Shown: positions 1 to 64,000 of the stretch, one piece after another
Position numbering within the stretch: the first letter of the stretch is position 1
Layout of the letters: every line of letters starts with the position of its first letter
Virus record (IMG/VR): IMGVR_UViG_3300020577_004280
Coordinates: 64,001-128,000 of that record
Source of the DNA: a virus
Taxonomy: Duplodnaviria > Caudoviricetes
Strand: one strand, 5' to 3'
Length of the DNA: 64,000 bases
Made by a program: the position numbers and the translations under genes
Notes under the pieces: model-generated
What the model was told of the DNA's origin: nothing
What the model saw: the letters and a program-made list of their open reading frames with translations, nothing else
The model's database searches: none

Positions 1-923
1 GTCGTAAAAAGGGTAATCCCGGCGATAAAGACTTTAGAAGCGATTTTATAGACCAAAACGGTGACCATTGGATGGAATTTATAGTACGTCATCACGGTTT
101 ACAAGAATGGATGGATATCACCGGCAAAACGGATATTAAAGAAAGCCCGTATCATGGTTCTACAGCACATGACATAGATTGGGTAGAAAAAGTAAAAATG
201 CAGAGTATTATTGGTAAGCATATAGATAATTCCCTTTCAGTTACAGTTAATCTACCAAACGATGTTACAGAAGAAAAAGTGTCAGAGATTTATCTTACAG
301 CATGGAAAACTGGCTGTAAAGGTATGACTATTTATAGAGATGGATGTAGAACCGGAGTATTGGTTTCTAACGAAACACCAAAACAAAGTGATAAACTCTG
401 TAAAACTAATGCTCCACCAAGACCAAAATCTTTACCATGCGATGTACATCATCTTACTGTTAAAGGAGTTAGGTATTGTGCCATCATAGGTTTAATGGAA
501 AATGAACCATACGAAGTCTTTATCATGAGAAACTGTAATAGTGAAGGTGATTCCATTATCTCACGTACTGTCACCAAAGCAAAACTTGATAAACAGAAAC
601 GCGGTCACTATAATATCATAGGAGATGATGAAGAGGTTATTTATCAGATTGTTTCCGCGAATTGCGAGGAACATGAAGAGATGTTGGCTCGCATGACTTC
701 TACAGCTTTAAGACATGGCTCCGATATTAGTTTTATTGTACACCAATTGGAAAAAACTAGAGGTGATATGCAGAGTTTTAGCAAGGTTATCGCCAGAACA
801 CTTAAAAAATACGTACCTGATGGTACTGAAGTTAAAGGTGAAATTTGTCAGAATTGTAGCGGTAAATTGATTAGAGCATCAGGATGTATTGAGTGTCCAA
901 ACTGTGGATGGAGTAAGTGCTAA
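1..923 (+). CDS. nrdJ: Class II (B12-dependent) ribonucleotide reductase, C-terminal part; 5' end lies outside the window
   Basis: Frame open from position 3 (RKKGNPGDK...). Motifs IDNSLSVTVNLP and GCKGMTIYRDGCR, a TSCPD-like region (ARMTSTALRHG) and a terminal CxxC...CxxC..WSKC zinc ribbon. Confidence 0.9.
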   Translation, partial: RKKGNPGDKDFRSDFIDQNGDHWMEFIVRHHGLQEWMDITGKTDIKESPYHGSTAHDIDWVEKVKMQSIIGKHIDNSLSVTVNLPNDVTEEKVSEIYLTAWKTGCKGMTIYRDGCRTGVLVSNETPKQSDKLCKTNAPPRPKSLPCDVHHLTVKGVRYCAIIGLMENEPYEVFIMRNCNSEGDSIISRTVTKAKLDKQKRGHYNIIGDDEEVIYQIVSANCEEHEEMLARMTSTALRHGSDISFIVHQLEKTRGDMQSFSKVIARTLKKYVPDGTEVKGEICQNCSGKLIRASGCIECPNCGWSKC

Positions 924-1077
924 CATCGCTACTAATATATAGTTTAGCAACATTAGGTATCTTACTAAGTAAAGTAATATAATGAATAAAACAGTAGTAA
1001 ACATCAGAACCGAAATTCGCGGTATAAGAGCCAACGATTTTATATATGATGATTATTCAACAACAGGACCAACAAAT

Positions 1078-1404
1078 ATGACATTTAACGATTATCAAGA
1101 AGAAGCTATCAAAACCGCGATTTATCCACAAGAATACAAAATTATGTACCCGGCTATGGGACTTGCTGGTGAATGCGGAGAAATTTTAAATAAAATCAAG
1201 AAAGTATACAGAGATAAAAATGGAGAATTCTCAGATGAGACAAAATTAGCTCTATCGCTCGAACTTGGTGATGTTTTGTGGTATGTAGCCGCATTAGCAA
1301 ACGATTTAGGGGTAGGCTTAAATGCTATCGCCGGAGATAATATAGCAAAACTCTCTTCTAGAAAAGAGCGTGGAGTTATTGGTGGAAGCGGAGACAACAG
1401 GTAA
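1078..1404 (+). CDS. MazG-like nucleoside triphosphate pyrophosphohydrolase
   Basis: MTFNDYQ..A..TA, GLAGECGE, ELGDVLWY, N..KL..R..RG. Start at 1078 has an AGGA RBS; the track starts at 982. Confidence 0.85.
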   Translation: MTFNDYQEEAIKTAIYPQEYKIMYPAMGLAGECGEILNKIKKVYRDKNGEFSDETKLALSLELGDVLWYVAALANDLGVGLNAIAGDNIAKLSSRKERGVIGGSGDNR

Positions 1405-1628
1405 TGTTTGGACTTTTTGAAGAATGGGATATGTTAATGTTAGAAGCCTATCTAAGCCGCCCATTAACAGAGAAAGAAAAAGAAAGAATTAAAAATCCAG
1501 AACTGCACGAAGATTCGATAACTGTAGTTTGTCAAAATAAAAAACGAATATATCACTATTTTTCTACTGGAGATAGTAATCAATGGAATCTTAGTTCTAT
1601 TATAGAAGATGAATTATGTACGAATTAA
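1404..1628 (+). CDS. hypothetical protein
   Basis: 74 aa ORF coupled to the upstream stop (TAATG overlap). Confidence 0.6.
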   Translation: MFGLFEEWDMLMLEAYLSRPLTEKEKERIKNPELHEDSITVVCQNKKRIYHYFSTGDSNQWNLSSIIEDELCTN

Positions 1629-1870
1629 ATCCAGACGGATGTGGCGATGTTTGTGGGTGTCATCATGTAGAATTATGGATTATAGATGAAAACGGAAAAC
1701 GGAAAGAAATGGTTTGGGATTCTGGATGGGTTTCCGAACCATATAGAGACGAGCAAGATAAAAAAGCTTTTATTGATGATACGTTAGAAGGACTTGCTAA
1801 ATTTGGACTTACGCTGAAATCATGTAATTTCAATGATTATTGGGATTGGGAATGTATACCTATTGGTTGA
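1616..1870 (+). CDS. hypothetical protein
   Basis: 84 aa acidic ORF packed within the operon. Confidence 0.6.
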   Translation: MYELNPDGCGDVCGCHHVELWIIDENGKRKEMVWDSGWVSEPYRDEQDKKAFIDDTLEGLAKFGLTLKSCNFNDYWDWECIPIG

Positions 1871-1880
1871 GGAACAAAAC

Positions 1881-2432
1881 ATGAGAAACTGTCTAGTATT
1901 GAATTCAGATTATACCCCGCTTGATATTATAACTTGGCAAAGAGCTTTTCTAATGATATTTGGAAATAATAAAAACGCTTATGCTATTGAATATCACGGA
2001 ACTACTATTAAAGATAGTGTTGGTCGCATACACGCTTTACCATCTATAATAGTATTGAAAAAGTTTATCAACAACGCTCAAAATAGCATAGCTCCATGCA
2101 AGTATACGAGAACAAACGTGTTTACACGAGATGATTTCAAATGTATGTATTGTGGCAACAAATTCAAAAGTGAAAATCTAACTATTGACCACGTTATTCC
2201 CTTATCAAGATATAAGAAATTAGGCTTTAAAGGAAATCCCAACGGATTAGATAATGTAGTCGCCGCTTGCTATAAGTGTAATGTTAAGAAAGGTAACCAT
2301 ACATGTGATGAATGTAAAATGTACCCTCTGAAAAAACCAAGGAGAGTCACCAAGCGTGAAGCCCTTGTCAACAAACTTCGCAATATGAAAATTCCTCAAG
2401 AATGGGAAAGCTACATAAATAATGTCAACTAA
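1881..2432 (+). CDS. HNH endonuclease (McrA-like)
   Basis: LVLNSDYTPL N-terminus, RDDFKCMYCG, LTIDHVIP, NVVAACYKCNVKKG; GAGGA RBS before 1881. Confidence 0.9.
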   Translation: MRNCLVLNSDYTPLDIITWQRAFLMIFGNNKNAYAIEYHGTTIKDSVGRIHALPSIIVLKKFINNAQNSIAPCKYTRTNVFTRDDFKCMYCGNKFKSENLTIDHVIPLSRYKKLGFKGNPNGLDNVVAACYKCNVKKGNHTCDECKMYPLKKPRRVTKREALVNKLRNMKIPQEWESYINNVN

Positions 2433-3153
2433 AAGACGAACTACTCACACAAGTGGTAAAAACCATAGTCAAAAATCTTCAACTCCTCCTGCGAATAAAG
2501 ATTCAATTGTTATGTATCAACAGTTGAAACCTAGAACTCCAAATCAAGCAGAATTTATTAGGACTGTCAGTGAAAACGATATTACTATCTGTGATTCACC
2601 AGCCGGTGTTGGGAAAACCAGTCTTGCTGTAGGTATTGCTTTAGAGCATTTGCGTGATGGTAAAATTACTAAAATTATTATAGTTAGACCAACTATTGAG
2701 GCGTCTAAGCGTGGTCTTGGTTATCTCAAAGGTGACCTTGATGATAAGTTGGCGCCATACATGATACCTCTATTTGAACAAATAGATGAGTATATTGGTA
2801 AATCTAAACGAGAATATCTTGTAACCAAAGAAATCATTAAGGTTGAATCATTAGAATTTTTCCGTGGGCGTAATCTTAAGAATTGCTATCTTATCGTAGA
2901 TGAGTGTCAAAACGCTACAGAAAAACAATTAAAGATGGTAATGACCCGTTTATGTGAAAATAGTAAGGTAATTATTCTTGGTGATACAGACCAGACAGAC
3001 CTACCTCATAGTGAAGGTGGAGCGTTAGATAAATGTATTGACGTATTAGACGGTGTTGAAGGTGTTGGTATTTGTTATATGGATTATTCCGATATTCAAC
3101 GCCTACCAATAGTTAAACGAGTTTTGGAAGCATTTGAGAGGAGTGAAAATTGA
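2422..3153 (+). CDS. phoH: PhoH-family ATPase
   Basis: PRTPNQ, SPAGVGKT, LGYLKGDLDDKLAPY, FFRGR, IVDECQNAT, GDTDQTD. Confidence 0.95.
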   Translation: MSTKRRTTHTSGKNHSQKSSTPPANKDSIVMYQQLKPRTPNQAEFIRTVSENDITICDSPAGVGKTSLAVGIALEHLRDGKITKIIIVRPTIEASKRGLGYLKGDLDDKLAPYMIPLFEQIDEYIGKSKREYLVTKEIIKVESLEFFRGRNLKNCYLIVDECQNATEKQLKMVMTRLCENSKVIILGDTDQTDLPHSEGGALDKCIDVLDGVEGVGICYMDYSDIQRLPIVKRVLEAFERSEN

Positions 3154-3590
3154 AAGTTGCAGTTGTAGGAGCAAAAATAGTAAAAAAAGAACAAGTGTTA
3201 GACGCTATTCAAGCATCAACATTTAAGATTGACAGTTTTATTACTGCCGAAGGTAGTGAGATTGACAACATTGTGCATGAATACGCACAATCTAAAAAAC
3301 TTGAAGTAGAATCTTATGGAATCAATTGGAATGATTTATCTGGTGATAACGTTAGTATCGCTATAAATAAATGGAATAAAGAATATAACAAAAATGCACC
3401 GGCCAATCGGACAGCAGCTATGGTAGATGACTGTGATGCGATGATTATTATTGATGATAATGAGATTGAAGCCAACCAATGTAAGCGTAAGATTGAGTCC
3501 AGCGGAAAACCATCATATGTATATTCTCTTATTAGAAAATCATTTGCTGGCGTAACCGCTAATACGGAGGGATATATTTATGAGTTCTAA
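3150..3590 (+). CDS. SLOG-superfamily (DUF2493/YspA-like) protein, divergent
   Basis: MKVAVVG start, W...YNKNAPANR..AMVDDCDA pattern typical of phage SLOG proteins. Confidence 0.55.
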   Translation: MKVAVVGAKIVKKEQVLDAIQASTFKIDSFITAEGSEIDNIVHEYAQSKKLEVESYGINWNDLSGDNVSIAINKWNKEYNKNAPANRTAAMVDDCDAMIIIDDNEIEANQCKRKIESSGKPSYVYSLIRKSFAGVTANTEGYIYEF

Positions 3591-4044
3591 TACGTTTTTC
3601 ATTACTAATGGTAAAATAAAAACAGAAATTACTGCACGGTTATATGATGATATTCTACAACAATTAAATAAACCTGAAATTCCAATCTCAATTAAGAAAC
3701 AATTCGCAAAAGAAGAAAAAGAATTATATAAAGGTATAAAAGCTACTATAAAAATTCCAGTTTATGATATATCTTGCGATATATTTGTTATATCTGATGA
3801 TATTTTTAGTGAGGATATATATATAAGTGTAATTAACTGCAAAAGCATATCTGGTAATAAGATATTAAATAAATTATTCAAAGATATGGAATTGTATGAC
3901 GATATTGAAAATTTAACTACAGATTTTGGTCAAGCTATTTTTAATAAACTTAACACATCAAAACCCGTCCAAGAATATCGTAAAAAATTATCCCGATTTG
4001 TAGTAAAAGTGGAAAAAGCAGGACTAAGACAAGGGGATTACTAA
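3580..4044 (+). CDS. hypothetical protein
   Basis: 154 aa ORF with GGAGG RBS. Confidence 0.65.
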   Translation: MSSNTFFITNGKIKTEITARLYDDILQQLNKPEIPISIKKQFAKEEKELYKGIKATIKIPVYDISCDIFVISDDIFSEDIYISVINCKSISGNKILNKLFKDMELYDDIENLTTDFGQAIFNKLNTSKPVQEYRKKLSRFVVKVEKAGLRQGDY

Positions 4045-4045
4045 G

Positions 4046-4465
4046 ATTAATACATACGAATATCGCTGCAATAACTGCAAGCATGAATTTGAAGCACAAC
4101 AGCACTTCAAAGACAAACCGCTTAAAAAATGCCCAGAATGTAAAAAGAATAAACTAGAACGTCTAATTTCTTCACCATCTGTAATTAATATGGGTCCAAA
4201 AACACTTGGCACACTAGCTGAGAAAAAAACAGATAAGATGGGTAAATACGCCAGAGATAAACTTATTAAAGAATCTAGTGAAAAACGTGAGGCGGCTGAG
4301 AACGAAATATCAAGACAGTCTGAAAAAATGGGTGGAAAACCTATTAAAAAGAAAAATAAAGACGCTCCTTGGTATCGCAAAAACAGTAAGGTTAGCCAGA
4401 AAAAAATAGCGAAGATGACCAACGAACAAAAACAAAAATATATCTTGGAAGGTAAAATATCATGA
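4046..4465 (+). CDS. FmdB-family zinc-ribbon protein, probable ATT start
   Basis: In frame with the 4190 ORF: (I)NTYEYRCNNCKHEFEAQQHFKDKPLKKCPECKKNKLERLIS. In-frame TAA at 4025; AAGGGGA RBS at 4031-4037. Confidence 0.8.
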   Translation: MNTYEYRCNNCKHEFEAQQHFKDKPLKKCPECKKNKLERLISSPSVINMGPKTLGTLAEKKTDKMGKYARDKLIKESSEKREAAENEISRQSEKMGGKPIKKKNKDAPWYRKNSKVSQKKIAKMTNEQKQKYILEGKIS

Positions 4466-4680
4466 GTGATAATTTAAAACCTCATAGAGCGGCAATTTTA
4501 ATGAAAATCGAGATAAGTGATGTATTACCAACCGGCGAGTCAACAAACAATCCAATTCCTATAGAGAGACTACAAGAGTACGAGTTAGCACCTACTATGG
4601 TAATAATTGTTAATGGATTCGATATGGATAACTGCTTACAAAAACTCAAACAAAAAATTGACGAATTTAAGAAAGACTAA
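4462..4680 (+). CDS. hypothetical protein
   Basis: 72 aa, ATGA-coupled to the upstream gene. Confidence 0.6.
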   Translation: MSDNLKPHRAAILMKIEISDVLPTGESTNNPIPIERLQEYELAPTMVIIVNGFDMDNCLQKLKQKIDEFKKD

Positions 4681-4681
4681 T

Positions 4682-4990
4682 ATGAGTATAGATTTTCCAG
4701 AAGAATCGCAAGACCTGCAAACACATATTAATGTAGTTGTAGGAGCTAACAATAAACAATACTATCCTTTAATATGCTCACATTGTGACAAAGAATTGAT
4801 AGAAATTTTTGTAAAAGACTATACCGAGGTCACAAAAAGTTATTCTGCTAACTGTCCTCATTGTGGTGATAAAACATTTAAACGCAAAATTACAGGTAGA
4901 TATATTATTATGTTAAAACCCGATGTAATTCTTATAGATATAGAAGAAGATGAAAGTTCTGTAAATTTTAAGTTAGGAGAAGTAAAGTGA
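4682..4990 (+). CDS. zinc-ribbon hypothetical protein
   Basis: CSHC...CPHC; the ATG at 4682 follows the upstream stop. Confidence 0.65.
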   Translation: MSIDFPEESQDLQTHINVVVGANNKQYYPLICSHCDKELIEIFVKDYTEVTKSYSANCPHCGDKTFKRKITGRYIIMLKPDVILIDIEEDESSVNFKLGEVK

Positions 4991-5268
4991 AACAAAAAAC
5001 CATTTACTTAAATAATGGTACTGTAACAGAGGAAGACGGCAAGGATTCAGTTGCCAAATCATCATTCAATGATGAAACTAAAAAAGAATTGTACTATGTA
5101 AAGTTCCATCGCGGGTCTATCCTCAATGTAACCGACGCATCCTATCACAGAAACAGAGTAAACGCTAAATACCGATTAGTAAATAAAAAGGCTTTTGACT
5201 TCTATGTGAAGTATATTAATGGTAAAGGCGAAACATTTCTTAGAGAAGCAGAAAGAGCATTATTATGA
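4987..5268 (+). CDS. hypothetical protein
   Basis: 93 aa, GTGA-coupled, AGGAG RBS. Confidence 0.65.
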   Translation: MKQKTIYLNNGTVTEEDGKDSVAKSSFNDETKKELYYVKFHRGSILNVTDASYHRNRVNAKYRLVNKKAFDFYVKYINGKGETFLREAERALL

Positions 5269-5606
5269 GTTTAAATAAGAGTCAGTTAGAATACATCGAA
5301 AAATATCGTGGTGAACTTTCAGCTAAACAAATAGCAAAAGATTGTGGAACAACAGCAACACTTGTAACACAAGAAATCAATAGGCTAAATAAAGATAAAC
5401 CTATTGTACCAGAAGTAAGCGAAAAAGATAAAATTAAGCCAAGAAAAGATACCACTTTTATGAAGTCTATTGCTAAGAATAAACAATCATTAGTGATGAC
5501 TGAGGGTGGCGCACAAATGGGCGACGATTTCCATGTCAAGAAAAAGGGTAAGAAGAATAAACATATTGGATGTATCCATAATCCATTAGGGAAAGAAGAA
5601 TGCTAG
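5265..5606 (+). CDS. HTH-containing hypothetical protein
   Basis: LSAKQIAKDCGTTATLV helix-turn-helix-like segment. Confidence 0.6.
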   Translation: MSLNKSQLEYIEKYRGELSAKQIAKDCGTTATLVTQEINRLNKDKPIVPEVSEKDKIKPRKDTTFMKSIAKNKQSLVMTEGGAQMGDDFHVKKKGKKNKHIGCIHNPLGKEEC

Positions 5607-6106
5607 CGTTTGAACCTGACGATTATATCAACGAAATTTATGAATCTCATTCTAGATGGATTGTTACGCTTTCTGATGGTAGGAAAGTATATCAAGATGA
5701 CGGCAGGCCCGGAACGCAAACCAGCGCGTGGCTTAGACTTAGGACTTTTTTGGAGAAAAATCCTGAAATTTCTATAGTCTCCATGACAATTTCCTTCCGA
5801 GACAATATACTCAATGTAGGAAATGATGCTGAAGGTTACTTTTTTGTAAAATCTGTTTTAGGCTCTCCTAATTTATCAGAACGACCAACTATCGAAATGT
5901 GGGTTGTCGGAACTTATAATAATGGAGAGTTGAGAACAAAACGCTATACAGTACCAGAAATGATATTAGTTGAAGAAGAAATTAGAGACCCATTGAAAGC
6001 TGGAGAGTGTTTAATATGTCCACAGAACGTAATGAATCGTATCCTTACAAGTCACCAACAACACCAAACTTGTATTGTTCAGCCGCTCAGTATATTGCCG
6101 AACTAA
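5600..6106 (+). CDS. hypothetical protein
   Basis: 168 aa ORF within the operon. Confidence 0.65.
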   Translation: MLAFEPDDYINEIYESHSRWIVTLSDGRKVYQDDGRPGTQTSAWLRLRTFLEKNPEISIVSMTISFRDNILNVGNDAEGYFFVKSVLGSPNLSERPTIEMWVVGTYNNGELRTKRYTVPEMILVEEEIRDPLKAGECLICPQNVMNRILTSHQQHQTCIVQPLSILPN

Positions 6107-6453
6107 TGTGTCTTAGACAAGCTAAGCAAAAAAGAAAAACACTAGGTCAGAAATTTTGGACAGATGATAGCTGGAAAGTAGCTTATAAGCAACATATCTT
6201 AGCGGCTAACACTCTCTTAAAAATATTTGACCCACAAGCAATAATTAACGCCTTAAACCAGAAAGAATTCATGTGGGTGACTTCTCTACGGGTTAAGGCG
6301 TTTAATCAATGTATAATTCAAGAAGCCGATAAACTTGCGGCTCTGAAAGAAAGATTAAAAAAGGACCAAGTTAATGCTACTGTTGACAATACTCCAACTG
6401 TAATAGTTAAACCCTTTTCAACTAATAAGTCAAAATTGAAAGATTTAGATTAG
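6016..6453 (+). CDS. hypothetical protein
   Basis: ORF ending directly before recA; GGAG RBS before ATG 6016. Confidence 0.65.
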   Translation: MSTERNESYPYKSPTTPNLYCSAAQYIAELMCLRQAKQKRKTLGQKFWTDDSWKVAYKQHILAANTLLKIFDPQAIINALNQKEFMWVTSLRVKAFNQCIIQEADKLAALKERLKKDQVNATVDNTPTVIVKPFSTNKSKLKDLD

Positions 6454-7488
6454 ATGGCAAAAAAGAAATCAGAAGATACCGAAGTGTCTATAGTATCAAA
6501 TTTTAGAGAACAATTACGTGCTGGTATAATTAAAAAATATGGCGAGGGTATCGCCAGAGAAATGACGGAAATTAAGGAAGAAAAAAAGATAATTATTCCT
6601 GTCAGCCCTGCTGTAGATAGAGCTATTAACGGTGGTATTCCAGAGGGTAGTTGGGTGATTTTATCCGGTCCAGAAAAAATGGGTAAAACAACTTTAGCGT
6701 TGCAAATTGCCGCTAACGCTCAAAAGAAAGAAAATGGAGGAAAAACTGTATACTACCTTGATGTTGAAGGTAGATTCAAGGATATGAACTTGGATACAGT
6801 TAGCTCTTTTCGGTCAGATATGTGCGAACATATTCGTTCTCAAACCGGCAAAATATTAACCGCAGAAGACTATCTATCTATCGCTATAGATATTATTAAA
6901 GGGCATCCCGGTTGTGTATTAATTATTGACTCAGCTTCCGCTTTATGTGCTGCTAAAGAAATGACCGAGGATTTGAAAGCACAAGCTAGAAACGACGGTC
7001 CAAAGCTGTTAGCAACTTTCTGTCGCCAAATGGGTAATGTGGTACCAATCAATAACGTAACTGTTATTATCATTCAACACCTAATTGCCAACACTAGCGG
7101 CTACGGTCCTACCAAGATGGAAGACGGCGGCAACAAGATTAAATATCAAGTTGACGTGAAACTTCGTGGTAAAGGTGCTGAAAAATGGATGTTGAATACC
7201 GATACTCAAATAGGTCAGTTAGCTAACTGGGATGTTATAGTTTCAGCTTTAGGTCCACCCGGTGGGAAAGTACAAAGCTACGTTAGATACGGTTATGGCA
7301 TTGACGAAACTATGGAGCTAATTGAAATAGCCTCAGATTTCGGTATTATTAATAAAGCCGGAGCTTGGTATAGCTTTGAAATGAATGGTGAGGAAATCAA
7401 AGCACAGGGTATGGAAAAAATGTGTATTCTATTAAGAGAAAATAAAGACAAGTATGATTTTATTTATAATCAAGTGAGGGCTATATAA
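6454..7488 (+). CDS. recA: RecA/UvsX-family recombinase
   Basis: GGIPEG, Walker A GPEKMGKTT, YLDVEG, LIIDS, GGNKIKY, IINKAGAWY..GMEK. Confidence 0.93.
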   Translation: MAKKKSEDTEVSIVSNFREQLRAGIIKKYGEGIAREMTEIKEEKKIIIPVSPAVDRAINGGIPEGSWVILSGPEKMGKTTLALQIAANAQKKENGGKTVYYLDVEGRFKDMNLDTVSSFRSDMCEHIRSQTGKILTAEDYLSIAIDIIKGHPGCVLIIDSASALCAAKEMTEDLKAQARNDGPKLLATFCRQMGNVVPINNVTVIIIQHLIANTSGYGPTKMEDGGNKIKYQVDVKLRGKGAEKWMLNTDTQIGQLANWDVIVSALGPPGGKVQSYVRYGYGIDETMELIEIASDFGIINKAGAWYSFEMNGEEIKAQGMEKMCILLRENKDKYDFIYNQVRAI

Positions 7489-7691
7489 TGTATTTTGTTG
7501 GATATGTAGAATATAGTGATGGATACTGTTGCGATATGTATAGTGATGAAGTTGTAATTGTTGAATTTCATACCAAGCAAGACGCCGAATCTTTCATAAA
7601 AAAGATAAAAGATACAACTAAAGGATGTCATTCGATACCAAGACTTATAAAACCTTATACAGAAGAATCTCACTCAGAAAGAATTGAATGA
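7488..7691 (+). CDS. hypothetical protein
   Basis: 67 aa, coupled at both ends. Confidence 0.55.
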   Translation: MYFVGYVEYSDGYCCDMYSDEVVIVEFHTKQDAESFIKKIKDTTKGCHSIPRLIKPYTEESHSERIE

Positions 7692-8059
7692 AAGTTATCG
7701 GATTAGACAATAAAGAACATTCGTGGAATCTTTCCTTATATGTTAAAAACCAACGTAGAGGATGTTCTGAATACCATAAGCGTGCCAGACAACTTTTAAA
7801 ACAAATGTTTCCTTTTGACCAAATCTTAGAAGAAGTACCGATACCTAGTACCAATTTATTTGCTGATTTCTTTATTCCAAAACAAATGAAAATGATAGAG
7901 GTTCAAGGCGAACAACATACTAATTACACCCCGTTCTTTCACAAAAATAAACGTAATTTTGGTAAAGCTAAACTTAGAGATAAAACAAAAAGAGAATGGT
8001 GTGAATTAAACGGTATTGAGCTAATTGAGCTATCATATTCTGAATCTGATATAGAATGA
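7688..8059 (+). CDS. Vsr/DUF559-like PD-(D/E)XK endonuclease
   Basis: ADFFIP..MIEVQGEQH...RD..KREWC..NGI.LIE. Confidence 0.8.
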   Translation: MKVIGLDNKEHSWNLSLYVKNQRRGCSEYHKRARQLLKQMFPFDQILEEVPIPSTNLFADFFIPKQMKMIEVQGEQHTNYTPFFHKNKRNFGKAKLRDKTKREWCELNGIELIELSYSESDIE

Positions 8060-8559
8060 CAAGAAAAAATATGGAAACAGTAGATGAAAAAATTAAAAAA
8101 CTTGACGCTATGCTTGATGAATATGACCAAAAAGTGGGCGTCTCGTCATTTAAATACGATAATCAAATAGAGAGCGTGCTTAATTATACTCAAACAGACT
8201 TACGGGCATTAACTATTGAAGAATGTGGCGAAGACGGTTTTAGATTACAACGGCATTCTGGTTATATTCAAAAAGAGTGTAATAGACTGAATGCCAGAAT
8301 TAGATGGCTACATCGATGTATTGATATGGAGATGGCCACTAGATTTAAAGATTACGGCACTCAATATACGTCGTACAATGAGAGAACATTTCTAGCCTGT
8401 AATGACCCAACTAATATCTACATGAAAAAACTGCAAGACTTGCTAATGCACTGTGAAATCCGCAAGGAAGAATTATCGTTCATTTCTTCCAAAGTCGCAA
8501 GCATGGCTCAAACATTAATCGAACAGAAACAAGCTAAGAGGCAACAAAAATGGGAGTAA
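8056..8559 (+). CDS. helical hypothetical protein (possibly UvsY-like recombination mediator)
   Basis: Coiled-coil character and position between recA and dnaB; the UvsY guess is contextual only. Confidence 0.5.
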   Translation: MTRKNMETVDEKIKKLDAMLDEYDQKVGVSSFKYDNQIESVLNYTQTDLRALTIEECGEDGFRLQRHSGYIQKECNRLNARIRWLHRCIDMEMATRFKDYGTQYTSYNERTFLACNDPTNIYMKKLQDLLMHCEIRKEELSFISSKVASMAQTLIEQKQAKRQQKWE

Positions 8560-9077
8560 TGACTTTATTAAAAGAAGGTCTGGATGAAAAAGACTGGGAC
8601 AAAGTTAAACGAGCTTATAACGAGCTAGCTGGTATTGAGCCAGAAGATTTGATACTGCAATCAGTACACGCAAAAAACAATTTATATGATAATATTGGAG
8701 AAGACGAAGAAGACGAGCAAAGTAATTTCGTTCACCAAATCAGAAAACCAAACAGCAAACCCAAAAGAGGGAAGATTATTGTTTCTGATGATTTAACTGG
8801 AGAAGAAAAGAATTATGGCGTTACAGAACCAATTAATAGACATAAGGTGAAAACAGTAGGAAATCTGTTTAATCCAGATGAATATAATGATGTAGAAAAA
8901 GATGCCGATATTGGTATAGTTTATCCTAAGAAATCAAAAAAGGGTAAAAGGCCACCGCCAAAATTTATTAAGACTAATTGTGAACGATGTAAAAAATCAT
9001 TTACAGTGGCTCCATTTTTTATTAAGTCTACTGGCTACGTATGCGATGGTTGCATAGGAAGGATGAGAAGTGAGTAA
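8559..9077 (+). CDS. hypothetical protein with C-terminal zinc ribbon
   Basis: CERC...CDGC at the C-terminus. Confidence 0.65.
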   Translation: MTLLKEGLDEKDWDKVKRAYNELAGIEPEDLILQSVHAKNNLYDNIGEDEEDEQSNFVHQIRKPNSKPKRGKIIVSDDLTGEEKNYGVTEPINRHKVKTVGNLFNPDEYNDVEKDADIGIVYPKKSKKGKRPPPKFIKTNCERCKKSFTVAPFFIKSTGYVCDGCIGRMRSE

Positions 9078-10605
9078 GTTATCTGATGTCGGAGCAGAAA
9101 GAGCAGTATTAGCCGGTATTTTTAGATATGGTATAGATGGATATACTGAGGTTTCTGATATTGTAAGTAATAGCACTTTTACAATTATCTCCAATCAGAT
9201 TATATATAATTGTGCTGAACACGCGATTAAACATAATCCAAAACTAGATTTGCCGGTTTTCTTATCTTCTGCTCACGCGTTAGGTGTGTCCGACCAATTT
9301 AAAGATAAAACAGAGCTAGAATATCTGCGGTCTCTTAATAACTATCCAATTGAGATGGTTAATCTACGTGGCCAAGCTAAGAAAATTAAAAAGCTAGAAA
9401 TAGCTAGAATCTACCAAGATAAATTAAAGCAAGCACATAATGATATTGGTAATATTAATGGTACCGAAACTATTGATGAAATTGTATCTAAAGCCGAAAA
9501 ACCTATATTTGAGTTTGCTAGACAGTTTAATCAAGGAGAAGACCGACCAGTATTAATCGGTGAATCAATTGAAGAATACGTGGAATATTTGACAAATAAC
9601 GAAAACCGGGCTGTAGGTATTCCAAGTGGATTCGATAAATATGACGACGCGATTGGTGGAGGATTTAGGCGTAAAACTGTTGCTTTAATTGGTGCTAGGC
9701 CAAAATGTGGTAAATCTACACTAGCTGATAATGTAGCTATACACGTCAGTCATAGACTAAAAATTCCTGTACTAATGATAGATACAGAAATGTGTGTAGA
9801 AGACCACCAAAATAGATTATTGGCTTATTTTTCTAAAATAAAAATCAATGATATCGAACGTGGTCGATTTGCTAGTAAGAAATATGAAGTAGAGAAAGTT
9901 AGACAGTCAGCTAAAACAATAGCTAAATTACCTTATACATATAAGAACGTAGCTGGTAAAGATTTTGATGAAATTTTATCAATCATTAGACGATGGGTCT
10001 ATCAAGAAGTTGGTTTTGACACTAACGGTAGAACAAACGATTGTTTAATAGTTTATGATTATTTTAAACTTATGAGCCAAGATGCTCTTGAGTCCATGCA
10101 GGAATATCAAGCTATAGGTTTTCAAGTATCTGAATTACATAATTTTTGTATTGAAAATGATGTACCAGTATTAGCTTTTGTGCAATTAAATCGAGATGGT
10201 ATTGATAAAGATTTAACAAGTTCGATTAGTCAATCAGATAGATTAGTTTGGTTATGTACTAATATCAGTATTTATAAAAAGAAAACTGAAGAAGAAATAG
10301 CTGAAGACGGTGAAGAAAACGGTAATCGTAAACTAATTCCATTAGAAGCTCGTCATGGTGGAGGTATGGGTGAAGGTAACTATATTAATATGTTACAACG
10401 TGGCGAATACGCAATGATTACTGAATTAAGAACAAAAGCAGATATACAATTAACAGGTACAGCTTCCACTGGTTTTCCAGTAGAAGAATCTGGATTTGAA
10501 AGCTGGAATAATGGGGCTTGTCTAGATGGATTATCAGAAGATAGAACAAATCAAGGAACTGGTGATACCGGAGATATGTCAAATATTGAATTTCCTTCAA
10601 ATTGA
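9070..10605 (+). CDS. dnaB: Replicative DNA helicase (DnaB family)
   Basis: AERAVL, GIPSGF, ARPKCGKST, DTEM, VYDYFKL, VQLNR. Confidence 0.93.
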   Translation: MSKLSDVGAERAVLAGIFRYGIDGYTEVSDIVSNSTFTIISNQIIYNCAEHAIKHNPKLDLPVFLSSAHALGVSDQFKDKTELEYLRSLNNYPIEMVNLRGQAKKIKKLEIARIYQDKLKQAHNDIGNINGTETIDEIVSKAEKPIFEFARQFNQGEDRPVLIGESIEEYVEYLTNNENRAVGIPSGFDKYDDAIGGGFRRKTVALIGARPKCGKSTLADNVAIHVSHRLKIPVLMIDTEMCVEDHQNRLLAYFSKIKINDIERGRFASKKYEVEKVRQSAKTIAKLPYTYKNVAGKDFDEILSIIRRWVYQEVGFDTNGRTNDCLIVYDYFKLMSQDALESMQEYQAIGFQVSELHNFCIENDVPVLAFVQLNRDGIDKDLTSSISQSDRLVWLCTNISIYKKKTEEEIAEDGEENGNRKLIPLEARHGGGMGEGNYINMLQRGEYAMITELRTKADIQLTGTASTGFPVEESGFESWNNGACLDGLSEDRTNQGTGDTGDMSNIEFPSN

Positions 10606-11617
10606 TTATAAAGATTATTCTGGATATTACAGTTTAAAATGCCCTATCCACGGTTCAAACAAAGAAGGGTCGGTTAGCGTATATAAAAATACTGGTATTT
10701 GGAGTTGCTGGACTAATCATTGTGAAGAAGAATGCGGTAAAGGTTTTTTTGATTTTCTGTCAGCGTATTTAGAATCTATCGGTGAACCCAAAAGCAAAAC
10801 ACAAATCGCCCTTCTATGTGCTAGTATCATTAACTGTGATATTACAAAATTTAATTCAATTGAAGACTATCAAATCAAGGTTGATTCTGCAAGATTAGTC
10901 AACTCTTTTATAAAAGAGCGTAAGTTGTTGGAAGGTAAGATATTACGTCAAACTATTCGTGAAAAATTACAGATTCCATCACGCTACTATCTTGATAGAG
11001 GATATAAAGACAATATACTAGATAAGTACGACGTTGGTTTTTGTTCGACTCAAGGGAAGGAAATGTTTGGTAGGGTTGTAGTACCTGTATATGACGACAA
11101 CTATAAATTTATGGTTGGATGTTTAGGTCGTAGTTTATATGGAAAATGCAACAAATGCAATAAATGTCATTCACCAAAACGTAATTGTCCATCAAACCCA
11201 ATAGAAGAATTATGGGCCGCAAAATGGAAAAATAGTAAAAATTTCAAAGCTGAAAACTATTTGTATAATTACTGGTTTTCCAAAAATGCTATTAAAAATA
11301 GTAAAACTGTAGTAATAGTTGAAGGTCAAGGAGATGTATGGAGACTCGAAGAATCGGGAGTGGATTGTTCAGTTGGAGTGTTTGGTGCGAAAATTACGGA
11401 TGGTCAATTAATCCTATTGGAACAATCAGGTGCCCAAAACATAATAATTGCTCCAGATAACGATGAAGAGGGCGAAAAATTTAGAAAACGCGTAAGAGAT
11501 AAATGTAGTAGAATGTTTAATATATTTGATATTTCCTTGGTTAAAAAAGACTTTGGAGAGATGTCAATTGACGAAACCAAAAAATTAGTATTACCGGTCT
11601 TAGAAAGGTGTATTTAA
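10526..11617 (+). CDS. dnaG: DNA primase (CHC2 zinc finger + TOPRIM)
   Basis: CPIH...WSCWT..C, RVVVPV, IVEGQGDV, APDNDEEG, KDFGE. Confidence 0.9.
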   Translation: MDYQKIEQIKELVIPEICQILNFLQIDYKDYSGYYSLKCPIHGSNKEGSVSVYKNTGIWSCWTNHCEEECGKGFFDFLSAYLESIGEPKSKTQIALLCASIINCDITKFNSIEDYQIKVDSARLVNSFIKERKLLEGKILRQTIREKLQIPSRYYLDRGYKDNILDKYDVGFCSTQGKEMFGRVVVPVYDDNYKFMVGCLGRSLYGKCNKCNKCHSPKRNCPSNPIEELWAAKWKNSKNFKAENYLYNYWFSKNAIKNSKTVVIVEGQGDVWRLEESGVDCSVGVFGAKITDGQLILLEQSGAQNIIIAPDNDEEGEKFRKRVRDKCSRMFNIFDISLVKKDFGEMSIDETKKLVLPVLERCI

Positions 11618-12414
11618 TGCAGAAGATAGTCGTGTTCGCAGGAAGAAAACAATCAGGTAAAAGTTCTGCTTGTGCTTTTTTACATGGTCATATGTTGAAG
11701 AAAAATAACGAAATTAAATTCTTTGATATTAATGAAGATGGAAAACTAATAGTTAACGCAATATATGATGATGAAAACGGACAAGAACAAGAGGGCGAAG
11801 GTATCATTCAAATTGAGCGAAAAGATTATGAATTTTCTCAATATGCAATACATCATGTTTGGCCTCATATCAAAATCTATAATTTCGCAGATAGATTAAA
11901 AGAAACGGTATGTTCTATTTTTGGTGTTGACCCAGAACTTATTAACGGTACTAATGAGCAAAAAAATACACCAACACATCTAAAATATTCAGATTTCGCT
12001 TTTTGCATGTATCCAGGTGAAATTAACAAACTAAAAAAAGAAGAAAAATATGAGTCGTTCTTAACTGTAAGAGAAGTATTACAGTTTTTTGGTACTAAAG
12101 TTTGTCGCCGTATTCAAGATAACTGTTGGATTGATAATTGCATCAGAGATATTGTAACTGAACAGATACCCTTTGTAACAGTTGGAGATTGCAGATTTCC
12201 AAATGAAGTCTTAGCAATGCAAGCTATAGGTGCTAAAGTTATTCACCTAAAACGCCGTATAGATAATGATAATGATTTATCCGAATCATCTTTAGATAAT
12301 TTTGAAGGTTTTGATTTTGTTCTTGACAACCAAGATATGACTTTGGTAGAAAAACATATTGAGATTTTCAAATACCTAGAGTCTATTGGATACGTAGAAG
12401 GCCCAATTCAATAA
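11617..12414 (+). CDS. Deoxynucleoside monophosphate kinase (T4 gp1-like)
   Basis: GRKQSGKS, FADRLKE, REVLQFFGT, DCRFPNE. Confidence 0.85.
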   Translation: MQKIVVFAGRKQSGKSSACAFLHGHMLKKNNEIKFFDINEDGKLIVNAIYDDENGQEQEGEGIIQIERKDYEFSQYAIHHVWPHIKIYNFADRLKETVCSIFGVDPELINGTNEQKNTPTHLKYSDFAFCMYPGEINKLKKEEKYESFLTVREVLQFFGTKVCRRIQDNCWIDNCIRDIVTEQIPFVTVGDCRFPNEVLAMQAIGAKVIHLKRRIDNDNDLSESSLDNFEGFDFVLDNQDMTLVEKHIEIFKYLESIGYVEGPIQ

Positions 12415-13427
12415 TGAAGATACGCGATGACCTAAAACTAGATTTCAACGACGTTCTAATAGAACCAGCAGTTAGTGAAGTAGTGTCAAGAAAAGATATA
12501 GACCTGACACGGAAGTACAAATTTAAACATTCTAAAGCAGAATGGGCTGGTTTTCCTATAGTAGCTGCCAATATGTATGCTACTGGAACTTATGAAATGT
12601 GGCAAAGTCTATCAAGTAAGAATTGTATGACGGCGTTACATAAATATAATGAAATAGTAAGCTGGCCGTTATTGTATAATGAGAATACAAAACCAACGTG
12701 GGATAACGTATGGTATACGCTAGGAATAGATGATGAGGCTCTTGATTATTTCGCTGAGTGTATAAGTAAATATCTACCGATGCGTTTTTTAATGATTGAT
12801 GTTGCAAATGGTTATATGACTAAGATGGTAGACTTCATAAAAAGGGTTAGAGAGAAATGTCCAACCCATACTATTTGTGCAGGCAACGTTTGTACAGCTT
12901 CCGCTACCGAACAATTAATTTTAGCTGGAGCCGATATAGTGAAGATTGGTATCGGCCCTTCAATAGTTTGTGATACTCGTATAGTAACCGGAGTAGGATA
13001 TCCTCAGTTAAGTGCTATTATTGAAACCGCTGATGTAGCCCATCACTACGATGCTCATATTATAGCTGACGGTGGCTGTAAAACAATCGGTGATATTAGT
13101 AAGGCTTTTGCTGCTGGTGCGGATTACGTGATGTTAGGTACAATGTTAACAGGCTATAAAGAAAACAGTGGTAAACGTATTAACGGTAAACTACAAGTCT
13201 TCGGTATGTCGTCAAATGATGCTCTCAATCAGTTTCATGGTGGTAAAGCTACACACAGAGCTTCAGAGGGTAACACGATAATGGTACCATATAAAGACGA
13301 AAGCGTAAAAACCATGATTGACGAAATCAAAGGTGGAGTTGCTAGCACATGCTCTTACGTTGGTGCTAAAAAACTCAAAGACCTTTCCAAATGTACAACT
13401 TTTATTAAGGTGAATAGGATAAAATGA
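12414..13427 (+). CDS. guaC: GMP reductase
   Basis: LDFNDVLI.P, PIVAANM, IDVANGY, KIGIGP..VC.TR, IADGG, FGMSS, RASEG; no CBS domains. Confidence 0.9.
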   Translation: MKIRDDLKLDFNDVLIEPAVSEVVSRKDIDLTRKYKFKHSKAEWAGFPIVAANMYATGTYEMWQSLSSKNCMTALHKYNEIVSWPLLYNENTKPTWDNVWYTLGIDDEALDYFAECISKYLPMRFLMIDVANGYMTKMVDFIKRVREKCPTHTICAGNVCTASATEQLILAGADIVKIGIGPSIVCDTRIVTGVGYPQLSAIIETADVAHHYDAHIIADGGCKTIGDISKAFAAGADYVMLGTMLTGYKENSGKRINGKLQVFGMSSNDALNQFHGGKATHRASEGNTIMVPYKDESVKTMIDEIKGGVASTCSYVGAKKLKDLSKCTTFIKVNRIK

Positions 13428-13903
13428 TATTATATACTTGCGTGGGTCTACCAAGGTCTGGTAAATCCACATATTGCAAACAGTTTATTAAATTCAGGGG
13501 AAACCATTGTCTTATATCTGGAGATAGCGTAAGATTTGCATTAACTGGACAAAGATATAACTCGAATACTGAAGAAATAGTACACGCTATAAAATATATC
13601 TCAATTAAAGCAGCATTGTTAAACCATCAAAACGTGGTGTACGACGGAACAAATACCACGATGGATAGTCTTAAAAAAATAGAGAAAATAGCTCAAGATT
13701 ATGGGGCGAAACCTTACTTTTGGTTATTTGATACTTCTGTATCTTTATGTGTACAAAGAGCAATGCAAACAAAGCAAGACGATTTGATACCAATCATAGT
13801 TAATATGGGTAGTCAAATTACTCTAACTAAAGAATATATTAAACAAACCTATCCAAAAAACTACGGAATAATAACTAATGATAACGGCATATATACGTTC
13901 TAG
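13424..13903 (+). CDS. P-loop kinase (AAA_33/polynucleotide kinase-like)
   Basis: VGLPRSGKST, SGDSVR, VVYDGTN. Confidence 0.8.
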   Translation: MILYTCVGLPRSGKSTYCKQFIKFRGNHCLISGDSVRFALTGQRYNSNTEEIVHAIKYISIKAALLNHQNVVYDGTNTTMDSLKKIEKIAQDYGAKPYFWLFDTSVSLCVQRAMQTKQDDLIPIIVNMGSQITLTKEYIKQTYPKNYGIITNDNGIYTF

Positions 13904-15848
13904 CAGTCTTGGTACACTCAAAATGTGTGAGACTCAATACTACATCTCTTATGTTCTAGGAATAGACCAAAGAGCCAACCAACGAGCAGAGCTTGGTACA
14001 ATATTCCACAAAGTTATGGAATGCCTAGCGTTATGTAGATTAAGAGAGCAAAAAAACGAAGATTACGTCATTAATGATGATGCGGTTGGAGAGATTTTAA
14101 ACAATTTTGATTTTAAGTCTGATGGTGGTATATCGATATTAATTGATAGAGCGTATGATTATTATACCAAACGCAGCACACACGAATATAAAAAAGCACA
14201 CTATAAAGAAGTGTGTCAGTGGATACCGGATACTTTAAATTATAAAGGTGGTATTTATGACCCTCGTAAACGAGATATATTTGCCGCCGAACAGAAATTT
14301 GATATTGAAATTCCTTATGATTGGGCTAAATATAAATACGAACTAAATGGCGAGACCGTTGAAGGTAACTTGCGTATTAAAGGTACAATCGATTTAATAC
14401 TTGATATAAATACTGACACTGTAGAGGTTTGCGATTGGAAAGGGCTTCCGCTAGAAACTAAAATTCCAACACCTACCGGTTTTACGACGATGGGCGGGAT
14501 TAAAGTTGGTGACAAAGTTTTTGACCAAAAAGGCCATCAATGTAATGTAGTGGGTAAATCAGATGTCAAAGTAAAAGATTGTTACAAAATAATATTTGAT
14601 GACAAAACATCAGTTATTTGTGACAATGAACATTTATGGAAAATGTACGACGGAAAAGTCAAACCTGTCACTGAGTTAAAAATAAATGACAAGATAAATG
14701 TTGCGAAGGCTATAGAATGCGACGAGGTTGATTTGCCAATAGACCCATATTTACTTGGTTTATGGTTGGGTGATGGTAAAAATAGAAGCAGCGAAATTAA
14801 TTGCGGGGATGCTGAAATATTTCAAACACTAATAAATAAAAGTTTTGAAATTGGAGAAAATCTTGAGAAGCGTAAAAAAACACTAGAAACAAGAACGACA
14901 CTTAATCAGACTGGAAAATTTAGAGAACTAAATCTATTGCACAATAAGCATATTCCAGAAATATATTTTAGAGCATCTTTTAATCAAAGATTAGAATTGT
15001 TGCAAGGACTTATGGATACAGACGGCAATGTAAATTCAGTAAGAAAACAAGCTGTGTTTACATCTTGTAACAAAAAACTATCTGACGACGTTAAACATTT
15101 ATTATTAACTTTGGGACAAAGACCAAATCAGGTTTTTGTAACTAAAAATTCTAGATTTACATCTGGTACAAGCTATCGAAATGTTAAAATATATCCACTC
15201 GCATTTAAGCCGATAGATATAAACCCGTTTCTTATTTCTGGAAAAAGAGACAGGATTCTTAAAGCATGGGGTCATGGTAAGTCTTCAATAAGAAGAATTG
15301 TTTCCATCGAAGTTAGCCCAGCTTGTCAAACCCAATGCATTTCTGTAGATAGTCCAGATAATACGTATCTTTGTACAGAAAATTACATTCCTACTCATAA
15401 TACTGGAGCTACTAGAAAAGATTGGGCGACAGGCAAGCAAAAAGAGTATGCAGACTTTCAAAAAGATACTCAACTAATGCTTTACTATTACGCCATCAAG
15501 AAACTCTACCCGGATAAAAATGTTATATTTACAATCTTTTGGGTGAGAGATGGGGGTCCATTCACCCTTTGTTTTGATGACTCTGACATGCTCGCAGTCG
15601 AGCAAAACCTGAAAGAAAAATCTTCGTATATTTGGAACAATACGCAACCTTCTATGTTGTCAAAAACACAAAACGATTTTAGATGTTATCGTTTATGTCA
15701 TTATTGTAAAAATGATTGGCCGGGAACCAGTATCAATATTTGTAATTATGTGCAACAACACATAAAGAAAAACGGTATACAAAATACAACAGAAGAATTG
15801 ATGGCCAAAGGGTTCAATCCCGGAATTTATCGTTCTCCGGGAGAATAA
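13878..15848 (+). CDS. Cas4/AddB-like PD-(D/E)XK exonuclease interrupted by an intein
   Basis: SSLGTLKMC, GTIFHKVME, E, KGTIDL, DWK|TG, QL..Y, C-terminal CYRLCHYC. Confidence 0.88.
   Translation: MITAYIRSSSLGTLKMCETQYYISYVLGIDQRANQRAELGTIFHKVMECLALCRLREQKNEDYVINDDAVGEILNNFDFKSDGGISILIDRAYDYYTKRSTHEYKKAHYKEVCQWIPDTLNYKGGIYDPRKRDIFAAEQKFDIEIPYDWAKYKYELNGETVEGNLRIKGTIDLILDINTDTVEVCDWKGLPLETKIPTPTGFTTMGGIKVGDKVFDQKGHQCNVVGKSDVKVKDCYKIIFDDKTSVICDNEHLWKMYDGKVKPVTELKINDKINVAKAIECDEVDLPIDPYLLGLWLGDGKNRSSEINCGDAEIFQTLINKSFEIGENLEKRKKTLETRTTLNQTGKFRELNLLHNKHIPEIYFRASFNQRLELLQGLMDTDGNVNSVRKQAVFTSCNKKLSDDVKHLLLTLGQRPNQVFVTKNSRFTSGTSYRNVKIYPLAFKPIDINPFLISGKRDRILKAWGHGKSSIRRIVSIEVSPACQTQCISVDSPDNTYLCTENYIPTHNTGATRKDWATGKQKEYADFQKDTQLMLYYYAIKKLYPDKNVIFTIFWVRDGGPFTLCFDDSDMLAVEQNLKEKSSYIWNNTQPSMLSKTQNDFRCYRLCHYCKNDWPGTSINICNYVQQHIKKNGIQNTTEELMAKGFNPGIYRSPGE
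14442..15401 (+). mobile_element. Intein (class 3 WCT type, Gly1) with LAGLIDADG homing endonuclease
   Basis: GLPLETKIPTPTG...CDNEHLW...LLGLWLGDG...LQGLMDTDG...QCISVDS...IPTHN|T; excision restores DWKTG. Confidence 0.9.
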
Positions 15849-15863
15849 TGAAAGGATTTGTAA

Positions 15864-17021
15864 ATGTTTGAACAGTTTACCAGTATGATTACAAATAATC
15901 AATTAGCGTCAGCAGGTATGCTTACCGTAATCACAGGAAGTATCCTAGCTTATTGTAGAAGTTTTCCAAGCAAAATATATCAACTTTTCTTGCTTTATTT
16001 TACCACAGAGTTAGATTTAAAAAATGGAAGTTCGGCTTACTATTGGACCAATTATTGGTTTAGCGGTCTTGAAACAACAAAATATGGTAAATTTGAAATA
16101 GATGTAATGAGAGATGATATCAAATACACTATTGCTGATGGAACATATTGGCGATGGTATAATAATAGATTGGTAATAGTTAATAAATATCGTAAGAAAT
16201 CAGATGATAATAGAGAACAAGAATGGATATCTTTACGATTTTTTGCAACTAAAAAAATTACATCTCAGTTTTTAGCAGAAATCAAAAAGAACGCAGATGC
16301 TACTGAATTTTCATATATTTCTGTAAATGTTAATAATGGTGGATGTTGGCGAAATTTAACAAGTAGACCTATAAATATTAGCGAACCAATTCTAGAAAAA
16401 GATACTTTTCGACATATTGTTGATGACGCTGAACAGTTTGTTAAAAGCGAAAACCTTTATAATGAACGTGGACTAGTGTATAAGCGTGGTTATATCTTTT
16501 CCGGTCCACCTGGCAATGGTAAAACCACAACAATCGCGGCTATGGCAGCTAGACTTAAAAGACATATATATCATATTTGTCTTAATAATATCACCAGTCA
16601 GCAATTTATAGAGTTAATTTCTTATATTTCTCCTGCTTCTTTATTAATCTTGGAAGATATTGATTGTATTAAATCAGTTAAGAGTAGAATAGATTGTCAG
16701 TCTGACAATGAAAAGCCTCTACCATTAGATATGAGTACAATATTAAACGTACTTGACGGCAATCTAACTCCACATGGCCTAATGTTCGTAATGACTACTA
16801 ATCATAAAGATAAATTAGACCCAGCTTTATTGAGACCTGGAAGAACAGATGTTCATGTAGAAATCAATGGTCCAAATCAAGATAAAGTTAAAAGATTGTA
16901 TAATAGATTAATGGGTACCAATGAAGGTTTTGAAGAGTTTGCAAAATACGAATTTACATCAATGGCAGAAGCACAAAATAAAATTCTAGAATTGAAAGGA
17001 ACCTATGTGGTCTCCACTTAA
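15864..17021 (+). CDS. BCS1-like AAA+ ATPase with N-terminal membrane anchor
   Basis: Hydrophobic residues about 13-31; YKRGY.FSGPPGNGKTT, LEDID, LNVLDG, MTTNH..KLDPALLRPGR.D. Confidence 0.85.
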   Translation: MFEQFTSMITNNQLASAGMLTVITGSILAYCRSFPSKIYQLFLLYFTTELDLKNGSSAYYWTNYWFSGLETTKYGKFEIDVMRDDIKYTIADGTYWRWYNNRLVIVNKYRKKSDDNREQEWISLRFFATKKITSQFLAEIKKNADATEFSYISVNVNNGGCWRNLTSRPINISEPILEKDTFRHIVDDAEQFVKSENLYNERGLVYKRGYIFSGPPGNGKTTTIAAMAARLKRHIYHICLNNITSQQFIELISYISPASLLILEDIDCIKSVKSRIDCQSDNEKPLPLDMSTILNVLDGNLTPHGLMFVMTTNHKDKLDPALLRPGRTDVHVEINGPNQDKVKRLYNRLMGTNEGFEEFAKYEFTSMAEAQNKILELKGTYVVST

Positions 17022-18561
17022 CGTTTTAACGCATTTTTCTCCCTGTGTAGGTTTTAATAAACCTGAACAATTGCTTGAGAAATGTAAAGAATATGGTTAT
17101 ACTAGCTGCGCGATTACAGATGAATGTACTTTGTCTGGAACAGTTGATTTCTTAGAGCAAGCTAAGAAACATGGAATTAAACCAATCATTGGTGCTAGAT
17201 TTGGTGATACGCTCTTATTAAGTAAAAATTATAATGGTTGGCTTAATCTAATTAAGATGACCTCAAAAAAGAATATTTTAGAATACAATGGTAATGATAG
17301 CTTAATAGCTATCGTACCGGATACATATTCTCAAGAAGACTTATTTACTCTAAAAGATGTATTTGAGAACATCTACTCTTATTCTGAAGTTGGATGTGAG
17401 CAAAAATGCTTGTACCCAATGTCAGAAAGTAAAAAAGACTACTCTATTCTAGCGGAAGAATTATTACAAAGCGAACATTCGCTAATGCCACCAAGTATTA
17501 CGCTTTCATTAGATAAAAACGTGTTATCTAAGAATGCAGAAATAGTAGAACAGTGCGAAGAATACGCTATCAGTAAAGGGTTAAACTTACCTGAATTCAC
17601 TCCACCTGTCGGTGTGTCTCAATATGATTATATGGTTGAGTTATGTCGTAAAGGGTGGAATAAAAAAATTAAAGGTAAAATCCCAAAGGATAAAGAACAG
17701 GAATACATCGATAGAATTAAGATGGAATTAGACGTTTTCAAAAATATCGGACTTGAAGGATATTTTCTAATTGTACAAGATTACATCTCTTTCGCAAAAA
17801 GTAATAAATGGTTATGCAGTCCTAGTCGTGGGTCAGTCGGAGGCAGTTTAGCTTCATATTTACTTGATATTACCTCTATTGACCCAATATTCTACAATCT
17901 ATCTTTTGAGAGATTTTATAATGCTGGCCGTAACACAAAAGATAATAAAACGATGCCCGATATTGATACAGACTTTCCTAAAAATAAGCGTGATTTAGTA
18001 ATTGCTTATATCAAAAATAAATACGGTCATGACAAAGTATCACAAATTGTTACTTTCCATGAACTTAAAGGAAAGTCAGCGATAAAAGAGGTTTGTCGCG
18101 CACATAAAGCTGTTTCATTTGATGAAATGAATGCTATTACAAAACACATTCCGTCAAAAGAAGAAATATCAGACTTACTTGCCGATAGCAACGAATCATC
18201 AATTTTACGGTGGACACTACAAAACGAGCCAGATGTACTCAAAGACTGGGTAACTATGGATGAAGAAGGTAATATATCTGGTGATATGGCGTCTTTATTT
18301 GAACAAGCTATAAGACTTGAAGGTACGATTATAGGTTCTGGTAAACATGCTTCTGGTATTGTAATCTCTGGTCAGCCGTTAGCTGATTGTTGCCCAATGA
18401 TAGAAGATAAAGATGGTGAAATGATAGCTGGTTTTAATATGTCACATTTGGAAAAAGCCGGATTTATTAAATTTGATATATTGGGAGTTACTGTGTTAGA
18501 TAAACTAATGGGTATCAATAACCTATTAAGATATGGTAAAATTAACGTGGAGGAACAATGA
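17005..18561 (+). CDS. dnaE: DNA polymerase III alpha, N-terminal half (degenerate PHP + palm/thumb)
   Basis: AITD, IKPIIG, GYFLIVQDY, RGS.GGSL, FERF, PDIDTDF, KHASG, KFDILG, then stop. Confidence 0.92.
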   Translation: MWSPLNVLTHFSPCVGFNKPEQLLEKCKEYGYTSCAITDECTLSGTVDFLEQAKKHGIKPIIGARFGDTLLLSKNYNGWLNLIKMTSKKNILEYNGNDSLIAIVPDTYSQEDLFTLKDVFENIYSYSEVGCEQKCLYPMSESKKDYSILAEELLQSEHSLMPPSITLSLDKNVLSKNAEIVEQCEEYAISKGLNLPEFTPPVGVSQYDYMVELCRKGWNKKIKGKIPKDKEQEYIDRIKMELDVFKNIGLEGYFLIVQDYISFAKSNKWLCSPSRGSVGGSLASYLLDITSIDPIFYNLSFERFYNAGRNTKDNKTMPDIDTDFPKNKRDLVIAYIKNKYGHDKVSQIVTFHELKGKSAIKEVCRAHKAVSFDEMNAITKHIPSKEEISDLLADSNESSILRWTLQNEPDVLKDWVTMDEEGNISGDMASLFEQAIRLEGTIIGSGKHASGIVISGQPLADCCPMIEDKDGEMIAGFNMSHLEKAGFIKFDILGVTVLDKLMGINNLLRYGKINVEEQ

Positions 18562-18803
18562 GTCGTAGATTAGATGAAATATCAGTAATTGAATTAGTTG
18601 AAAATGGTTGTGAAATCCTGATTGGTAGACTATCAATTACTCCAATTAAAAGACATCAAAACGCTAAATTAGAATATATGGTAGATTGTGACCATTATAA
18701 AGCTAAAATTAGTAAATTATTTAAGAGTGCCAGAGAAGCTGCGGAAAAATTCTGTATGTTAAAAAACGTAATATACGGTGGACGTAGAAATGACCTTGAT
18801 TAA
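18558..18803 (+). CDS. hypothetical protein
   Basis: 81 aa, GGAGGA RBS, ATGA coupling. Confidence 0.65.
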   Translation: MSRRLDEISVIELVENGCEILIGRLSITPIKRHQNAKLEYMVDCDHYKAKISKLFKSAREAAEKFCMLKNVIYGGRRNDLD

Positions 18804-19317
18804 TGATATTCTAACATGTAAGCGTTGCCCACTATCTTCTTTTCATAGTCCGGTTAAACCATTATGGTTTTCCAATAAGCCCACAGTTATGATGGTTTTT
18901 GGACATCCGGCTAAGGAAGAATTATTGATTAACGAACCGTTAGCTATTAATGTGAAGTTATTTATCAAAAAACATGTAGATTTAGAAAAGATATATTTTA
19001 CCAACTTGGTCAAGTGTGGTTGTAAAGTAAGTAAAGTGCCAAACAAAAAAAGTATTAATGAATGTTCCGCTTGGATAAACCAAGAAATAGAGATGGTAAA
19101 ACCGAAAACAATTATATCTTGCGGCCAATTGGCCAACAAATACTTTTTTGGACAAACATTTAATAATGAAGCTAACTTATATTCTTCAAAAATCGTAGTC
19201 ATAGACCATAAACTACAATATAATTTAGTAGCATTTCCAAGTATATTTCAGACTTTAAATCACTCTAAACAAGAGGTAGAAGAATTGATTAAAAATCTAA
19301 AAAAGGAGATTATGTGA
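18790..19317 (+). CDS. Family-4 uracil-DNA glycosylase-like protein, catalytically divergent
   Basis: CKRCPL, YFTNLVKC, EC..W...EI..VKPK.II..G; the GEAPG and HPS motifs are replaced. Confidence 0.8.
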   Translation: MTLINDILTCKRCPLSSFHSPVKPLWFSNKPTVMMVFGHPAKEELLINEPLAINVKLFIKKHVDLEKIYFTNLVKCGCKVSKVPNKKSINECSAWINQEIEMVKPKTIISCGQLANKYFFGQTFNNEANLYSSKIVVIDHKLQYNLVAFPSIFQTLNHSKQEVEELIKNLKKEIM

Positions 19318-19805
19318 GTAAAGCATTCGGGATAGGCCATAAAGGCGAACAAGAGGTAATAGCTCTTTTAAATAGATGCGGAATTATTACAGAAAAAGAA
19401 CCAGATAAAGAAAAAAGATATGACCACGACCTAGTTTGCCAATTGGGTAAGAAGAGGTTTACTTGTGAAGTAAAATTTGATTCTATGGCGTGTCAAACAG
19501 GCAATCTAGCAATAGAATGGTGGAATTCAAAAAAAAACGAACCGAGCGGTCTTACAGTAACCAAAGCAAATTTATGGGTTCATTTAATAAGAGACGGTAG
19601 TAATATCACTGTATGGGTGACTAACACCAATACTCTGCGAGAGTATGTAAAAAATAATGAGCCACATAAGAAAATAGAGAAGGCGGGCGACGACAACGCA
19701 TCTCTGAATTTATATCGTACAGATGATATTCTTAGTATATTTGAAAGATTAGATAATATTTCAGATAAAGACGTATTAACAATTATAAGAAAGGCATTGA
19801 AATGA
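19314..19805 (+). CDS. PD-(D/E)XK nuclease-like protein
   Basis: G.KGE...DL...CEVKFD...TGN..IE...PSGL..TKA. Confidence 0.7.
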   Translation: MSKAFGIGHKGEQEVIALLNRCGIITEKEPDKEKRYDHDLVCQLGKKRFTCEVKFDSMACQTGNLAIEWWNSKKNEPSGLTVTKANLWVHLIRDGSNITVWVTNTNTLREYVKNNEPHKKIEKAGDDNASLNLYRTDDILSIFERLDNISDKDVLTIIRKALK

Positions 19806-20077
19806 GAAATATAATTTTTACACTAGTACTATTAACAACTTCTCTGTATGGACAAGGTACCATAGTGAGTAGACCCAATTACTTCAGAGGACAAACCTAC
19901 TACCAAAATGGTCGGTATTTAGGACAAAGTAGACAAAATATATTTGGCGGGCAAAACTACTATAATAATCAAGGTAGATATTTTATGCGAAGCATACCAA
20001 CATTGAACGGTGGATATAGATATAATTATATTGGAAACGGTTATAGAGGATATAATAACAGTCTGAGAGGTTGGTAA
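19802..20077 (+). CDS. small exported Gly/Tyr/Asn-rich repeat protein
   Basis: Signal-peptide-like MRNIIFTLVLLTTSLYG followed by S(R/I)xNxxGGxxYY repeats. Confidence 0.65.
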   Translation: MRNIIFTLVLLTTSLYGQGTIVSRPNYFRGQTYYQNGRYLGQSRQNIFGGQNYYNNQGRYFMRSIPTLNGGYRYNYIGNGYRGYNNSLRGW

Positions 20078-20775
20078 TGGGTAGGAATAATTACGTTTTT
20101 CTAGATTTTGAGACCGGAAGTAAAAACAAATACAAAACACAGCCGACACAATTAGCTGCTGTGGCGTTGGATGGTAGAACTGGCAAGATTATCAAAGGTA
20201 GTGAATTCTGCTCTTTTATTAAACCAATCTTTGACCCGTCTGAATGTAAAAAACTTGGAATTGATGAAATCCAAGATGAAGCTCTAGAGATTACCAAAAT
20301 CACAGTAGAACAACTTGAGACCGCCCCGGATATTAAAACCGTATGGAAAAGCTTCTGCGAGTATGTTGAGCGATATAGCGTAGGTAAAGGAAAATGGGAC
20401 GCTCCGGTAATGTGTGGTTATAACATTGAGGGGTTCGATAAGGAAATCATTCGTAGAATCGCTGGAGTGAAACCTTATAATCTCGGTCCATTTGATAAAG
20501 AATATCAGGAATGTACGTTATTTCATCCAATTGACCGAATCGATATCATGAAAGATGTTCAACAGTGGACAAGATTCAATACGAGTATTCGTTCTGTATC
20601 TATGGATTCTATGAGAACATATTTTGGGATGAAAAAAGAAGGTGCCCACAACGCTTTAGTTGACGTAAAACAGGGAGCTGCTATACTTGAGAAGTTCTTT
20701 GATTTGTATAAGAATATTTCTCCGCTAATTAAGTTTCAAGGATGTTTTGCTGGACACGCTGAATTCGGAGAGTAA
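20077..20775 (+). CDS. DEDDh 3'-5' exonuclease (Pol III epsilon/DnaQ-like)
   Basis: FLDFETG, GYNIEGFD, AHNALVDV. Confidence 0.9.
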   Translation: MGRNNYVFLDFETGSKNKYKTQPTQLAAVALDGRTGKIIKGSEFCSFIKPIFDPSECKKLGIDEIQDEALEITKITVEQLETAPDIKTVWKSFCEYVERYSVGKGKWDAPVMCGYNIEGFDKEIIRRIAGVKPYNLGPFDKEYQECTLFHPIDRIDIMKDVQQWTRFNTSIRSVSMDSMRTYFGMKKEGAHNALVDVKQGAAILEKFFDLYKNISPLIKFQGCFAGHAEFGE

Positions 20776-20814
20776 GCACGACTGTGTCGTGTATTTGGAT
20801 ATTAGGAGATTTTT

Positions 20815-22455
20815 GTGAATAAATACACTTTTTCTGATTGTAACTGCCAGATTGATATTATTGACGAAAAAATTAAAGAGTGTGATGGTCTACCCGGATT
20901 ATATATAGACTATAATAACCTAAATAAAGATTGTGTGAAAACTTGGGATTTGTTTGCCAAAGGTAAAACCAAGGGTGTATTTCAACTAGAAAAGAATTTA
21001 GGTAAACATTGGTCTAAGTTAGTACATCCTACATCTATAGAATATGTTTCCGCCTTAATCTCAATTTTAAGACCAGGAGTATTAGCTTTTATTACTAATG
21101 GTAAAAGTATGGCGCAGCACTATGTAGATAGAAGAAACGGTTTAGAAAATATTGAGTATATACATCCAGCATTAGAACAAATATTAGGTTCGACATATGG
21201 AATTATATGTTTTCAAGAACAATGTATTAGAATAGCGTCTATTATAGCTGGATTTAATTTACAAGAAGCAGATAGTCTAAGAAAAGCATGTGGTAAAAAG
21301 GACGCAAAATTAATGCTTTCATTAGAAAATAAGTTTGTTGATGGATGTGAGAAAACAGGATTAGTAGATAGAGAAATTGGTATAGAATTATTTGATAATA
21401 TTAAAAAATCTAATAGGTACGCGTTTAATCTCAGCCATTCTGTTGGTTACGGAGAAATTTCCTACTGGACAGCCTACGCTAAAGCACATTTTCCTTTACA
21501 ATTCTGTTGTTCATACCTATACTATGCTAGAGAGAAGATGAAACCACAAGAGGAAGTGGAAGAAATCATTCTTGACGCAAAAGATATGAATATCGATATC
21601 CTAACTCCAGATTTAAATCTGTTGTTCAACGGTGATTACGGCGATTTCTCAATATTCAAAGGAAAAATCAACTTTGGGGTAAGAAACATTAAAGGTTGTG
21701 GCGATTCTCATGTAGATAAGATGATTAAGATAATCGAAGAGGGACAACGCCTGATTGATAAATCAGTAAAAGATTGGTCATGGACAGAGTTGATGTTTCT
21801 ACTCTTCCTCAGATTAAATAAAACGATAGTGAACGGTCTAATCTCTGTTGGCGGCGTATCACATCTGGGTCTATCCAGACAGAAGATGTTGCATGATTAT
21901 AATCTATGTTCTGCTCTAGACGTAAAAGATTTAGCTATCATTCAAAATAACATTAAGTCTCTATCTTCAATAGAAGATTGTATATCGTTGCTTCATAAAA
22001 CTCCCAAATTACATAAAGCTAGAATTGCCAAATACTTAGAGATAACCAAAGGGATGAACGAAACTCCATTTGCTGTAGATGACCCGCCAGCTTGGATAGC
22101 AGAAAAGGAACAACACTATTTAGGCACATCCATAAGCTGTCTTAAATGTGACACGGTAGACCAAATCGGCAATACTACCTGTAAGGAGTTCAACGATGGC
22201 AAAGCTGAGAAAAATATGTCAATTGTCGGCGAATTGAAATCAATTCGAGAATTTTTAATAAAAAATGGTAACTTAGCTGGCCAAAAAATGTGTTTTGGTA
22301 CTATAGAAGATAGTAGTGGAAGGACAGATTTTTCGTTGTCACCGAAAGAATATCAGTCGTATTTGAATGAATTGTTCAAAGGTAATATAGTAATGATGAC
22401 TGGTGGAAAAGGAAAAAACAGCAACTTTCAAGTTAAGAAAGTAATTTCAGTATGA
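20815..22455 (+). CDS. dnaE: DNA polymerase III alpha, C-terminal half (fingers, HhH, OB)
   Basis: TKGVFQLE, LISILRPG, TYGIICFQEQ, ADSLRKA.GKK, YAFNLSH, YAKAHFP, GVRNIKG.G, MCFGTIED; AGGAG RBS + GTG. Confidence 0.92.
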   Translation: MNKYTFSDCNCQIDIIDEKIKECDGLPGLYIDYNNLNKDCVKTWDLFAKGKTKGVFQLEKNLGKHWSKLVHPTSIEYVSALISILRPGVLAFITNGKSMAQHYVDRRNGLENIEYIHPALEQILGSTYGIICFQEQCIRIASIIAGFNLQEADSLRKACGKKDAKLMLSLENKFVDGCEKTGLVDREIGIELFDNIKKSNRYAFNLSHSVGYGEISYWTAYAKAHFPLQFCCSYLYYAREKMKPQEEVEEIILDAKDMNIDILTPDLNLLFNGDYGDFSIFKGKINFGVRNIKGCGDSHVDKMIKIIEEGQRLIDKSVKDWSWTELMFLLFLRLNKTIVNGLISVGGVSHLGLSRQKMLHDYNLCSALDVKDLAIIQNNIKSLSSIEDCISLLHKTPKLHKARIAKYLEITKGMNETPFAVDDPPAWIAEKEQHYLGTSISCLKCDTVDQIGNTTCKEFNDGKAEKNMSIVGELKSIREFLIKNGNLAGQKMCFGTIEDSSGRTDFSLSPKEYQSYLNELFKGNIVMMTGGKGKNSNFQVKKVISV

Positions 22456-22943
22456 ATAAATGTTTAGAATTACATATAAAACATAATTATTTCGTTAAAG
22501 CTGAAAAATTAAAAGAAAATCAAGTTAAAGTTAGATTCCCAAAACATATAAAAGAATCTTTACCTGAATTGGAAACAACTTACCAATTATTAGATAAAGA
22601 ATTTATTATGTCATATAATGGTAAACTGCGTAAATTAAAATCACCTAATTACGCATTAAGAACTTTAATGATGGCGGATATTCTGATTAATTTAGATGTC
22701 TATGATATAGCTACAGAATTAATAGTTTTATATGAAAATAATGAAATAGTAAAACCAGCTAATGGTTTAATGGATTTAATCAAACCTACATTCGACGCCG
22801 GTGATGAAAAAAAAGAATTAGGAATGACCACAATATTAACCCAAGTTGTATTGGGAGATTTTAGTGATGTCAAACAGAATACAGAAAAGTTTGATATCGA
22901 AGAAGGTGTAGAAGTTTTATTTTTATTGTTACAAGGAGATTGA
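22452..22943 (+). CDS. hypothetical protein
   Basis: 163 aa, coupled at both ends. Confidence 0.65.
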   Translation: MNKCLELHIKHNYFVKAEKLKENQVKVRFPKHIKESLPELETTYQLLDKEFIMSYNGKLRKLKSPNYALRTLMMADILINLDVYDIATELIVLYENNEIVKPANGLMDLIKPTFDAGDEKKELGMTTILTQVVLGDFSDVKQNTEKFDIEEGVEVLFLLLQGD

Positions 22944-23335
22944 AAATGTTTAAAGCGTTCGGCGAAGGTCGATTTGTGAAAGACCCAGTAGTAAAAGAAG
23001 TAGGTAATACAAGAGTAGCTAAGTTTACACTAGCTGTAAACGAATATCGAAAAGCCAAAGAAGGTGCTGTAGACGGCGACGACAATAAGATTACCAGTTT
23101 CTTTGATTTTGAAGCTTGGGATACGGCGGCCGATGTTATCGGTAAGCTATGTCAAAAGGGCACACGTATGTTAGTATCAGCTAAACCACGCCAAGATAGT
23201 TGGAAGGATAAGGAAGATAAACCACATTCCCGTATCCTATTCAGAGTTGAAGAATTCACTATTCTTGACAAGCGTAAAGAGCTAGAACCTGTTGCTGCAA
23301 CATCAGATATGTCAGCAGATGACAAGCCGTTCTAA
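22940..23335 (+). CDS. ssb: Single-stranded DNA-binding protein
   Basis: GRFVKDP, FTLAVN, FFDFEAW, KG, acidic DDKPF tail. Confidence 0.9.
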   Translation: MKMFKAFGEGRFVKDPVVKEVGNTRVAKFTLAVNEYRKAKEGAVDGDDNKITSFFDFEAWDTAADVIGKLCQKGTRMLVSAKPRQDSWKDKEDKPHSRILFRVEEFTILDKRKELEPVAATSDMSADDKPF

Positions 23336-23355
23336 CACTTTAAATCATATCTAAC

Positions 23356-23396
23356 ACTAGTCGGGAACTAATCACTCCCGGCTAGTTTTCTATTTT
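23356..23396 (+). terminator. Rho-independent terminator after ssb
   Basis: ACTAGTCGGGA-9 nt loop-TCCCGGCTAGT (one G-U pair) followed by TTTCTATTTT. Confidence 0.8.
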
Positions 23397-23409
23397 ATAT
23401 ATTAATTTT

Positions 23410-26217
23410 ATGTCAAAAACAAAAATTCTAGCATGTACAGAAGCGACCTATCTATCTAGCGGTTATGCTAAATATTATAACGCTTTACTAAACTATCTTC
23501 ATAGTACGGGTGAGTTTGAGATTTGCGAACTAGCTTCGTGGGGTGATAATGCTGACCCACGTTCACACACTATACCTTGGAAATTTGTAGGCAATTTACC
23601 TTTTGGCGCAACATTTAATCAAGCTGACCCAAAAGAAATTCAGGCTTATGAATCAAATCCATATAACAAGTTTGGTGCGTTTAAGTTTGAGAAAACCGTT
23701 CTGGATTTTAAACCAGACCACGTTTGTGTACCGCCAGACTCTTTAGTATTTACCTCAGACGGTTATAAAGAAATACAAAATGTAAAAGTCGGAGACCAAG
23801 TTTTAACACATCTTGGTAGATTTAAACGTGTAATTTCTACTATGAAAAGACAATATAGTGGCAATATACGTAAAATATTTACTTACGGAAATGAATCACC
23901 GTTAGTTTGCACAGAGAATCACCCTGTATATAATTTCAAGTATACAAAAAGAAGTCATAATAAACGTAACAATTCATCAGTCTATTCATGTCAGCAGCCA
24001 GTATTTACCGAAGCTGATAAAATAAAAATAGGAGATTTAACATGTTTTCCTATTTTAACACAAAATAATCAAATATATCATACTATTAACGTATATGATT
24101 ATTTAGATAACGGTTATGTTGAAAATAATGAAGTTTCAACTAGTTTGCGTAGTAACAAAATTAATAATACAATCAAAATTGATAAAAATTTTGGTAGATT
24201 AATTGGATATATAATAGGAGATGGGTATATTGGCCCACATAGTGTGAATATCACATTTCATGGCGATGAAGATAGATTTGCAAAAGACGCAATAAAATTG
24301 TTTAAAGATATTTTTAATATTGATAGCAAAATTAGAAGTTGTGTACCTGATGGCAAAAATTGTATCACTGTCAGCGCGAATTCTATAGTCTTGAAAGAGT
24401 TTTTAAGTAAATTTATAGTTCATCACGATATTCCAAAAGTCTTTTGGATGTCTCCAGATGACGTAAAAGAAGGGTTAATCTGTGGTCTAACGCGTGCAGA
24501 CGGGTGTTATAAAAAAAATACAGTTAGTTTTGCGTCAATTGATAAAAAATTGGCTTATAATTATAAACAATTGTGCGTCCAATTAGGAATTCCAGTTAAT
24601 ATTACTAAAACAAAGAAAAAAACAGAAACTAATAATTTAAACGATTACTATGAAGTAAATGGATACGGGTCTTCAGCAACTACTTTACATACGATAGTTG
24701 ATAAGTATACTCCAGACTTATTGACACCATACGCTAATTCAAAGAGACCAAATCGTAAAACACAAATTATTAAGCATTGTATGACAACCGCTGTGCGAAT
24801 TAATAGGATAGATAAATATAAGGGTACAGTATATAATTTAGAAGTGGAAGATGATAATTCCTATGTTGTAGACAATTTCTGTGTACACAATTGTGACGTT
24901 AGAGACATTTGGCATTCACAACACGCCATTTCATCCCCTCTACGGCCATACTATAATCTTATCTTAATGCCAGCGATTGATGCCGAACCTCAAAAAGACG
25001 AGTGGGTATCACATTATAAAAGTGCCGACGCAATCATTACTTATACCGATTGGGCCAAAGATATATTAAACAAAATAAGTGGTTCTACTATTAAAACCAC
25101 TGTTTCAGCTTCACCTGTTTGCGATACATGTTTTACACCAGTGCTAGATAAAGCCAAACATAAACAAATGATGGGTTTTTCGCCTGAAATGAAGGTAATT
25201 GGTACAGTAATGCGTAACCAAAGAAGAAAATTATTTCCGGCATTAATCGAAACGTTTGAACGATACATTATAGATAATAATATCAATGACACCTATTTAT
25301 ACTGTCACACATCTTATCCAGATGATGGGTTCGATTTTCCGTCATTAATCAAATCATCAAAAATAGGTCATAAGATGATTTTTACTTACGTTTGTCGCAA
25401 ATGTGGCAATGTATCTCCTGGATTTTTCAAAGACGCCAAAACTGTTTGTACAAGATGTAATCATCTAGCTATGGGTATGCCAAATACCACTGTATCAGTA
25501 TCCAACGAAGTTTTATCACAAATATACAATTCTTTCGATATTTATGTACAATATGCTAGTCTTGAAGGATTCGGAATGCCTGTAGTAGAAGCCGCCGCAT
25601 GCGGTGTTCCTGTTATGGCGACTGATTATTCAGCTATGTCAGAAGTAGTAAGAAAATTATCTGGCATACCTTTAAAAGTAAAATATTTTAATACTGAAAT
25701 GGAAAGTGGCAGAAGATGGGCTTATCCAGACAATGATTACTTTATAGATAAGCTTAAAGAATTTTTTAACGCTAGTGAATCTAATATCAGGGCTTTATCC
25801 GCAATCACTAGACAGCGTTTTGAACAACACTATAATAATTGGGGAACAGTTGGTAGAAAATGGTATGATGTTATAAAGTTATTACCAAACAAAAATTTAT
25901 GGGATGCTCCACCTAATATAAATTATCCTCCAGCTTTTGATGAAAAACCATATATTTCCAATACTGATTATGCTAAATGGTTAATTTGTGATGTATTAGG
26001 AAGACCAGAATTTATGGGCACTAATATGGAATTAAGATTAATCAGAGACCTTAATTTTAATGCTACAAATTATGGTATGGGTGGTATGTATTATAATGAA
26101 GAAAGCTGCGAAGTAATAAATTCTAAGATAGAAGATTTTGACCGCAGTAAGGCATACCATCATATGTTGGGTTTATGTGAACATAAAAATACTCTTGAAA
26201 GATTAAGAACACAATGA
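23410..26217 (+). CDS. GT4 (GT-B) glycosyltransferase with intein and internal zinc ribbon
   Basis: SGYA N-terminal loop, RNQRRK, EGFGMPVVEAAACG.PV; CRKC..CTRC insert. Confidence 0.88.
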   Translation: MSKTKILACTEATYLSSGYAKYYNALLNYLHSTGEFEICELASWGDNADPRSHTIPWKFVGNLPFGATFNQADPKEIQAYESNPYNKFGAFKFEKTVLDFKPDHVCVPPDSLVFTSDGYKEIQNVKVGDQVLTHLGRFKRVISTMKRQYSGNIRKIFTYGNESPLVCTENHPVYNFKYTKRSHNKRNNSSVYSCQQPVFTEADKIKIGDLTCFPILTQNNQIYHTINVYDYLDNGYVENNEVSTSLRSNKINNTIKIDKNFGRLIGYIIGDGYIGPHSVNITFHGDEDRFAKDAIKLFKDIFNIDSKIRSCVPDGKNCITVSANSIVLKEFLSKFIVHHDIPKVFWMSPDDVKEGLICGLTRADGCYKKNTVSFASIDKKLAYNYKQLCVQLGIPVNITKTKKKTETNNLNDYYEVNGYGSSATTLHTIVDKYTPDLLTPYANSKRPNRKTQIIKHCMTTAVRINRIDKYKGTVYNLEVEDDNSYVVDNFCVHNCDVRDIWHSQHAISSPLRPYYNLILMPAIDAEPQKDEWVSHYKSADAIITYTDWAKDILNKISGSTIKTTVSASPVCDTCFTPVLDKAKHKQMMGFSPEMKVIGTVMRNQRRKLFPALIETFERYIIDNNINDTYLYCHTSYPDDGFDFPSLIKSSKIGHKMIFTYVCRKCGNVSPGFFKDAKTVCTRCNHLAMGMPNTTVSVSNEVLSQIYNSFDIYVQYASLEGFGMPVVEAAACGVPVMATDYSAMSEVVRKLSGIPLKVKYFNTEMESGRRWAYPDNDYFIDKLKEFFNASESNIRALSAITRQRFEQHYNNWGTVGRKWYDVIKLLPNKNLWDAPPNINYPPAFDEKPYISNTDYAKWLICDVLGRPEFMGTNMELRLIRDLNFNATNYGMGGMYYNEESCEVINSKIEDFDRSKAYHHMLGLCEHKNTLERLRTQ
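23725..24891 (+). mobile_element. Class 1 intein with LAGLIDADG homing endonuclease
   Basis: CVPPDSLV...CTENHP...LIGYIIGDG...GLTRADG...VYNLEV...VHN|C. Confidence 0.92.
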
Positions 26218-27317
26218 GAGTCTTATATATAAGTCATTTATTAGAACAAAGCGGGTGGGGTCAAGCTAGTAGAGATATTCTACAAGCTATGGATTCTGTC
26301 GGTATTGACGTAGTACCACGAATAGTTTACGCTAATAATCCAGCTTATAAACCGCAAGGTAGAATGTTAGCTTTACTACAGAAAAATAGTCAAAATTGTG
26401 ATGTAGTAATCCAGCATGTATTGCCGCACCTATTTCAATATAATGGAAACTTTAAAAAAAATATCGGTTTATACTACTCAGAAAGTAGTAATCTAAATTA
26501 CACACCATATTTTTCTTACCTAAATATGATGGATGAGTTGTGGGTACCATCTAAATTGATGGTGCGTCAAGCTAAAGAAAGTGGCGTAAAAACACCAATA
26601 TATCAAATACCTCACCCGTTTAACCAGATTGATACCAGCAAATACAATAAGCTACCAATAGCAGAATGTGAGATTGATGATTATGTGTTTTATTATTTAG
26701 GAGAAGCCAGTCGCAGGAAAAACTTAAGTGCTTTAATTAGAGCTTTTCATGCAGAGTTTTCATTTAATGAACCTGTGCAGTTAGTTATTAAAGCTAATAA
26801 ACCGGGAATGAGTAATATAGATTGCTCTAATTTTATCAACGAAATTTCTGCTGCTGCTAAAGAAAATTCAAAACTATACTATAATACAAATAAATTTAAA
26901 CAAGAAATTATTATCACTAGTGATATGACCGACGATAATATTAGAGAATTGCATAAAACATGCGATTGTTTAGTTGTACCTTCTAGTGGAGAAGCTATTA
27001 ACCTTCCGGCAATGGATGCCTTAAACTTTGGTAATATAGTGGTTGGTAATGCGATGACAGGTATTAGTGAGTTTATCAGACATACAGAAAATGGTTATTT
27101 AGTTGATGCTCATGAGAAAAAATGCTACGGTATGATTGAAGGATTTCAAGATATGTACTCCGCTCGCGAATCATGCTACGAAATAGATGAAATAGATTTG
27201 ATGAGGGGTATGAGATGGGCTTATAATAATAGAGATAAAAATACCACTACACTATCTCCTACTATAGAGGAAGTTGGTTTAATGATTAAGGAAAGATTAA
27301 ATGAATCAAGTAAGTAG
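26214..27317 (+). CDS. GT4-like glycosyltransferase
   Basis: SGWGQA, DELWVPS, RKNL, VPSSGEAINLPAMDA. Confidence 0.85.
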   Translation: MRVLYISHLLEQSGWGQASRDILQAMDSVGIDVVPRIVYANNPAYKPQGRMLALLQKNSQNCDVVIQHVLPHLFQYNGNFKKNIGLYYSESSNLNYTPYFSYLNMMDELWVPSKLMVRQAKESGVKTPIYQIPHPFNQIDTSKYNKLPIAECEIDDYVFYYLGEASRRKNLSALIRAFHAEFSFNEPVQLVIKANKPGMSNIDCSNFINEISAAAKENSKLYYNTNKFKQEIIITSDMTDDNIRELHKTCDCLVVPSSGEAINLPAMDALNFGNIVVGNAMTGISEFIRHTENGYLVDAHEKKCYGMIEGFQDMYSARESCYEIDEIDLMRGMRWAYNNRDKNTTTLSPTIEEVGLMIKERLNESSK

Positions 27318-28296
27318 TATATTAAGAGAAGCTACAAGAAATAAATTAGATAGACTTAATATTATCACCGCTCCAACCCACGAAACCTATTCCACTAATA
27401 TGAGCGGAGTAAACGCAGATTTCTATATGTTTCAACATCCATCATTTAAAAAATGGAATAATTCTTTCCGTGGTATGCCAAAAAATCACAGATTGTTAGA
27501 TGAAAGATTAGAATTAAAGCAACTCCCACAATATATAGATTATGATGTAGTATTAAGTCAAAATAAGTTTGGTCAATATGATGTGTTATCACAGATTGCC
27601 AAACACTACGGACTCCCATTAATCAGTCTTGAACATACTCTACCAATGGCTGAATGGCCACCTGCTCAAATGCAGAGAATGAAAAGTATGCAGGGTGATA
27701 TCAATCTATTTATTTCAGAATACAGTAAGAATAAATGGGGATTTGATGATGTCCCAAACACATACGTTATACATCACGGCGTAGATTCTGATACCTTTTG
27801 TCCGGGAAACAAAGAACGTTTACCTAGAATTTTATCAGTTGTAAATGATTGGATTAATAGAGATTGGTGTTGTGGGTTTAGTATTTGGCAAAGAGTAACA
27901 CAAGGATTACCTGTATTTCCAATTGGAGACACAAAAGGATTCTCAAGACAGTCAAATAGTACAGAAGAATTAGTTGATTTTTATCAAACATCACAAATTT
28001 TTATTAACACGTCAACTGTTAGTCCAATCCCATGTGCTTTACTCGAAGGTATGTCAACAGGTTGCGCATGTTTATCTACAGCTACTTGTATGATACCAGA
28101 AATTATACAACACGGCTATAACGGTTTTATTACCAATGATGAAAAAGAAATGCGTAACTATCTAGAGTTACTACTTAATGACGAGAAGTTAAGAAATGAA
28201 CTTGGACAAAACGCAAGAAAAACCATAGTCGAAAAATTCTCTTTGGAAAAATTTACTGAAAACTGGGATAACTTTTTAAGAATGGTGATTAAGTGA
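27301..28296 (+). CDS. GT4 glycosyltransferase
   Basis: HGVDSDTF, LLEGMSTG, PEII.HG.NGF, LGQNARKT...FS. Confidence 0.87.
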   Translation: MNQVSSILREATRNKLDRLNIITAPTHETYSTNMSGVNADFYMFQHPSFKKWNNSFRGMPKNHRLLDERLELKQLPQYIDYDVVLSQNKFGQYDVLSQIAKHYGLPLISLEHTLPMAEWPPAQMQRMKSMQGDINLFISEYSKNKWGFDDVPNTYVIHHGVDSDTFCPGNKERLPRILSVVNDWINRDWCCGFSIWQRVTQGLPVFPIGDTKGFSRQSNSTEELVDFYQTSQIFINTSTVSPIPCALLEGMSTGCACLSTATCMIPEIIQHGYNGFITNDEKEMRNYLELLLNDEKLRNELGQNARKTIVEKFSLEKFTENWDNFLRMVIK

Positions 28297-28739
28297 AAGC
28301 ATTTATAACAATATCAGAGCCAGCTATAGAAGGCTATACATACATCTCACCTTTATTGGGACATTATTTAAATGATATATCAAATTTGGTAGAGAATAAT
28401 GAATGTACAGAAATTTTAGCCCCGTCAATTATTAATTACTTACCATTCAACCAATTACAACAAACTATATCTAATTGGGTTAGTAAGCTTAGACACGGCG
28501 GTAAAATTATTATTGGTGGATACGATATGTATGAAATAGCCAAAAGAATTGTACGGGGAGAGATAGAAACTGATTTAGCTAATGTCCTACTTTATGGACA
28601 ACAAATCAATGTATGGGATGTGCAAAGAAGTCAAATTACACTAACAGATTTAGTAGACTTAATGACGCATTTGGGATTAAAAGTAATTAAGAAAAAATTA
28701 GATGGAGTAGAAATGATAGTAGAGGCGGTGAGACCATAA
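28293..28739 (+). CDS. truncated/degenerate class I methyltransferase-like protein
   Basis: W..KLRHGGKIII segment resembles the MTase C-terminal half; no SAM-binding glycine loop. Confidence 0.55.
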   Translation: MKAFITISEPAIEGYTYISPLLGHYLNDISNLVENNECTEILAPSIINYLPFNQLQQTISNWVSKLRHGGKIIIGGYDMYEIAKRIVRGEIETDLANVLLYGQQINVWDVQRSQITLTDLVDLMTHLGLKVIKKKLDGVEMIVEAVRP

Positions 28740-29566
28740 TGTTTATTACACATTGTAGAGATTGTGCTTTTGCTGTATTTGCTAATAATAAACAAATCGG
28801 CTGTCAATACGATAGAATTGAAAAATTTAAAAATTTGGGAATGGAAGTAAAAGAAGTCACAGAAAATGATTTAACCTATTACTCTATTAATACCTTTTGT
28901 AATCATTGTGTAAATAAGGATGTGTGGGAAAAAACTGAAAATCGAGAAACCGCTTTATATAATTTTACAGCTATAAAAAATACATTTATTTTTATTGATG
29001 AACAAAATTCAGATTTTAGCCAAACTTACAATAAGTTATTAAGTTCATGCCATTCAGCTATATTTGCTGATATTAGACCAAAAAATATATTATATATTCT
29101 AACTAATGCTACAAGATTTAATAGTAAAGAAAATGAGTCATTACTTGACTTAATGAGGTCTATACTAAAAGATACAGGAATTGAATTCTCTATATCATAC
29201 CCACTTGAGGGCGATACGTGGAATGAATATTTATACCAAATTAAAGGAAAAATCAAAACTGATTATTTTTCAGTATTTGAATCTGGAGAGAAAATTTCGC
29301 CATACTTTAATACCCACTTAAATAATATACTTAATATTGATGTAATTAGTTTTATTGTAGTTTCAGCGGAAAAGAGCGGGTGGACAATTAATAGAAAATT
29401 CTTAGAAATCTTTGGTTGGCACAACCCTGTGTTCTGTGGACAAGCAATACTGGATGAAGTAGAATCTAACGAATATCAAAGCGAATTAGTTAAAAAATTA
29501 GTTATAAACGGGAAAGATATAGATTTTTATGCAAAACCCACCATTAGTGACCATCGTAATAGCTAA
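28739..29566 (+). CDS. hypothetical protein (Cys-rich N-terminus; possible degenerate GT-A fold)
   Basis: CRDC..C...CNHC; located within the glycosylation cluster. Confidence 0.55.
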   Translation: MFITHCRDCAFAVFANNKQIGCQYDRIEKFKNLGMEVKEVTENDLTYYSINTFCNHCVNKDVWEKTENRETALYNFTAIKNTFIFIDEQNSDFSQTYNKLLSSCHSAIFADIRPKNILYILTNATRFNSKENESLLDLMRSILKDTGIEFSISYPLEGDTWNEYLYQIKGKIKTDYFSVFESGEKISPYFNTHLNNILNIDVISFIVVSAEKSGWTINRKFLEIFGWHNPVFCGQAILDEVESNEYQSELVKKLVINGKDIDFYAKPTISDHRNS

Positions 29567-30323
29567 TAATAATTATGGTGATTATATCAATGATGCTATT
29601 ACAAGTGCGTTAGAACAGTCTTACCCAAATATTAATTTGGTAATTGTTGATGATTGTTCTACAGATGATTCTTGGCAAAAGATACACGAATTAATCTTTA
29701 AAAAGAGTCAACATAGCAAAGATACTCAAAAACTTTTTGAGAAAAAAGAATGTAATATAAGCCGCTCTAATTATAATACTAAAATCACGGCTTTTAGATT
29801 AAATCAACAACTTGGTCCTAGCGAAGCTAGAAATTTAGCTATTGAGTATTCAATTAATATTACAGATTACTATGCAATACTAGATGCTGACGATTATTAT
29901 TATAAAGACAAGATTATAGAATTAATAAATGTAGCTATACAATCAGAACAAATTGGTGTAGTTTATGGAGATTATGATATATATAATGTGGATACTAAAG
30001 TAAAAAACAGAGAATATAAAGAACCGTATTCTCTTAGAAGACTACAACAAGAATGCATAGTTCATAGCGGTGCTTTAATTAAAGCTAGTGTTTTAACAGA
30101 AGTAAAAGAAAATACTGGTTACTATGATGCTAACCTAAGATGTGCCGAAGATTACGATTTATGGCTAAGAATTAGCGAAAAATATATAATAATACATGTA
30201 CCAAAATCATTATCATTGGTGCGTACTCACCAGAACAACTCTACAAACAGCGTTAAAAAAGAAATTTGGGAACGTTGTTGGAATATGGTTGCTCAAAAAT
30301 TCAAAGAACGGAACAATGTCTAA
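29529..30323 (+). CDS. GT2 glycosyltransferase
   Basis: VTIVI..NN, VDDCSTD, GPSEARN, LDADD, EDYDLWLR. Confidence 0.92.
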   Translation: MQNPPLVTIVIANNNYGDYINDAITSALEQSYPNINLVIVDDCSTDDSWQKIHELIFKKSQHSKDTQKLFEKKECNISRSNYNTKITAFRLNQQLGPSEARNLAIEYSINITDYYAILDADDYYYKDKIIELINVAIQSEQIGVVYGDYDIYNVDTKVKNREYKEPYSLRRLQQECIVHSGALIKASVLTEVKENTGYYDANLRCAEDYDLWLRISEKYIIIHVPKSLSLVRTHQNNSTNSVKKEIWERCWNMVAQKFKERNNV

Positions 30324-31032
30324 TAATACAAAATGTATCCATTCAATCAAGAAAACCGGAGTCGGTAAGGATAAAGATAAAAAGCTAAGTATAGTTTTAC
30401 TTAATGCTTTATGCGCTCATCGTATGAAATCTTTTGGTCCAAGATGTTTATTAAAACTGAACACCGGGGAAAACCTCATAGACAGCCAGTTAAAAATTCT
30501 CAAGGAATGTTACCCAAACTCAGAGATTATCATCACTGTTGGCTTTGATAGTGAGCGTATTATCAAGAAAAAGATACCAAATGTCAGATTTGTAGAAAAT
30601 CAATTGCATGAAAATACTAATATTGGTGAAGAAATAAGATTGGGTGTGCATAACTGCGAAACTAACAATATTCTCTTGATACAAGGCGAAACAGTTTTTA
30701 CTCATACTATTATTGATAATATTACTAAACAAGGGTCATGTATAGTTTGTGTAGATAATATAAATAATGATGAAGATGATGTTGGAGCTACGATAGTAAA
30801 TGATAATCTGACAATTTTAGCACATGGTTTACAACCTAAATTTGGTGGAATTGCGTTTATTACAGACCCAGAAATTACATATTTTAAACACCACGTGTGT
30901 ATAAAAGAAAACTCTAATATGTATTTCTTTGAATTAATTAATTTATTAGCAGCTAGATTTCATAAAATTAAAGCTATACAGCAACCAGAAGAAAAAATTA
31001 TTAGAATTGAATCTATCAAGGATATTAGATAA
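30316..31032 (+). CDS. Sugar/choline-phosphate nucleotidyltransferase-like protein (LicC/GlmU-N fold), divergent
   Basis: IVLLNA..HRMKSFGPRCLL, VGF, VEN...TN, QGE in place of GD. Confidence 0.7.
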   Translation: MSNNTKCIHSIKKTGVGKDKDKKLSIVLLNALCAHRMKSFGPRCLLKLNTGENLIDSQLKILKECYPNSEIIITVGFDSERIIKKKIPNVRFVENQLHENTNIGEEIRLGVHNCETNNILLIQGETVFTHTIIDNITKQGSCIVCVDNINNDEDDVGATIVNDNLTILAHGLQPKFGGIAFITDPEITYFKHHVCIKENSNMYFFELINLLAARFHKIKAIQQPEEKIIRIESIKDIR

Positions 31033-31035
31033 AAC

Positions 31036-32097
31036 ATGAAAATCATTATCAGTAACGAAAATAAAAATGCCCACTATTATATCAGAATGGGTTTTGCAAA
31101 AGCTCTGTCTGCTTGTGGTCATGAAGTATTATTATGGGATTTAAACGAAAAAAGCGTGTTTGATGCGTTTGATGAACATCCTGATATGAATGTCTTGGTT
31201 ACTCAAACTTATAATGTGAATAAAGCTATGTATAAATGCCTTAAAGAAAGACCCTGGATAAAAGTAACAATGAAAGGGTCTGATTGGGGTATCGCTCAAG
31301 AAAACATGGATTTAAATAGATATCCCATTTTAGTTGCCAATCCAAGAGAAATAGAAACTATTCTAAAACTACATGACGAAACAGGTAAACCTGATTTTAT
31401 CGATATACATTACCATCAATCATCTGTGGAACAAACCCACTCTAAATGGATTGAAAAAGGTATAAAATGTGTTGGATTAATGAGCGGCGCCGATATTTCA
31501 GATTACCACGGCGGAAAAATAAAAGAAGAGTTAAAATGCGATATAGGATATATCGGAGGTTATTGGCCATATAAATCTCATACGTTAAACTCATATCTTA
31601 TTCCTTTATGTCAACCACAATATAATTATAGAATTAAAATTTTTGGAAATCAAAGTTGGGGAGTACCACAATATTGCGGGATGCTACCAACTGAAGAAGC
31701 TAAGAATCTATTTGTTTCAGCAAGTATATGTCCAAATATTAGTGAACCACACTCTCAAGTATATGGACATGATATAGTAGAACGACCGTTTAAACTACTA
31801 TCTGCTGGAGCTTTTATGATTACAGATTATGTCAAAAGCATGCAAGATAATGTTTTTGGTGATAATGTTGTTTATGCAAATTCTCCAGAAGATTTTAAAG
31901 AAAAAATTGATTTTTACTTGAAAAATCCAGAAAAACGATTAGACTATATTAGCCGTGGATACAATCATGTGATGAATAATCATACATATTTTCATCGAGC
32001 TATACAATTTTTTAATGAATTAGGCTTATCGTATGAAGCTGAAAAAGTCAAACAAGTTTATACTAAAATACAACAGGATATTAAATGCAAATCATAA
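31036..32097 (+). CDS. CgeB-like (Glyco_trans_1_2) glycosyltransferase
   Basis: CDIGYIG, ICPNI, ERPFK..AGAF.ITD, HTY.HR. Confidence 0.83.
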   Translation: MKIIISNENKNAHYYIRMGFAKALSACGHEVLLWDLNEKSVFDAFDEHPDMNVLVTQTYNVNKAMYKCLKERPWIKVTMKGSDWGIAQENMDLNRYPILVANPREIETILKLHDETGKPDFIDIHYHQSSVEQTHSKWIEKGIKCVGLMSGADISDYHGGKIKEELKCDIGYIGGYWPYKSHTLNSYLIPLCQPQYNYRIKIFGNQSWGVPQYCGMLPTEEAKNLFVSASICPNISEPHSQVYGHDIVERPFKLLSAGAFMITDYVKSMQDNVFGDNVVYANSPEDFKEKIDFYLKNPEKRLDYISRGYNHVMNNHTYFHRAIQFFNELGLSYEAEKVKQVYTKIQQDIKCKS

Positions 32098-32987
32098 ATG
32101 ATAAACGTATTCTTATTACTGGTGCAACAGGGTTTCTAGGTAGACACCTATTAGACTATCTTTATAGTGATAAAGTACATTTGAACACAAATTCACAAAT
32201 CAAGACTCTTAAATCTAGACTTAATGATATTAATGGGATTAAGGCGGAAATTGACGAATTCCAACCTAATGTAGTAGTCCATTTAGCAGCTATTCCTATA
32301 ATTAAACCAAATTCAGAACATCCAGATGAAATTATACAAACAAATATCAATGGAACCTTTAATCTTATCAATCTTGTACCAGACGGATGTAGATTTGTTT
32401 TTCTGTCTACAATTACTGTTTATGGCGACAAACCGGCTTATTTAGGTCAAATATATGAAAACACTACACTTGAGCCAACATCAATATATTCCGTTACAAA
32501 AATAGCTTGCGAAAATCTAATTAATGTTTACTCACAACAAGGTAAAATAGATGGATATTCATTAAGATTATGTGCTACTGTTGGTAAATATTCAACTCAT
32601 GGTATAGTTCACGATTTTGTTCACAAATTACGTTCTGAAAACCAATATCTTGAAGTTTTGGGCGATTTTCCTGGGTCAAAAAAACCGTTCTTATATCAAT
32701 CAGATGCTTGTAATGCTATAATAAAAACTATTAATTGTCTTGGTGGAAAACATAAAGAATTCAATATATGTAATTGGGATAATCTAACTGTATATGAGAT
32801 AGCTAAAGCTGTAATGGAAGGTTTAAATATTCATAAAGAAATAAAATGGTTGGGTAGTGCAGCTAATTGGAAAGGTGATAATAAACTAATTAATTGCTCA
32901 AACCATACGGCAGAAGTTTTCTTGGGTTGGAGACCTGAATTTTATAGCTACAACGCTATAGTAAAAACAGTGAGAGAATATGAATAA
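32085..32987 (+). CDS. NAD-dependent sugar epimerase/dehydratase (SDR)
   Basis: ITGATGFLG, HLAA, YSVTK. Confidence 0.9.
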   Translation: MQIINDKRILITGATGFLGRHLLDYLYSDKVHLNTNSQIKTLKSRLNDINGIKAEIDEFQPNVVVHLAAIPIIKPNSEHPDEIIQTNINGTFNLINLVPDGCRFVFLSTITVYGDKPAYLGQIYENTTLEPTSIYSVTKIACENLINVYSQQGKIDGYSLRLCATVGKYSTHGIVHDFVHKLRSENQYLEVLGDFPGSKKPFLYQSDACNAIIKTINCLGGKHKEFNICNWDNLTVYEIAKAVMEGLNIHKEIKWLGSAANWKGDNKLINCSNHTAEVFLGWRPEFYSYNAIVKTVREYE

Positions 32988-33651
32988 TATAATAGAAAAT
33001 ATCCCGGCTTTTTGTGTCCTTTTAGATAAAAGAATAGAATTTTGGCCAGAATTAGAATCACAATTCAAGAATGTTGGAATTAATCTTAAAGGATTACTAG
33101 TTGGAAAAGAAAAAATGAATTATGAATACTTCCATCATGATGTTAATGAAAAGCCACCAATATACGATACCACTAATCAATATCCTTCTTGGGTAAATGG
33201 TACTAATGCATTTAACGCATGGATATCCCATAAAAAAATATTACAATTTGCATATCACATAAATTGTGATAAAATAATGATAGTGGAAGACGATGTTAAA
33301 ATAGAGTCAGATTTTCAAGATATTATGCAAGATGTCAATCAATATTTTGAGCATCGCTCTTTTGATATGCTACAGTTTGGTGGATATCATCATAATAATA
33401 CTATCAAAGTATCAGACCATGTAGTAAAAACTCAAGCAAGCGGTGGATGGCACGGTGTTATAATCTCAAAAAGTATAATTCCACTTCTACTAAGTTTTGA
33501 ACCAATAGGACCGTTCGACTGGATATGCGAACAATTTATCCAACCAAAGTATGACTGTTATTGTATTCATCCCGGTATCATTAATCAAAAAGATGGTTTT
33601 TCATTCGTAGAAAATTCAAATTTAACCAAACCAGATAGGTATACACTATGA
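32980..33651 (+). CDS. GT25-like glycosyltransferase
   Basis: LDKR, SH..I, IVEDD, D-W near the C-terminus. Confidence 0.75.
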   Translation: MNNIIENIPAFCVLLDKRIEFWPELESQFKNVGINLKGLLVGKEKMNYEYFHHDVNEKPPIYDTTNQYPSWVNGTNAFNAWISHKKILQFAYHINCDKIMIVEDDVKIESDFQDIMQDVNQYFEHRSFDMLQFGGYHHNNTIKVSDHVVKTQASGGWHGVIISKSIIPLLLSFEPIGPFDWICEQFIQPKYDCYCIHPGIINQKDGFSFVENSNLTKPDRYTL

Positions 33652-34208
33652 TAGATGTTCCAGTTCTCATGTCTATTGAAGCTAGAGAAGATGTTTTTGA
33701 CTTTGTTGCTCACCAAGCTAAAGATGGTATGAATTTTGTAGAAATTGGTTCTTTTATTGGTGGTAGTATTTGTTATTTTGGACAAAAATTAAGACAATTA
33801 GACAAACATGTTAATCTAACAGCGGTTGACACATGGAAATTCGACAATATTTCTACCGGACATTTACAACTGGTAGAAAACAATGATTATTATCAAGCTT
33901 TCCTGCAAAATGTTGCTAAATGTGGATTATCTGTACAAACTGTAGTATCAGATTCTATAGCTGCCGCCGAAAAATTTGATGATGAAAGTATAGATTTTCT
34001 TTTCATTGATGGTTGTCATGAATATCCTTATACTGAAAACGAGCTAAAAGTTTGGCTACCTAAAATGAAGAAAAATTCTGTTATCGCTGGACACGATTAC
34101 GAAGACGCGGCTATTAAAAAAGCCGTAGCTAATGTGCTGGGCGAAATTAGAACAACACGATTAAATCACGAATGCTATCTTAAAGTATTGGGTGAAGGAT
34201 TAGCATGA
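33648..34208 (+). CDS. Class I SAM methyltransferase (Methyltransf_24-like)
   Basis: VEIGSFIGGS, AVDTW, FIDGCHEY, GHDY. Confidence 0.88.
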   Translation: MIDVPVLMSIEAREDVFDFVAHQAKDGMNFVEIGSFIGGSICYFGQKLRQLDKHVNLTAVDTWKFDNISTGHLQLVENNDYYQAFLQNVAKCGLSVQTVVSDSIAAAEKFDDESIDFLFIDGCHEYPYTENELKVWLPKMKKNSVIAGHDYEDAAIKKAVANVLGEIRTTRLNHECYLKVLGEGLA

Positions 34209-34855
34209 GTCTTCCAACTTTAGTAGACCACTGTACATATCAAGAAATATTCGATAAAGTTATAGAATCTGCTGATGACGGTATAGTAATTGTTGAAATA
34301 GGTGTTTTTGTCGGTGGCTCGGTTTGTTATCTTAGTCAAAAACTTAAAGAAAAAAATATAGATTATAAAATCATAGCTATTGATAATTTTAAATTTAGTA
34401 ATATATCTACACAAGATAATGAAAAATATGCTCAAAATTTACAACCATATATAGCTTATTCTAATAATATTCGTAAATTTAAAGCTAATGTTATTACAAT
34501 GATTGGTGATTCAATAGAAATTAGTCAATTATTTAAAGACAATACTATAGATTTTCTATATATAGACGGTGACCATTCAGAGTATTGTATTAAAGAACTA
34601 AAACAATGGTTACCAAAAATGAAAGAAAATTCATTAATAGCTGGTCATGATTATGACGGGTCAGCACACGTAAGGAAAGCATGTAAGAAATATTTAGGTA
34701 TATTTCGAATAACTAGTAACAATGCTTCATATTATAAACAAATAGGAGAAGGTATCTTGAACAAAAAGAAAATAATTACACCAAAAACAAAAGCAAGAAT
34801 ATTTTTATATTTTTATAGTTGGTATAAATGGTTTATGGGATTGGTAGGTAAATAA
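34205..34855 (+). CDS. Class I SAM methyltransferase (Methyltransf_24-like), paralog of the upstream gene
   Basis: VEIGVFVGGS, YIDGDH, WLPKMK, GHDY. Confidence 0.88.
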   Translation: MSLPTLVDHCTYQEIFDKVIESADDGIVIVEIGVFVGGSVCYLSQKLKEKNIDYKIIAIDNFKFSNISTQDNEKYAQNLQPYIAYSNNIRKFKANVITMIGDSIEISQLFKDNTIDFLYIDGDHSEYCIKELKQWLPKMKENSLIAGHDYDGSAHVRKACKKYLGIFRITSNNASYYKQIGEGILNKKKIITPKTKARIFLYFYSWYKWFMGLVGK

Positions 34856-35547
34856 TGGAATTATGTCCTTGTGATATTAGAACTCATAGTTTTGCTCAAT
34901 TAATTAGAGAGATTGAATCTAAAGGTTATTCACCAATTAAAAGTAAAGACGTTATTCATATCGGGGCACATGATGGGATAGAAGCAGACATTTACGACTA
35001 TTTTGGCGCGAAATCTGTGTTCTGGTTTGAATGTAATCCATACGTATTCCCTAATTTACTTAAACGTATTAACGAAAAAACCCGGCCAGCTAAACACTTA
35101 GCTTATCAGGCAGCTTTATGGAGCGAAGCCGGTAAAACATTAGATTTTAACTTTTATAGAGATAAACGCGATGGTGCTTCAGGATTCTATCTTCCAGAGA
35201 AAATGTTTGACTACATCAAAGACTGTCCTTTATTAGAAGAAAAAATTCAAATTAAAACTAATACATTAGATAACTATATTAATGATGGTATTATTGATAT
35301 ATCAAATATTTCATTGTTAAATCTAGATGTACAGGGTGCTGAATTAGAGGTCTTTAAAGGCGCTAACGTTCTGTTAAATAAGTCTTCTCTTAAATTTATT
35401 TGGTGTGAAGTATCTTGGGATAAAGTATATAAAGACGCACCGGTAATGGATGATATCACCACATATCTTAACAAGTTTGGATTCCAGTTCGGTGGATTAA
35501 GAAAAGACTGGGAAATTCATGGTGATGCTTTATATTGGAGAGATTAA
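34855..35547 (+). CDS. FkbM-family methyltransferase
   Basis: IHIGAHDG, FECNP, TLD, LNLDVQGAELEV.KG, GDALY. Confidence 0.9.
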   Translation: MELCPCDIRTHSFAQLIREIESKGYSPIKSKDVIHIGAHDGIEADIYDYFGAKSVFWFECNPYVFPNLLKRINEKTRPAKHLAYQAALWSEAGKTLDFNFYRDKRDGASGFYLPEKMFDYIKDCPLLEEKIQIKTNTLDNYINDGIIDISNISLLNLDVQGAELEVFKGANVLLNKSSLKFIWCEVSWDKVYKDAPVMDDITTYLNKFGFQFGGLRKDWEIHGDALYWRD

Positions 35548-36446
35548 TGAGAATTATAGATACATTTTTGTTCAGTGAACCACACGAAAAAGAATTACTA
35601 CTAACCAAATTTCATCTGGAAGATTTGGGTGTAGATAAATGGGTTATACTTGAAAGTCCTTATACGTTTCAAGGTGAATATAAAGGATTACATGTTAGTA
35701 AAATATTAAACGAAGATATTAGATTTCAACCGTTTGTCGATAAAATTATAGTAATTAACCCAGCTAAAGACTTTACACCATTACACGGCAATACAAATGA
35801 TGAAGGAAAGAATTTTGACCGCGAAAACGCTCAACGAGCTATGGTTTTAGGTCTAATTCATGAATTAGCTGACAATGATTGGGTTATGATATCTGATACC
35901 GATGAAGCGGTAGATTTCTCTGACATAACACGAAAAAATAACGTACTGTATTATTTAAATGGTCAAAGTTTTTGTGATATGTTCAAATTACAAAGACAAA
36001 GATACTGGTTTGATTTCGATAATAAATGTTTCTTACCAAATATTCATATACCTTTAGTTAAAGCCGGATTAATTAAGCAAAACAGTCAATGTATTATGGC
36101 TAGACACTTTGACCATATTCCTAAAGTAAATTTTGACGATAAACCGGTCGCGTTCGAGTATTCATACTGTTTTCCTTCTTTTGAAGACGTATGGCGTAAA
36201 AAATGCACATATAGTCATACAGGATTTACACAGGAAAGTGTGAGAACAGCACTAGAATGTAATCATTGGCCACGTTCAGAACTACGTGGAGAAAAAGTAG
36301 GTCAAGAGCCTTACGATTTCTTTGAGAAAGTAGAACTAACAGAAGAGAATTCTCCAAAGTACGTTAGAGAAAACCTAGAAAAATTGAGAACAAATATAGT
36401 AAATCCAAATTATAAGGAAGCGAGAGTGGCCAGATATGGGGTTTGA
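35547..36446 (+). CDS. GT17-like (MGAT3-type GlcNAc transferase) glycosyltransferase
   Basis: IIDTFLF...E.ELL, VILES..TFQG, RENAQR, ISDTDE. Confidence 0.78.
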   Translation: MRIIDTFLFSEPHEKELLLTKFHLEDLGVDKWVILESPYTFQGEYKGLHVSKILNEDIRFQPFVDKIIVINPAKDFTPLHGNTNDEGKNFDRENAQRAMVLGLIHELADNDWVMISDTDEAVDFSDITRKNNVLYYLNGQSFCDMFKLQRQRYWFDFDNKCFLPNIHIPLVKAGLIKQNSQCIMARHFDHIPKVNFDDKPVAFEYSYCFPSFEDVWRKKCTYSHTGFTQESVRTALECNHWPRSELRGEKVGQEPYDFFEKVELTEENSPKYVRENLEKLRTNIVNPNYKEARVARYGV

Positions 36447-37083
36447 GTTCTATCATAATCATGAGATGAGTGTATTTGCCAATCTAATTCCATCAAATGG
36501 TCAGTTTTTAGAAACCGGTGTGTGTACTGGCAATTCAGCCAATCTTATGTTGGAGCATCTAAAATCAGCTAATTTTTCTGCGTATTTTGGATTTGACAGC
36601 TTTATTGGATTACCAGCACCGCGTAACGAATGGATATCTCCAGATTGGCATGAAGGAAGTTTTGATGCTGTAGAACACTTTAAAGCAGCGAGTGTAGATG
36701 ATGTAAAGACAATCATTCATAATCTTCTAGACCCTCATGGTGTTCCTATTACACTTATTGATGGATGGTATTCAGACACATTAAATCAAGATACTATTAA
36801 AAAATTTGGTATCAATAAAGCGAGTTATGTAAATATAGATGTAGACTATTATAGTTCAACAATTGAAGTATTAGATTTCCTATTTAAGTATGATTTACTA
36901 ATGGAAAATACTGTTATAAGATATGATGATTGGTTGAGTGGTCCAGAGTGGCAAACATGTAATAGTAAAGCACATTTAGAAAAAATAAATGAATACGGTA
37001 TTCTATTTAATAGAATTGGAACAAACGTATTTCAATATATAGGCAAAACAAAGGACTTTTCGTTCGGAAATTCAATAACATAG
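36436..37083 (+). CDS. TylF/MycF-like sugar O-methyltransferase
   Basis: LETGV..G.S, GFDSFIGLP, GWYSDTL, NIDVDYYSS, YDDW. Confidence 0.85.
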   Translation: MGFEFYHNHEMSVFANLIPSNGQFLETGVCTGNSANLMLEHLKSANFSAYFGFDSFIGLPAPRNEWISPDWHEGSFDAVEHFKAASVDDVKTIIHNLLDPHGVPITLIDGWYSDTLNQDTIKKFGINKASYVNIDVDYYSSTIEVLDFLFKYDLLMENTVIRYDDWLSGPEWQTCNSKAHLEKINEYGILFNRIGTNVFQYIGKTKDFSFGNSIT

Positions 37084-37113
37084 AGAGAACGCTCATTACC
37101 ATATGAGGTAACC

Positions 37114-38049
37114 GTGAAAGGTTTAAGATTAGGAATAACTGGTGTTGGCGGATATATTGGTAATGTCTTAGCAAGACAATTATTAGCTGCCGGTGCCGAA
37201 GTAGTTGGTATGGACAATTTCCACAAAGGACAATGTGACGCTTTAATTGGTTTAGTCACAAATCCAAACTTTACATTCCAATATGGAGATGTAACAAAAG
37301 AAAAGGATGTGGAAAAATTGACACAAAAATTGGACGGAGTTTTTCATTTAGCTGGTATTGTAGGATTTCCAGCTTGTGATAGACAGCCTGCTTTGTCGCA
37401 TAATGTAAATGTTGATGGAACCAAAATTATAGCTAAACACTGTGGTTCAATACCAGTGGTCAACTATAGTTCTGGCTCAGTGTACGGTGCTTTAGCAGAA
37501 ATTTGCACAGAAGAAAGCCCAATTAATACAACAACGTTATACGGTTTACAAAAATACGAAGCAGAACAAATCATCAACGAATTACCAAATAGTGTGTCAT
37601 TAAGATTCGCTACAGGTATGGGATTGGGAGAAACTGTTAGAGTCAACCTTTTGGTCAACGACCTAGTGTACCAAGCGGTACACAATAGGGTAATCGACGT
37701 ATTTGAAAGACACGCTAGAAGAACATTTATTCATGTACGTCATATGGCTAGAGCCTCTATTCTTTGTATGGATAAATTACTTAAAAATGAACTAAAATAC
37801 AAAGTGTATAACGTTGGCGACAATAACATGAATTGTACTAAAGGTTCATTAACAGAGATGGTCAAAGAAAAAACCGGATGTTTTGTTAATTACATTGAAT
37901 TTGGCAAAGATAAAGATTGTCGTGACTATGAAGTAGATTATAGTAAAATTAATGCTGAAGGATTTAAATGCGAAATTTCCTTAGAGCAAGGAATTGACGA
38001 ATTAATTAAAGCGGCTCCACTAATATATATTAGAAATAGATTTGAATAA
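37114..38049 (+). CDS. NAD-dependent sugar epimerase/dehydratase (SDR)
   Basis: ITGVGGYIG, HLAGIVGFPAC, YGLQK, RTFIHV. Confidence 0.9.
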   Translation: MKGLRLGITGVGGYIGNVLARQLLAAGAEVVGMDNFHKGQCDALIGLVTNPNFTFQYGDVTKEKDVEKLTQKLDGVFHLAGIVGFPACDRQPALSHNVNVDGTKIIAKHCGSIPVVNYSSGSVYGALAEICTEESPINTTTLYGLQKYEAEQIINELPNSVSLRFATGMGLGETVRVNLLVNDLVYQAVHNRVIDVFERHARRTFIHVRHMARASILCMDKLLKNELKYKVYNVGDNNMNCTKGSLTEMVKEKTGCFVNYIEFGKDKDCRDYEVDYSKINAEGFKCEISLEQGIDELIKAAPLIYIRNRFE

Positions 38050-38058
38050 GGAGAAAAA

Positions 38059-38628
38059 ATGAAAGTATACGTAGCAAAAACAAGAACAGAAAATAGAATA
38101 AATTCTGGAGAATTTGTAGTAGCATATAACGAAGAAGATTTGGTACTACCAAGTTTTGCAAATTTAAATGTTCTACTAGAGTTATCCGATATTAGTTTTT
38201 ATCACGTTGGTTTTAAGATGGGTGAAGTTCTCACTAGTCTAAGAAATCTTTTACCAAACGCTAAACTTGGTGGAGCAGAACTAGAAGATTTATATGCTGC
38301 TTATTCGCATAAATTATTTAATAATCGTGACTCTAACATTAATATGGAAGTACGTAATTTCCTAGAATCAACCGCTGGTGATAAATATGAGGTTGTGTTT
38401 TCTACAGAATTACTTGGTAAATACGGGTTAGATGACCAAAAACGAATGGTTAATAATATGTTGGCAGCTTCTACTAAGTATGTTGCTTTCCTAGAACCAA
38501 CAAACGCTGATTTATGCGGTTATATTGAATTTTTAGGACACGAAGTTAATAATACAACTGATGGTTTTATTGTAGTTACTAAAGTAGAAAAGAAAAATGA
38601 CACAAAATCAAATACAAAAGACAAGTAA
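38059..38628 (+). CDS. degenerate methyltransferase-like protein
   Basis: YHVGFKMG, GAEL, YEVVFS, KYVAFLE follow the class I MTase strand order; AAGGAG RBS. Confidence 0.5.
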   Translation: MKVYVAKTRTENRINSGEFVVAYNEEDLVLPSFANLNVLLELSDISFYHVGFKMGEVLTSLRNLLPNAKLGGAELEDLYAAYSHKLFNNRDSNINMEVRNFLESTAGDKYEVVFSTELLGKYGLDDQKRMVNNMLAASTKYVAFLEPTNADLCGYIEFLGHEVNNTTDGFIVVTKVEKKNDTKSNTKDK

Positions 38629-39583
38629 GATACTGATTACCGGCGGGTCTAGCATGATTGGTAAGCATCTATATAAAGCCCTGCTATATCGCGGTTATAG
38701 AAATATTAAATATAGTGGATTTAGCCAAGACGAATCTAATGATGGCGGTGTACATAGATTTGGTTTTGACCTAACTGATGCGGAAGATACAGAGTCATTA
38801 TTCCGTGCTGCGCGGTCACAATATGTATTCAATCTAGCCGGATACAATGGCAACATCTCTTTCAGTCAAAAGTACCAAGCTGACATCTTCTTTAAAACTA
38901 GTCAGATAGCCTTAAACAGTCTATACTACGCTCATAAATATGAGGTAACAAAGTGTGTTAATATCCTATCTTCTTGTGCTATTGCTGACCTAGGTGATAA
39001 GAAACTAAAAGCAGAAGAACTATGGAATGGCCCACCTAATCAAACTATAGAAGCGCACGGTTTTGCTAAACGAATTTGGGATGCCTATTCTCGTCAACTA
39101 TTTAAACAACACAACTTTAACTCAGTATGTGCTATTGTTAATAACTCTTATGGAGAATTCGATAATACTGATATTGAAAAGACAAAAGCTGTAATGGGTA
39201 TTATCAAACGTGTGGTGAATGCTAAAAGACAAAATTTACCATATATAGAATGCTGGGGTAGTGGACAGGTATTTCGCGAGTTTATCTATGCTGGTGACGT
39301 AGCCAACGCTTTAATCGATGTAATGGAAAATTATAATAATCCTATGTGCCCAATTAATGTAAGCACAGAAGATGAAATTTCAATTTATGACCTGACATAT
39401 AAAATTGCGGAAATAGTTGGTTATACTGGTGAAATTAAGTGGGATACTACAAAACCAGATGGTCAAAAGAGAAAATCACTAGATATATCTAATATGCGAG
39501 AATACGTAAAATCTGAATTTACACCAATCGAAATCGGTATACGCAAGACTATCGAATGGTATATGGAGAATTATAATGATTAG
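38597..39583 (+). CDS. GDP-L-fucose synthase-like epimerase/reductase (variant active site)
   Basis: ITGG.SMIG, LSSC, N.YG..DN, WGSG...REF.Y..D, WDTTKPDGQ.RK.LD. Confidence 0.85.
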   Translation: MTQNQIQKTSKILITGGSSMIGKHLYKALLYRGYRNIKYSGFSQDESNDGGVHRFGFDLTDAEDTESLFRAARSQYVFNLAGYNGNISFSQKYQADIFFKTSQIALNSLYYAHKYEVTKCVNILSSCAIADLGDKKLKAEELWNGPPNQTIEAHGFAKRIWDAYSRQLFKQHNFNSVCAIVNNSYGEFDNTDIEKTKAVMGIIKRVVNAKRQNLPYIECWGSGQVFREFIYAGDVANALIDVMENYNNPMCPINVSTEDEISIYDLTYKIAEIVGYTGEIKWDTTKPDGQKRKSLDISNMREYVKSEFTPIEIGIRKTIEWYMENYND

Positions 39584-40043
39584 ATGTGGTATTATGGTGG
39601 ATTCACTAGCTCCATCACAATTAACGTTTTATTTAGTGAATTATGTAAATACGATTATGTCACAGTCGGTACATAACCATTTTATATTTTTCCTTAACGA
39701 AATTACCCCGTTTTTAATCAATCCTCTCTGTCCTTGTTTAAACTCTACTGAAATTGTTCAATTCAATGACGGAATCATCGTCACTACAACTTTAAATGAC
39801 ACGCTGAGAGCGATACACGCAATACATAATTCATCTATTAAATTTTACGTATGGGACTTGGAATGGATACGTCGCCCATTAGATTATTTCACTAATTATT
39901 ACATTTTTAATAATCCAAGGGTTGAGATTATCGCTCGCTCACACGAACACGCAAAAATGATAGAAAACTATGCTAATCTAAAAAAGGTTAGAGTAGTAGA
40001 AAACTGTGATATGGAGAAAATATTATGCCTACGCCAAGATTAG
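39576..40043 (+). CDS. hypothetical protein (possible GT-B N-domain fragment)
   Basis: FYVWDLEW, IIARS, VVEN motifs; last gene of the glycosylation cluster. Confidence 0.55.
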   Translation: MIRCGIMVDSLAPSQLTFYLVNYVNTIMSQSVHNHFIFFLNEITPFLINPLCPCLNSTEIVQFNDGIIVTTTLNDTLRAIHAIHNSSIKFYVWDLEWIRRPLDYFTNYYIFNNPRVEIIARSHEHAKMIENYANLKKVRVVENCDMEKILCLRQD

Positions 40044-40801
40044 ATGAAAGTGTAGTAGTCAAACTTTACTTAGACCAAGGATTAAGTGCTAGAGCAATAG
40101 CTGAAAAACTTGGCACATACCCAAATAAAGTACGTCGTTTACTTAAGAAACTAGGCGTTAAAATAAAAAACCATAGAGAAACTCAAAAAGAGTTATTGCG
40201 AAGTGGTAAAGTACAACACCCAACCGCAGGCAAAGTCAGACCTATTGACACTAAAATCAAGATTAGCGAAGGTGCGGCTCAAAGTTGGGAAACAGGTGGT
40301 GACGAACGTAGAGAAAAACAGTCTGTAGTTTTCAAGCAGTATTGGGAAAACATGGATGAAGATGAAAAAGCTGTAGCTAGAAAGACTGCAAATATAGCTA
40401 GACATAAAGCTTCAAAAATTGGTTCAAAATTTGAAATTTTTGTTGGAGAATACTTGAGACAACACGGTTTGCAGGTTATAGTACATAAGAAAGGAATGAT
40501 AATCAATGACAACCTTGAACTTGACATTCTTTTGCCTACAGAAAAAATCGTAATCGAAATCGATGGGCCAACACACCATCTACCTCTACACGGAGAAGAT
40601 AGATTAAAACAACAACAAGACTCAGATAATCAGAAAAACGGTTTGTTGCTCAACGAAGGTTTCGTGGTTATTAGATTTAAACATCTGGTTTCACATTTAA
40701 GTGAGAAATATAAACGTGATTCCGCAATAAAAATACTGGAAGTCGTAAAGCAAATCAACAAAGTTTTCCCTCCGGTTGGACAAAGATTAATTTACATGTA
40801 A
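40025..40801 (+). CDS. HTH + Vsr/DUF559-type endonuclease (homing-endonuclease-like)
   Basis: LSARAIAEKLG HTH; TKIKISE NUMOD-like; LDILLP..IVIEIDGPTH...D..K..LL..GF.VIR. Confidence 0.78.
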   Translation: MPTPRLDESVVVKLYLDQGLSARAIAEKLGTYPNKVRRLLKKLGVKIKNHRETQKELLRSGKVQHPTAGKVRPIDTKIKISEGAAQSWETGGDERREKQSVVFKQYWENMDEDEKAVARKTANIARHKASKIGSKFEIFVGEYLRQHGLQVIVHKKGMIINDNLELDILLPTEKIVIEIDGPTHHLPLHGEDRLKQQQDSDNQKNGLLLNEGFVVIRFKHLVSHLSEKYKRDSAIKILEVVKQINKVFPPVGQRLIYM

Positions 40802-40822
40802 GTATCACAAAGGAGATAAGTA

Positions 40823-41830
40823 ATGGGTTTTGAAAAGTATTCAGTCGCAGAATTAAGACAAATGTTAGTTGATAACGGTGTAAAAACAGAAGAAGAAGCG
40901 GCTGAGTTAAAAGGAAAGGCTAATTTGGTATACGAGCTAAAGTTGGCTAAGGTTGCACCATCTTACGAAATACAAGAAATAGTCTTAGATGATGAAGAAG
41001 CAGAAGATTGTGACGAGATTGAGATTATTGGGGGTAATACTATTGACGATGACGAAGAAATTCCGGCTCCGATTGGTGGTCACTCTCTACCAGAAGAACT
41101 AAAATTAGAGATTTTACCTTCACATCCAGAATGGAAAGAGTACGTATTATCACAATTTACCGATAATGAAGCGTTAGAAGTGAATGGTGAAAAATATCCT
41201 ACATTACCTGGACTACGTAGAGTAGCAGAATTATTACTTGGTGATATAGTCTTAAGTGGAGTAGTTGACCATAAAACCACACATCCAGATGGTAATTCCC
41301 CATTGGGAGCATGTAGCGTTGTATATGAAATTCAAATTATGTGGAAGTTAGGTATGCCGGATTATCTAGACCTCAACTCACAATTTCCTATTAAAACATT
41401 CCGTGGTATGGCCGGTGCCAATCAAAATAATATAGATGGTGATTTTGGCCTTTATCCAGAAGCCATAGCTGAAACTAGAGCAGAAGCTAGAGCGTTACGT
41501 AAGGCTCTATCATTAAGTGTAGTAGCGTATGACGAACTATGTAATAAGAAAGTAGAGACTGTATTGGCTGAAAAAGCACCGCAAAAAGAAGTAATTAGTG
41601 ACTGGAATCCAGAAGATATGATAAATGATACCCAAAAAACAGCTATTAATTTTAAATGTGACCAATTAGGTATTGATGTAAATAAGTTTATTAATATTGG
41701 TCAAAAACAATATGCTTCTTTAGATAATGTAAGTAAAGGAACTGCTGCCGCAATGATTAAGGAACTTTCATCATACGGACAAAATAATCCCGGTTCAAAG
41801 GAAATACCGGCTAATATATTGAAAGGATAG
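40823..41830 (+). CDS. Rad52/Sak-like single-strand annealing protein (putative)
   Basis: YPTLPGLRRVAE, AIAETRAEARALRKAL; C-terminal Q..AI...A..MI helical domain. Confidence 0.55.
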   Translation: MGFEKYSVAELRQMLVDNGVKTEEEAAELKGKANLVYELKLAKVAPSYEIQEIVLDDEEAEDCDEIEIIGGNTIDDDEEIPAPIGGHSLPEELKLEILPSHPEWKEYVLSQFTDNEALEVNGEKYPTLPGLRRVAELLLGDIVLSGVVDHKTTHPDGNSPLGACSVVYEIQIMWKLGMPDYLDLNSQFPIKTFRGMAGANQNNIDGDFGLYPEAIAETRAEARALRKALSLSVVAYDELCNKKVETVLAEKAPQKEVISDWNPEDMINDTQKTAINFKCDQLGIDVNKFINIGQKQYASLDNVSKGTAAAMIKELSSYGQNNPGSKEIPANILKG

Positions 41831-41831
41831 A

Positions 41832-42395
41832 ATGGGAAAATTATTAGGACAGGTTTGTTATTTAAGTGGAAGTATGGAAAAAGCTATAGATGGTGGTGTA
41901 CAATGGAGACAGAGAATTACACCAAGATTACAAAGTATGGGAATTGGTGTAATAGACCCAACTAATAAACCAACAGGATTTACTTGTAACGAGTCAGAAT
42001 TGAGACGTATTGCAAACGAAGCTAAAAATTGTGGAGACTACAAAACAGTTAGAGAAATGTACAAAAATATTGTGCATGAAGATTTACGATATACAGATTT
42101 ATCTAATTTTATGATAGTACATCTAGATATGGATATGAACCTTTGCGGGACAATGGATGAGATATTTATGCACGCTAATCAGCAAAAACCAGTGATTATA
42201 GTGTGCGAAAAAGGTCTTAATCATATACCCAACTGGCTTTTTGGTAGATTAAAACACGAATTATTCTTCTCGTCATTTTATGAAATGTTTGAATATTTAG
42301 AAAGACTTAACAATGGATTAGAACCAGATTTAGACAGATGGGTATTTTTGGATTATAGTAAAGTTTACGGTGAATTAAATTTAGGAGTAGTATAA
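41832..42395 (+). CDS. Nucleoside 2-deoxyribosyltransferase-like protein
   Basis: CYLSGSM, WR, DP, DL...D.S, GT.DE, KPV. Confidence 0.78.
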   Translation: MGKLLGQVCYLSGSMEKAIDGGVQWRQRITPRLQSMGIGVIDPTNKPTGFTCNESELRRIANEAKNCGDYKTVREMYKNIVHEDLRYTDLSNFMIVHLDMDMNLCGTMDEIFMHANQQKPVIIVCEKGLNHIPNWLFGRLKHELFFSSFYEMFEYLERLNNGLEPDLDRWVFLDYSKVYGELNLGVV

Positions 42396-42532
42396 TGAAA
42401 GACGCGACGGAAATTGTAGTAGTATTAGACCGTTCTGGGTCAATGTCAAACGAAGTAAATGATGAGTTTATTATTGTTAATAAACTTGAAAACTTACTTA
42501 AAAAAGATTTAAACAAGAAGGTGAAGAAATGA
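42395..42532 (+). pseudogene. Truncated von Willebrand A domain remnant (45 aa)
   Basis: MKDATEIVVVLDRSGSMSN... retains the MIDAS DxSxS, then stops; AGGAG RBS. Confidence 0.65.
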
Positions 42533-42888
42533 AAGTAGAATACAAAAAGGGTAATTTATCATGCATCGCTGAAGGCACTCCAGCAGAGGTTTTTAAGCAA
42601 ATTGCAGAGTTTAGCGAAACGTTTCAAGATTCTGTATGTGGCGCGTGCCAAGGTGGAGATATTGACTACGTAGTACGTAAAGTAGAAGATAACGAATTTT
42701 TCGAGGTTCAATGTAGAAATACAAATTGTCGCGCTAAACTATCGTATGGACATGGTAAAGCGGATAATAAGCTATATCCTAAACGAGCAGAAACAGATAA
42801 TAAGGGTAAAGTAGTTAAGGATGAGAATGGTAAGGGGAAGTGGCTGGCTAATCGCGGTTGGAACGTATATAAACCAGAAAATAAATAA
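42529..42888 (+). CDS. zinc-binding hypothetical protein
   Basis: CGAC...CRNTNC. Confidence 0.65.
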   Translation: MKVEYKKGNLSCIAEGTPAEVFKQIAEFSETFQDSVCGACQGGDIDYVVRKVEDNEFFEVQCRNTNCRAKLSYGHGKADNKLYPKRAETDNKGKVVKDENGKGKWLANRGWNVYKPENK

Positions 42889-42989
42889 TGTGTGGTAATC
42901 ATTGGACTTCAAAAGAAGAACAGGTTTTATTAGAAAACTATAAACGGTTTTCAAATAAAGAGCTTTCTGGGCTTTATAGCCGGATATAA
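42888..42989 (+). pseudogene. Myb/SANT-like HTH remnant (33 aa)
   Basis: MCGNHWTSKEEQVLLENYKRFSNKELSGLYSRI*; WT..E...L...Y pattern. Confidence 0.5.
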
Positions 42990-43010
42990 CAAAAACAAAG
43001 GAAAATAGAT

Positions 43011-43325
43011 ATGACAAAATCAACAAACGCAATTAACATTAATCCACTAGAAGACAACGTAATAATCTCAGTAGAGAAACCACAAGACCGGACTAAAGTA
43101 GGAATTCTATTACCAGAAAACTCAAGGGAATCTACTCGTCGTGGATTAGTTAAGAAAGTTGGTCCCGGTAAGACAGTAGACGGTAAGATTATTCCAATGA
43201 ACATTAAAGTTGGAGATAGAGTGCTACTAAGCAGATATGCTGATAATAGTGTTAACACAGTTAACATTGATGATAATAATTATTTAATAATTTCTCAAAG
43301 TGAGATTTTAGCTACTCTTGTATAA
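43011..43325 (+). CDS. groES: Co-chaperonin GroES
   Basis: PLEDNV, T..GILLP, VGPG, KVGDRVL, I..SEILA. Confidence 0.92.
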   Translation: MTKSTNAININPLEDNVIISVEKPQDRTKVGILLPENSRESTRRGLVKKVGPGKTVDGKIIPMNIKVGDRVLLSRYADNSVNTVNIDDNNYLIISQSEILATLV

Positions 43326-43331
43326 AATATT

Positions 43332-43685
43332 ATGAAAAATCTAATAGTCATCGTAGTTTTGATGACCACAACTATATTAACAAACTCTACATATTGTAAT
43401 TGGTCTAAACCAAAAACTATTATCGGCTTTAAACACATATCTTCTACACATAAACCAAACTGTAATTGTGTGGTGACGTTCAATGGTAAACTTATGACTT
43501 ATGTAATAGAAGCTGATGCAGAAGCTGGTTTTGTTAAAATCCAGTTACCTGATATGAAAAAAGCCGTAACAGTGTACGGCGACGTTCAAATATATCCAGT
43601 AAAAATAAAAGATGGATACATATATGTGATGTCAAAATATGAAATTAGAGTGTTAAAAAGAAAGTTTTTCTTACAAGGATTTTAA
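43332..43685 (+). CDS. exported hypothetical protein
   Basis: Signal-peptide-like MKNLIVIVVLMTT. Confidence 0.6.
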   Translation: MKNLIVIVVLMTTTILTNSTYCNWSKPKTIIGFKHISSTHKPNCNCVVTFNGKLMTYVIEADAEAGFVKIQLPDMKKAVTVYGDVQIYPVKIKDGYIYVMSKYEIRVLKRKFFLQGF

Positions 43686-43686
43686 T

Positions 43687-43947
43687 ATGCCAAGAGTATT
43701 CATGTTATCTGCTTTAATAATGGTAACTTTCTTGACCGGATGTTTTTGTGAACACCATCGTATCTATATTTCTTTCCATTATGCTAGAAATAAAGTGTTA
43801 TCTGGTACTCATCAGTGGATTATCAAAGATGGTTATCCTGTTATAGTACCAATTAAAAAGAAAAAACCTACTTGGAATATTATACCAAAGGAAGAATTAA
43901 AGAAACGTAAAGCTATACACGAGTGGGAAAAAGGAAAGTTTATATGA
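43687..43947 (+). CDS. putative lipoprotein
   Basis: Hydrophobic leader ending in a FLTG-C lipobox. Confidence 0.55.
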   Translation: MPRVFMLSALIMVTFLTGCFCEHHRIYISFHYARNKVLSGTHQWIIKDGYPVIVPIKKKKPTWNIIPKEELKKRKAIHEWEKGKFI

Positions 43948-44366
43948 ACATTACAGAAACACTAATATCTATTAAGAATGGTAATAAAGCTAAATCCGAA
44001 TTAACACAGTATATTCAAAATAATTACACATCACATTACTTTGTTACAAGTAGTTATACAGACAATATAAGTATTCACGATGATAGAGTAGAATTTAGTA
44101 TAAATCTTGTAGATGGAGTGATATATCCCGGATATGGTCGTCAATCAGTATTAATTTCTGACTTAGAAAATCCAGAAAAACTAAGAGAATTGGCGATATT
44201 AAACAAAGATAAAACTGACGCAAAGTATCATCTGAGAAGTAAGCAAATAGAAGAAGTGAAAACGCACGCCAAAACACTCGGGCTAGATGTAGAAATAACA
44301 GACAAAAGTATTTCGTATTCTCACGGATTTTCTACTAGATTTTACCCGGTTATGACACTTCTTTAG
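43944..44366 (+). CDS. hypothetical protein
   Basis: ATGA-coupled; last gene of the + block. Confidence 0.6.
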   Translation: MNITETLISIKNGNKAKSELTQYIQNNYTSHYFVTSSYTDNISIHDDRVEFSINLVDGVIYPGYGRQSVLISDLENPEKLRELAILNKDKTDAKYHLRSKQIEEVKTHAKTLGLDVEITDKSISYSHGFSTRFYPVMTLL

Positions 44367-44805
44367 CAAACAACAAAACCCAATAACCATTATCTTCACC
44401 AAAGCCGACGTATTCTACATCTGAAAGGATTGTAGAGCGTCGGTTTTTGTTTTGGATAATCTTTTGGAAGGTGGCTAATGGGTTATCCTTATAATGTATA
44501 ATCACCTCTCCGGTCACACCCAAAGTAACACGTTTGTCAAAATCTTTGTGTGAGACAGCATTATCTTCCGCTATACGTTCAGCGTGTATTAAGGCGGATA
44601 CACATAATTTAGTATTAAACTCAACAGGTTTGAGACCATATTCATGTCTAAATTCATTGTGATAAATTAACATGCGTTTGTATTTATCTGGCGCTGTAGG
44701 AGGTTCTCTGTATGTTGGTCTAATAACTTTCTTCTTAGTCTGAGGTTTTGTAATCCACTCAAAAAATTGTTGTAAGTAGAAAATGATTCTGACTAAGTTT
44801 AACAT
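44350..44805 (-). CDS. CAP/SCP-domain protein
   Basis: HNEFR..YGL.P...N.KL..SA..HA......SH, GE.I, VGFG...YWV..F; AGGAGG RBS. Confidence 0.8.
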   Translation of the reverse strand: MLNLVRIIFYLQQFFEWITKPQTKKKVIRPTYREPPTAPDKYKRMLIYHNEFRHEYGLKPVEFNTKLCVSALIHAERIAEDNAVSHKDFDKRVTLGVTGEVIIHYKDNPLATFQKIIQNKNRRSTILSDVEYVGFGEDNGYWVLLFAKEVS

Positions 44806-44824
44806 AGTGAGCCTCCTATTGTTT

Positions 44825-46405
44825 TTACATTGTAATCACATATCTCTTTTTACCGCAATCGTAAATTTTACCGTATTTAGTCATCAAAGTTTTATCCTTT
44901 TCCTTTCCCTTCATAGATTGTTTGGATTTACGTTCTTCAATAGGTCCACTAATCTCGACGTAAGAATAATCAGGTGATAATTCGGCGTCTAACTTAAATC
45001 CAATCTTTTCATACACGTTACCTTGTGAATAGCGGTTATCAGACCAGCTTATCATACTCACATAATCATTTATCTTAGACCATTCTATACATTTAGATAA
45101 TAGTTTACTAGCACCACCTACAATCTGTACGTCATCTTTGAAGCAAAGCCTATCCAGTACTATATGATTTTTTATATTACGATGGTGTTTATTTAAGCTT
45201 ACAACCCCAACCAAATCGTCATCATAATACAGTCCAAAATAAACTAGAGATTTCCTTCTTCCTCCTTGTATATGGTATTCGTTAAAAAACCTTAGTCCGG
45301 TTTGATAATCAACTTCTTTAATTACGCATTTTCTAGCAAATATTCTTAAAGACGAGATTCCGAGTGCAGATTTTAGTAAATTCTTCCATTGTTTTTCTCT
45401 ATTCACCCACTCATCCGAGAAAATAGTAAACAAACGAACCCCTTTATCCAAACAAGCTTTATATTTATCGTAATGGTAACGAGAGTTGCGGGGCTGTGGC
45501 GACTTGTTATTATGCCAGTATAATCCGCAATATTCTATAGCGATTTTAAGGTCCGCGTTGTATAAATCAATTTGTTTTGGAGCTATTAATTTATAGGTTG
45601 AGTTAAATTCAAAACCCAAGGATGATAACCAAGATTGGATATCTTTTTCTGGTTTAGATGCTCCTTTACAACAAACTGGAAATCTTCCATATTTTTCTAT
45701 ACATGTTTGAATTGACTGGTTTTTTATTTCAGGTATCTGTTGACATGATGAGACCCCATATTTTTGCAATAAAGTGTCTTTTACTTGCGATTGAATACTA
45801 TCAAGCTCAAACGGTGTTCTACATCCATATTTTCTTAAATGTGTATTTTTCGCTTTTTCTATAACTGATGTGGCTAGAATAGGTGATTCCACACCATACT
45901 TAACTAAAGAGGTTTGCTTAACTTTTTCTTTACAACTATGAGATTGTAATATGGTTTTTGCCAATTCTTTTTTCTCTATATAATAACAATTATCTGGACA
46001 AAAAGTAATATTTGTATCTTTTCTATATAAACATAAACCATCAAGATAACCGTTATTCTCTGCCCACGCACGAAAAACCAAAAAATCTAACCAAGGCACA
46101 TACATTTCAAAATTATACAACTTACATTTCTTTTTGAGTTCATTCCAGCTTTTATACAACTTAGTTTGACAAATATCATCTTCATTGTATTTTTTGTTTC
46201 TAGATATGCAAATATTAGCGGCTTTTTCTTTAGCGATACATCCACAACTTTTAGCGTGTCCAGTCTTTACAGACGTTAGTGACACTGTTTTTTCAGTTCC
46301 ACAATCACATCTAAATAACCCGTATAGTTTATTTTGTTTTCCTGATTTCTGTGACCAAGGCTCACAGATTAATGTCAGTCTATTGGTTTTAGTGTTGACT
46401 TCCAT
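44825..46405 (-). CDS. Free-standing homing-endonuclease-like protein (Zn/DNA-binding N-terminus, KYG repeats, Vsr-like nuclease, GNAT-like C-terminus)
   Basis: CDCG..SCGC; four 23-aa T...KYG repeats; IDLY...IAIEY.G.YWH; VGGASKLL...SD.R...G..Y...GF. Confidence 0.75.
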   Translation of the reverse strand: MEVNTKTNRLTLICEPWSQKSGKQNKLYGLFRCDCGTEKTVSLTSVKTGHAKSCGCIAKEKAANICISRNKKYNEDDICQTKLYKSWNELKKKCKLYNFEMYVPWLDFLVFRAWAENNGYLDGLCLYRKDTNITFCPDNCYYIEKKELAKTILQSHSCKEKVKQTSLVKYGVESPILATSVIEKAKNTHLRKYGCRTPFELDSIQSQVKDTLLQKYGVSSCQQIPEIKNQSIQTCIEKYGRFPVCCKGASKPEKDIQSWLSSLGFEFNSTYKLIAPKQIDLYNADLKIAIEYCGLYWHNNKSPQPRNSRYHYDKYKACLDKGVRLFTIFSDEWVNREKQWKNLLKSALGISSLRIFARKCVIKEVDYQTGLRFFNEYHIQGGRRKSLVYFGLYYDDDLVGVVSLNKHHRNIKNHIVLDRLCFKDDVQIVGGASKLLSKCIEWSKINDYVSMISWSDNRYSQGNVYEKIGFKLDAELSPDYSYVEISGPIEERKSKQSMKGKEKDKTLMTKYGKIYDCGKKRYVITM

Positions 46406-46417
46406 AGTTTCCTTTCA

Positions 46418-46449
46418 AATTAAAAATGCCACAGGCAATCCTATGGCAT
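46418..46449 (-). terminator. Rho-independent terminator ending the virion operon
   Basis: Minus strand ATGCCATAGG-ATTG-CCTGTGGCAT followed by TTTT. Confidence 0.7.
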
Positions 46450-46452
46450 CTT

Positions 46453-46481
46453 AATATAATCAATACATGTGGTTTTATCAA
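46453..46481 (-). promoter_or_regulatory. sigma70-like promoter upstream of the endonuclease gene
   Basis: TTGATA-17 nt-TATATT on the minus strand. Confidence 0.5.
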
Positions 46482-46497
46482 GCGAGTCATGGAAATT

Positions 46498-47112
46498 TTA
46501 TAAGTATTCCAACACACAGTAAAGTCCAAATTGTGTTTTTGACCCAATAGAGTTTGGAGACGCACTTATAGCTAAATACCAATCATGATTTGCGTCGGAA
46601 GTGCTTGGGCCAGAAGGACTTAAACCGCTAAGTCCTGGACTGGCGGCGAGGTCCACGATAACACTAGAACCGGTTGGCGTGAGCCAAGTTGTGTCACCCG
46701 AACCAGTTGGAACCTGTGTAGTTCCGGGATGAATAATCTCAGCTACTTTACATGTTACACCTGAAGCTGGAGAATTAATACTACTTCTGTCGTAAATATA
46801 GACTTTAGCATTCTGTGTTCTAACAGCGGTAGAATGGCTAAAATTAATTCTTAATGGTGCTAGATAGTTTGGTATAGAAATTAATGGTACACCGGAGCTA
46901 GCACTATTAATAATACCAGACCCAATATTCATATATTTTACGTTATTACACTGTTCACCTTGCGTAGTACCAGCACCATTAGTAATAAATGTAGTATCCT
47001 GATATGAACCTACAGCTACACTATAGCCAAAGCCTCCGCCGTAAAACCCTAAGCCAGAACCACTTAGGTTAGAAATCTGGTTTGTACCAGAATAAAACGC
47101 TATTGTTGCCAT
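46498..47112 (-). CDS. putative virion structural protein (Ser/Gly/Thr-rich)
   Basis: Beta-rich composition, strong AGGAG RBS, own upstream TATAAT, downstream of the tail genes. Confidence 0.65.
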   Translation of the reverse strand: MATIAFYSGTNQISNLSGSGLGFYGGGFGYSVAVGSYQDTTFITNGAGTTQGEQCNNVKYMNIGSGIINSASSGVPLISIPNYLAPLRINFSHSTAVRTQNAKVYIYDRSSINSPASGVTCKVAEIIHPGTTQVPTGSGDTTWLTPTGSSVIVDLAASPGLSGLSPSGPSTSDANHDWYLAISASPNSIGSKTQFGLYCVLEYL

Positions 47113-47168
47113 CTATATACTCCTATGTTATAATCATGTCAATCAGACATGTACGGTCTCTCTAATAT

Positions 47169-47177
47169 ATTATACAC
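47169..47177 (-). promoter_or_regulatory. candidate -10/late promoter GTGTATAAT
   Basis: Perfect TATAAT in the 105-nt intergenic gap upstream of the 204-aa gene; no clear -35. Confidence 0.4.
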
Positions 47178-47217
47178 TTTTTAAAGGAAATTTTATCCTT
47201 TTATAACGATTTATGAC

Positions 47218-47562
47218 CTACCACTTATCTATAGGGCATTTTTCACTAGCCAGCCATACTTTACTAGCGAAAAAACATCCACATTTCTTACATCTATTAT
47301 TATCGTAAAACTCACATATTTGACCAGTTTTTGTTCCGTCGCATATACTAAGTCTATCTTTATATATTTCTTCAGTCACTTGTTCTCCACCAGTTATTAC
47401 ATTTTCAACAACGGAAGAGATAAAATTCATACCCTGTTCAATAATACTGGGATATTCGTGTATTACACAATTTCTCCGAACATCTCCAGGAATATATTTC
47501 ATACTGAATCCACATACTGAGCAGGTCATTTCAGAACCATTTTTATTAAATTTGCAATCCAT
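47218..47562 (-). CDS. Cys-rich hypothetical protein
   Basis: R..IC..C..C..CGC...K.....CP..KW. Confidence 0.7.
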   Translation of the reverse strand: MDCKFNKNGSEMTCSVCGFSMKYIPGDVRRNCVIHEYPSIIEQGMNFISSVVENVITGGEQVTEEIYKDRLSICDGTKTGQICEFYDNNRCKKCGCFFASKVWLASEKCPIDKW

Positions 47563-47569
47563 AATATTC

Positions 47570-48640
47570 CTATATATAAGTTACTGTCATAATGCTACCG
47601 TTGTTAGTTAGTGTTAAACATGGAGCCGTACCAGTTGTTAGTGAAACAAGACTCATACTTTGACCATTATTGCAATCTATTATTTGAGGACCGTAAACAG
47701 CGTGATATGTACTACACCCCTGTCCACCAAAACCACCTAAACAAGATTCTACTGAGACCGCACCAATAGCTCTATTTAAATTATCAAAAGTCAACGTTAT
47801 ATCAATAGTCATAGTATTAGGATAAATCCCAAAAGTATTTCTATATCTGACAAAACATGAGTTTTGAGCAATAGGAGTCAACAATACTTGAGAATTTAAA
47901 ACACTATTAATAGAATTGACATAAGAACTATTACATCTAGAAGGAGAAAGTGGGTCGTTATTAATAAAATTCGCCTGTAAACCCGCAATACTAACTTTAA
48001 TTATTCCTCCAGGAATACAGCTATAAGTAGGATAAATACATATATTGTCAATATATCCATATACTGTAGAAGAAGAACTAGTATTAAATTGCGAATAACC
48101 AATAAACCCAACGTCAAAAGATTGATTTAAATTTAGTCCTGCACTAGTAGTATAAGAAAAACTCCCATTGACACTAAAATTTAATCGCATAAAACCGTTT
48201 GCAGATTTCTCATTTCTCCATCCATTAATAGGATTACTAGTGGACATATTTTTAATATAAAGTAATCCGTTTTGTATAATCGCTGGAAGATAACGAACAG
48301 TGGTCCCTTCTCCAGAAAGCCTATAATCCCAACAAAAATTTAAATCAGATAAATATCTACATGGAGAAGAAAAATCTGTATTATCTCCAACTTTAACAAA
48401 ACTTGTCAATATATATGGTTGTGGTCCATTTCCATTAAATATCATTTTATAGGAAGGAGATGGTAAACCAATGTTACTATTTATAGCTATACTAGATGAA
48501 TGAGTTCCTAAAACTGGGAAAAAATTTTGAGTAATAGGTAAAACCAGTCCACCATTTGCACCAATCGTACAATTCAAACTGTTACACTGGCTAGTACCCC
48601 CATCACAACAACATTTTGCAACGCTAAATTTATTTCTCAT
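47570..48640 (-). CDS. Cys-rich putative tail/receptor-binding protein
   Basis: N-terminal CCC and beta-sandwich-like composition; coupled to the 1355-aa gene. Confidence 0.6.
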   Translation of the reverse strand: MRNKFSVAKCCCDGGTSQCNSLNCTIGANGGLVLPITQNFFPVLGTHSSSIAINSNIGLPSPSYKMIFNGNGPQPYILTSFVKVGDNTDFSSPCRYLSDLNFCWDYRLSGEGTTVRYLPAIIQNGLLYIKNMSTSNPINGWRNEKSANGFMRLNFSVNGSFSYTTSAGLNLNQSFDVGFIGYSQFNTSSSSTVYGYIDNICIYPTYSCIPGGIIKVSIAGLQANFINNDPLSPSRCNSSYVNSINSVLNSQVLLTPIAQNSCFVRYRNTFGIYPNTMTIDITLTFDNLNRAIGAVSVESCLGGFGGQGCSTYHAVYGPQIIDCNNGQSMSLVSLTTGTAPCLTLTNNGSIMTVTYI

Positions 48641-51600
48641 TTACTCACCACACGCACTTCCAGTAATTCTAAATGTTCTATCAAAAGTAAAATATTCAAT
48701 AATTAATTCAGTTTCAGCATCTATATCTTCATTTCCATGCATCCAATCTAGTTTAGCATCAACTTCATCGGAAACTCCCAAAACCGATTGTACTTCTACT
48801 TTACCGGTAGTTCCGTGTGTAATTGTACCATTAGCTAAACCACGACGAATTAAGCCTTGACTACCTACAACTTTCCATCCTAATCTAGTTCCTTGAAGGT
48901 CATATCTGATTAAAGCACTTTCTCCAGCTAATAGAAAATTCAAATAATATTCATCATAAACTATGATTGAATCACCATTATCATTTCTAGTTGCGGCGGC
49001 GGTACTTCCGGGGAAAAGAGTTTGATTCATAGTCACGCTAACTAATGTCTCAGACTCTTGTGGAATAATTCTAAATTTTCGGTCAAATGGAAAATATTCA
49101 AGTATTTGTTCGCTGTTTTGTAGAATAGTTCTATTATCGTCAGCGTTCATCCAATCATTACTAGCATCCATATCAACTGTAGTACCACTGGATGAAAATA
49201 CCCTAACATTTTTAGTAGTGTTGGGTTGAATATCTTGTGTGGGCTTACATCTACGTCTTAAACCATTACTACCGCGTACATTCCATCTTTCATTAATTCT
49301 ATCATAATAAGCAAAAACCTGTTCCATTTGTAATATAAAATTACAATTAGCGTCGTCATACAATTCAATACTCTCTCCGAGATTTTGTAAAGTAGCTTGA
49401 GCGTTTTGTCCAGGATACAATACTTCATCTAATATTACCGGTTCATCATTAGGTTCAACTTCCCAAACCCATTTTCTTAAATGCGGCAGATAACGTACCA
49501 TACCTTTTGTATCTTCAGCTACATTTTGTGACGGTATCCAATCGTGCGTAACATTTACTCCCGCTATATTAGAAACAACTCCGAAGATTGTACACTTGCC
49601 AGCAGAATTAGTAATTTTTGTGGTACATTGTGCCTCACGCAACAAACCATGAGAAGCATAAAGATTATATTTATCTCCATTCTTATATGCTACAGCATAT
49701 TCATCTTTCATTAAACAGTTTTCATACAATACATCTTGTACAGTTACTTCAACCAAATTATCTTCATCATTTTCATATTCTGCTAACTTTTCTTGACCCG
49801 GTAGCATATCTTCCTTCATTCTGACAATATATATGACTTTATTACCAGAGACCCAAACTTTTCTATCATTGTCCCACCTAATATCTAATGGTCCGGTTTT
49901 CCAGTTTTCAGATTGTGAAAGATATCCAGATAGAAAATTATTTGACCCAAAACCAGCATTTGGTACAGGTTTTCCAGCAACATCATATCCCCATCCACAA
50001 ATAATAATTGGGCCTTTTAAAGCCATAGGTCTATATGAAGTTTCTGATGGATAATTATCAGATATAACTAAATCGTTTGGTGGAGTATCACCGCTGAATA
50101 TACATTGTATATCATGACCTTCTTTATATGGATTTAGGTCTGTGGATGTAGGTCCATCATTATTACCTTCTTCTGTTGGTTCTTCAAAATGTGGTAAATT
50201 GTCAGTAGTAATATTAGTAGAAAACGGTCTAAAAAATGCGTCTAAAGATACCCCGCCTTTATCGGTATAATCATAAGATAATTGCATCATTGCATTATAT
50301 GTAGGCTGACTTACAACGTCATATTTTTCACCATGTTTTTGACCACATAATAAATAATGCGAACTATTAGACTTATCTCTTTTAGCTTTTGTAGATTTGA
50401 AAAAGTTTTGTTTAGCAGAAACTATGGAAGCAATTTTACTTTTATTTTGCATAATGCCACGTATAGCTCGTTTTTGCTGCTGCCAAGCTTTGTTAAGTTT
50501 AACTAACTTATCCACATTATATCTACTTAAGCGTCCAAAATTAGGAGTATATCTATTTAATCTGTATGTTGTTCTAGCTCCGTCTTCTCCTACACTACAA
50601 GAAATATCACTAATATATGGTCCACCGTTAATTAAAGTAGCACCAAGATTGTGCATTGGTACTCCGGGAAACTCTATATGTCCAGTTTCACTCCAAGGCT
50701 GATTAGATACTACACCAATAACTTTAGCTTCACCGGCAGCATTCATAGGACCGTATCCGCCAAAATTCCAAGGAACTAGACTATCATCTTTTTCATACTC
50801 AACCTTACCTAGTACACCATTACCTCCCCACCACGGACCATAACATTCTATGTTAGAACGCATTGGAACAGAAGCCATTACAGGTTGTATAGCAGCAGCC
50901 TCACGCCCAAATGCTAAGAAATCTGCACCCATTCTATTAATAAAACTGTTAATTTCTGCACTAGTATTACCATTATTTAGTAGAAAAGCTCGTAATACTC
51001 CAACATTATCGTATGATGAATTTTGATTACTAGCCATTCTAACCACACCCGGTAATGTGACCACAGCTCGTGGCGAATAATTTGAAGCCGAATCATAAAA
51101 TACCGGAGATTCGTCTACTTGACATTTTATAAAAACAGAATAATTTCTTAAACCCTGATTATATTGTACAAATTTTTCATCATCGCCAATTTCTGAAAAA
51201 TCATAAGATTCTGCGTTATCAAATCGTACATAACAGGTGAATTTACCTTCATTAGTGGTAAAACTATTAATATCTAATGGTACTAAACCATTGTTAACTA
51301 AACTTGCCGCAGTAGATTCATCTAAATAAGCTGATTCAACTATCTGTCTACTAGGAATAAATTTATTTACCTCTTGACCATTAATAGTCATATTATAATA
51401 AATTGATGGTATAGCTACTTGAAATTTTTTACCATAATAATCATTAGCATAACTTCTAACAATATCATATAAATTTTTTCTATTTTTATTTGCATCAATA
51501 TTAGTCACATCATTAATAGCTCCTTTTTTAAGGTTTGCAAACTTTAATGTAGTAATCTGAGATAGCGGCGTGTTTCTCAAGAGACTGACAATATCACCAT

Positions 51601-52708
51601 TAACATCAGAAATAATATTTAACTGCGCTGCTCTACCTGCTTGCGGATAAGATGATGTATTTCTAAACCATAAGAACGCTTCCCAAGATTCTTGACTATC
51701 TAAAGCAGCACGTAATTCTGCGACATCAGTAAGATATGTATTGCCAACACCATAAATTGACCATGTAGTTGAATCTAGTAATATTTGATGGTCATCACCA
51801 TTACCAGAACCTAATACTACATTACCATTAGGATAAACACCCCAATATGGAAGAATAGAATTCGTAAACCATACATCTTCTCTGTTACCACCAACTAATA
51901 ATTTATTACATACACTATCTATTAATTCTATACCAGCGCTATTAGAAACACATCCCTGAACATTTTCTGTAAACTGTTCAATTGCACCTGATGCAAGAAA
52001 TTCATTTCTACCAATAATATAAATAACTATGAGTGGCCTGTCAAAATTAGTATTAATTTCTAAATTACAAAACCAATCGCATCCAGCAGCATCACAAATT
52101 TCTTGTATAAAATCCATTAATGACATGCTACCACCGCCGCCCACACGATAATCATATGGTAAAGATGGTAACGATGGTATATACACGCCATATACTTGGT
52201 CTCTATAAGCTACGTAACCACCATATGTAGATACTCCACCATTTAGCAATGTGGTTAATCCAGAAATTACTTTAAGCCACGGAATTCCGCTTTCATTAAG
52301 TTCAGAATATCCTATTCCAATAGATTCCCAAAATCCATAAATATTAAAAATATTAGTTAGTCCAACTACACTATCTATATAGTCGCTAGTAATTAATTGT
52401 ACGCCATCAAGAATAAATCTTGGGTCACGCATACTCACTTCATAGATTGGGTTTCCATCTGAACCTCTAATACGCTCCATACTTTGTACAATACCACCAA
52501 AATTAAATGAGTTTTGATGCCAAAATATAGCATGGTCACCGGGAATATATGCTCCGGGATTTGCATTAAATGGATAGCCCAAAAATTCATCACCAACTTT
52601 ATCGTCATCGACTAAACCGATTCTGATTTCACTTGGTTGTTCGTTCCAACCAACTGAAGCTGTATAATGACGTATAGAACTTCCCAAAAATCTTTCTTGA
52701 TATACCAT
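48641..52708 (-). CDS. large tail/baseplate protein with C-terminal triple repeat
   Basis: Third gene after the TMP; LMDFIQEICDAAG hub-like segment; three ~130-aa repeats. Confidence 0.65.
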   Translation of the reverse strand: MVYQERFLGSSIRHYTASVGWNEQPSEIRIGLVDDDKVGDEFLGYPFNANPGAYIPGDHAIFWHQNSFNFGGIVQSMERIRGSDGNPIYEVSMRDPRFILDGVQLITSDYIDSVVGLTNIFNIYGFWESIGIGYSELNESGIPWLKVISGLTTLLNGGVSTYGGYVAYRDQVYGVYIPSLPSLPYDYRVGGGGSMSLMDFIQEICDAAGCDWFCNLEINTNFDRPLIVIYIIGRNEFLASGAIEQFTENVQGCVSNSAGIELIDSVCNKLLVGGNREDVWFTNSILPYWGVYPNGNVVLGSGNGDDHQILLDSTTWSIYGVGNTYLTDVAELRAALDSQESWEAFLWFRNTSSYPQAGRAAQLNIISDVNGDIVSLLRNTPLSQITTLKFANLKKGAINDVTNIDANKNRKNLYDIVRSYANDYYGKKFQVAIPSIYYNMTINGQEVNKFIPSRQIVESAYLDESTAASLVNNGLVPLDINSFTTNEGKFTCYVRFDNAESYDFSEIGDDEKFVQYNQGLRNYSVFIKCQVDESPVFYDSASNYSPRAVVTLPGVVRMASNQNSSYDNVGVLRAFLLNNGNTSAEINSFINRMGADFLAFGREAAAIQPVMASVPMRSNIECYGPWWGGNGVLGKVEYEKDDSLVPWNFGGYGPMNAAGEAKVIGVVSNQPWSETGHIEFPGVPMHNLGATLINGGPYISDISCSVGEDGARTTYRLNRYTPNFGRLSRYNVDKLVKLNKAWQQQKRAIRGIMQNKSKIASIVSAKQNFFKSTKAKRDKSNSSHYLLCGQKHGEKYDVVSQPTYNAMMQLSYDYTDKGGVSLDAFFRPFSTNITTDNLPHFEEPTEEGNNDGPTSTDLNPYKEGHDIQCIFSGDTPPNDLVISDNYPSETSYRPMALKGPIIICGWGYDVAGKPVPNAGFGSNNFLSGYLSQSENWKTGPLDIRWDNDRKVWVSGNKVIYIVRMKEDMLPGQEKLAEYENDEDNLVEVTVQDVLYENCLMKDEYAVAYKNGDKYNLYASHGLLREAQCTTKITNSAGKCTIFGVVSNIAGVNVTHDWIPSQNVAEDTKGMVRYLPHLRKWVWEVEPNDEPVILDEVLYPGQNAQATLQNLGESIELYDDANCNFILQMEQVFAYYDRINERWNVRGSNGLRRRCKPTQDIQPNTTKNVRVFSSSGTTVDMDASNDWMNADDNRTILQNSEQILEYFPFDRKFRIIPQESETLVSVTMNQTLFPGSTAAATRNDNGDSIIVYDEYYLNFLLAGESALIRYDLQGTRLGWKVVGSQGLIRRGLANGTITHGTTGKVEVQSVLGVSDEVDAKLDWMHGNEDIDAETELIIEYFTFDRTFRITGSACGE

Positions 52709-52717
52709 AGTTTTCCT

Positions 52718-54238
52718 TTACTCGTATGTCCACCCATATTGAAGAGAATATCTTCCCGTGCGTGGTTCCCATGTTTCATTGTTTGCGTGTACAAACTGCG
52801 TTGAATACCCATAATTACTAGGCTTATTTGCTTCTAGTATTGAATTAATATAAGGAGCATAAGCTGGGTCAACACTTGGTTTAGCGTAGGTAAAATAATT
52901 TTTCATATCACTTAAACTGGTTGATGCTAATCCTATTGGATTTGCTAAAACTATTTCGATAGAAATGTCTACGGTTTTAGCTTGTATAGTTCCCAAATTC
53001 TGTAATACCGGTCCAGCCGCTCTACCAAGAACAAATATTTGTGCAAAAGCGTCTACATTCAAACTATGTGTTACAGAGATAACTTCGGATTTTGTCCCAG
53101 GTATAATTTTATTCGCGCTATTGTCATATTCATATGAATAGGTAATAACACCCTCTATTGGATTTACACCTTTAGTATAAGTAATAGGAGTAGAATTTAA
53201 TGTTAATCCGGTATATAAACTGGCTCTAGCGTTGAGTAAACTAGATACCTGTCCCCATTTTACATCAGCGTTATGGTGTCTAGAAAAAGTGTTTTGTAAA
53301 CCCCTGATTTCACCTTCTATTCTAACTGAAGTTACTGCCGCATCAGGAGGATTGGTTGTAGTAACGGTAAAATTCTCTAAAGCAGAGCCACTGGCCAATA
53401 CCCAAGTTTCAGTAGCAGAATACCCTCCTCCTTTAATATCATTTACCTCGTTAATAAAGTGATTATATCCGCCATAATAAGATGGTAAATTATTTACACC
53501 AGAAGATAATATATTATTATCTAAACCTAGTCTAGCGACCACATATTTTCTAGCCCATTGCCAAGGTTCTTCTTGTAGATTGCCAGCAGAATCATAGAAT
53601 CGTTTACCAACGGCGTTTAATGTGTGTGTTAGTCTGTATGTTTGGGCGGTTTCTGCATTTTCAGGTAAATCATTATCCACTTCAAATTGCCAAGATTCTT
53701 CGGCAGAAGAAATAAAATCATCTAATTCACTATCTTCGCCATTTAATAAACCAATAGCATATAATACATCACATTCAAGATTGATAGTGTATCTAAATGT
53801 TTGATACCATACATCTTCTTGAAAAGTGATATTTAATATACGAGGATTACATTTCATGGCTGGGCCACCGTCAAAAGCCTGAAACTCAAGTAATCTACCA
53901 TCTACTGAAAATAAGTCTCTGATAGCTTCTTGTTTACGTAGCATAGCACTTAAACGTGTTGTGTCATCCCCTTGTACGGTAACTTCATCTGGTGGATAAT
54001 CACTACCTGTCCAGAAATAATTATTTGGCCCACCCCAACTACTACCGGACTGTGTACCTATTTTACTACGTGGAGAACCCATCCAAGCCACAACTGTACC
54101 AACTATAGTTAAACTAAAAGTGGTACCTATATTTTCACTATCTCCTGTTTTAATATAATTCTTAGAAACCCCAACATATGGAGCTGGGATTAGCCTGGCT
54201 CCGTTTCCGTTTCCGTCTGCATATGATACATACGACAT
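52718..54238 (-). CDS. putative tail/baseplate protein
   Basis: Beta-rich, located downstream of the TMP. Confidence 0.6.
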   Translation of the reverse strand: MSYVSYADGNGNGARLIPAPYVGVSKNYIKTGDSENIGTTFSLTIVGTVVAWMGSPRSKIGTQSGSSWGGPNNYFWTGSDYPPDEVTVQGDDTTRLSAMLRKQEAIRDLFSVDGRLLEFQAFDGGPAMKCNPRILNITFQEDVWYQTFRYTINLECDVLYAIGLLNGEDSELDDFISSAEESWQFEVDNDLPENAETAQTYRLTHTLNAVGKRFYDSAGNLQEEPWQWARKYVVARLGLDNNILSSGVNNLPSYYGGYNHFINEVNDIKGGGYSATETWVLASGSALENFTVTTTNPPDAAVTSVRIEGEIRGLQNTFSRHHNADVKWGQVSSLLNARASLYTGLTLNSTPITYTKGVNPIEGVITYSYEYDNSANKIIPGTKSEVISVTHSLNVDAFAQIFVLGRAAGPVLQNLGTIQAKTVDISIEIVLANPIGLASTSLSDMKNYFTYAKPSVDPAYAPYINSILEANKPSNYGYSTQFVHANNETWEPRTGRYSLQYGWTYE

Positions 54239-54247
54239 AATTACACC

Positions 54248-56683
54248 TTATACATACAACCAAATAGAATTATGAACTGGTTGAATTCCTGAAATTGAAA
54301 GAGTTAATTCCGCTCTTATGTTTGGTTGACCTTCTAACATCAAAGGAATACTATTATAACTATATTCTTGAGTCTTAATAAACAATGTAATATTATTTTG
54401 TATAGGCTCATTTCCTTGACCGATTACTAATGGTATAGTACCGCTACCGTATGATGAGCCATTCCATCCTTCTGGACCCCACATAGTGAGATTTAATGCT
54501 TTTTCTACACCGCTAGTGTAATTACCAACAGTTAAATCTAGAGTATTACTTAAACTTGGCGTCTCTGATTTTAAGAATAGGTTCATACTTGAACTACGTG
54601 ATACACCTCCGTACCCATCAATATACAAAGGTATAATAGAACTTGGATTCACTAACGCTATAGTAGTAGTAAATAAATTTATTGTAGAAAATAACGTTGG
54701 TGATTCGGCACCATAAGTAAACAACGTTGTTTGGCTATCAATATTTATTGGGTCTTGTGCTGATAAAAACAAAGGAATATATGACAAGATATAATCTGTA
54801 CCACTTGTATAACAATTAAAACTATTGTTAACAGTATCATGACCATAAAGATAACCGGTGAAAGATGACTCTGGTAAAAGTCCCATAAGATATAAATCTA
54901 TACCACCACTAATAGGAGCGTGTCCATAAGTATATCCGTATATATCTCCGCTTACAGTTGTGCTGGAAGTCAAGAATAAATCAAGACTAGATACACTAGC
55001 ATCTGATACAATATGTAATGGAATTTGTGAATATTCTACACCGTTTCCACCAATATATAAATCTATCCCAGATGGCACAGATATACCATCTATAGCGTTA
55101 GATATTAGCGTCATATTGATAGAATCAATTTGGGTTATATCAGAATTACCACTAGTAGAACCAGCGACTTCTAATCTTAGTATTCCACCATTCCAATCGT
55201 TCACTTTATTGTAACTAGAGTTAATAGAAGATGAATTCCTACCAATATCGTATGTATAAATACCACTTGCAGAATCTAGTCTTGGTGTACCATCACTATA
55301 ATTAGAATACCAAATATAATTAGATTTATCTGATGTTAAAACTTTAGCTCTAACATAAGAGAAATCATTATAATTTTTTGCTTTTACCGTGATGAACGCG
55401 TTAGATATATTTGCTGGTGTGGCTCCAACTAAACCAAATTCACTAGTTAAATCAGTTAACTCAAAGTCAATATAATTTTTATATAAATCGCCGTCTAAGC
55501 ACATAGCTTTAATACCAGAAACTTCTGGTAAAGCAAGCAACGTCGTAGCACTGCCCCCAACATCATCGGTTCTTACAAGATTATAAGTTTTATTTATACC
55601 GCTTATGTCTTCGGCGACATAATAAAGTTTTCTACTCTTTTGGTTAAATACAATTTCTCTTGTTTGGAAATAGGTTGGACTATTTACAGAAACTATTCTG
55701 GTTCCAGAACCAGATGTCAAACTTTCTTTAATAATTCCGTAGTACGCGGGAGAAAAATAATTATCGGTGGCAGTATAATAAATATTACCACTAGCATAAT
55801 CGATATCAAAAGCCCCGCCGAACATTCCATAACTAAGTAATCTTATATAATCCCAAGAACCAGTAAGATGATTAAGCTTATATACTTTGGTTAAATAATT
55901 AGTTGGTTCGGTTTTTAACGCATAAATATCATTAGTATCTGGATTGATACGTAATCTTCTATCTTGTGTTTCTCTACCAAGTAAAGAGGCTCTGTCAATT
56001 TGATATTGTTCATTGGTTAATGATTTAAAATCACCGTCTTTATCAAGAGAAAACACAGTATTATAGTAGTTTGAAAATGCTATTCCGGCCCCTAAATCTG
56101 AACTTAATTGGGCTTCGCGTTTACCATTTTTATCAACTCTATAAATTACACAATCATTACCGTCTTCCACACCATAATAAATAAAATCATCGATTGAATT
56201 ATAAGCTATATGTGTAGATAGTTCTGGATTTATACCGTTGTAAATTTTAGTAACAGTTGTGGAAGAAAGATTATATTTAATAATACCACTTTCACATACC
56301 CAGTACAAGTTTTCTGGTTGTACATAATATCCGCTCTGATAACTTCTGATTGAACTATTATCAGATAATGAATTATAAGGGTCTTCATCTACATATGACC
56401 ACATATTCAACGTATTATTATCAGAATTTAACCAGCTACCAGAAGCTGTGGAATTTCCACTTGGATATAGTTTTTCCGAATTAGCGTTATATAACGTTAA
56501 TGTAATACTATTGTTTAACGAAATATGGCCTTGAGTATATAAGTCTGTTAATCCAGATGGAGCATCTTTCCCTCCCATAAATAAAGTAAGACCACCGTTT
56601 AAACTAGTAGTATTTACTAAATTTTGTCGTATATTTCGTTCGTCATTAAAGAAAGCTAAAATTGGTGGTAAATGATTAGACAT
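54248..56683 (-). CDS. putative tail fibre/spike with ~14-aa repeats and a beta-propeller-like insert
   Basis: Repeated S.(I/L).L(Y/F)..G units; IYY/LYY blade motifs; directly after the TMP. Confidence 0.65.
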   Translation of the reverse strand: MSNHLPPILAFFNDERNIRQNLVNTTSLNGGLTLFMGGKDAPSGLTDLYTQGHISLNNSITLTLYNANSEKLYPSGNSTASGSWLNSDNNTLNMWSYVDEDPYNSLSDNSSIRSYQSGYYVQPENLYWVCESGIIKYNLSSTTVTKIYNGINPELSTHIAYNSIDDFIYYGVEDGNDCVIYRVDKNGKREAQLSSDLGAGIAFSNYYNTVFSLDKDGDFKSLTNEQYQIDRASLLGRETQDRRLRINPDTNDIYALKTEPTNYLTKVYKLNHLTGSWDYIRLLSYGMFGGAFDIDYASGNIYYTATDNYFSPAYYGIIKESLTSGSGTRIVSVNSPTYFQTREIVFNQKSRKLYYVAEDISGINKTYNLVRTDDVGGSATTLLALPEVSGIKAMCLDGDLYKNYIDFELTDLTSEFGLVGATPANISNAFITVKAKNYNDFSYVRAKVLTSDKSNYIWYSNYSDGTPRLDSASGIYTYDIGRNSSSINSSYNKVNDWNGGILRLEVAGSTSGNSDITQIDSINMTLISNAIDGISVPSGIDLYIGGNGVEYSQIPLHIVSDASVSSLDLFLTSSTTVSGDIYGYTYGHAPISGGIDLYLMGLLPESSFTGYLYGHDTVNNSFNCYTSGTDYILSYIPLFLSAQDPINIDSQTTLFTYGAESPTLFSTINLFTTTIALVNPSSIIPLYIDGYGGVSRSSSMNLFLKSETPSLSNTLDLTVGNYTSGVEKALNLTMWGPEGWNGSSYGSGTIPLVIGQGNEPIQNNITLFIKTQEYSYNSIPLMLEGQPNIRAELTLSISGIQPVHNSIWLYV

Positions 56684-56691
56684 AGATATTC

Positions 56692-59600
56692 CTATTTCTT
56701 CTTTCCACCTTGACCAACGGTATTATCTACTGCTGGCATGTTATTCTTACTTGTATATTGCGTTAAAGCTTCCTTAGCTTTATTTACCGCGATTTGTTCA
56801 ATTTGTGGTAATAAACTTTGTAGAACTTCAGCACCATTAAATATAACTTCAACTTTATGATTAGCTTCCAAACTAATAGTATGTGGGAAAGCGTTTAAGA
56901 TTTTACCTAAATCTTGCACCGCTGTATTAAACACATTGACAGATGAGCTAAACCCTTCAATATTTGGAGGTTGTCCACCATTACCGCCCGACGGTGTAGC
57001 TTCGCGTTGTGGTCCTAAATCTCTACCGGCTGCTTTAGGTGTACGACCGAATAACTTACCTAGTTTTTCAGCGTCGGTTTGTTCACTAAGAGGCTTAACA
57101 TAAGGTACACCGCTATTCTTGTGTGTATCTGGTAATGGTATAATATTTGGACTATAGCCTCTATCCAATAAATCTTTAGCATCCGGACCATATCTATTAT
57201 TTGATGGATTTTCATTACCTGGATTGTATCCTCTATATAATAAATCTTCTAGACCTTGTTTTGATGGTATTCTTTGTGTTTTAAAATTACTACCAGTAAA
57301 TTTATTTCGTACAGTACTAGCAGATTGACTACTTAATAATGTACTGTTTAATCCGCGTACACCAGTTACACCATCTACACCACTAATATTATTACTATTA
57401 GTACTAGTAGTCTTAGTAACACGAGATTGTTCTAGTTCGGCGCGTTTTTGTGCTGCAACTTTGATAATAGCTTTATTTTCAGCTAAACCAGGTCTATATC
57501 TATTACGATATTCTTCAATATATTTCTTATTCTGTTCTTTTGAAGATTTGCTCTGAGCATCGCGTTGCTTACGGTACGCTTCAACATCCAGTTTATTTTG
57601 TTTGAGACGACTACTTCTTTCTTTAGCTCTTTTTTCAATTTCTAGTTGAACTTCTTCATCTGTTAATTGACTACCGCTTTTATTTACAGAAGATGATGGT
57701 GTCAACGTACTAATAGAACCATCAGAAGGTGTCTTATTACTATAGTCTTCAGTTTTTGCTAATTTACTCTTAAGACTAGCATTTTGTTCTTGTCTACGTT
57801 TATCTACATCAGAGTTAAATTTTTCTCTAGCAATACGTTTTTCTTCTTCTTGAGCCGCAACGTCTTTAGCAACTGGATAACCATATCCACCATATAGTTT
57901 ATCATTTGTATGTTTATCTATAGATTGTTTATAACCTTTATCAGCTAAATCTTTAGCTGTCATCCCTGGTTTAAAACCATATTTTTCACGCAGTTCTTTA
58001 GCTGCTGGACTTTCACGTTTAGCAGCTTCGTCACTAGATTTTTGTTTAACGTTTTGTTCTGTAATATGTTGATGAAACTGTTTGTTAAGACGTTCAGCTT
58101 CAGCTTTCCTTTGCTTAAAAGCAGGGTCAGTTTCTGAACGTATCTTAGCTTGACGCTCGGAAACCTTTTTATCAAGATGAGCGCTACGTATTTGTTCGTT
58201 GTAGTTTAAGTCTACGGTTTCTTGAGCTAATGAAGCTAGACCTTCACCGCTTTTTAATGGTGTAGTACCAGTCAAGCCAGACATAGCATTATGTAGATAT
58301 CCACCTAATCCATCTAAAGCCGGATGAATTAGCTGTCTACCCATAAATTCAACCGATTTATTTTCTCCGGTAGTATTGCCGTAATCGTCTTTGCCGTCAA
58401 TTAAATTGCGGTTTGAAACAGCACCTATAGCTGTACTTACCGGTCCAAACAACGGGTGGTTTAATACATTGGTCAAACCCTTAATAGGATGTTTAACACC
58501 ATATTTAGCTGCACCAAAAGCGTTACTACCAAATTTACTTAGGCCACTACCAATCCTACTTAAGAAACTTGGAGGTTTTGGACCTGTTAAAAATTTACCT
58601 TTACGTATTATATCTTTAACTCTATAATTTGGATATATAGTTTTCTTAGCTTCTGCTGCTTGATAAACGCCTTCTGGACTTGGTAAATTACCAGCTATGT
58701 TAGGTGTACTAGTAGAAGGGCCACCGGTATATTTACCGATAGGATTTTGACCAAATACTGGCGGTGTACCGTAAATTTTGCCACGAGCAGTCGTACCAAT
58801 TCTACGTTGTTTACCAAACGCTGGAGAAACTTTTTCAAACGCTGTAGTACCAATCTTTTTTACATATTGAGAGAATGGTACACGTACACCTGCTGTAGTA
58901 CCAATACGTCTTGGAATCTTAAACGTAGTATCCTTACTTAGGTTTGGTATCTGTATTTGAGATGGGTCAAATTTACCTATTCTATCAGCAATAGTAGGCT
59001 TCTTAATATATTCAGATAGCTCTGGCATAATTTCCTGTAAAGACTTTACTTTATCAGGAACGAGTGCTAGCAATCTTTCTAATCCTTTACCACCTTTTAA
59101 CGCGTGTTTAGTTGCTTTAGCGAATCTTTCAGTTGGTCTAGCAAGATATTTTTGTATATCAGCATCTCTTAAGTTGTACCCTTCGACATCAGCTAACGCT
59201 TCTATCCCAGCTTTATCACCAAATAATTTAGCTATTTTAGCCATTGGTGTTCTAGTTTTTTGGCTAGAAGTAATAAAATCTTTAGCTTCGTTAGATGATT
59301 TGTAATCTAAACCATGTAAAGCTTCTTCAACAATAGTATTGACACCAGCAGCTTGAGGATTAAGAATAATACTATTTTTAGGGAAACTACCTAATCTACC
59401 ACCAGCACTATATGCGCCTCTAGCAGTATGACCTTTAGAATTCGTCAAACCCTGTTGACTAAATATATTTTCACCAACAATATCTCCAATATTAATTCCA
59501 AGAGGACCAAGTATTCTGTTAGCTTCTCCTATGAATCTTAGTAATTGTCTATTACTTTTACCACCAGAGAACGGATTAAGTTTAACTGGCCCACTACTGC

Positions 59601-62600
59601 CATCAGCAAATTTTTGAGCATGACCAAAGTTCATAGCGTCTAGTTTTGTTGCACCAATCTTAGATACAGCTTTTTTATTTAATACGTACTCACCAGGAGT
59701 AAGCAATGCTTTAACGGTATCACCGCCACCAAATCCTTTAACGCGACCACCTGTAGCAAATCTAGAACTTTGAGTACCATTTCTAGCATCATTAATTTTA
59801 CCATTAAGACCTGATAAATTTGCGTCAATTTTATTTAATTGTTCTGTATAGCCTTGAATAGAATCGGTTAATTCTTGAAAAGAATCTAGATTTTCCAATA
59901 AACCATCAGCAGAAAAAGCTTTATTTACTTCATCTAAAGATTGTAGAACCTTGCTAGCCTGTTCTGGAGTAAACTGAGAATAAATACTATTATGTATATC
60001 GCTACGACGCTTATCGATACTATCCAACTTCTCTTTTTGGATTTTTTTTAATTCTTCACGTCTTGCTTCTAAATCACTACTGGTTGTGTCAATAAATCCA
60101 CCACCCGGTATCGCTTGACGAACAGTTTTACCCTTAGCTTCAGCTATACGTGTTAACTCTTGAGTACTAAAATTACTACCTAGTTCTTGTTGTAAAGCAT
60201 TAAAGATATCTTCTTTTTTCGTTACATTATAATCTTTCTTAATCTTAGCTTGCTGAACACCAACATATTCTTTATTAATTGCATCCAAACTATTAATTTC
60301 ATTAAGATTATTTTTTAGATACTTAATATTATTAGGTTGAGTTAAATCAATCCCTATTTTTTTACCTAAAGTAGTAATATCTGATTGTCTTTTTTCTATA
60401 GCAGCTTTACCGGTGACTATTCCGTTTTTATTTTGGTCTTCTGTTTGACGTTGTTTTTCTAGTAAGTCAATTTCTGATTGTTTGCGTATTTCAGCTATCC
60501 AGTTATAAATAGCCGCTTTTAGTTCTTGTTGAGAAGTAGTAATGGATTCAGCATATATTTTTTGAGCGTCAATACTCTTTTGTTGAGCATCTAATATACG
60601 TTGTTGTAGTTGTCCCTCTTCTTGTGTTTTCTGTACATTAGCTCTAGCGTCAGCTTCAGACATACCCAAATTATTTTTAAGGAAATTAACTTGAGTATCT
60701 TCTGATAGTTGTCTTGCGTTAACACCGAATACTTTAGACTCACCAAAATTATCAAGCATACTAAGAACACCAGCGCGTAATGTTTCTGGAATACTTTCTA
60801 TATTGCGTGTTTGTGCTAATCTAGCAGTAGCAGCAATAGTAGTATTTATATCCATACGTTCTGAGTTAGTACCAAAAGTATAAGCTTTAATCAAATCTCT
60901 ACGAGGTTGATTTTCTTCTTTTACACGATTGTACATTTCTTCTAGTACAGTAGCGTCATGAGCGGATTCACCAAGCATTTCCAAACCTTTGGTAACTCTG
61001 CCAAGTTCTTCCGCTAGTTTTTCACGTTCTTCTGTTAATTTAGTGAAATCATCAAATTTAGGATTCTTACGTAATTTATCATCGATACCTTTGATTTGGT
61101 TTTCTAGTTTATTTCTATCTAACCCCAATGATTGCGCAGATGCCCCAGCACGACTACCCAAAACTCTGTTTAAATTCGCTTTGTTATTAGAGAGTTGGTT
61201 TTCGTATTGTTGTCTGAAGTCACCACGATTAAATTCAACACGTTTATTAGCTAACGCTGTTTCTGAATCAGCAATCTGATTTTGTCTATCAATAAGCTGA
61301 AAAGTAATATCTCTATATTTAGCCAATCCTTGAGTAAAAACATTAAGTATATTTTCAATTACAGGAGCGGCTTCCTTGAAAGGATTAATAAACTGTTTTA
61401 GACCTTCAGCAATTTTATCAGCTACATCATAAACATTAGCTTCAATATCATCCAAAAGTTTATCTGGTTTTGATTCTCTACCGATAAGTTTGGTGACTTG
61501 TGAGGCTAATACATCACGTAATTCTGGAGAAAGATTACCTATTTCATCTTTAAATCTGTCTACAAATTCTCCGCTATCGCTGAACGCTGGTTGATTAGCG
61601 ACTGTTTGTAAAATACGTGGAAGTGAACTTATAATATCTGGTACAGATTTAATACTATCAGCAAGTCTATTCCCAGTATCACCAAAGAAAGAACCGATAC
61701 TTTGCGTAACACTATTGAAACGACCGTCACTACCATTACGAATATTCTCAAATATACTAGTGTTTACTTTTGCCCCAAACGCACCAGGATTACCGCTAAA
61801 TATACTATCAAATTGCTCAAGAGAATCGGCAAAGTTATCTACTTTATGGGTAAGATTACCAATACTTGTTAATAAACCCTCAATTTCACGTATACGTCTT
61901 ATTTCTTGGTCTTGTGCTTTAGCTAGATTTTCTAAAGCTTTTTGTTCAATAACTTGGTCTCTAATAATTTCTTCCAAGTTCTTTTTATATTCATCTAAAG
62001 TTTGATTAGAAAATTCAGCGTATATTGAAATAGCATTATGCAGTTCTTTATCTAAGTCTTCAAAACTCTTTCTATTAAGAGCTATAGTATTAATAAATGT
62101 GCCCAAATCAATTAAAGATGAATCAATAGACCCGCGAATACTTTCTTTTTCGCGAGCAGAAGAAGCGTTTACAAGCTTATCTCTAAATCCAGTAAATTTT
62201 GATTCTACTCTACCAATACCAAGTTCTGGATTAACTTCTCCCGCCTTACTGCGTTGCAAATACGTTACTTCTTTATCGAATTCAGACTTAAATTGTGCCA
62301 TACGTACTTCTTCAGCAGCTTTCTGATTAGCTGAAGCAAAGCCCCATATAGCACCAGTAAGAGTTGTTAGCGTTGCAACTACAGCGGCGGCAGCAGTACT
62401 AAATGGAGCAATAACCAAGGCTAAAGCACCACCAATTAGTAAAGCGTTATTACCGCCGTTTAACGTACCTTCTATTGATTTATTTCTCTGATATGAACTA
62501 TAGTTTTGCAGTTTTAGCTCTGCGTCAGCCATTTCATTAAACTGTGCGGCTAATTCTGAAGTAATAGCGGAAACTGCTGCTCCAGCAAATACAAATTTAT

Positions 62601-63999
62601 CTATGCTTACACCTAATTGTGCAGCTTTTCTAGCTTGACCATTTGGACCTATAGTCGCTTTGGTGACATTGGTTACATTTTGTCCAGCTAATAATTGCGC
62701 TCTAGTTGGACCAATATTATTAGCGTTTGCAGCATTAACAGCTTTCAAATTACTAATCGCTTGTTGTCTTTGTACCTGCCCGCTAGCAACTAGTCTACCA
62801 ACATTAATAGAAGTCAGTTTTTTATTTAAAAAAGCAAAACCTAATCCAAGTACACCTAATTGAGATACAGCGTTTCCAATAGAAGTAGAAAATTTATTAA
62901 CTTCTTCTCCTGGTTTTGCTAATACACCTCCTAACAATGCTCCTATTGGGCCGCCTAAAAACGCTGCTGATGTTAACCCTCTATTTAATCCACCAGAACC
63001 AATATTAGATAATCCAGTATACGCCAAAGCGTTTGAAACAGGACTATTGATAGAACTAGTAAAACTTGAATTTTTAGATGCTCCTGTAATACTTGATGGA
63101 TTAATTGCTTGAGGCACACCTTTCCCAAAAAATCCAGCAGTGTATTGTGTAGCTAAAAAGGAACCTCCAACCAAAGCAAAACTTTGTAAAGCTGGTAGTA
63201 GTTTAGTTAAAGCTGATGTTAATTGAATAGCTGAGTTTGCCATATTCAACATAAAGTCAGCAGAGTCTTTAAACGCATCACTACTAACCAATGTACGTAT
63301 TACCGCGTCAAAACGTTCTTTAAGTTTAGTCAGTTTATTAGCGAAAGAATCTTGTGCTTTAATAGAGTCTTCAGTAAGAGAATTACCTGAACGTAAAGCT
63401 ACGTCTCTAGCGGCTAGAGCTATATTGAATTGTTTGATTAATGGAATTGATTTACCGATTTGACGGAACCCACCTAATTCCTCAAGAATTTGAGCGAATC
63501 TTGGGTCTTTATTGCTAATACCATCTAAAGCCTTACTTAATCTTGCAATCGCTTTGAATGGTCCTACGAACAAACCTTTATCATCTTTTAAGTCAATACC
63601 AAGAGATTCCAAAAAGTTTTGTGTACGAGTACGTTGAAGTCTGGTAAAGATAGTACGTAAGCCTGTAGAAATACTTTCTGCGCTTTCACGAGTAGTTGCA
63701 CGAACAGAAGTAAATAAACCTAATAGTTCTTCTAGACTACCACCGGCTGCTTGAAAAGCACCACCAGTACGACGTAAAGCCGTGATAATATCAGAAGATT
63801 CAACAGCAAATTTAGCAGATACACTATTGATAGCAGACATATCTTTTTCAAGGTCACGAACGTTTTTACCGAACTGTGCCATCAAAGCGATAGCACCTTC
63901 GGTTGTATTTTCAATATCCTCGAAAGTAGCAGATAGTTCGGTTTTCGCTAGTGTTTCTAGAGCGATTCTTGTATCTTCAGCATTATAACCGGCTTGTGC
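56692..63999 (-). CDS. Tail tape measure protein (TP901-like); 5' end outside the window
   Basis: Frame open to the window end (AQAGY..EDT..AL..LAK); ESISTGLRTIFTR; FATGG.V.G.GGGD.V.ALL.PGEYVL; more than 2430 aa. Confidence 0.9.
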   Translation of the reverse strand, partial: AQAGYNAEDTRIALETLAKTELSATFEDIENTTEGAIALMAQFGKNVRDLEKDMSAINSVSAKFAVESSDIITALRRTGGAFQAAGGSLEELLGLFTSVRATTRESAESISTGLRTIFTRLQRTRTQNFLESLGIDLKDDKGLFVGPFKAIARLSKALDGISNKDPRFAQILEELGGFRQIGKSIPLIKQFNIALAARDVALRSGNSLTEDSIKAQDSFANKLTKLKERFDAVIRTLVSSDAFKDSADFMLNMANSAIQLTSALTKLLPALQSFALVGGSFLATQYTAGFFGKGVPQAINPSSITGASKNSSFTSSINSPVSNALAYTGLSNIGSGGLNRGLTSAAFLGGPIGALLGGVLAKPGEEVNKFSTSIGNAVSQLGVLGLGFAFLNKKLTSINVGRLVASGQVQRQQAISNLKAVNAANANNIGPTRAQLLAGQNVTNVTKATIGPNGQARKAAQLGVSIDKFVFAGAAVSAITSELAAQFNEMADAELKLQNYSSYQRNKSIEGTLNGGNNALLIGGALALVIAPFSTAAAAVVATLTTLTGAIWGFASANQKAAEEVRMAQFKSEFDKEVTYLQRSKAGEVNPELGIGRVESKFTGFRDKLVNASSAREKESIRGSIDSSLIDLGTFINTIALNRKSFEDLDKELHNAISIYAEFSNQTLDEYKKNLEEIIRDQVIEQKALENLAKAQDQEIRRIREIEGLLTSIGNLTHKVDNFADSLEQFDSIFSGNPGAFGAKVNTSIFENIRNGSDGRFNSVTQSIGSFFGDTGNRLADSIKSVPDIISSLPRILQTVANQPAFSDSGEFVDRFKDEIGNLSPELRDVLASQVTKLIGRESKPDKLLDDIEANVYDVADKIAEGLKQFINPFKEAAPVIENILNVFTQGLAKYRDITFQLIDRQNQIADSETALANKRVEFNRGDFRQQYENQLSNNKANLNRVLGSRAGASAQSLGLDRNKLENQIKGIDDKLRKNPKFDDFTKLTEEREKLAEELGRVTKGLEMLGESAHDATVLEEMYNRVKEENQPRRDLIKAYTFGTNSERMDINTTIAATARLAQTRNIESIPETLRAGVLSMLDNFGESKVFGVNARQLSEDTQVNFLKNNLGMSEADARANVQKTQEEGQLQQRILDAQQKSIDAQKIYAESITTSQQELKAAIYNWIAEIRKQSEIDLLEKQRQTEDQNKNGIVTGKAAIEKRQSDITTLGKKIGIDLTQPNNIKYLKNNLNEINSLDAINKEYVGVQQAKIKKDYNVTKKEDIFNALQQELGSNFSTQELTRIAEAKGKTVRQAIPGGGFIDTTSSDLEARREELKKIQKEKLDSIDKRRSDIHNSIYSQFTPEQASKVLQSLDEVNKAFSADGLLENLDSFQELTDSIQGYTEQLNKIDANLSGLNGKINDARNGTQSSRFATGGRVKGFGGGDTVKALLTPGEYVLNKKAVSKIGATKLDAMNFGHAQKFADGSSGPVKLNPFSGGKSNRQLLRFIGEANRILGPLGINIGDIVGENIFSQQGLTNSKGHTARGAYSAGGRLGSFPKNSIILNPQAAGVNTIVEEALHGLDYKSSNEAKDFITSSQKTRTPMAKIAKLFGDKAGIEALADVEGYNLRDADIQKYLARPTERFAKATKHALKGGKGLERLLALVPDKVKSLQEIMPELSEYIKKPTIADRIGKFDPSQIQIPNLSKDTTFKIPRRIGTTAGVRVPFSQYVKKIGTTAFEKVSPAFGKQRRIGTTARGKIYGTPPVFGQNPIGKYTGGPSTSTPNIAGNLPSPEGVYQAAEAKKTIYPNYRVKDIIRKGKFLTGPKPPSFLSRIGSGLSKFGSNAFGAAKYGVKHPIKGLTNVLNHPLFGPVSTAIGAVSNRNLIDGKDDYGNTTGENKSVEFMGRQLIHPALDGLGGYLHNAMSGLTGTTPLKSGEGLASLAQETVDLNYNEQIRSAHLDKKVSERQAKIRSETDPAFKQRKAEAERLNKQFHQHITEQNVKQKSSDEAAKRESPAAKELREKYGFKPGMTAKDLADKGYKQSIDKHTNDKLYGGYGYPVAKDVAAQEEEKRIAREKFNSDVDKRRQEQNASLKSKLAKTEDYSNKTPSDGSISTLTPSSSVNKSGSQLTDEEVQLEIEKRAKERSSRLKQNKLDVEAYRKQRDAQSKSSKEQNKKYIEEYRNRYRPGLAENKAIIKVAAQKRAELEQSRVTKTTSTNSNNISGVDGVTGVRGLNSTLLSSQSASTVRNKFTGSNFKTQRIPSKQGLEDLLYRGYNPGNENPSNNRYGPDAKDLLDRGYSPNIIPLPDTHKNSGVPYVKPLSEQTDAEKLGKLFGRTPKAAGRDLGPQREATPSGGNGGQPPNIEGFSSSVNVFNTAVQDLGKILNAFPHTISLEANHKVEVIFNGAEVLQSLLPQIEQIAVNKAKEALTQYTSKNNMPAVDNTVGQGGKKK

Positions 64000-64000
64000 T

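Follow-up and report, generated by a model that had tools for sequence, protein, structure and literature searches.

The gene cluster at positions 23410-40043 (16.6 kb) of the DNA stretch analysed here, a window of 64,000 nucleotides, is an inherited core module with conserved synteny in a large lineage of uncultured aquatic phages. Its protein families suggest a cytoplasmic oligosaccharide-assembly pathway, for which the phage's own virion proteins are the candidate acceptor; this is the likeliest guess, at slightly under an even chance. The phage record comprises 154 kb and is 82% complete, and the genome size of the lineage is about 160 kb. The ORF listing of the window contains 19 ORFs in the cluster, all on the + strand, and most neighbours overlap by 1-38 nt (widest gap 30 nt). 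Pfam recognises seven glycosyltransferases (GTs) among them (three GT4, GT2, CgeB-like, GT25-like and GT17-like), three sugar SDR enzymes, all of the Epimerase type, and four methyltransferases (two Methyltransf_24, FkbM and TylF). The initial annotation, which had described 19 co-oriented, mostly coupled genes with these families and a nucleotidyltransferase-like protein, was thus accurate on the inventory; the GT25-like match (E 3e-5) is just over the cut-off. Five genes without a Pfam match (28293, 28739, 30196, 38059 and 39576) were each given an assignment by other means. They include the single nucleotidyltransferase and two GT-fold proteins beyond the Pfam set, one a GT-A protein with a zinc ribbon and the other an isolated GT-B N-terminal domain. 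The cluster contains 7-9 GT-type and six methyltransferase-like proteins in total.

No other gene of the locus is as widely conserved as the lead GT4 glycosyltransferase (23410-26217; Glycos_transf_1, E 8e-11). Its homologues, of 525-620 aa, occur in 78 of the 80 related loci and in all five large records selected by the capsid protein (E <= 1e-188). The precursor of 935 aa is reduced to 546 aa once the intein is removed; it has a Cys4 insert, a C-terminal extension and an intact EX7E motif, and the residues C272/C275/C290/C293 and E329/E337 are invariant across 18 homologues. The nearest solved relatives include BshA and GtfA/Gtf1, as weak matches (E 8e-5 to 6e-4). The intein boundaries were set by alignment against intein-free homologues. 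This 389-aa homing intein (23725-24891) has a LAGLIDADG endonuclease (LAGLIDADG_3, E 1e-12, with Hint/intein matches) and a Cys1 ... His-Asn layout followed by Cys+1; the insertion point lies between PD(I/V)V and xD(I/V)RD in a motif of the lead GT4. None of the 78 homologues contains an intein. The element was missing from the earlier list of genes for the locus. Its presence inside the lead GT4 is also counted as support for the pathway.

The second (26214-27317; E 1.4e-14) and third (27301-28296; E 5.8e-17) GT4 enzymes, both matching Glycos_transf_1, were found in 78/80 and 79/80 loci, and the GT2 enzyme with a DxD (DAD) motif (29529-30323; Glycos_transf_2, E 9e-19) in all 80. The CgeB-like GT (31036-32097; Glyco_trans_1_2, E 8e-22) has 651 homologues and occurs on 153 IMG/VR contigs, and only two of the five capsid-selected records gave a strong match. 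Members of the CgeB family have been connected with glycans of the spore surface that are made in the mother-cell cytoplasm. The GT25-like protein (32980-33651; 19/80 loci) starts the variable island, and the motif check found no DxD motif in it. The GT17-like protein of the island (35535-36446; E 1.7e-9) was found in 1/80 loci and had no match among GenBank phages. The protein at 28739-29566 is predicted to combine an N-terminal Cys4 module (C6/C9/C22/C54 invariant) with a GT-A-fold domain. Its model (pLDDT 86) resembled the UGGT, GT8, SpsA and IspD folds in Foldseek (E 3e-5, TM 0.35-0.4), and the protein also matches viral GT-A proteins; it is a candidate eighth glycosyltransferase. At the conserved right boundary of the locus, the gene 39576-40043, kept in the relatives G006 and G009, encodes a predicted stand-alone N-terminal (acceptor-side) domain of the GT-B/GT4 fold (pLDDT 90.6; Z 15.6 and rmsd 2.4 Å over 149/155 residues against GT4 enzymes in the VIA comparison).

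The sugar-phosphate nucleotidyltransferase-like protein (30316-31032) matches the PDB profiles of GlmU/LicC (E 1.7e-8) and was found in 76/80 loci, and also in G006 and G009; the ORF is open from 30196, and the start is probably the ATG at 30316. Loop analysis showed that its glycine (GxG) loop is lost or degenerate in this phage. Some pathway steps may be inactive, because this loop and the DxD motif of the GT25-like protein are missing. The first SDR (32085-32987; Epimerase, E 3e-33) resembles an NDP-sugar 4,6-dehydratase and contains GxxGxxG and YxxxK; its top NCBIfam match is dTDP-glucose 4,6-dehydratase, under the cut-off. The second (37114-38049; E 9e-31) is GalE-like, with GalE as the top NCBIfam match, also under the cut-off. 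The third (38597-39583; E 2e-34; 59/80 loci) is similar to the GDP-fucose-synthase type of 3,5-epimerase/4-reductase (Fcl, E 8.8e-50, under the equivalog cut-off).

The methylation genes are mostly inside the variable island. These are a Methyltransf_24 enzyme (33648-34208; E 1.4e-20; 6/80 loci), a Methyltransf_24 / rhamnosyl-O-methyltransferase-like enzyme (34205-34855; E 4e-16; RMNT_CmcI E 1e-4; 4/80), an FkbM-family enzyme (34855-35547; E 6e-15; 28/80) and, at the island end, a TylF-type O-methyltransferase (36436-37083; E 5e-12; 6/80). Outside it are a short class I methyltransferase-like protein of 148 aa (28293-28739; atlas features 0.93 to viral Methyltransf_11/23 clusters; 51/80), which is possibly degenerate, and a class I SAM methyltransferase (38059-38628; 0/80). 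The latter is similar to a pseudaminic-acid-associated methylase (NCBIfam E 1.8e-5) and to Methyltransf_11/25 clusters (atlas features 0.96, structure TM about 0.7).

Synteny was examined in 80 related loci found through the CgeB-like GT, and independently in five large records picked by the capsid protein alone. The genes follow the same order in 78-80 of the 80 loci, after DnaE-C and SSB, and therefore the cluster is not a chance arrangement. The left flank (20815-23335, + strand) encodes the C-terminal half of a split DNA polymerase III alpha (PHROG DNA polymerase, E 4e-85), a 163-aa ORF and SSB (E 3e-17), in an order shared by 72-78 of the 80 loci. The right flank (40025-41830, + strand) has non-glycan genes, an HTH + DUF559 protein (Pfam DUF559, E 5e-5) and a conserved 335-aa protein (40823) for which family searches gave no match, and in relatives, among them G006 and G009, it occupies the matching position. 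The median identity of the core GTs is 36-47%, a divergence about equal to that of DnaE and SSB, which fits vertical inheritance. A smaller form of the locus lies at the same genome position in every relative checked, and the range in the lineage is from 4.8 kb (6 genes) to the 16.6 kb of this phage. The capsid-selected loci are more compact, at 8.4 kb and 4.8 kb; in the smallest, that of G006 (4.8 kb), the only genes besides three without annotation are the lead GT4, the nucleotidyltransferase and the GT-B half-domain. Conservation is limited to part of the cluster, and the methylation block at 32980-37083 is the variable island. Across relatives, its 594 ORFs form 153 protein clusters, including methyl-, sulfo- and aminotransferases, NeuB, CMP-sugar synthetases, GT2, GT25 and GT47. 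Chemistry of this kind typically occurs on surfaces that are exposed and recognised.

The initial annotation had also proposed a phage-encoded pathway of glycan synthesis and methylation that uses soluble enzymes only, with no exporter, initiator or polytopic membrane protein. The family assignments agree with this, and the absence extends from the window to whole lineage genomes. Neither the 154-kb record nor two relatives that are 100% complete contained an ORF with more than three hydrophobic segments, and 584 of the 594 variable-island ORFs have no hydrophobic segment. Bac_transf and ABC_tran, searched with working controls, were absent from five lineage genomes; in the four genomes at least 90% complete, the Bac_transf initiator and the ABC ATPase were absent, and the two that were scanned had no polytopic membrane protein. 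The reported lack of a base hydroxymethylase or TET/JBP also held in the record searches: ThyA-type, TET/JBP and C5-methylase genes were absent from the record (82% complete), and the first two also from G002 (100% complete) and G003 (90% complete), with a TET model for which no control genome scored over the cut-off. G001 has one ThyA, which stands in for the ThyX absent from that genome. The lineage genomes searched showed no conserved route by which hydroxylated DNA bases could be made.

Because genes for a methylated sugar chain occur without export genes and the locus recurs in all relatives checked, the pathway probably modifies an intracellular target, with the phage's own particles as the likeliest one. 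Virion proteins would be the likeliest acceptor since no step crosses a membrane. The phage would make or top up activated sugars: the nucleotidyltransferase, the 4,6-dehydratase-like SDR and the epimerase/reductase-like SDR might yield a 6-deoxyhexose nucleotide, and the phage also encodes a GalE-like epimerase. The lead GT4 (546 aa), possibly aided by the lone GT-B N-domain protein, may start the chain by attaching a sugar to a conserved acceptor. The two other GT4 enzymes, the GT2, the CgeB-like and the GT-A-fold proteins, and here also the GT25-like and GT17-like proteins, might then extend the chain. The lineage-variable island would tailor it, in this phage by O-methylation, presumably of the sugars rather than of other targets. 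The virion proteins would be glycosylated before lysis, much as in the capsids and fibrils of chloroviruses or mimiviruses and in the spore crusts of Bacillus. Several observations count against a virion acceptor. The locus sits in the replication/recombination arm rather than the structural arm, and the analysis found nothing that connects it directly with a virion protein. In the putative capsid protein the C-terminus is compact and conserved, without a Ser/Thr-rich tail of the mycobacteriophage kind. The structural proteins matched no Pfam or PHROG family.

The main rival is remodelling of the host envelope, which is rather unlikely. Soluble phage GTs at the inner membrane face would modify host lipid-linked acceptors (lipid A-core, undecaprenyl-linked O-unit or teichoic acid precursor), with export via host MsbA, Wzx or ABC, and the altered cell surface would block superinfection or stop progeny from sticking to debris. 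LPS-core and O-antigen loci typically contain GT4, GT2 and GT25 families and NDP-sugar SDRs, and the conserved flanks with a variable centre mirror the layout of O-antigen loci; whereas heptosyl- and Kdo-transferase families were not seen in the cluster by Pfam. LPS-type GTs are normally peripheral, and those of LPS-core and O-unit pathways also have no membrane spans; therefore missing spans are no counter-argument, and a missing exporter is compatible with host-exported products. However, the locus belongs to the vertically inherited core shared across the lineage and carries an intein, whereas surface-conversion genes are usually accessory. The initiating phosphoglycosyltransferase, flippase, polymerase, ligase and ABC component are absent in five genomes, and therefore envelope remodelling would need to borrow every membrane step. 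The same role was proposed for the 'LPS' clusters of cyanomyoviruses, with 13 GTs and 22 cell-wall genes (PMC12801897); given these numbers, the earlier claim that the present pathway is far more elaborate than known ones was overstated.

Another cytoplasmic acceptor is improbable, whether a non-virion protein of the phage or the host, an RNA, or a small molecule produced during infection. The enzymes are all soluble, and the weak relatives of the lead GT4 use a small-molecule (BshA) or a protein (GtfA/Gtf1) acceptor; however, at least five conserved GTs and fast-changing tailoring are hard to explain for an internal target unseen outside, and the locus has no conserved candidate acceptor gene. 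Glycosylation of a modified phage base against restriction, with the island diversifying the sugar, could be suggested by the position between DnaE/SSB and DNA-metabolism-like genes, by the Cys4 modules of two cluster proteins (lead GT4 and 28739), by LPS/teichoic-acid-related phage GTs that glycosylate 5hmC with mono- to trisaccharides (10.1101/2023.12.21.572611) and by poly-arabinosylated 5-hydroxycytosine (PMC13326640), but it is very improbable, as the known routes need a ThyA homologue or a TET-type 5mYOX, neither of which was found in the 82%-complete record, G002 or G003, and at least seven GTs with O-methyl, sulfo and nonulosonic-acid genes exceed all known DNA glycans.

Among known systems, the giant viruses (PBCV-1 Vp54, mimivirus fibrils) also have a viral dehydratase and epimerase/reductase-type sugar pathway, several soluble GTs, methyltransferase domains, no membrane export and strain-variable gene content. 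Their glycans contain O-methylated 6-deoxyhexoses, and the PBCV-1 capsid glycan carries 2,3-di-O-methyl rhamnose, with a virus-encoded dehydratase and epimerase/reductase pair (PMC4691112). However, these are viruses of eukaryotic hosts with another capsid lineage, and their glycans are chemically proven on capsid or fibrils, whereas here the virion is a candidate acceptor; no relation was shown at the sequence level, only a shared GT-A fold for 28739. The mycobacteriophages Che8, Corndog and Myrna modify capsid and tail-tube proteins in the cytoplasm with their own GTs, according to the account of Freeman et al. 2023 given in PMC12363180 and PMC12619734. In that account one to few GTs act on capsid and tail-tube C-termini, whereas sugar-nucleotide and tailoring enzymes accompany the 7-9 GT-type proteins here and a C-terminal tail is missing from the putative capsid protein; three cluster proteins had no mycobacteriophage match. 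In DNA sugar-hypermodification clusters (T-even glucosyl-hmC, 5mYOX/ThyS-linked GTs, arabinosyl-5hoC), phage GTs related to the LPS type also adjoin DNA-metabolism genes; whereas here no base-hydroxylating partner was found, the GTs are far more numerous, and the tailoring chemistry is not known on DNA.

The bacterial O-antigen, capsule and flagellin-glycosylation loci likewise have a variable centre between conserved flanks, and share GT4, GT2, GT25, SDR, DegT, NeuB, CMP-sugar synthetase and methyltransferases, and the Bacillus spore-crust genes (cgeB, sps) share the CgeB family domain. Spore-crust and flagellin systems glycosylate proteins without a lipid carrier. Unlike the bacterial loci, the phage locus has no phosphoglycosyltransferase, flippase, polymerase or ABC transporter, is virus-encoded and is inherited alongside replication genes. 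The cyanomyoviruses P-SSM2, S-SCSM1 and S-SCSM2R contain clusters for 'LPS / cell-wall synthesis and modification' with a debated target; they are also aquatic and have many GTs (13 in S-SCSM2R) and NDP-sugar epimerases, and large GT clusters were thus already known there (PMC12801897). Their backbone is T4-like, whereas the present lineage has a split DnaE; its capsid protein had no match among GenBank phages, and three cluster proteins showed no detectable homology to cyanomyovirus proteins. Here the genes form a single contiguous operon-like block at a fixed position with a universal lead GT. What is new is the locus as a syntenic lineage core after split DnaE and SSB, with a conserved core and a variable island.

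The locus at 23410-40043 contains 19 ORFs on the + strand, as the initial annotation had stated, and the ORF listing showed that they mostly overlap by 1-38 nt, with a largest gap of 30 nt. Of the protein families named there, Pfam recovered seven glycosyltransferases (GTs), namely three GT4, one GT2, one CgeB-like (Glyco_trans_1_2), a marginal GT25-like and a GT17-like protein, as well as three SDRs of the Epimerase type and four methyltransferases (two Methyltransf_24, FkbM and TylF). The CgeB-like GT (31036) is a member of PF13524 (78.2 bits, cut-off 25; E 8e-22); CgeB has been linked to spore-crust glycans. The five ORFs without a Pfam match were all assigned to the same glycan and methylation theme. 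ORF 30196 (+) was matched to sugar-phosphate nucleotidyltransferases by profile comparison with GlmU/LicC (E 1.7e-8), and its start is probably the ATG at 30316, not 30196. The 28739 protein (+) has an invariant Cys4 N-terminus and a GT-A fold (model pLDDT 86; Foldseek E 3e-5), and 39576 (+) is an isolated N-terminal domain of the GT-B/GT4 fold (pLDDT 90.6; Z 15.6, rmsd 2.4 A over 149 of 155 residues). Sequence-family and structure comparison assigned 38059 (+) to the class I SAM methyltransferases, and feature comparison assigned 28293 (+) as a short methyltransferase-like protein. Profile searches of the PDB returned nothing usable for 28293, 39576, 40823 and the CgeB-like GT, and rows at chance level only for 28739; hhalign comparison of the half-domain with the lead GT4 (23410..26217, +) was not significant.

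The three SDRs all have GxxGxxG and YxxxK. Their best matches are a 4,6-dehydratase (32085), GalE (37114) and GDP-fucose synthase (38597; E 8.8e-50), all below the equivalog cut-offs; from these matches we infer a pathway of the 6-deoxyhexose type. The GxG loop is lost in the nucleotidyltransferase of the source phage and retained by most relatives, and DxD is absent from the GT25-like protein. A promoter and terminator scan of 22500-42400 gave no signal above the shuffled expectation.

The lead GT4 is split by a 389-aa intein (23725-24891) of the canonical class 1 homing type: it begins with Cys1, ends in His-Asn before Cys+1, and contains Hint blocks together with a LAGLIDADG endonuclease. 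The GT4 host protein (546 aa) is continuous once the intein is omitted, and splicing is predicted from the sequence. None of 78 homologs of the lead GT4 carries the intein. In the closest relative found (L007:3865-6258), no intein interrupts the lead GT4; the second GT4 has 797 aa versus the usual ~375, with an insert similar to the intein of the source phage (25% identity). The inteins therefore seem to move among the GT genes of the locus.

The source is a single IMG/VR virus record of 154,037 bp with 34% G+C and an estimated completeness of 82% (CheckV); complete relatives are 161-164 kb. Its tailed-phage genes include a DnaB-type helicase, an SSB, a terminase with an insertion, and a weak portal match. 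Pol III alpha is split into two genes (17005-18561 and 20815-22455), between which lies an RNase_T/DnaQ-like exonuclease (20071-20775, +; E 1.3e-12) that may be the proofreading subunit. A 163-aa ORF at 22452-22943 is without a family match. Downstream of the locus are a weak nucleoside 2-deoxyribosyltransferase-like protein (41832-42395), GroES (Cpn10, E 2.8e-24; 43011-43325) and a CAP-domain protein (44350-44805).

No DNA-level relative of the phage was found among 50,697 GenBank phage records, and the locus has no DNA match in GenBank phages. By tblastn against GenBank phages, the putative capsid protein, the CgeB-like GT and the GT17-like GT had no match, and the third GT4 had only two weak partial matches. 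Among metagenomic proteins, 651 homologs of the CgeB-like GT were found; part of them come from Tara ocean samples, and part are encoded on 130-180 kb contigs. Homologs in cellular genomes are distant (27-33% identity), apart from one 4.6-kb contig at 45%. This contig, binned with a Nitrosopelagicus MAG, is read as a probable mis-binned phage fragment and not as a host signal. Of other sequencing runs, a riverine metagenome shared a third of the sampled words and further runs small fractions; no RNA sequencing run was listed among them.

Single-sequence scans of viral contigs gave nothing, and an alignment was needed to recover relatives of the CgeB-like GT. These were found on 153 IMG/VR contigs, of which 80 loci were fetched, and the gene order is constant across these. 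The order is DnaE-C, SSB, lead GT4, GT4, GT4, short methyltransferase-like protein, Cys4/GT-A protein, GT2, nucleotidyltransferase, CgeB-like GT and SDR, then a variable stretch, followed by SDR, SDR, GT-B half-domain, HTH-DUF559 protein, 40823-type protein and 42529-type protein. The core genes recur in 76-80 of the 80 loci with a median identity of 36-47%, like that of DnaE-C (38%) and SSB (41%). The locus is passed on in the same way as a replication gene. Homologs of the GT25-like and FkbM genes in G002, a complete relative, are located beyond the split DnaE gene (G002:88932-90193), away from the main locus, which indicates that the glycan genes do not always form one block.

The variable island (32980-37083) and 38059 account for the rare genes: 32980 recurs in 19 loci, 33648 in 6, 34205 in 4, 34855 in 28, 35535 in 1, 36436 in 6 and 38059 in none of the 80. 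Between the CgeB-like GT and the half-domain gene lie 2.8-9.7 kb, depending on the locus (7.5 kb in the source phage). Clustering of the ORFs that follow the CgeB-like GT gave 153 clusters, including 70 singletons, and in 150 cluster representatives Pfam recognised SDRs, seven methyltransferase families, DegT aminotransferases, CMP-sugar cytidylyltransferases, sulfotransferases, NeuB, FdtA, cupins and HAD hydrolases, together with GT2, GT25, GT47 and RXYLT1-like proteins. Such chemistry is of the kind found on exposed, recognised surfaces. The Jaccard similarity of islands is 1.0 at CgeB-like GT identities of at least 95%, 0.46 at 60-80% and 0.15 below 60%; island content tracks core divergence, and the idea of turnover between near-identical strains was therefore dropped.

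An independent sample of five large records was picked by the putative capsid protein alone. The lead GT4 was present in all five (E 1e-188 to 1e-275), and the CgeB-like GT was clear in only two. Two of the five have smaller loci at the same position: that of G009 is 8.4 kb long with 11 genes and without an SDR, and that of the distant relative G006 is 4.8 kb long with six genes: lead GT4, two unknowns, nucleotidyltransferase, one unknown and the GT-B half-domain. In the latter genome, a sigma-70 region 2 protein (L198:3438-3914; E 1.9e-15) is directly upstream of the lead GT4. The lead GT4, nucleotidyltransferase and half-domain are common to the source, G006 and G009 loci; these three are likely the ancestral core, and the 19-gene locus its expanded form.

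The absence of an exporter and an initiator, which had been noticed in the window, extends to whole genomes. In a hydropathy scan of the source record and two 100%-complete relatives, no ORF has more than three hydrophobic segments; those with three are few and small (72-222 aa), and no polytopic protein is fit to be WecA. The same holds for the 80 related loci, where no ORF exceeds three segments and 584 of the 594 ORFs downstream of the core have none. Bac_transf (PF02397), a model that takes in small monotopic PglC-type initiators, was absent from lineage genomes G000, G001, G002, G003 and G007 (four at least 90% complete) with positive controls, and ABC_tran (PF00005) was absent from five lineage genomes (four at least 90% complete) with 14 of 14 controls positive. 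The enzyme set is entirely soluble. Cytoplasmic assembly without a membrane step fits best with something that leaves by lysis, namely the virion. Virion proteins, already favoured in the initial annotation, were accordingly rated as the leading candidate acceptor, at slightly below an even chance, by analogy with giant-virus and mycobacteriophage virion glycosylation and with the CgeB-linked glycans of spore crusts.

Host-envelope glycoconjugates, exported by host machinery, are the next candidate, and cyanomyovirus clusters have been read as host-envelope remodelling (PMC12801897). The locus resembles a Wzx/Wzy- or ABC-dependent surface polysaccharide locus in its nucleotide-sugar genes, its multiple GTs and its conserved flanks enclosing a variable centre; it has neither the initiator nor the flippase and polymerase or ABC transporter of such loci. 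We consider this acceptor unlikely, and other cytoplasmic acceptors improbable.

The claim that no base-hydroxylating enzyme is encoded held for the source record (82% complete, with ThyX), from which the ThyA-type (PF00303), TET/JBP (PF12851) and C5-methylase (PF00145) families are absent. ThyA is also absent from the complete G002, which has ThyX only. Among the relatives, ThyA was found in G001 alone (43471-44499), where ThyX is missing, and it therefore looks like an ordinary thymidylate synthase replacement. The TET model was silent over its cut-off in every control genome, which makes the TET/JBP negative weaker. DNA glycosylation, which would depend on an enzyme for a hydroxyl-bearing pyrimidine (a ThyA homolog, or 5mYOX/TET with or without a C5 methylase) that was not found here, would far exceed the complexity of any known case and is very improbable. 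A 526-aa protein (44825-46405, -) has N-terminal DUF7487 and endonuclease-like PHROG matches and a C-terminal Mom-family/GNAT domain (30.8 bits to Pfam Mom against a cut-off of 27.1). It may modify the DNA of this phage by a separate route that involves no sugar.

For the virion, no link from the locus to a structural protein was found. The structural-arm proteins searched had no Pfam match, and PHROG recognised only a portal and a terminase, both weakly. Among structural proteins, the most conserved (genome 138572-139573) has 333 aa, is 57-61% identical to those of G001 and G002 and has at least 350 relatives in IMG/VR; it is the putative capsid protein by its conservation and position after the portal only. 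Its C-terminus is conserved and compact. The only leads towards a virion acceptor concern Ser-Gly dipeptides: an 811-aa structural-arm protein (54248-56683, -) is enriched in them (19 observed, 8.6 expected; Gly-Ser, 7 versus 8.6), and its positional counterpart G001:122413-126579 (-) even more so (42 versus 11.7). The enrichment was not confirmed in homologs of a 204-aa protein, and it may be an acceptor motif or merely a fibre repeat. Past the window end, seven small genes (genome 135002-138457, -; L005:15002-18457) lie between the putative capsid and tail genes. None of them has a Pfam match or a counterpart in either G001 or G002, one 171-aa product has a Thr-rich stretch, and they possibly encode variable decoration proteins.

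The fuller form of the virion reading is put forward tentatively: a widespread, entirely uncultured lineage of ~160-kb aquatic phages would coat its virions with a complex glycan, primed by the GT4 and diversified by a fast-turnover island. The enlarged, universal lead GT4 is a natural candidate for the acceptor-specific priming enzyme, and the island would add methyl, sulfate, amino and nonulosonic-acid chemistry. If so, phage 'serotypes' would be encoded by a locus organised in the manner of bacterial O-antigen loci; among tailed phages, only mycobacteriophages would offer an earlier example, and a far simpler one. A glycan on the virion would give an abundant aquatic phage lineage a member-variable sugar coat, bearing on how phage particles in water adsorb, aggregate, decay and are grazed on or recognised. 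Whatever the acceptor, the lead GT4, nucleotidyltransferase and half-domain define a minimal system, in a series from six genes (4.8 kb) to 19 genes (16.6 kb) always led by the 546-aa GT4; the variable islands are a source of soluble, exporter-independent glycan-tailoring enzymes. New features are the lineage, the constant position of its locus and the operon-like organisation, a lead GT4 that is universal, the gradation in size, a core joined to a variable island, the lack of exporter and initiator across genomes, and the inteins in GT genes.

Clusters of many GTs are already known in aquatic phages, such as S-SCSM2R with 13 GTs (PMC12801897). Moraphages also have core GT groups (four); however, they have a family B DNA polymerase and genomes of 200-307 kb (PMC12619734), and identity with them was rejected because the lineage here has a split Pol III alpha and smaller genomes. 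The mycobacteriophage type of virion glycosylation is marked by a C-terminal acceptor tail on the capsid or tail-tube subunit and by homology to Che8 gp110 or Corndog gp38. Here the putative capsid protein has no such tail, and three cluster proteins had no tblastn match in mycobacteriophages. Chlorovirus and mimivirus glycosylation is the model for a membrane-free virion glycan (PMC4691112). As in the giant-virus and mycobacteriophage kinds, the locus encodes soluble GTs and, as in the giant-virus kind, its own nucleotide-sugar supply, although the nucleotidyltransferase loop is degenerate in the source phage. If the glycan is on the virion, 'autonomous viral glycosylation' would reach ordinary tailed phages, beyond the giant viruses and a few mycobacteriophages.
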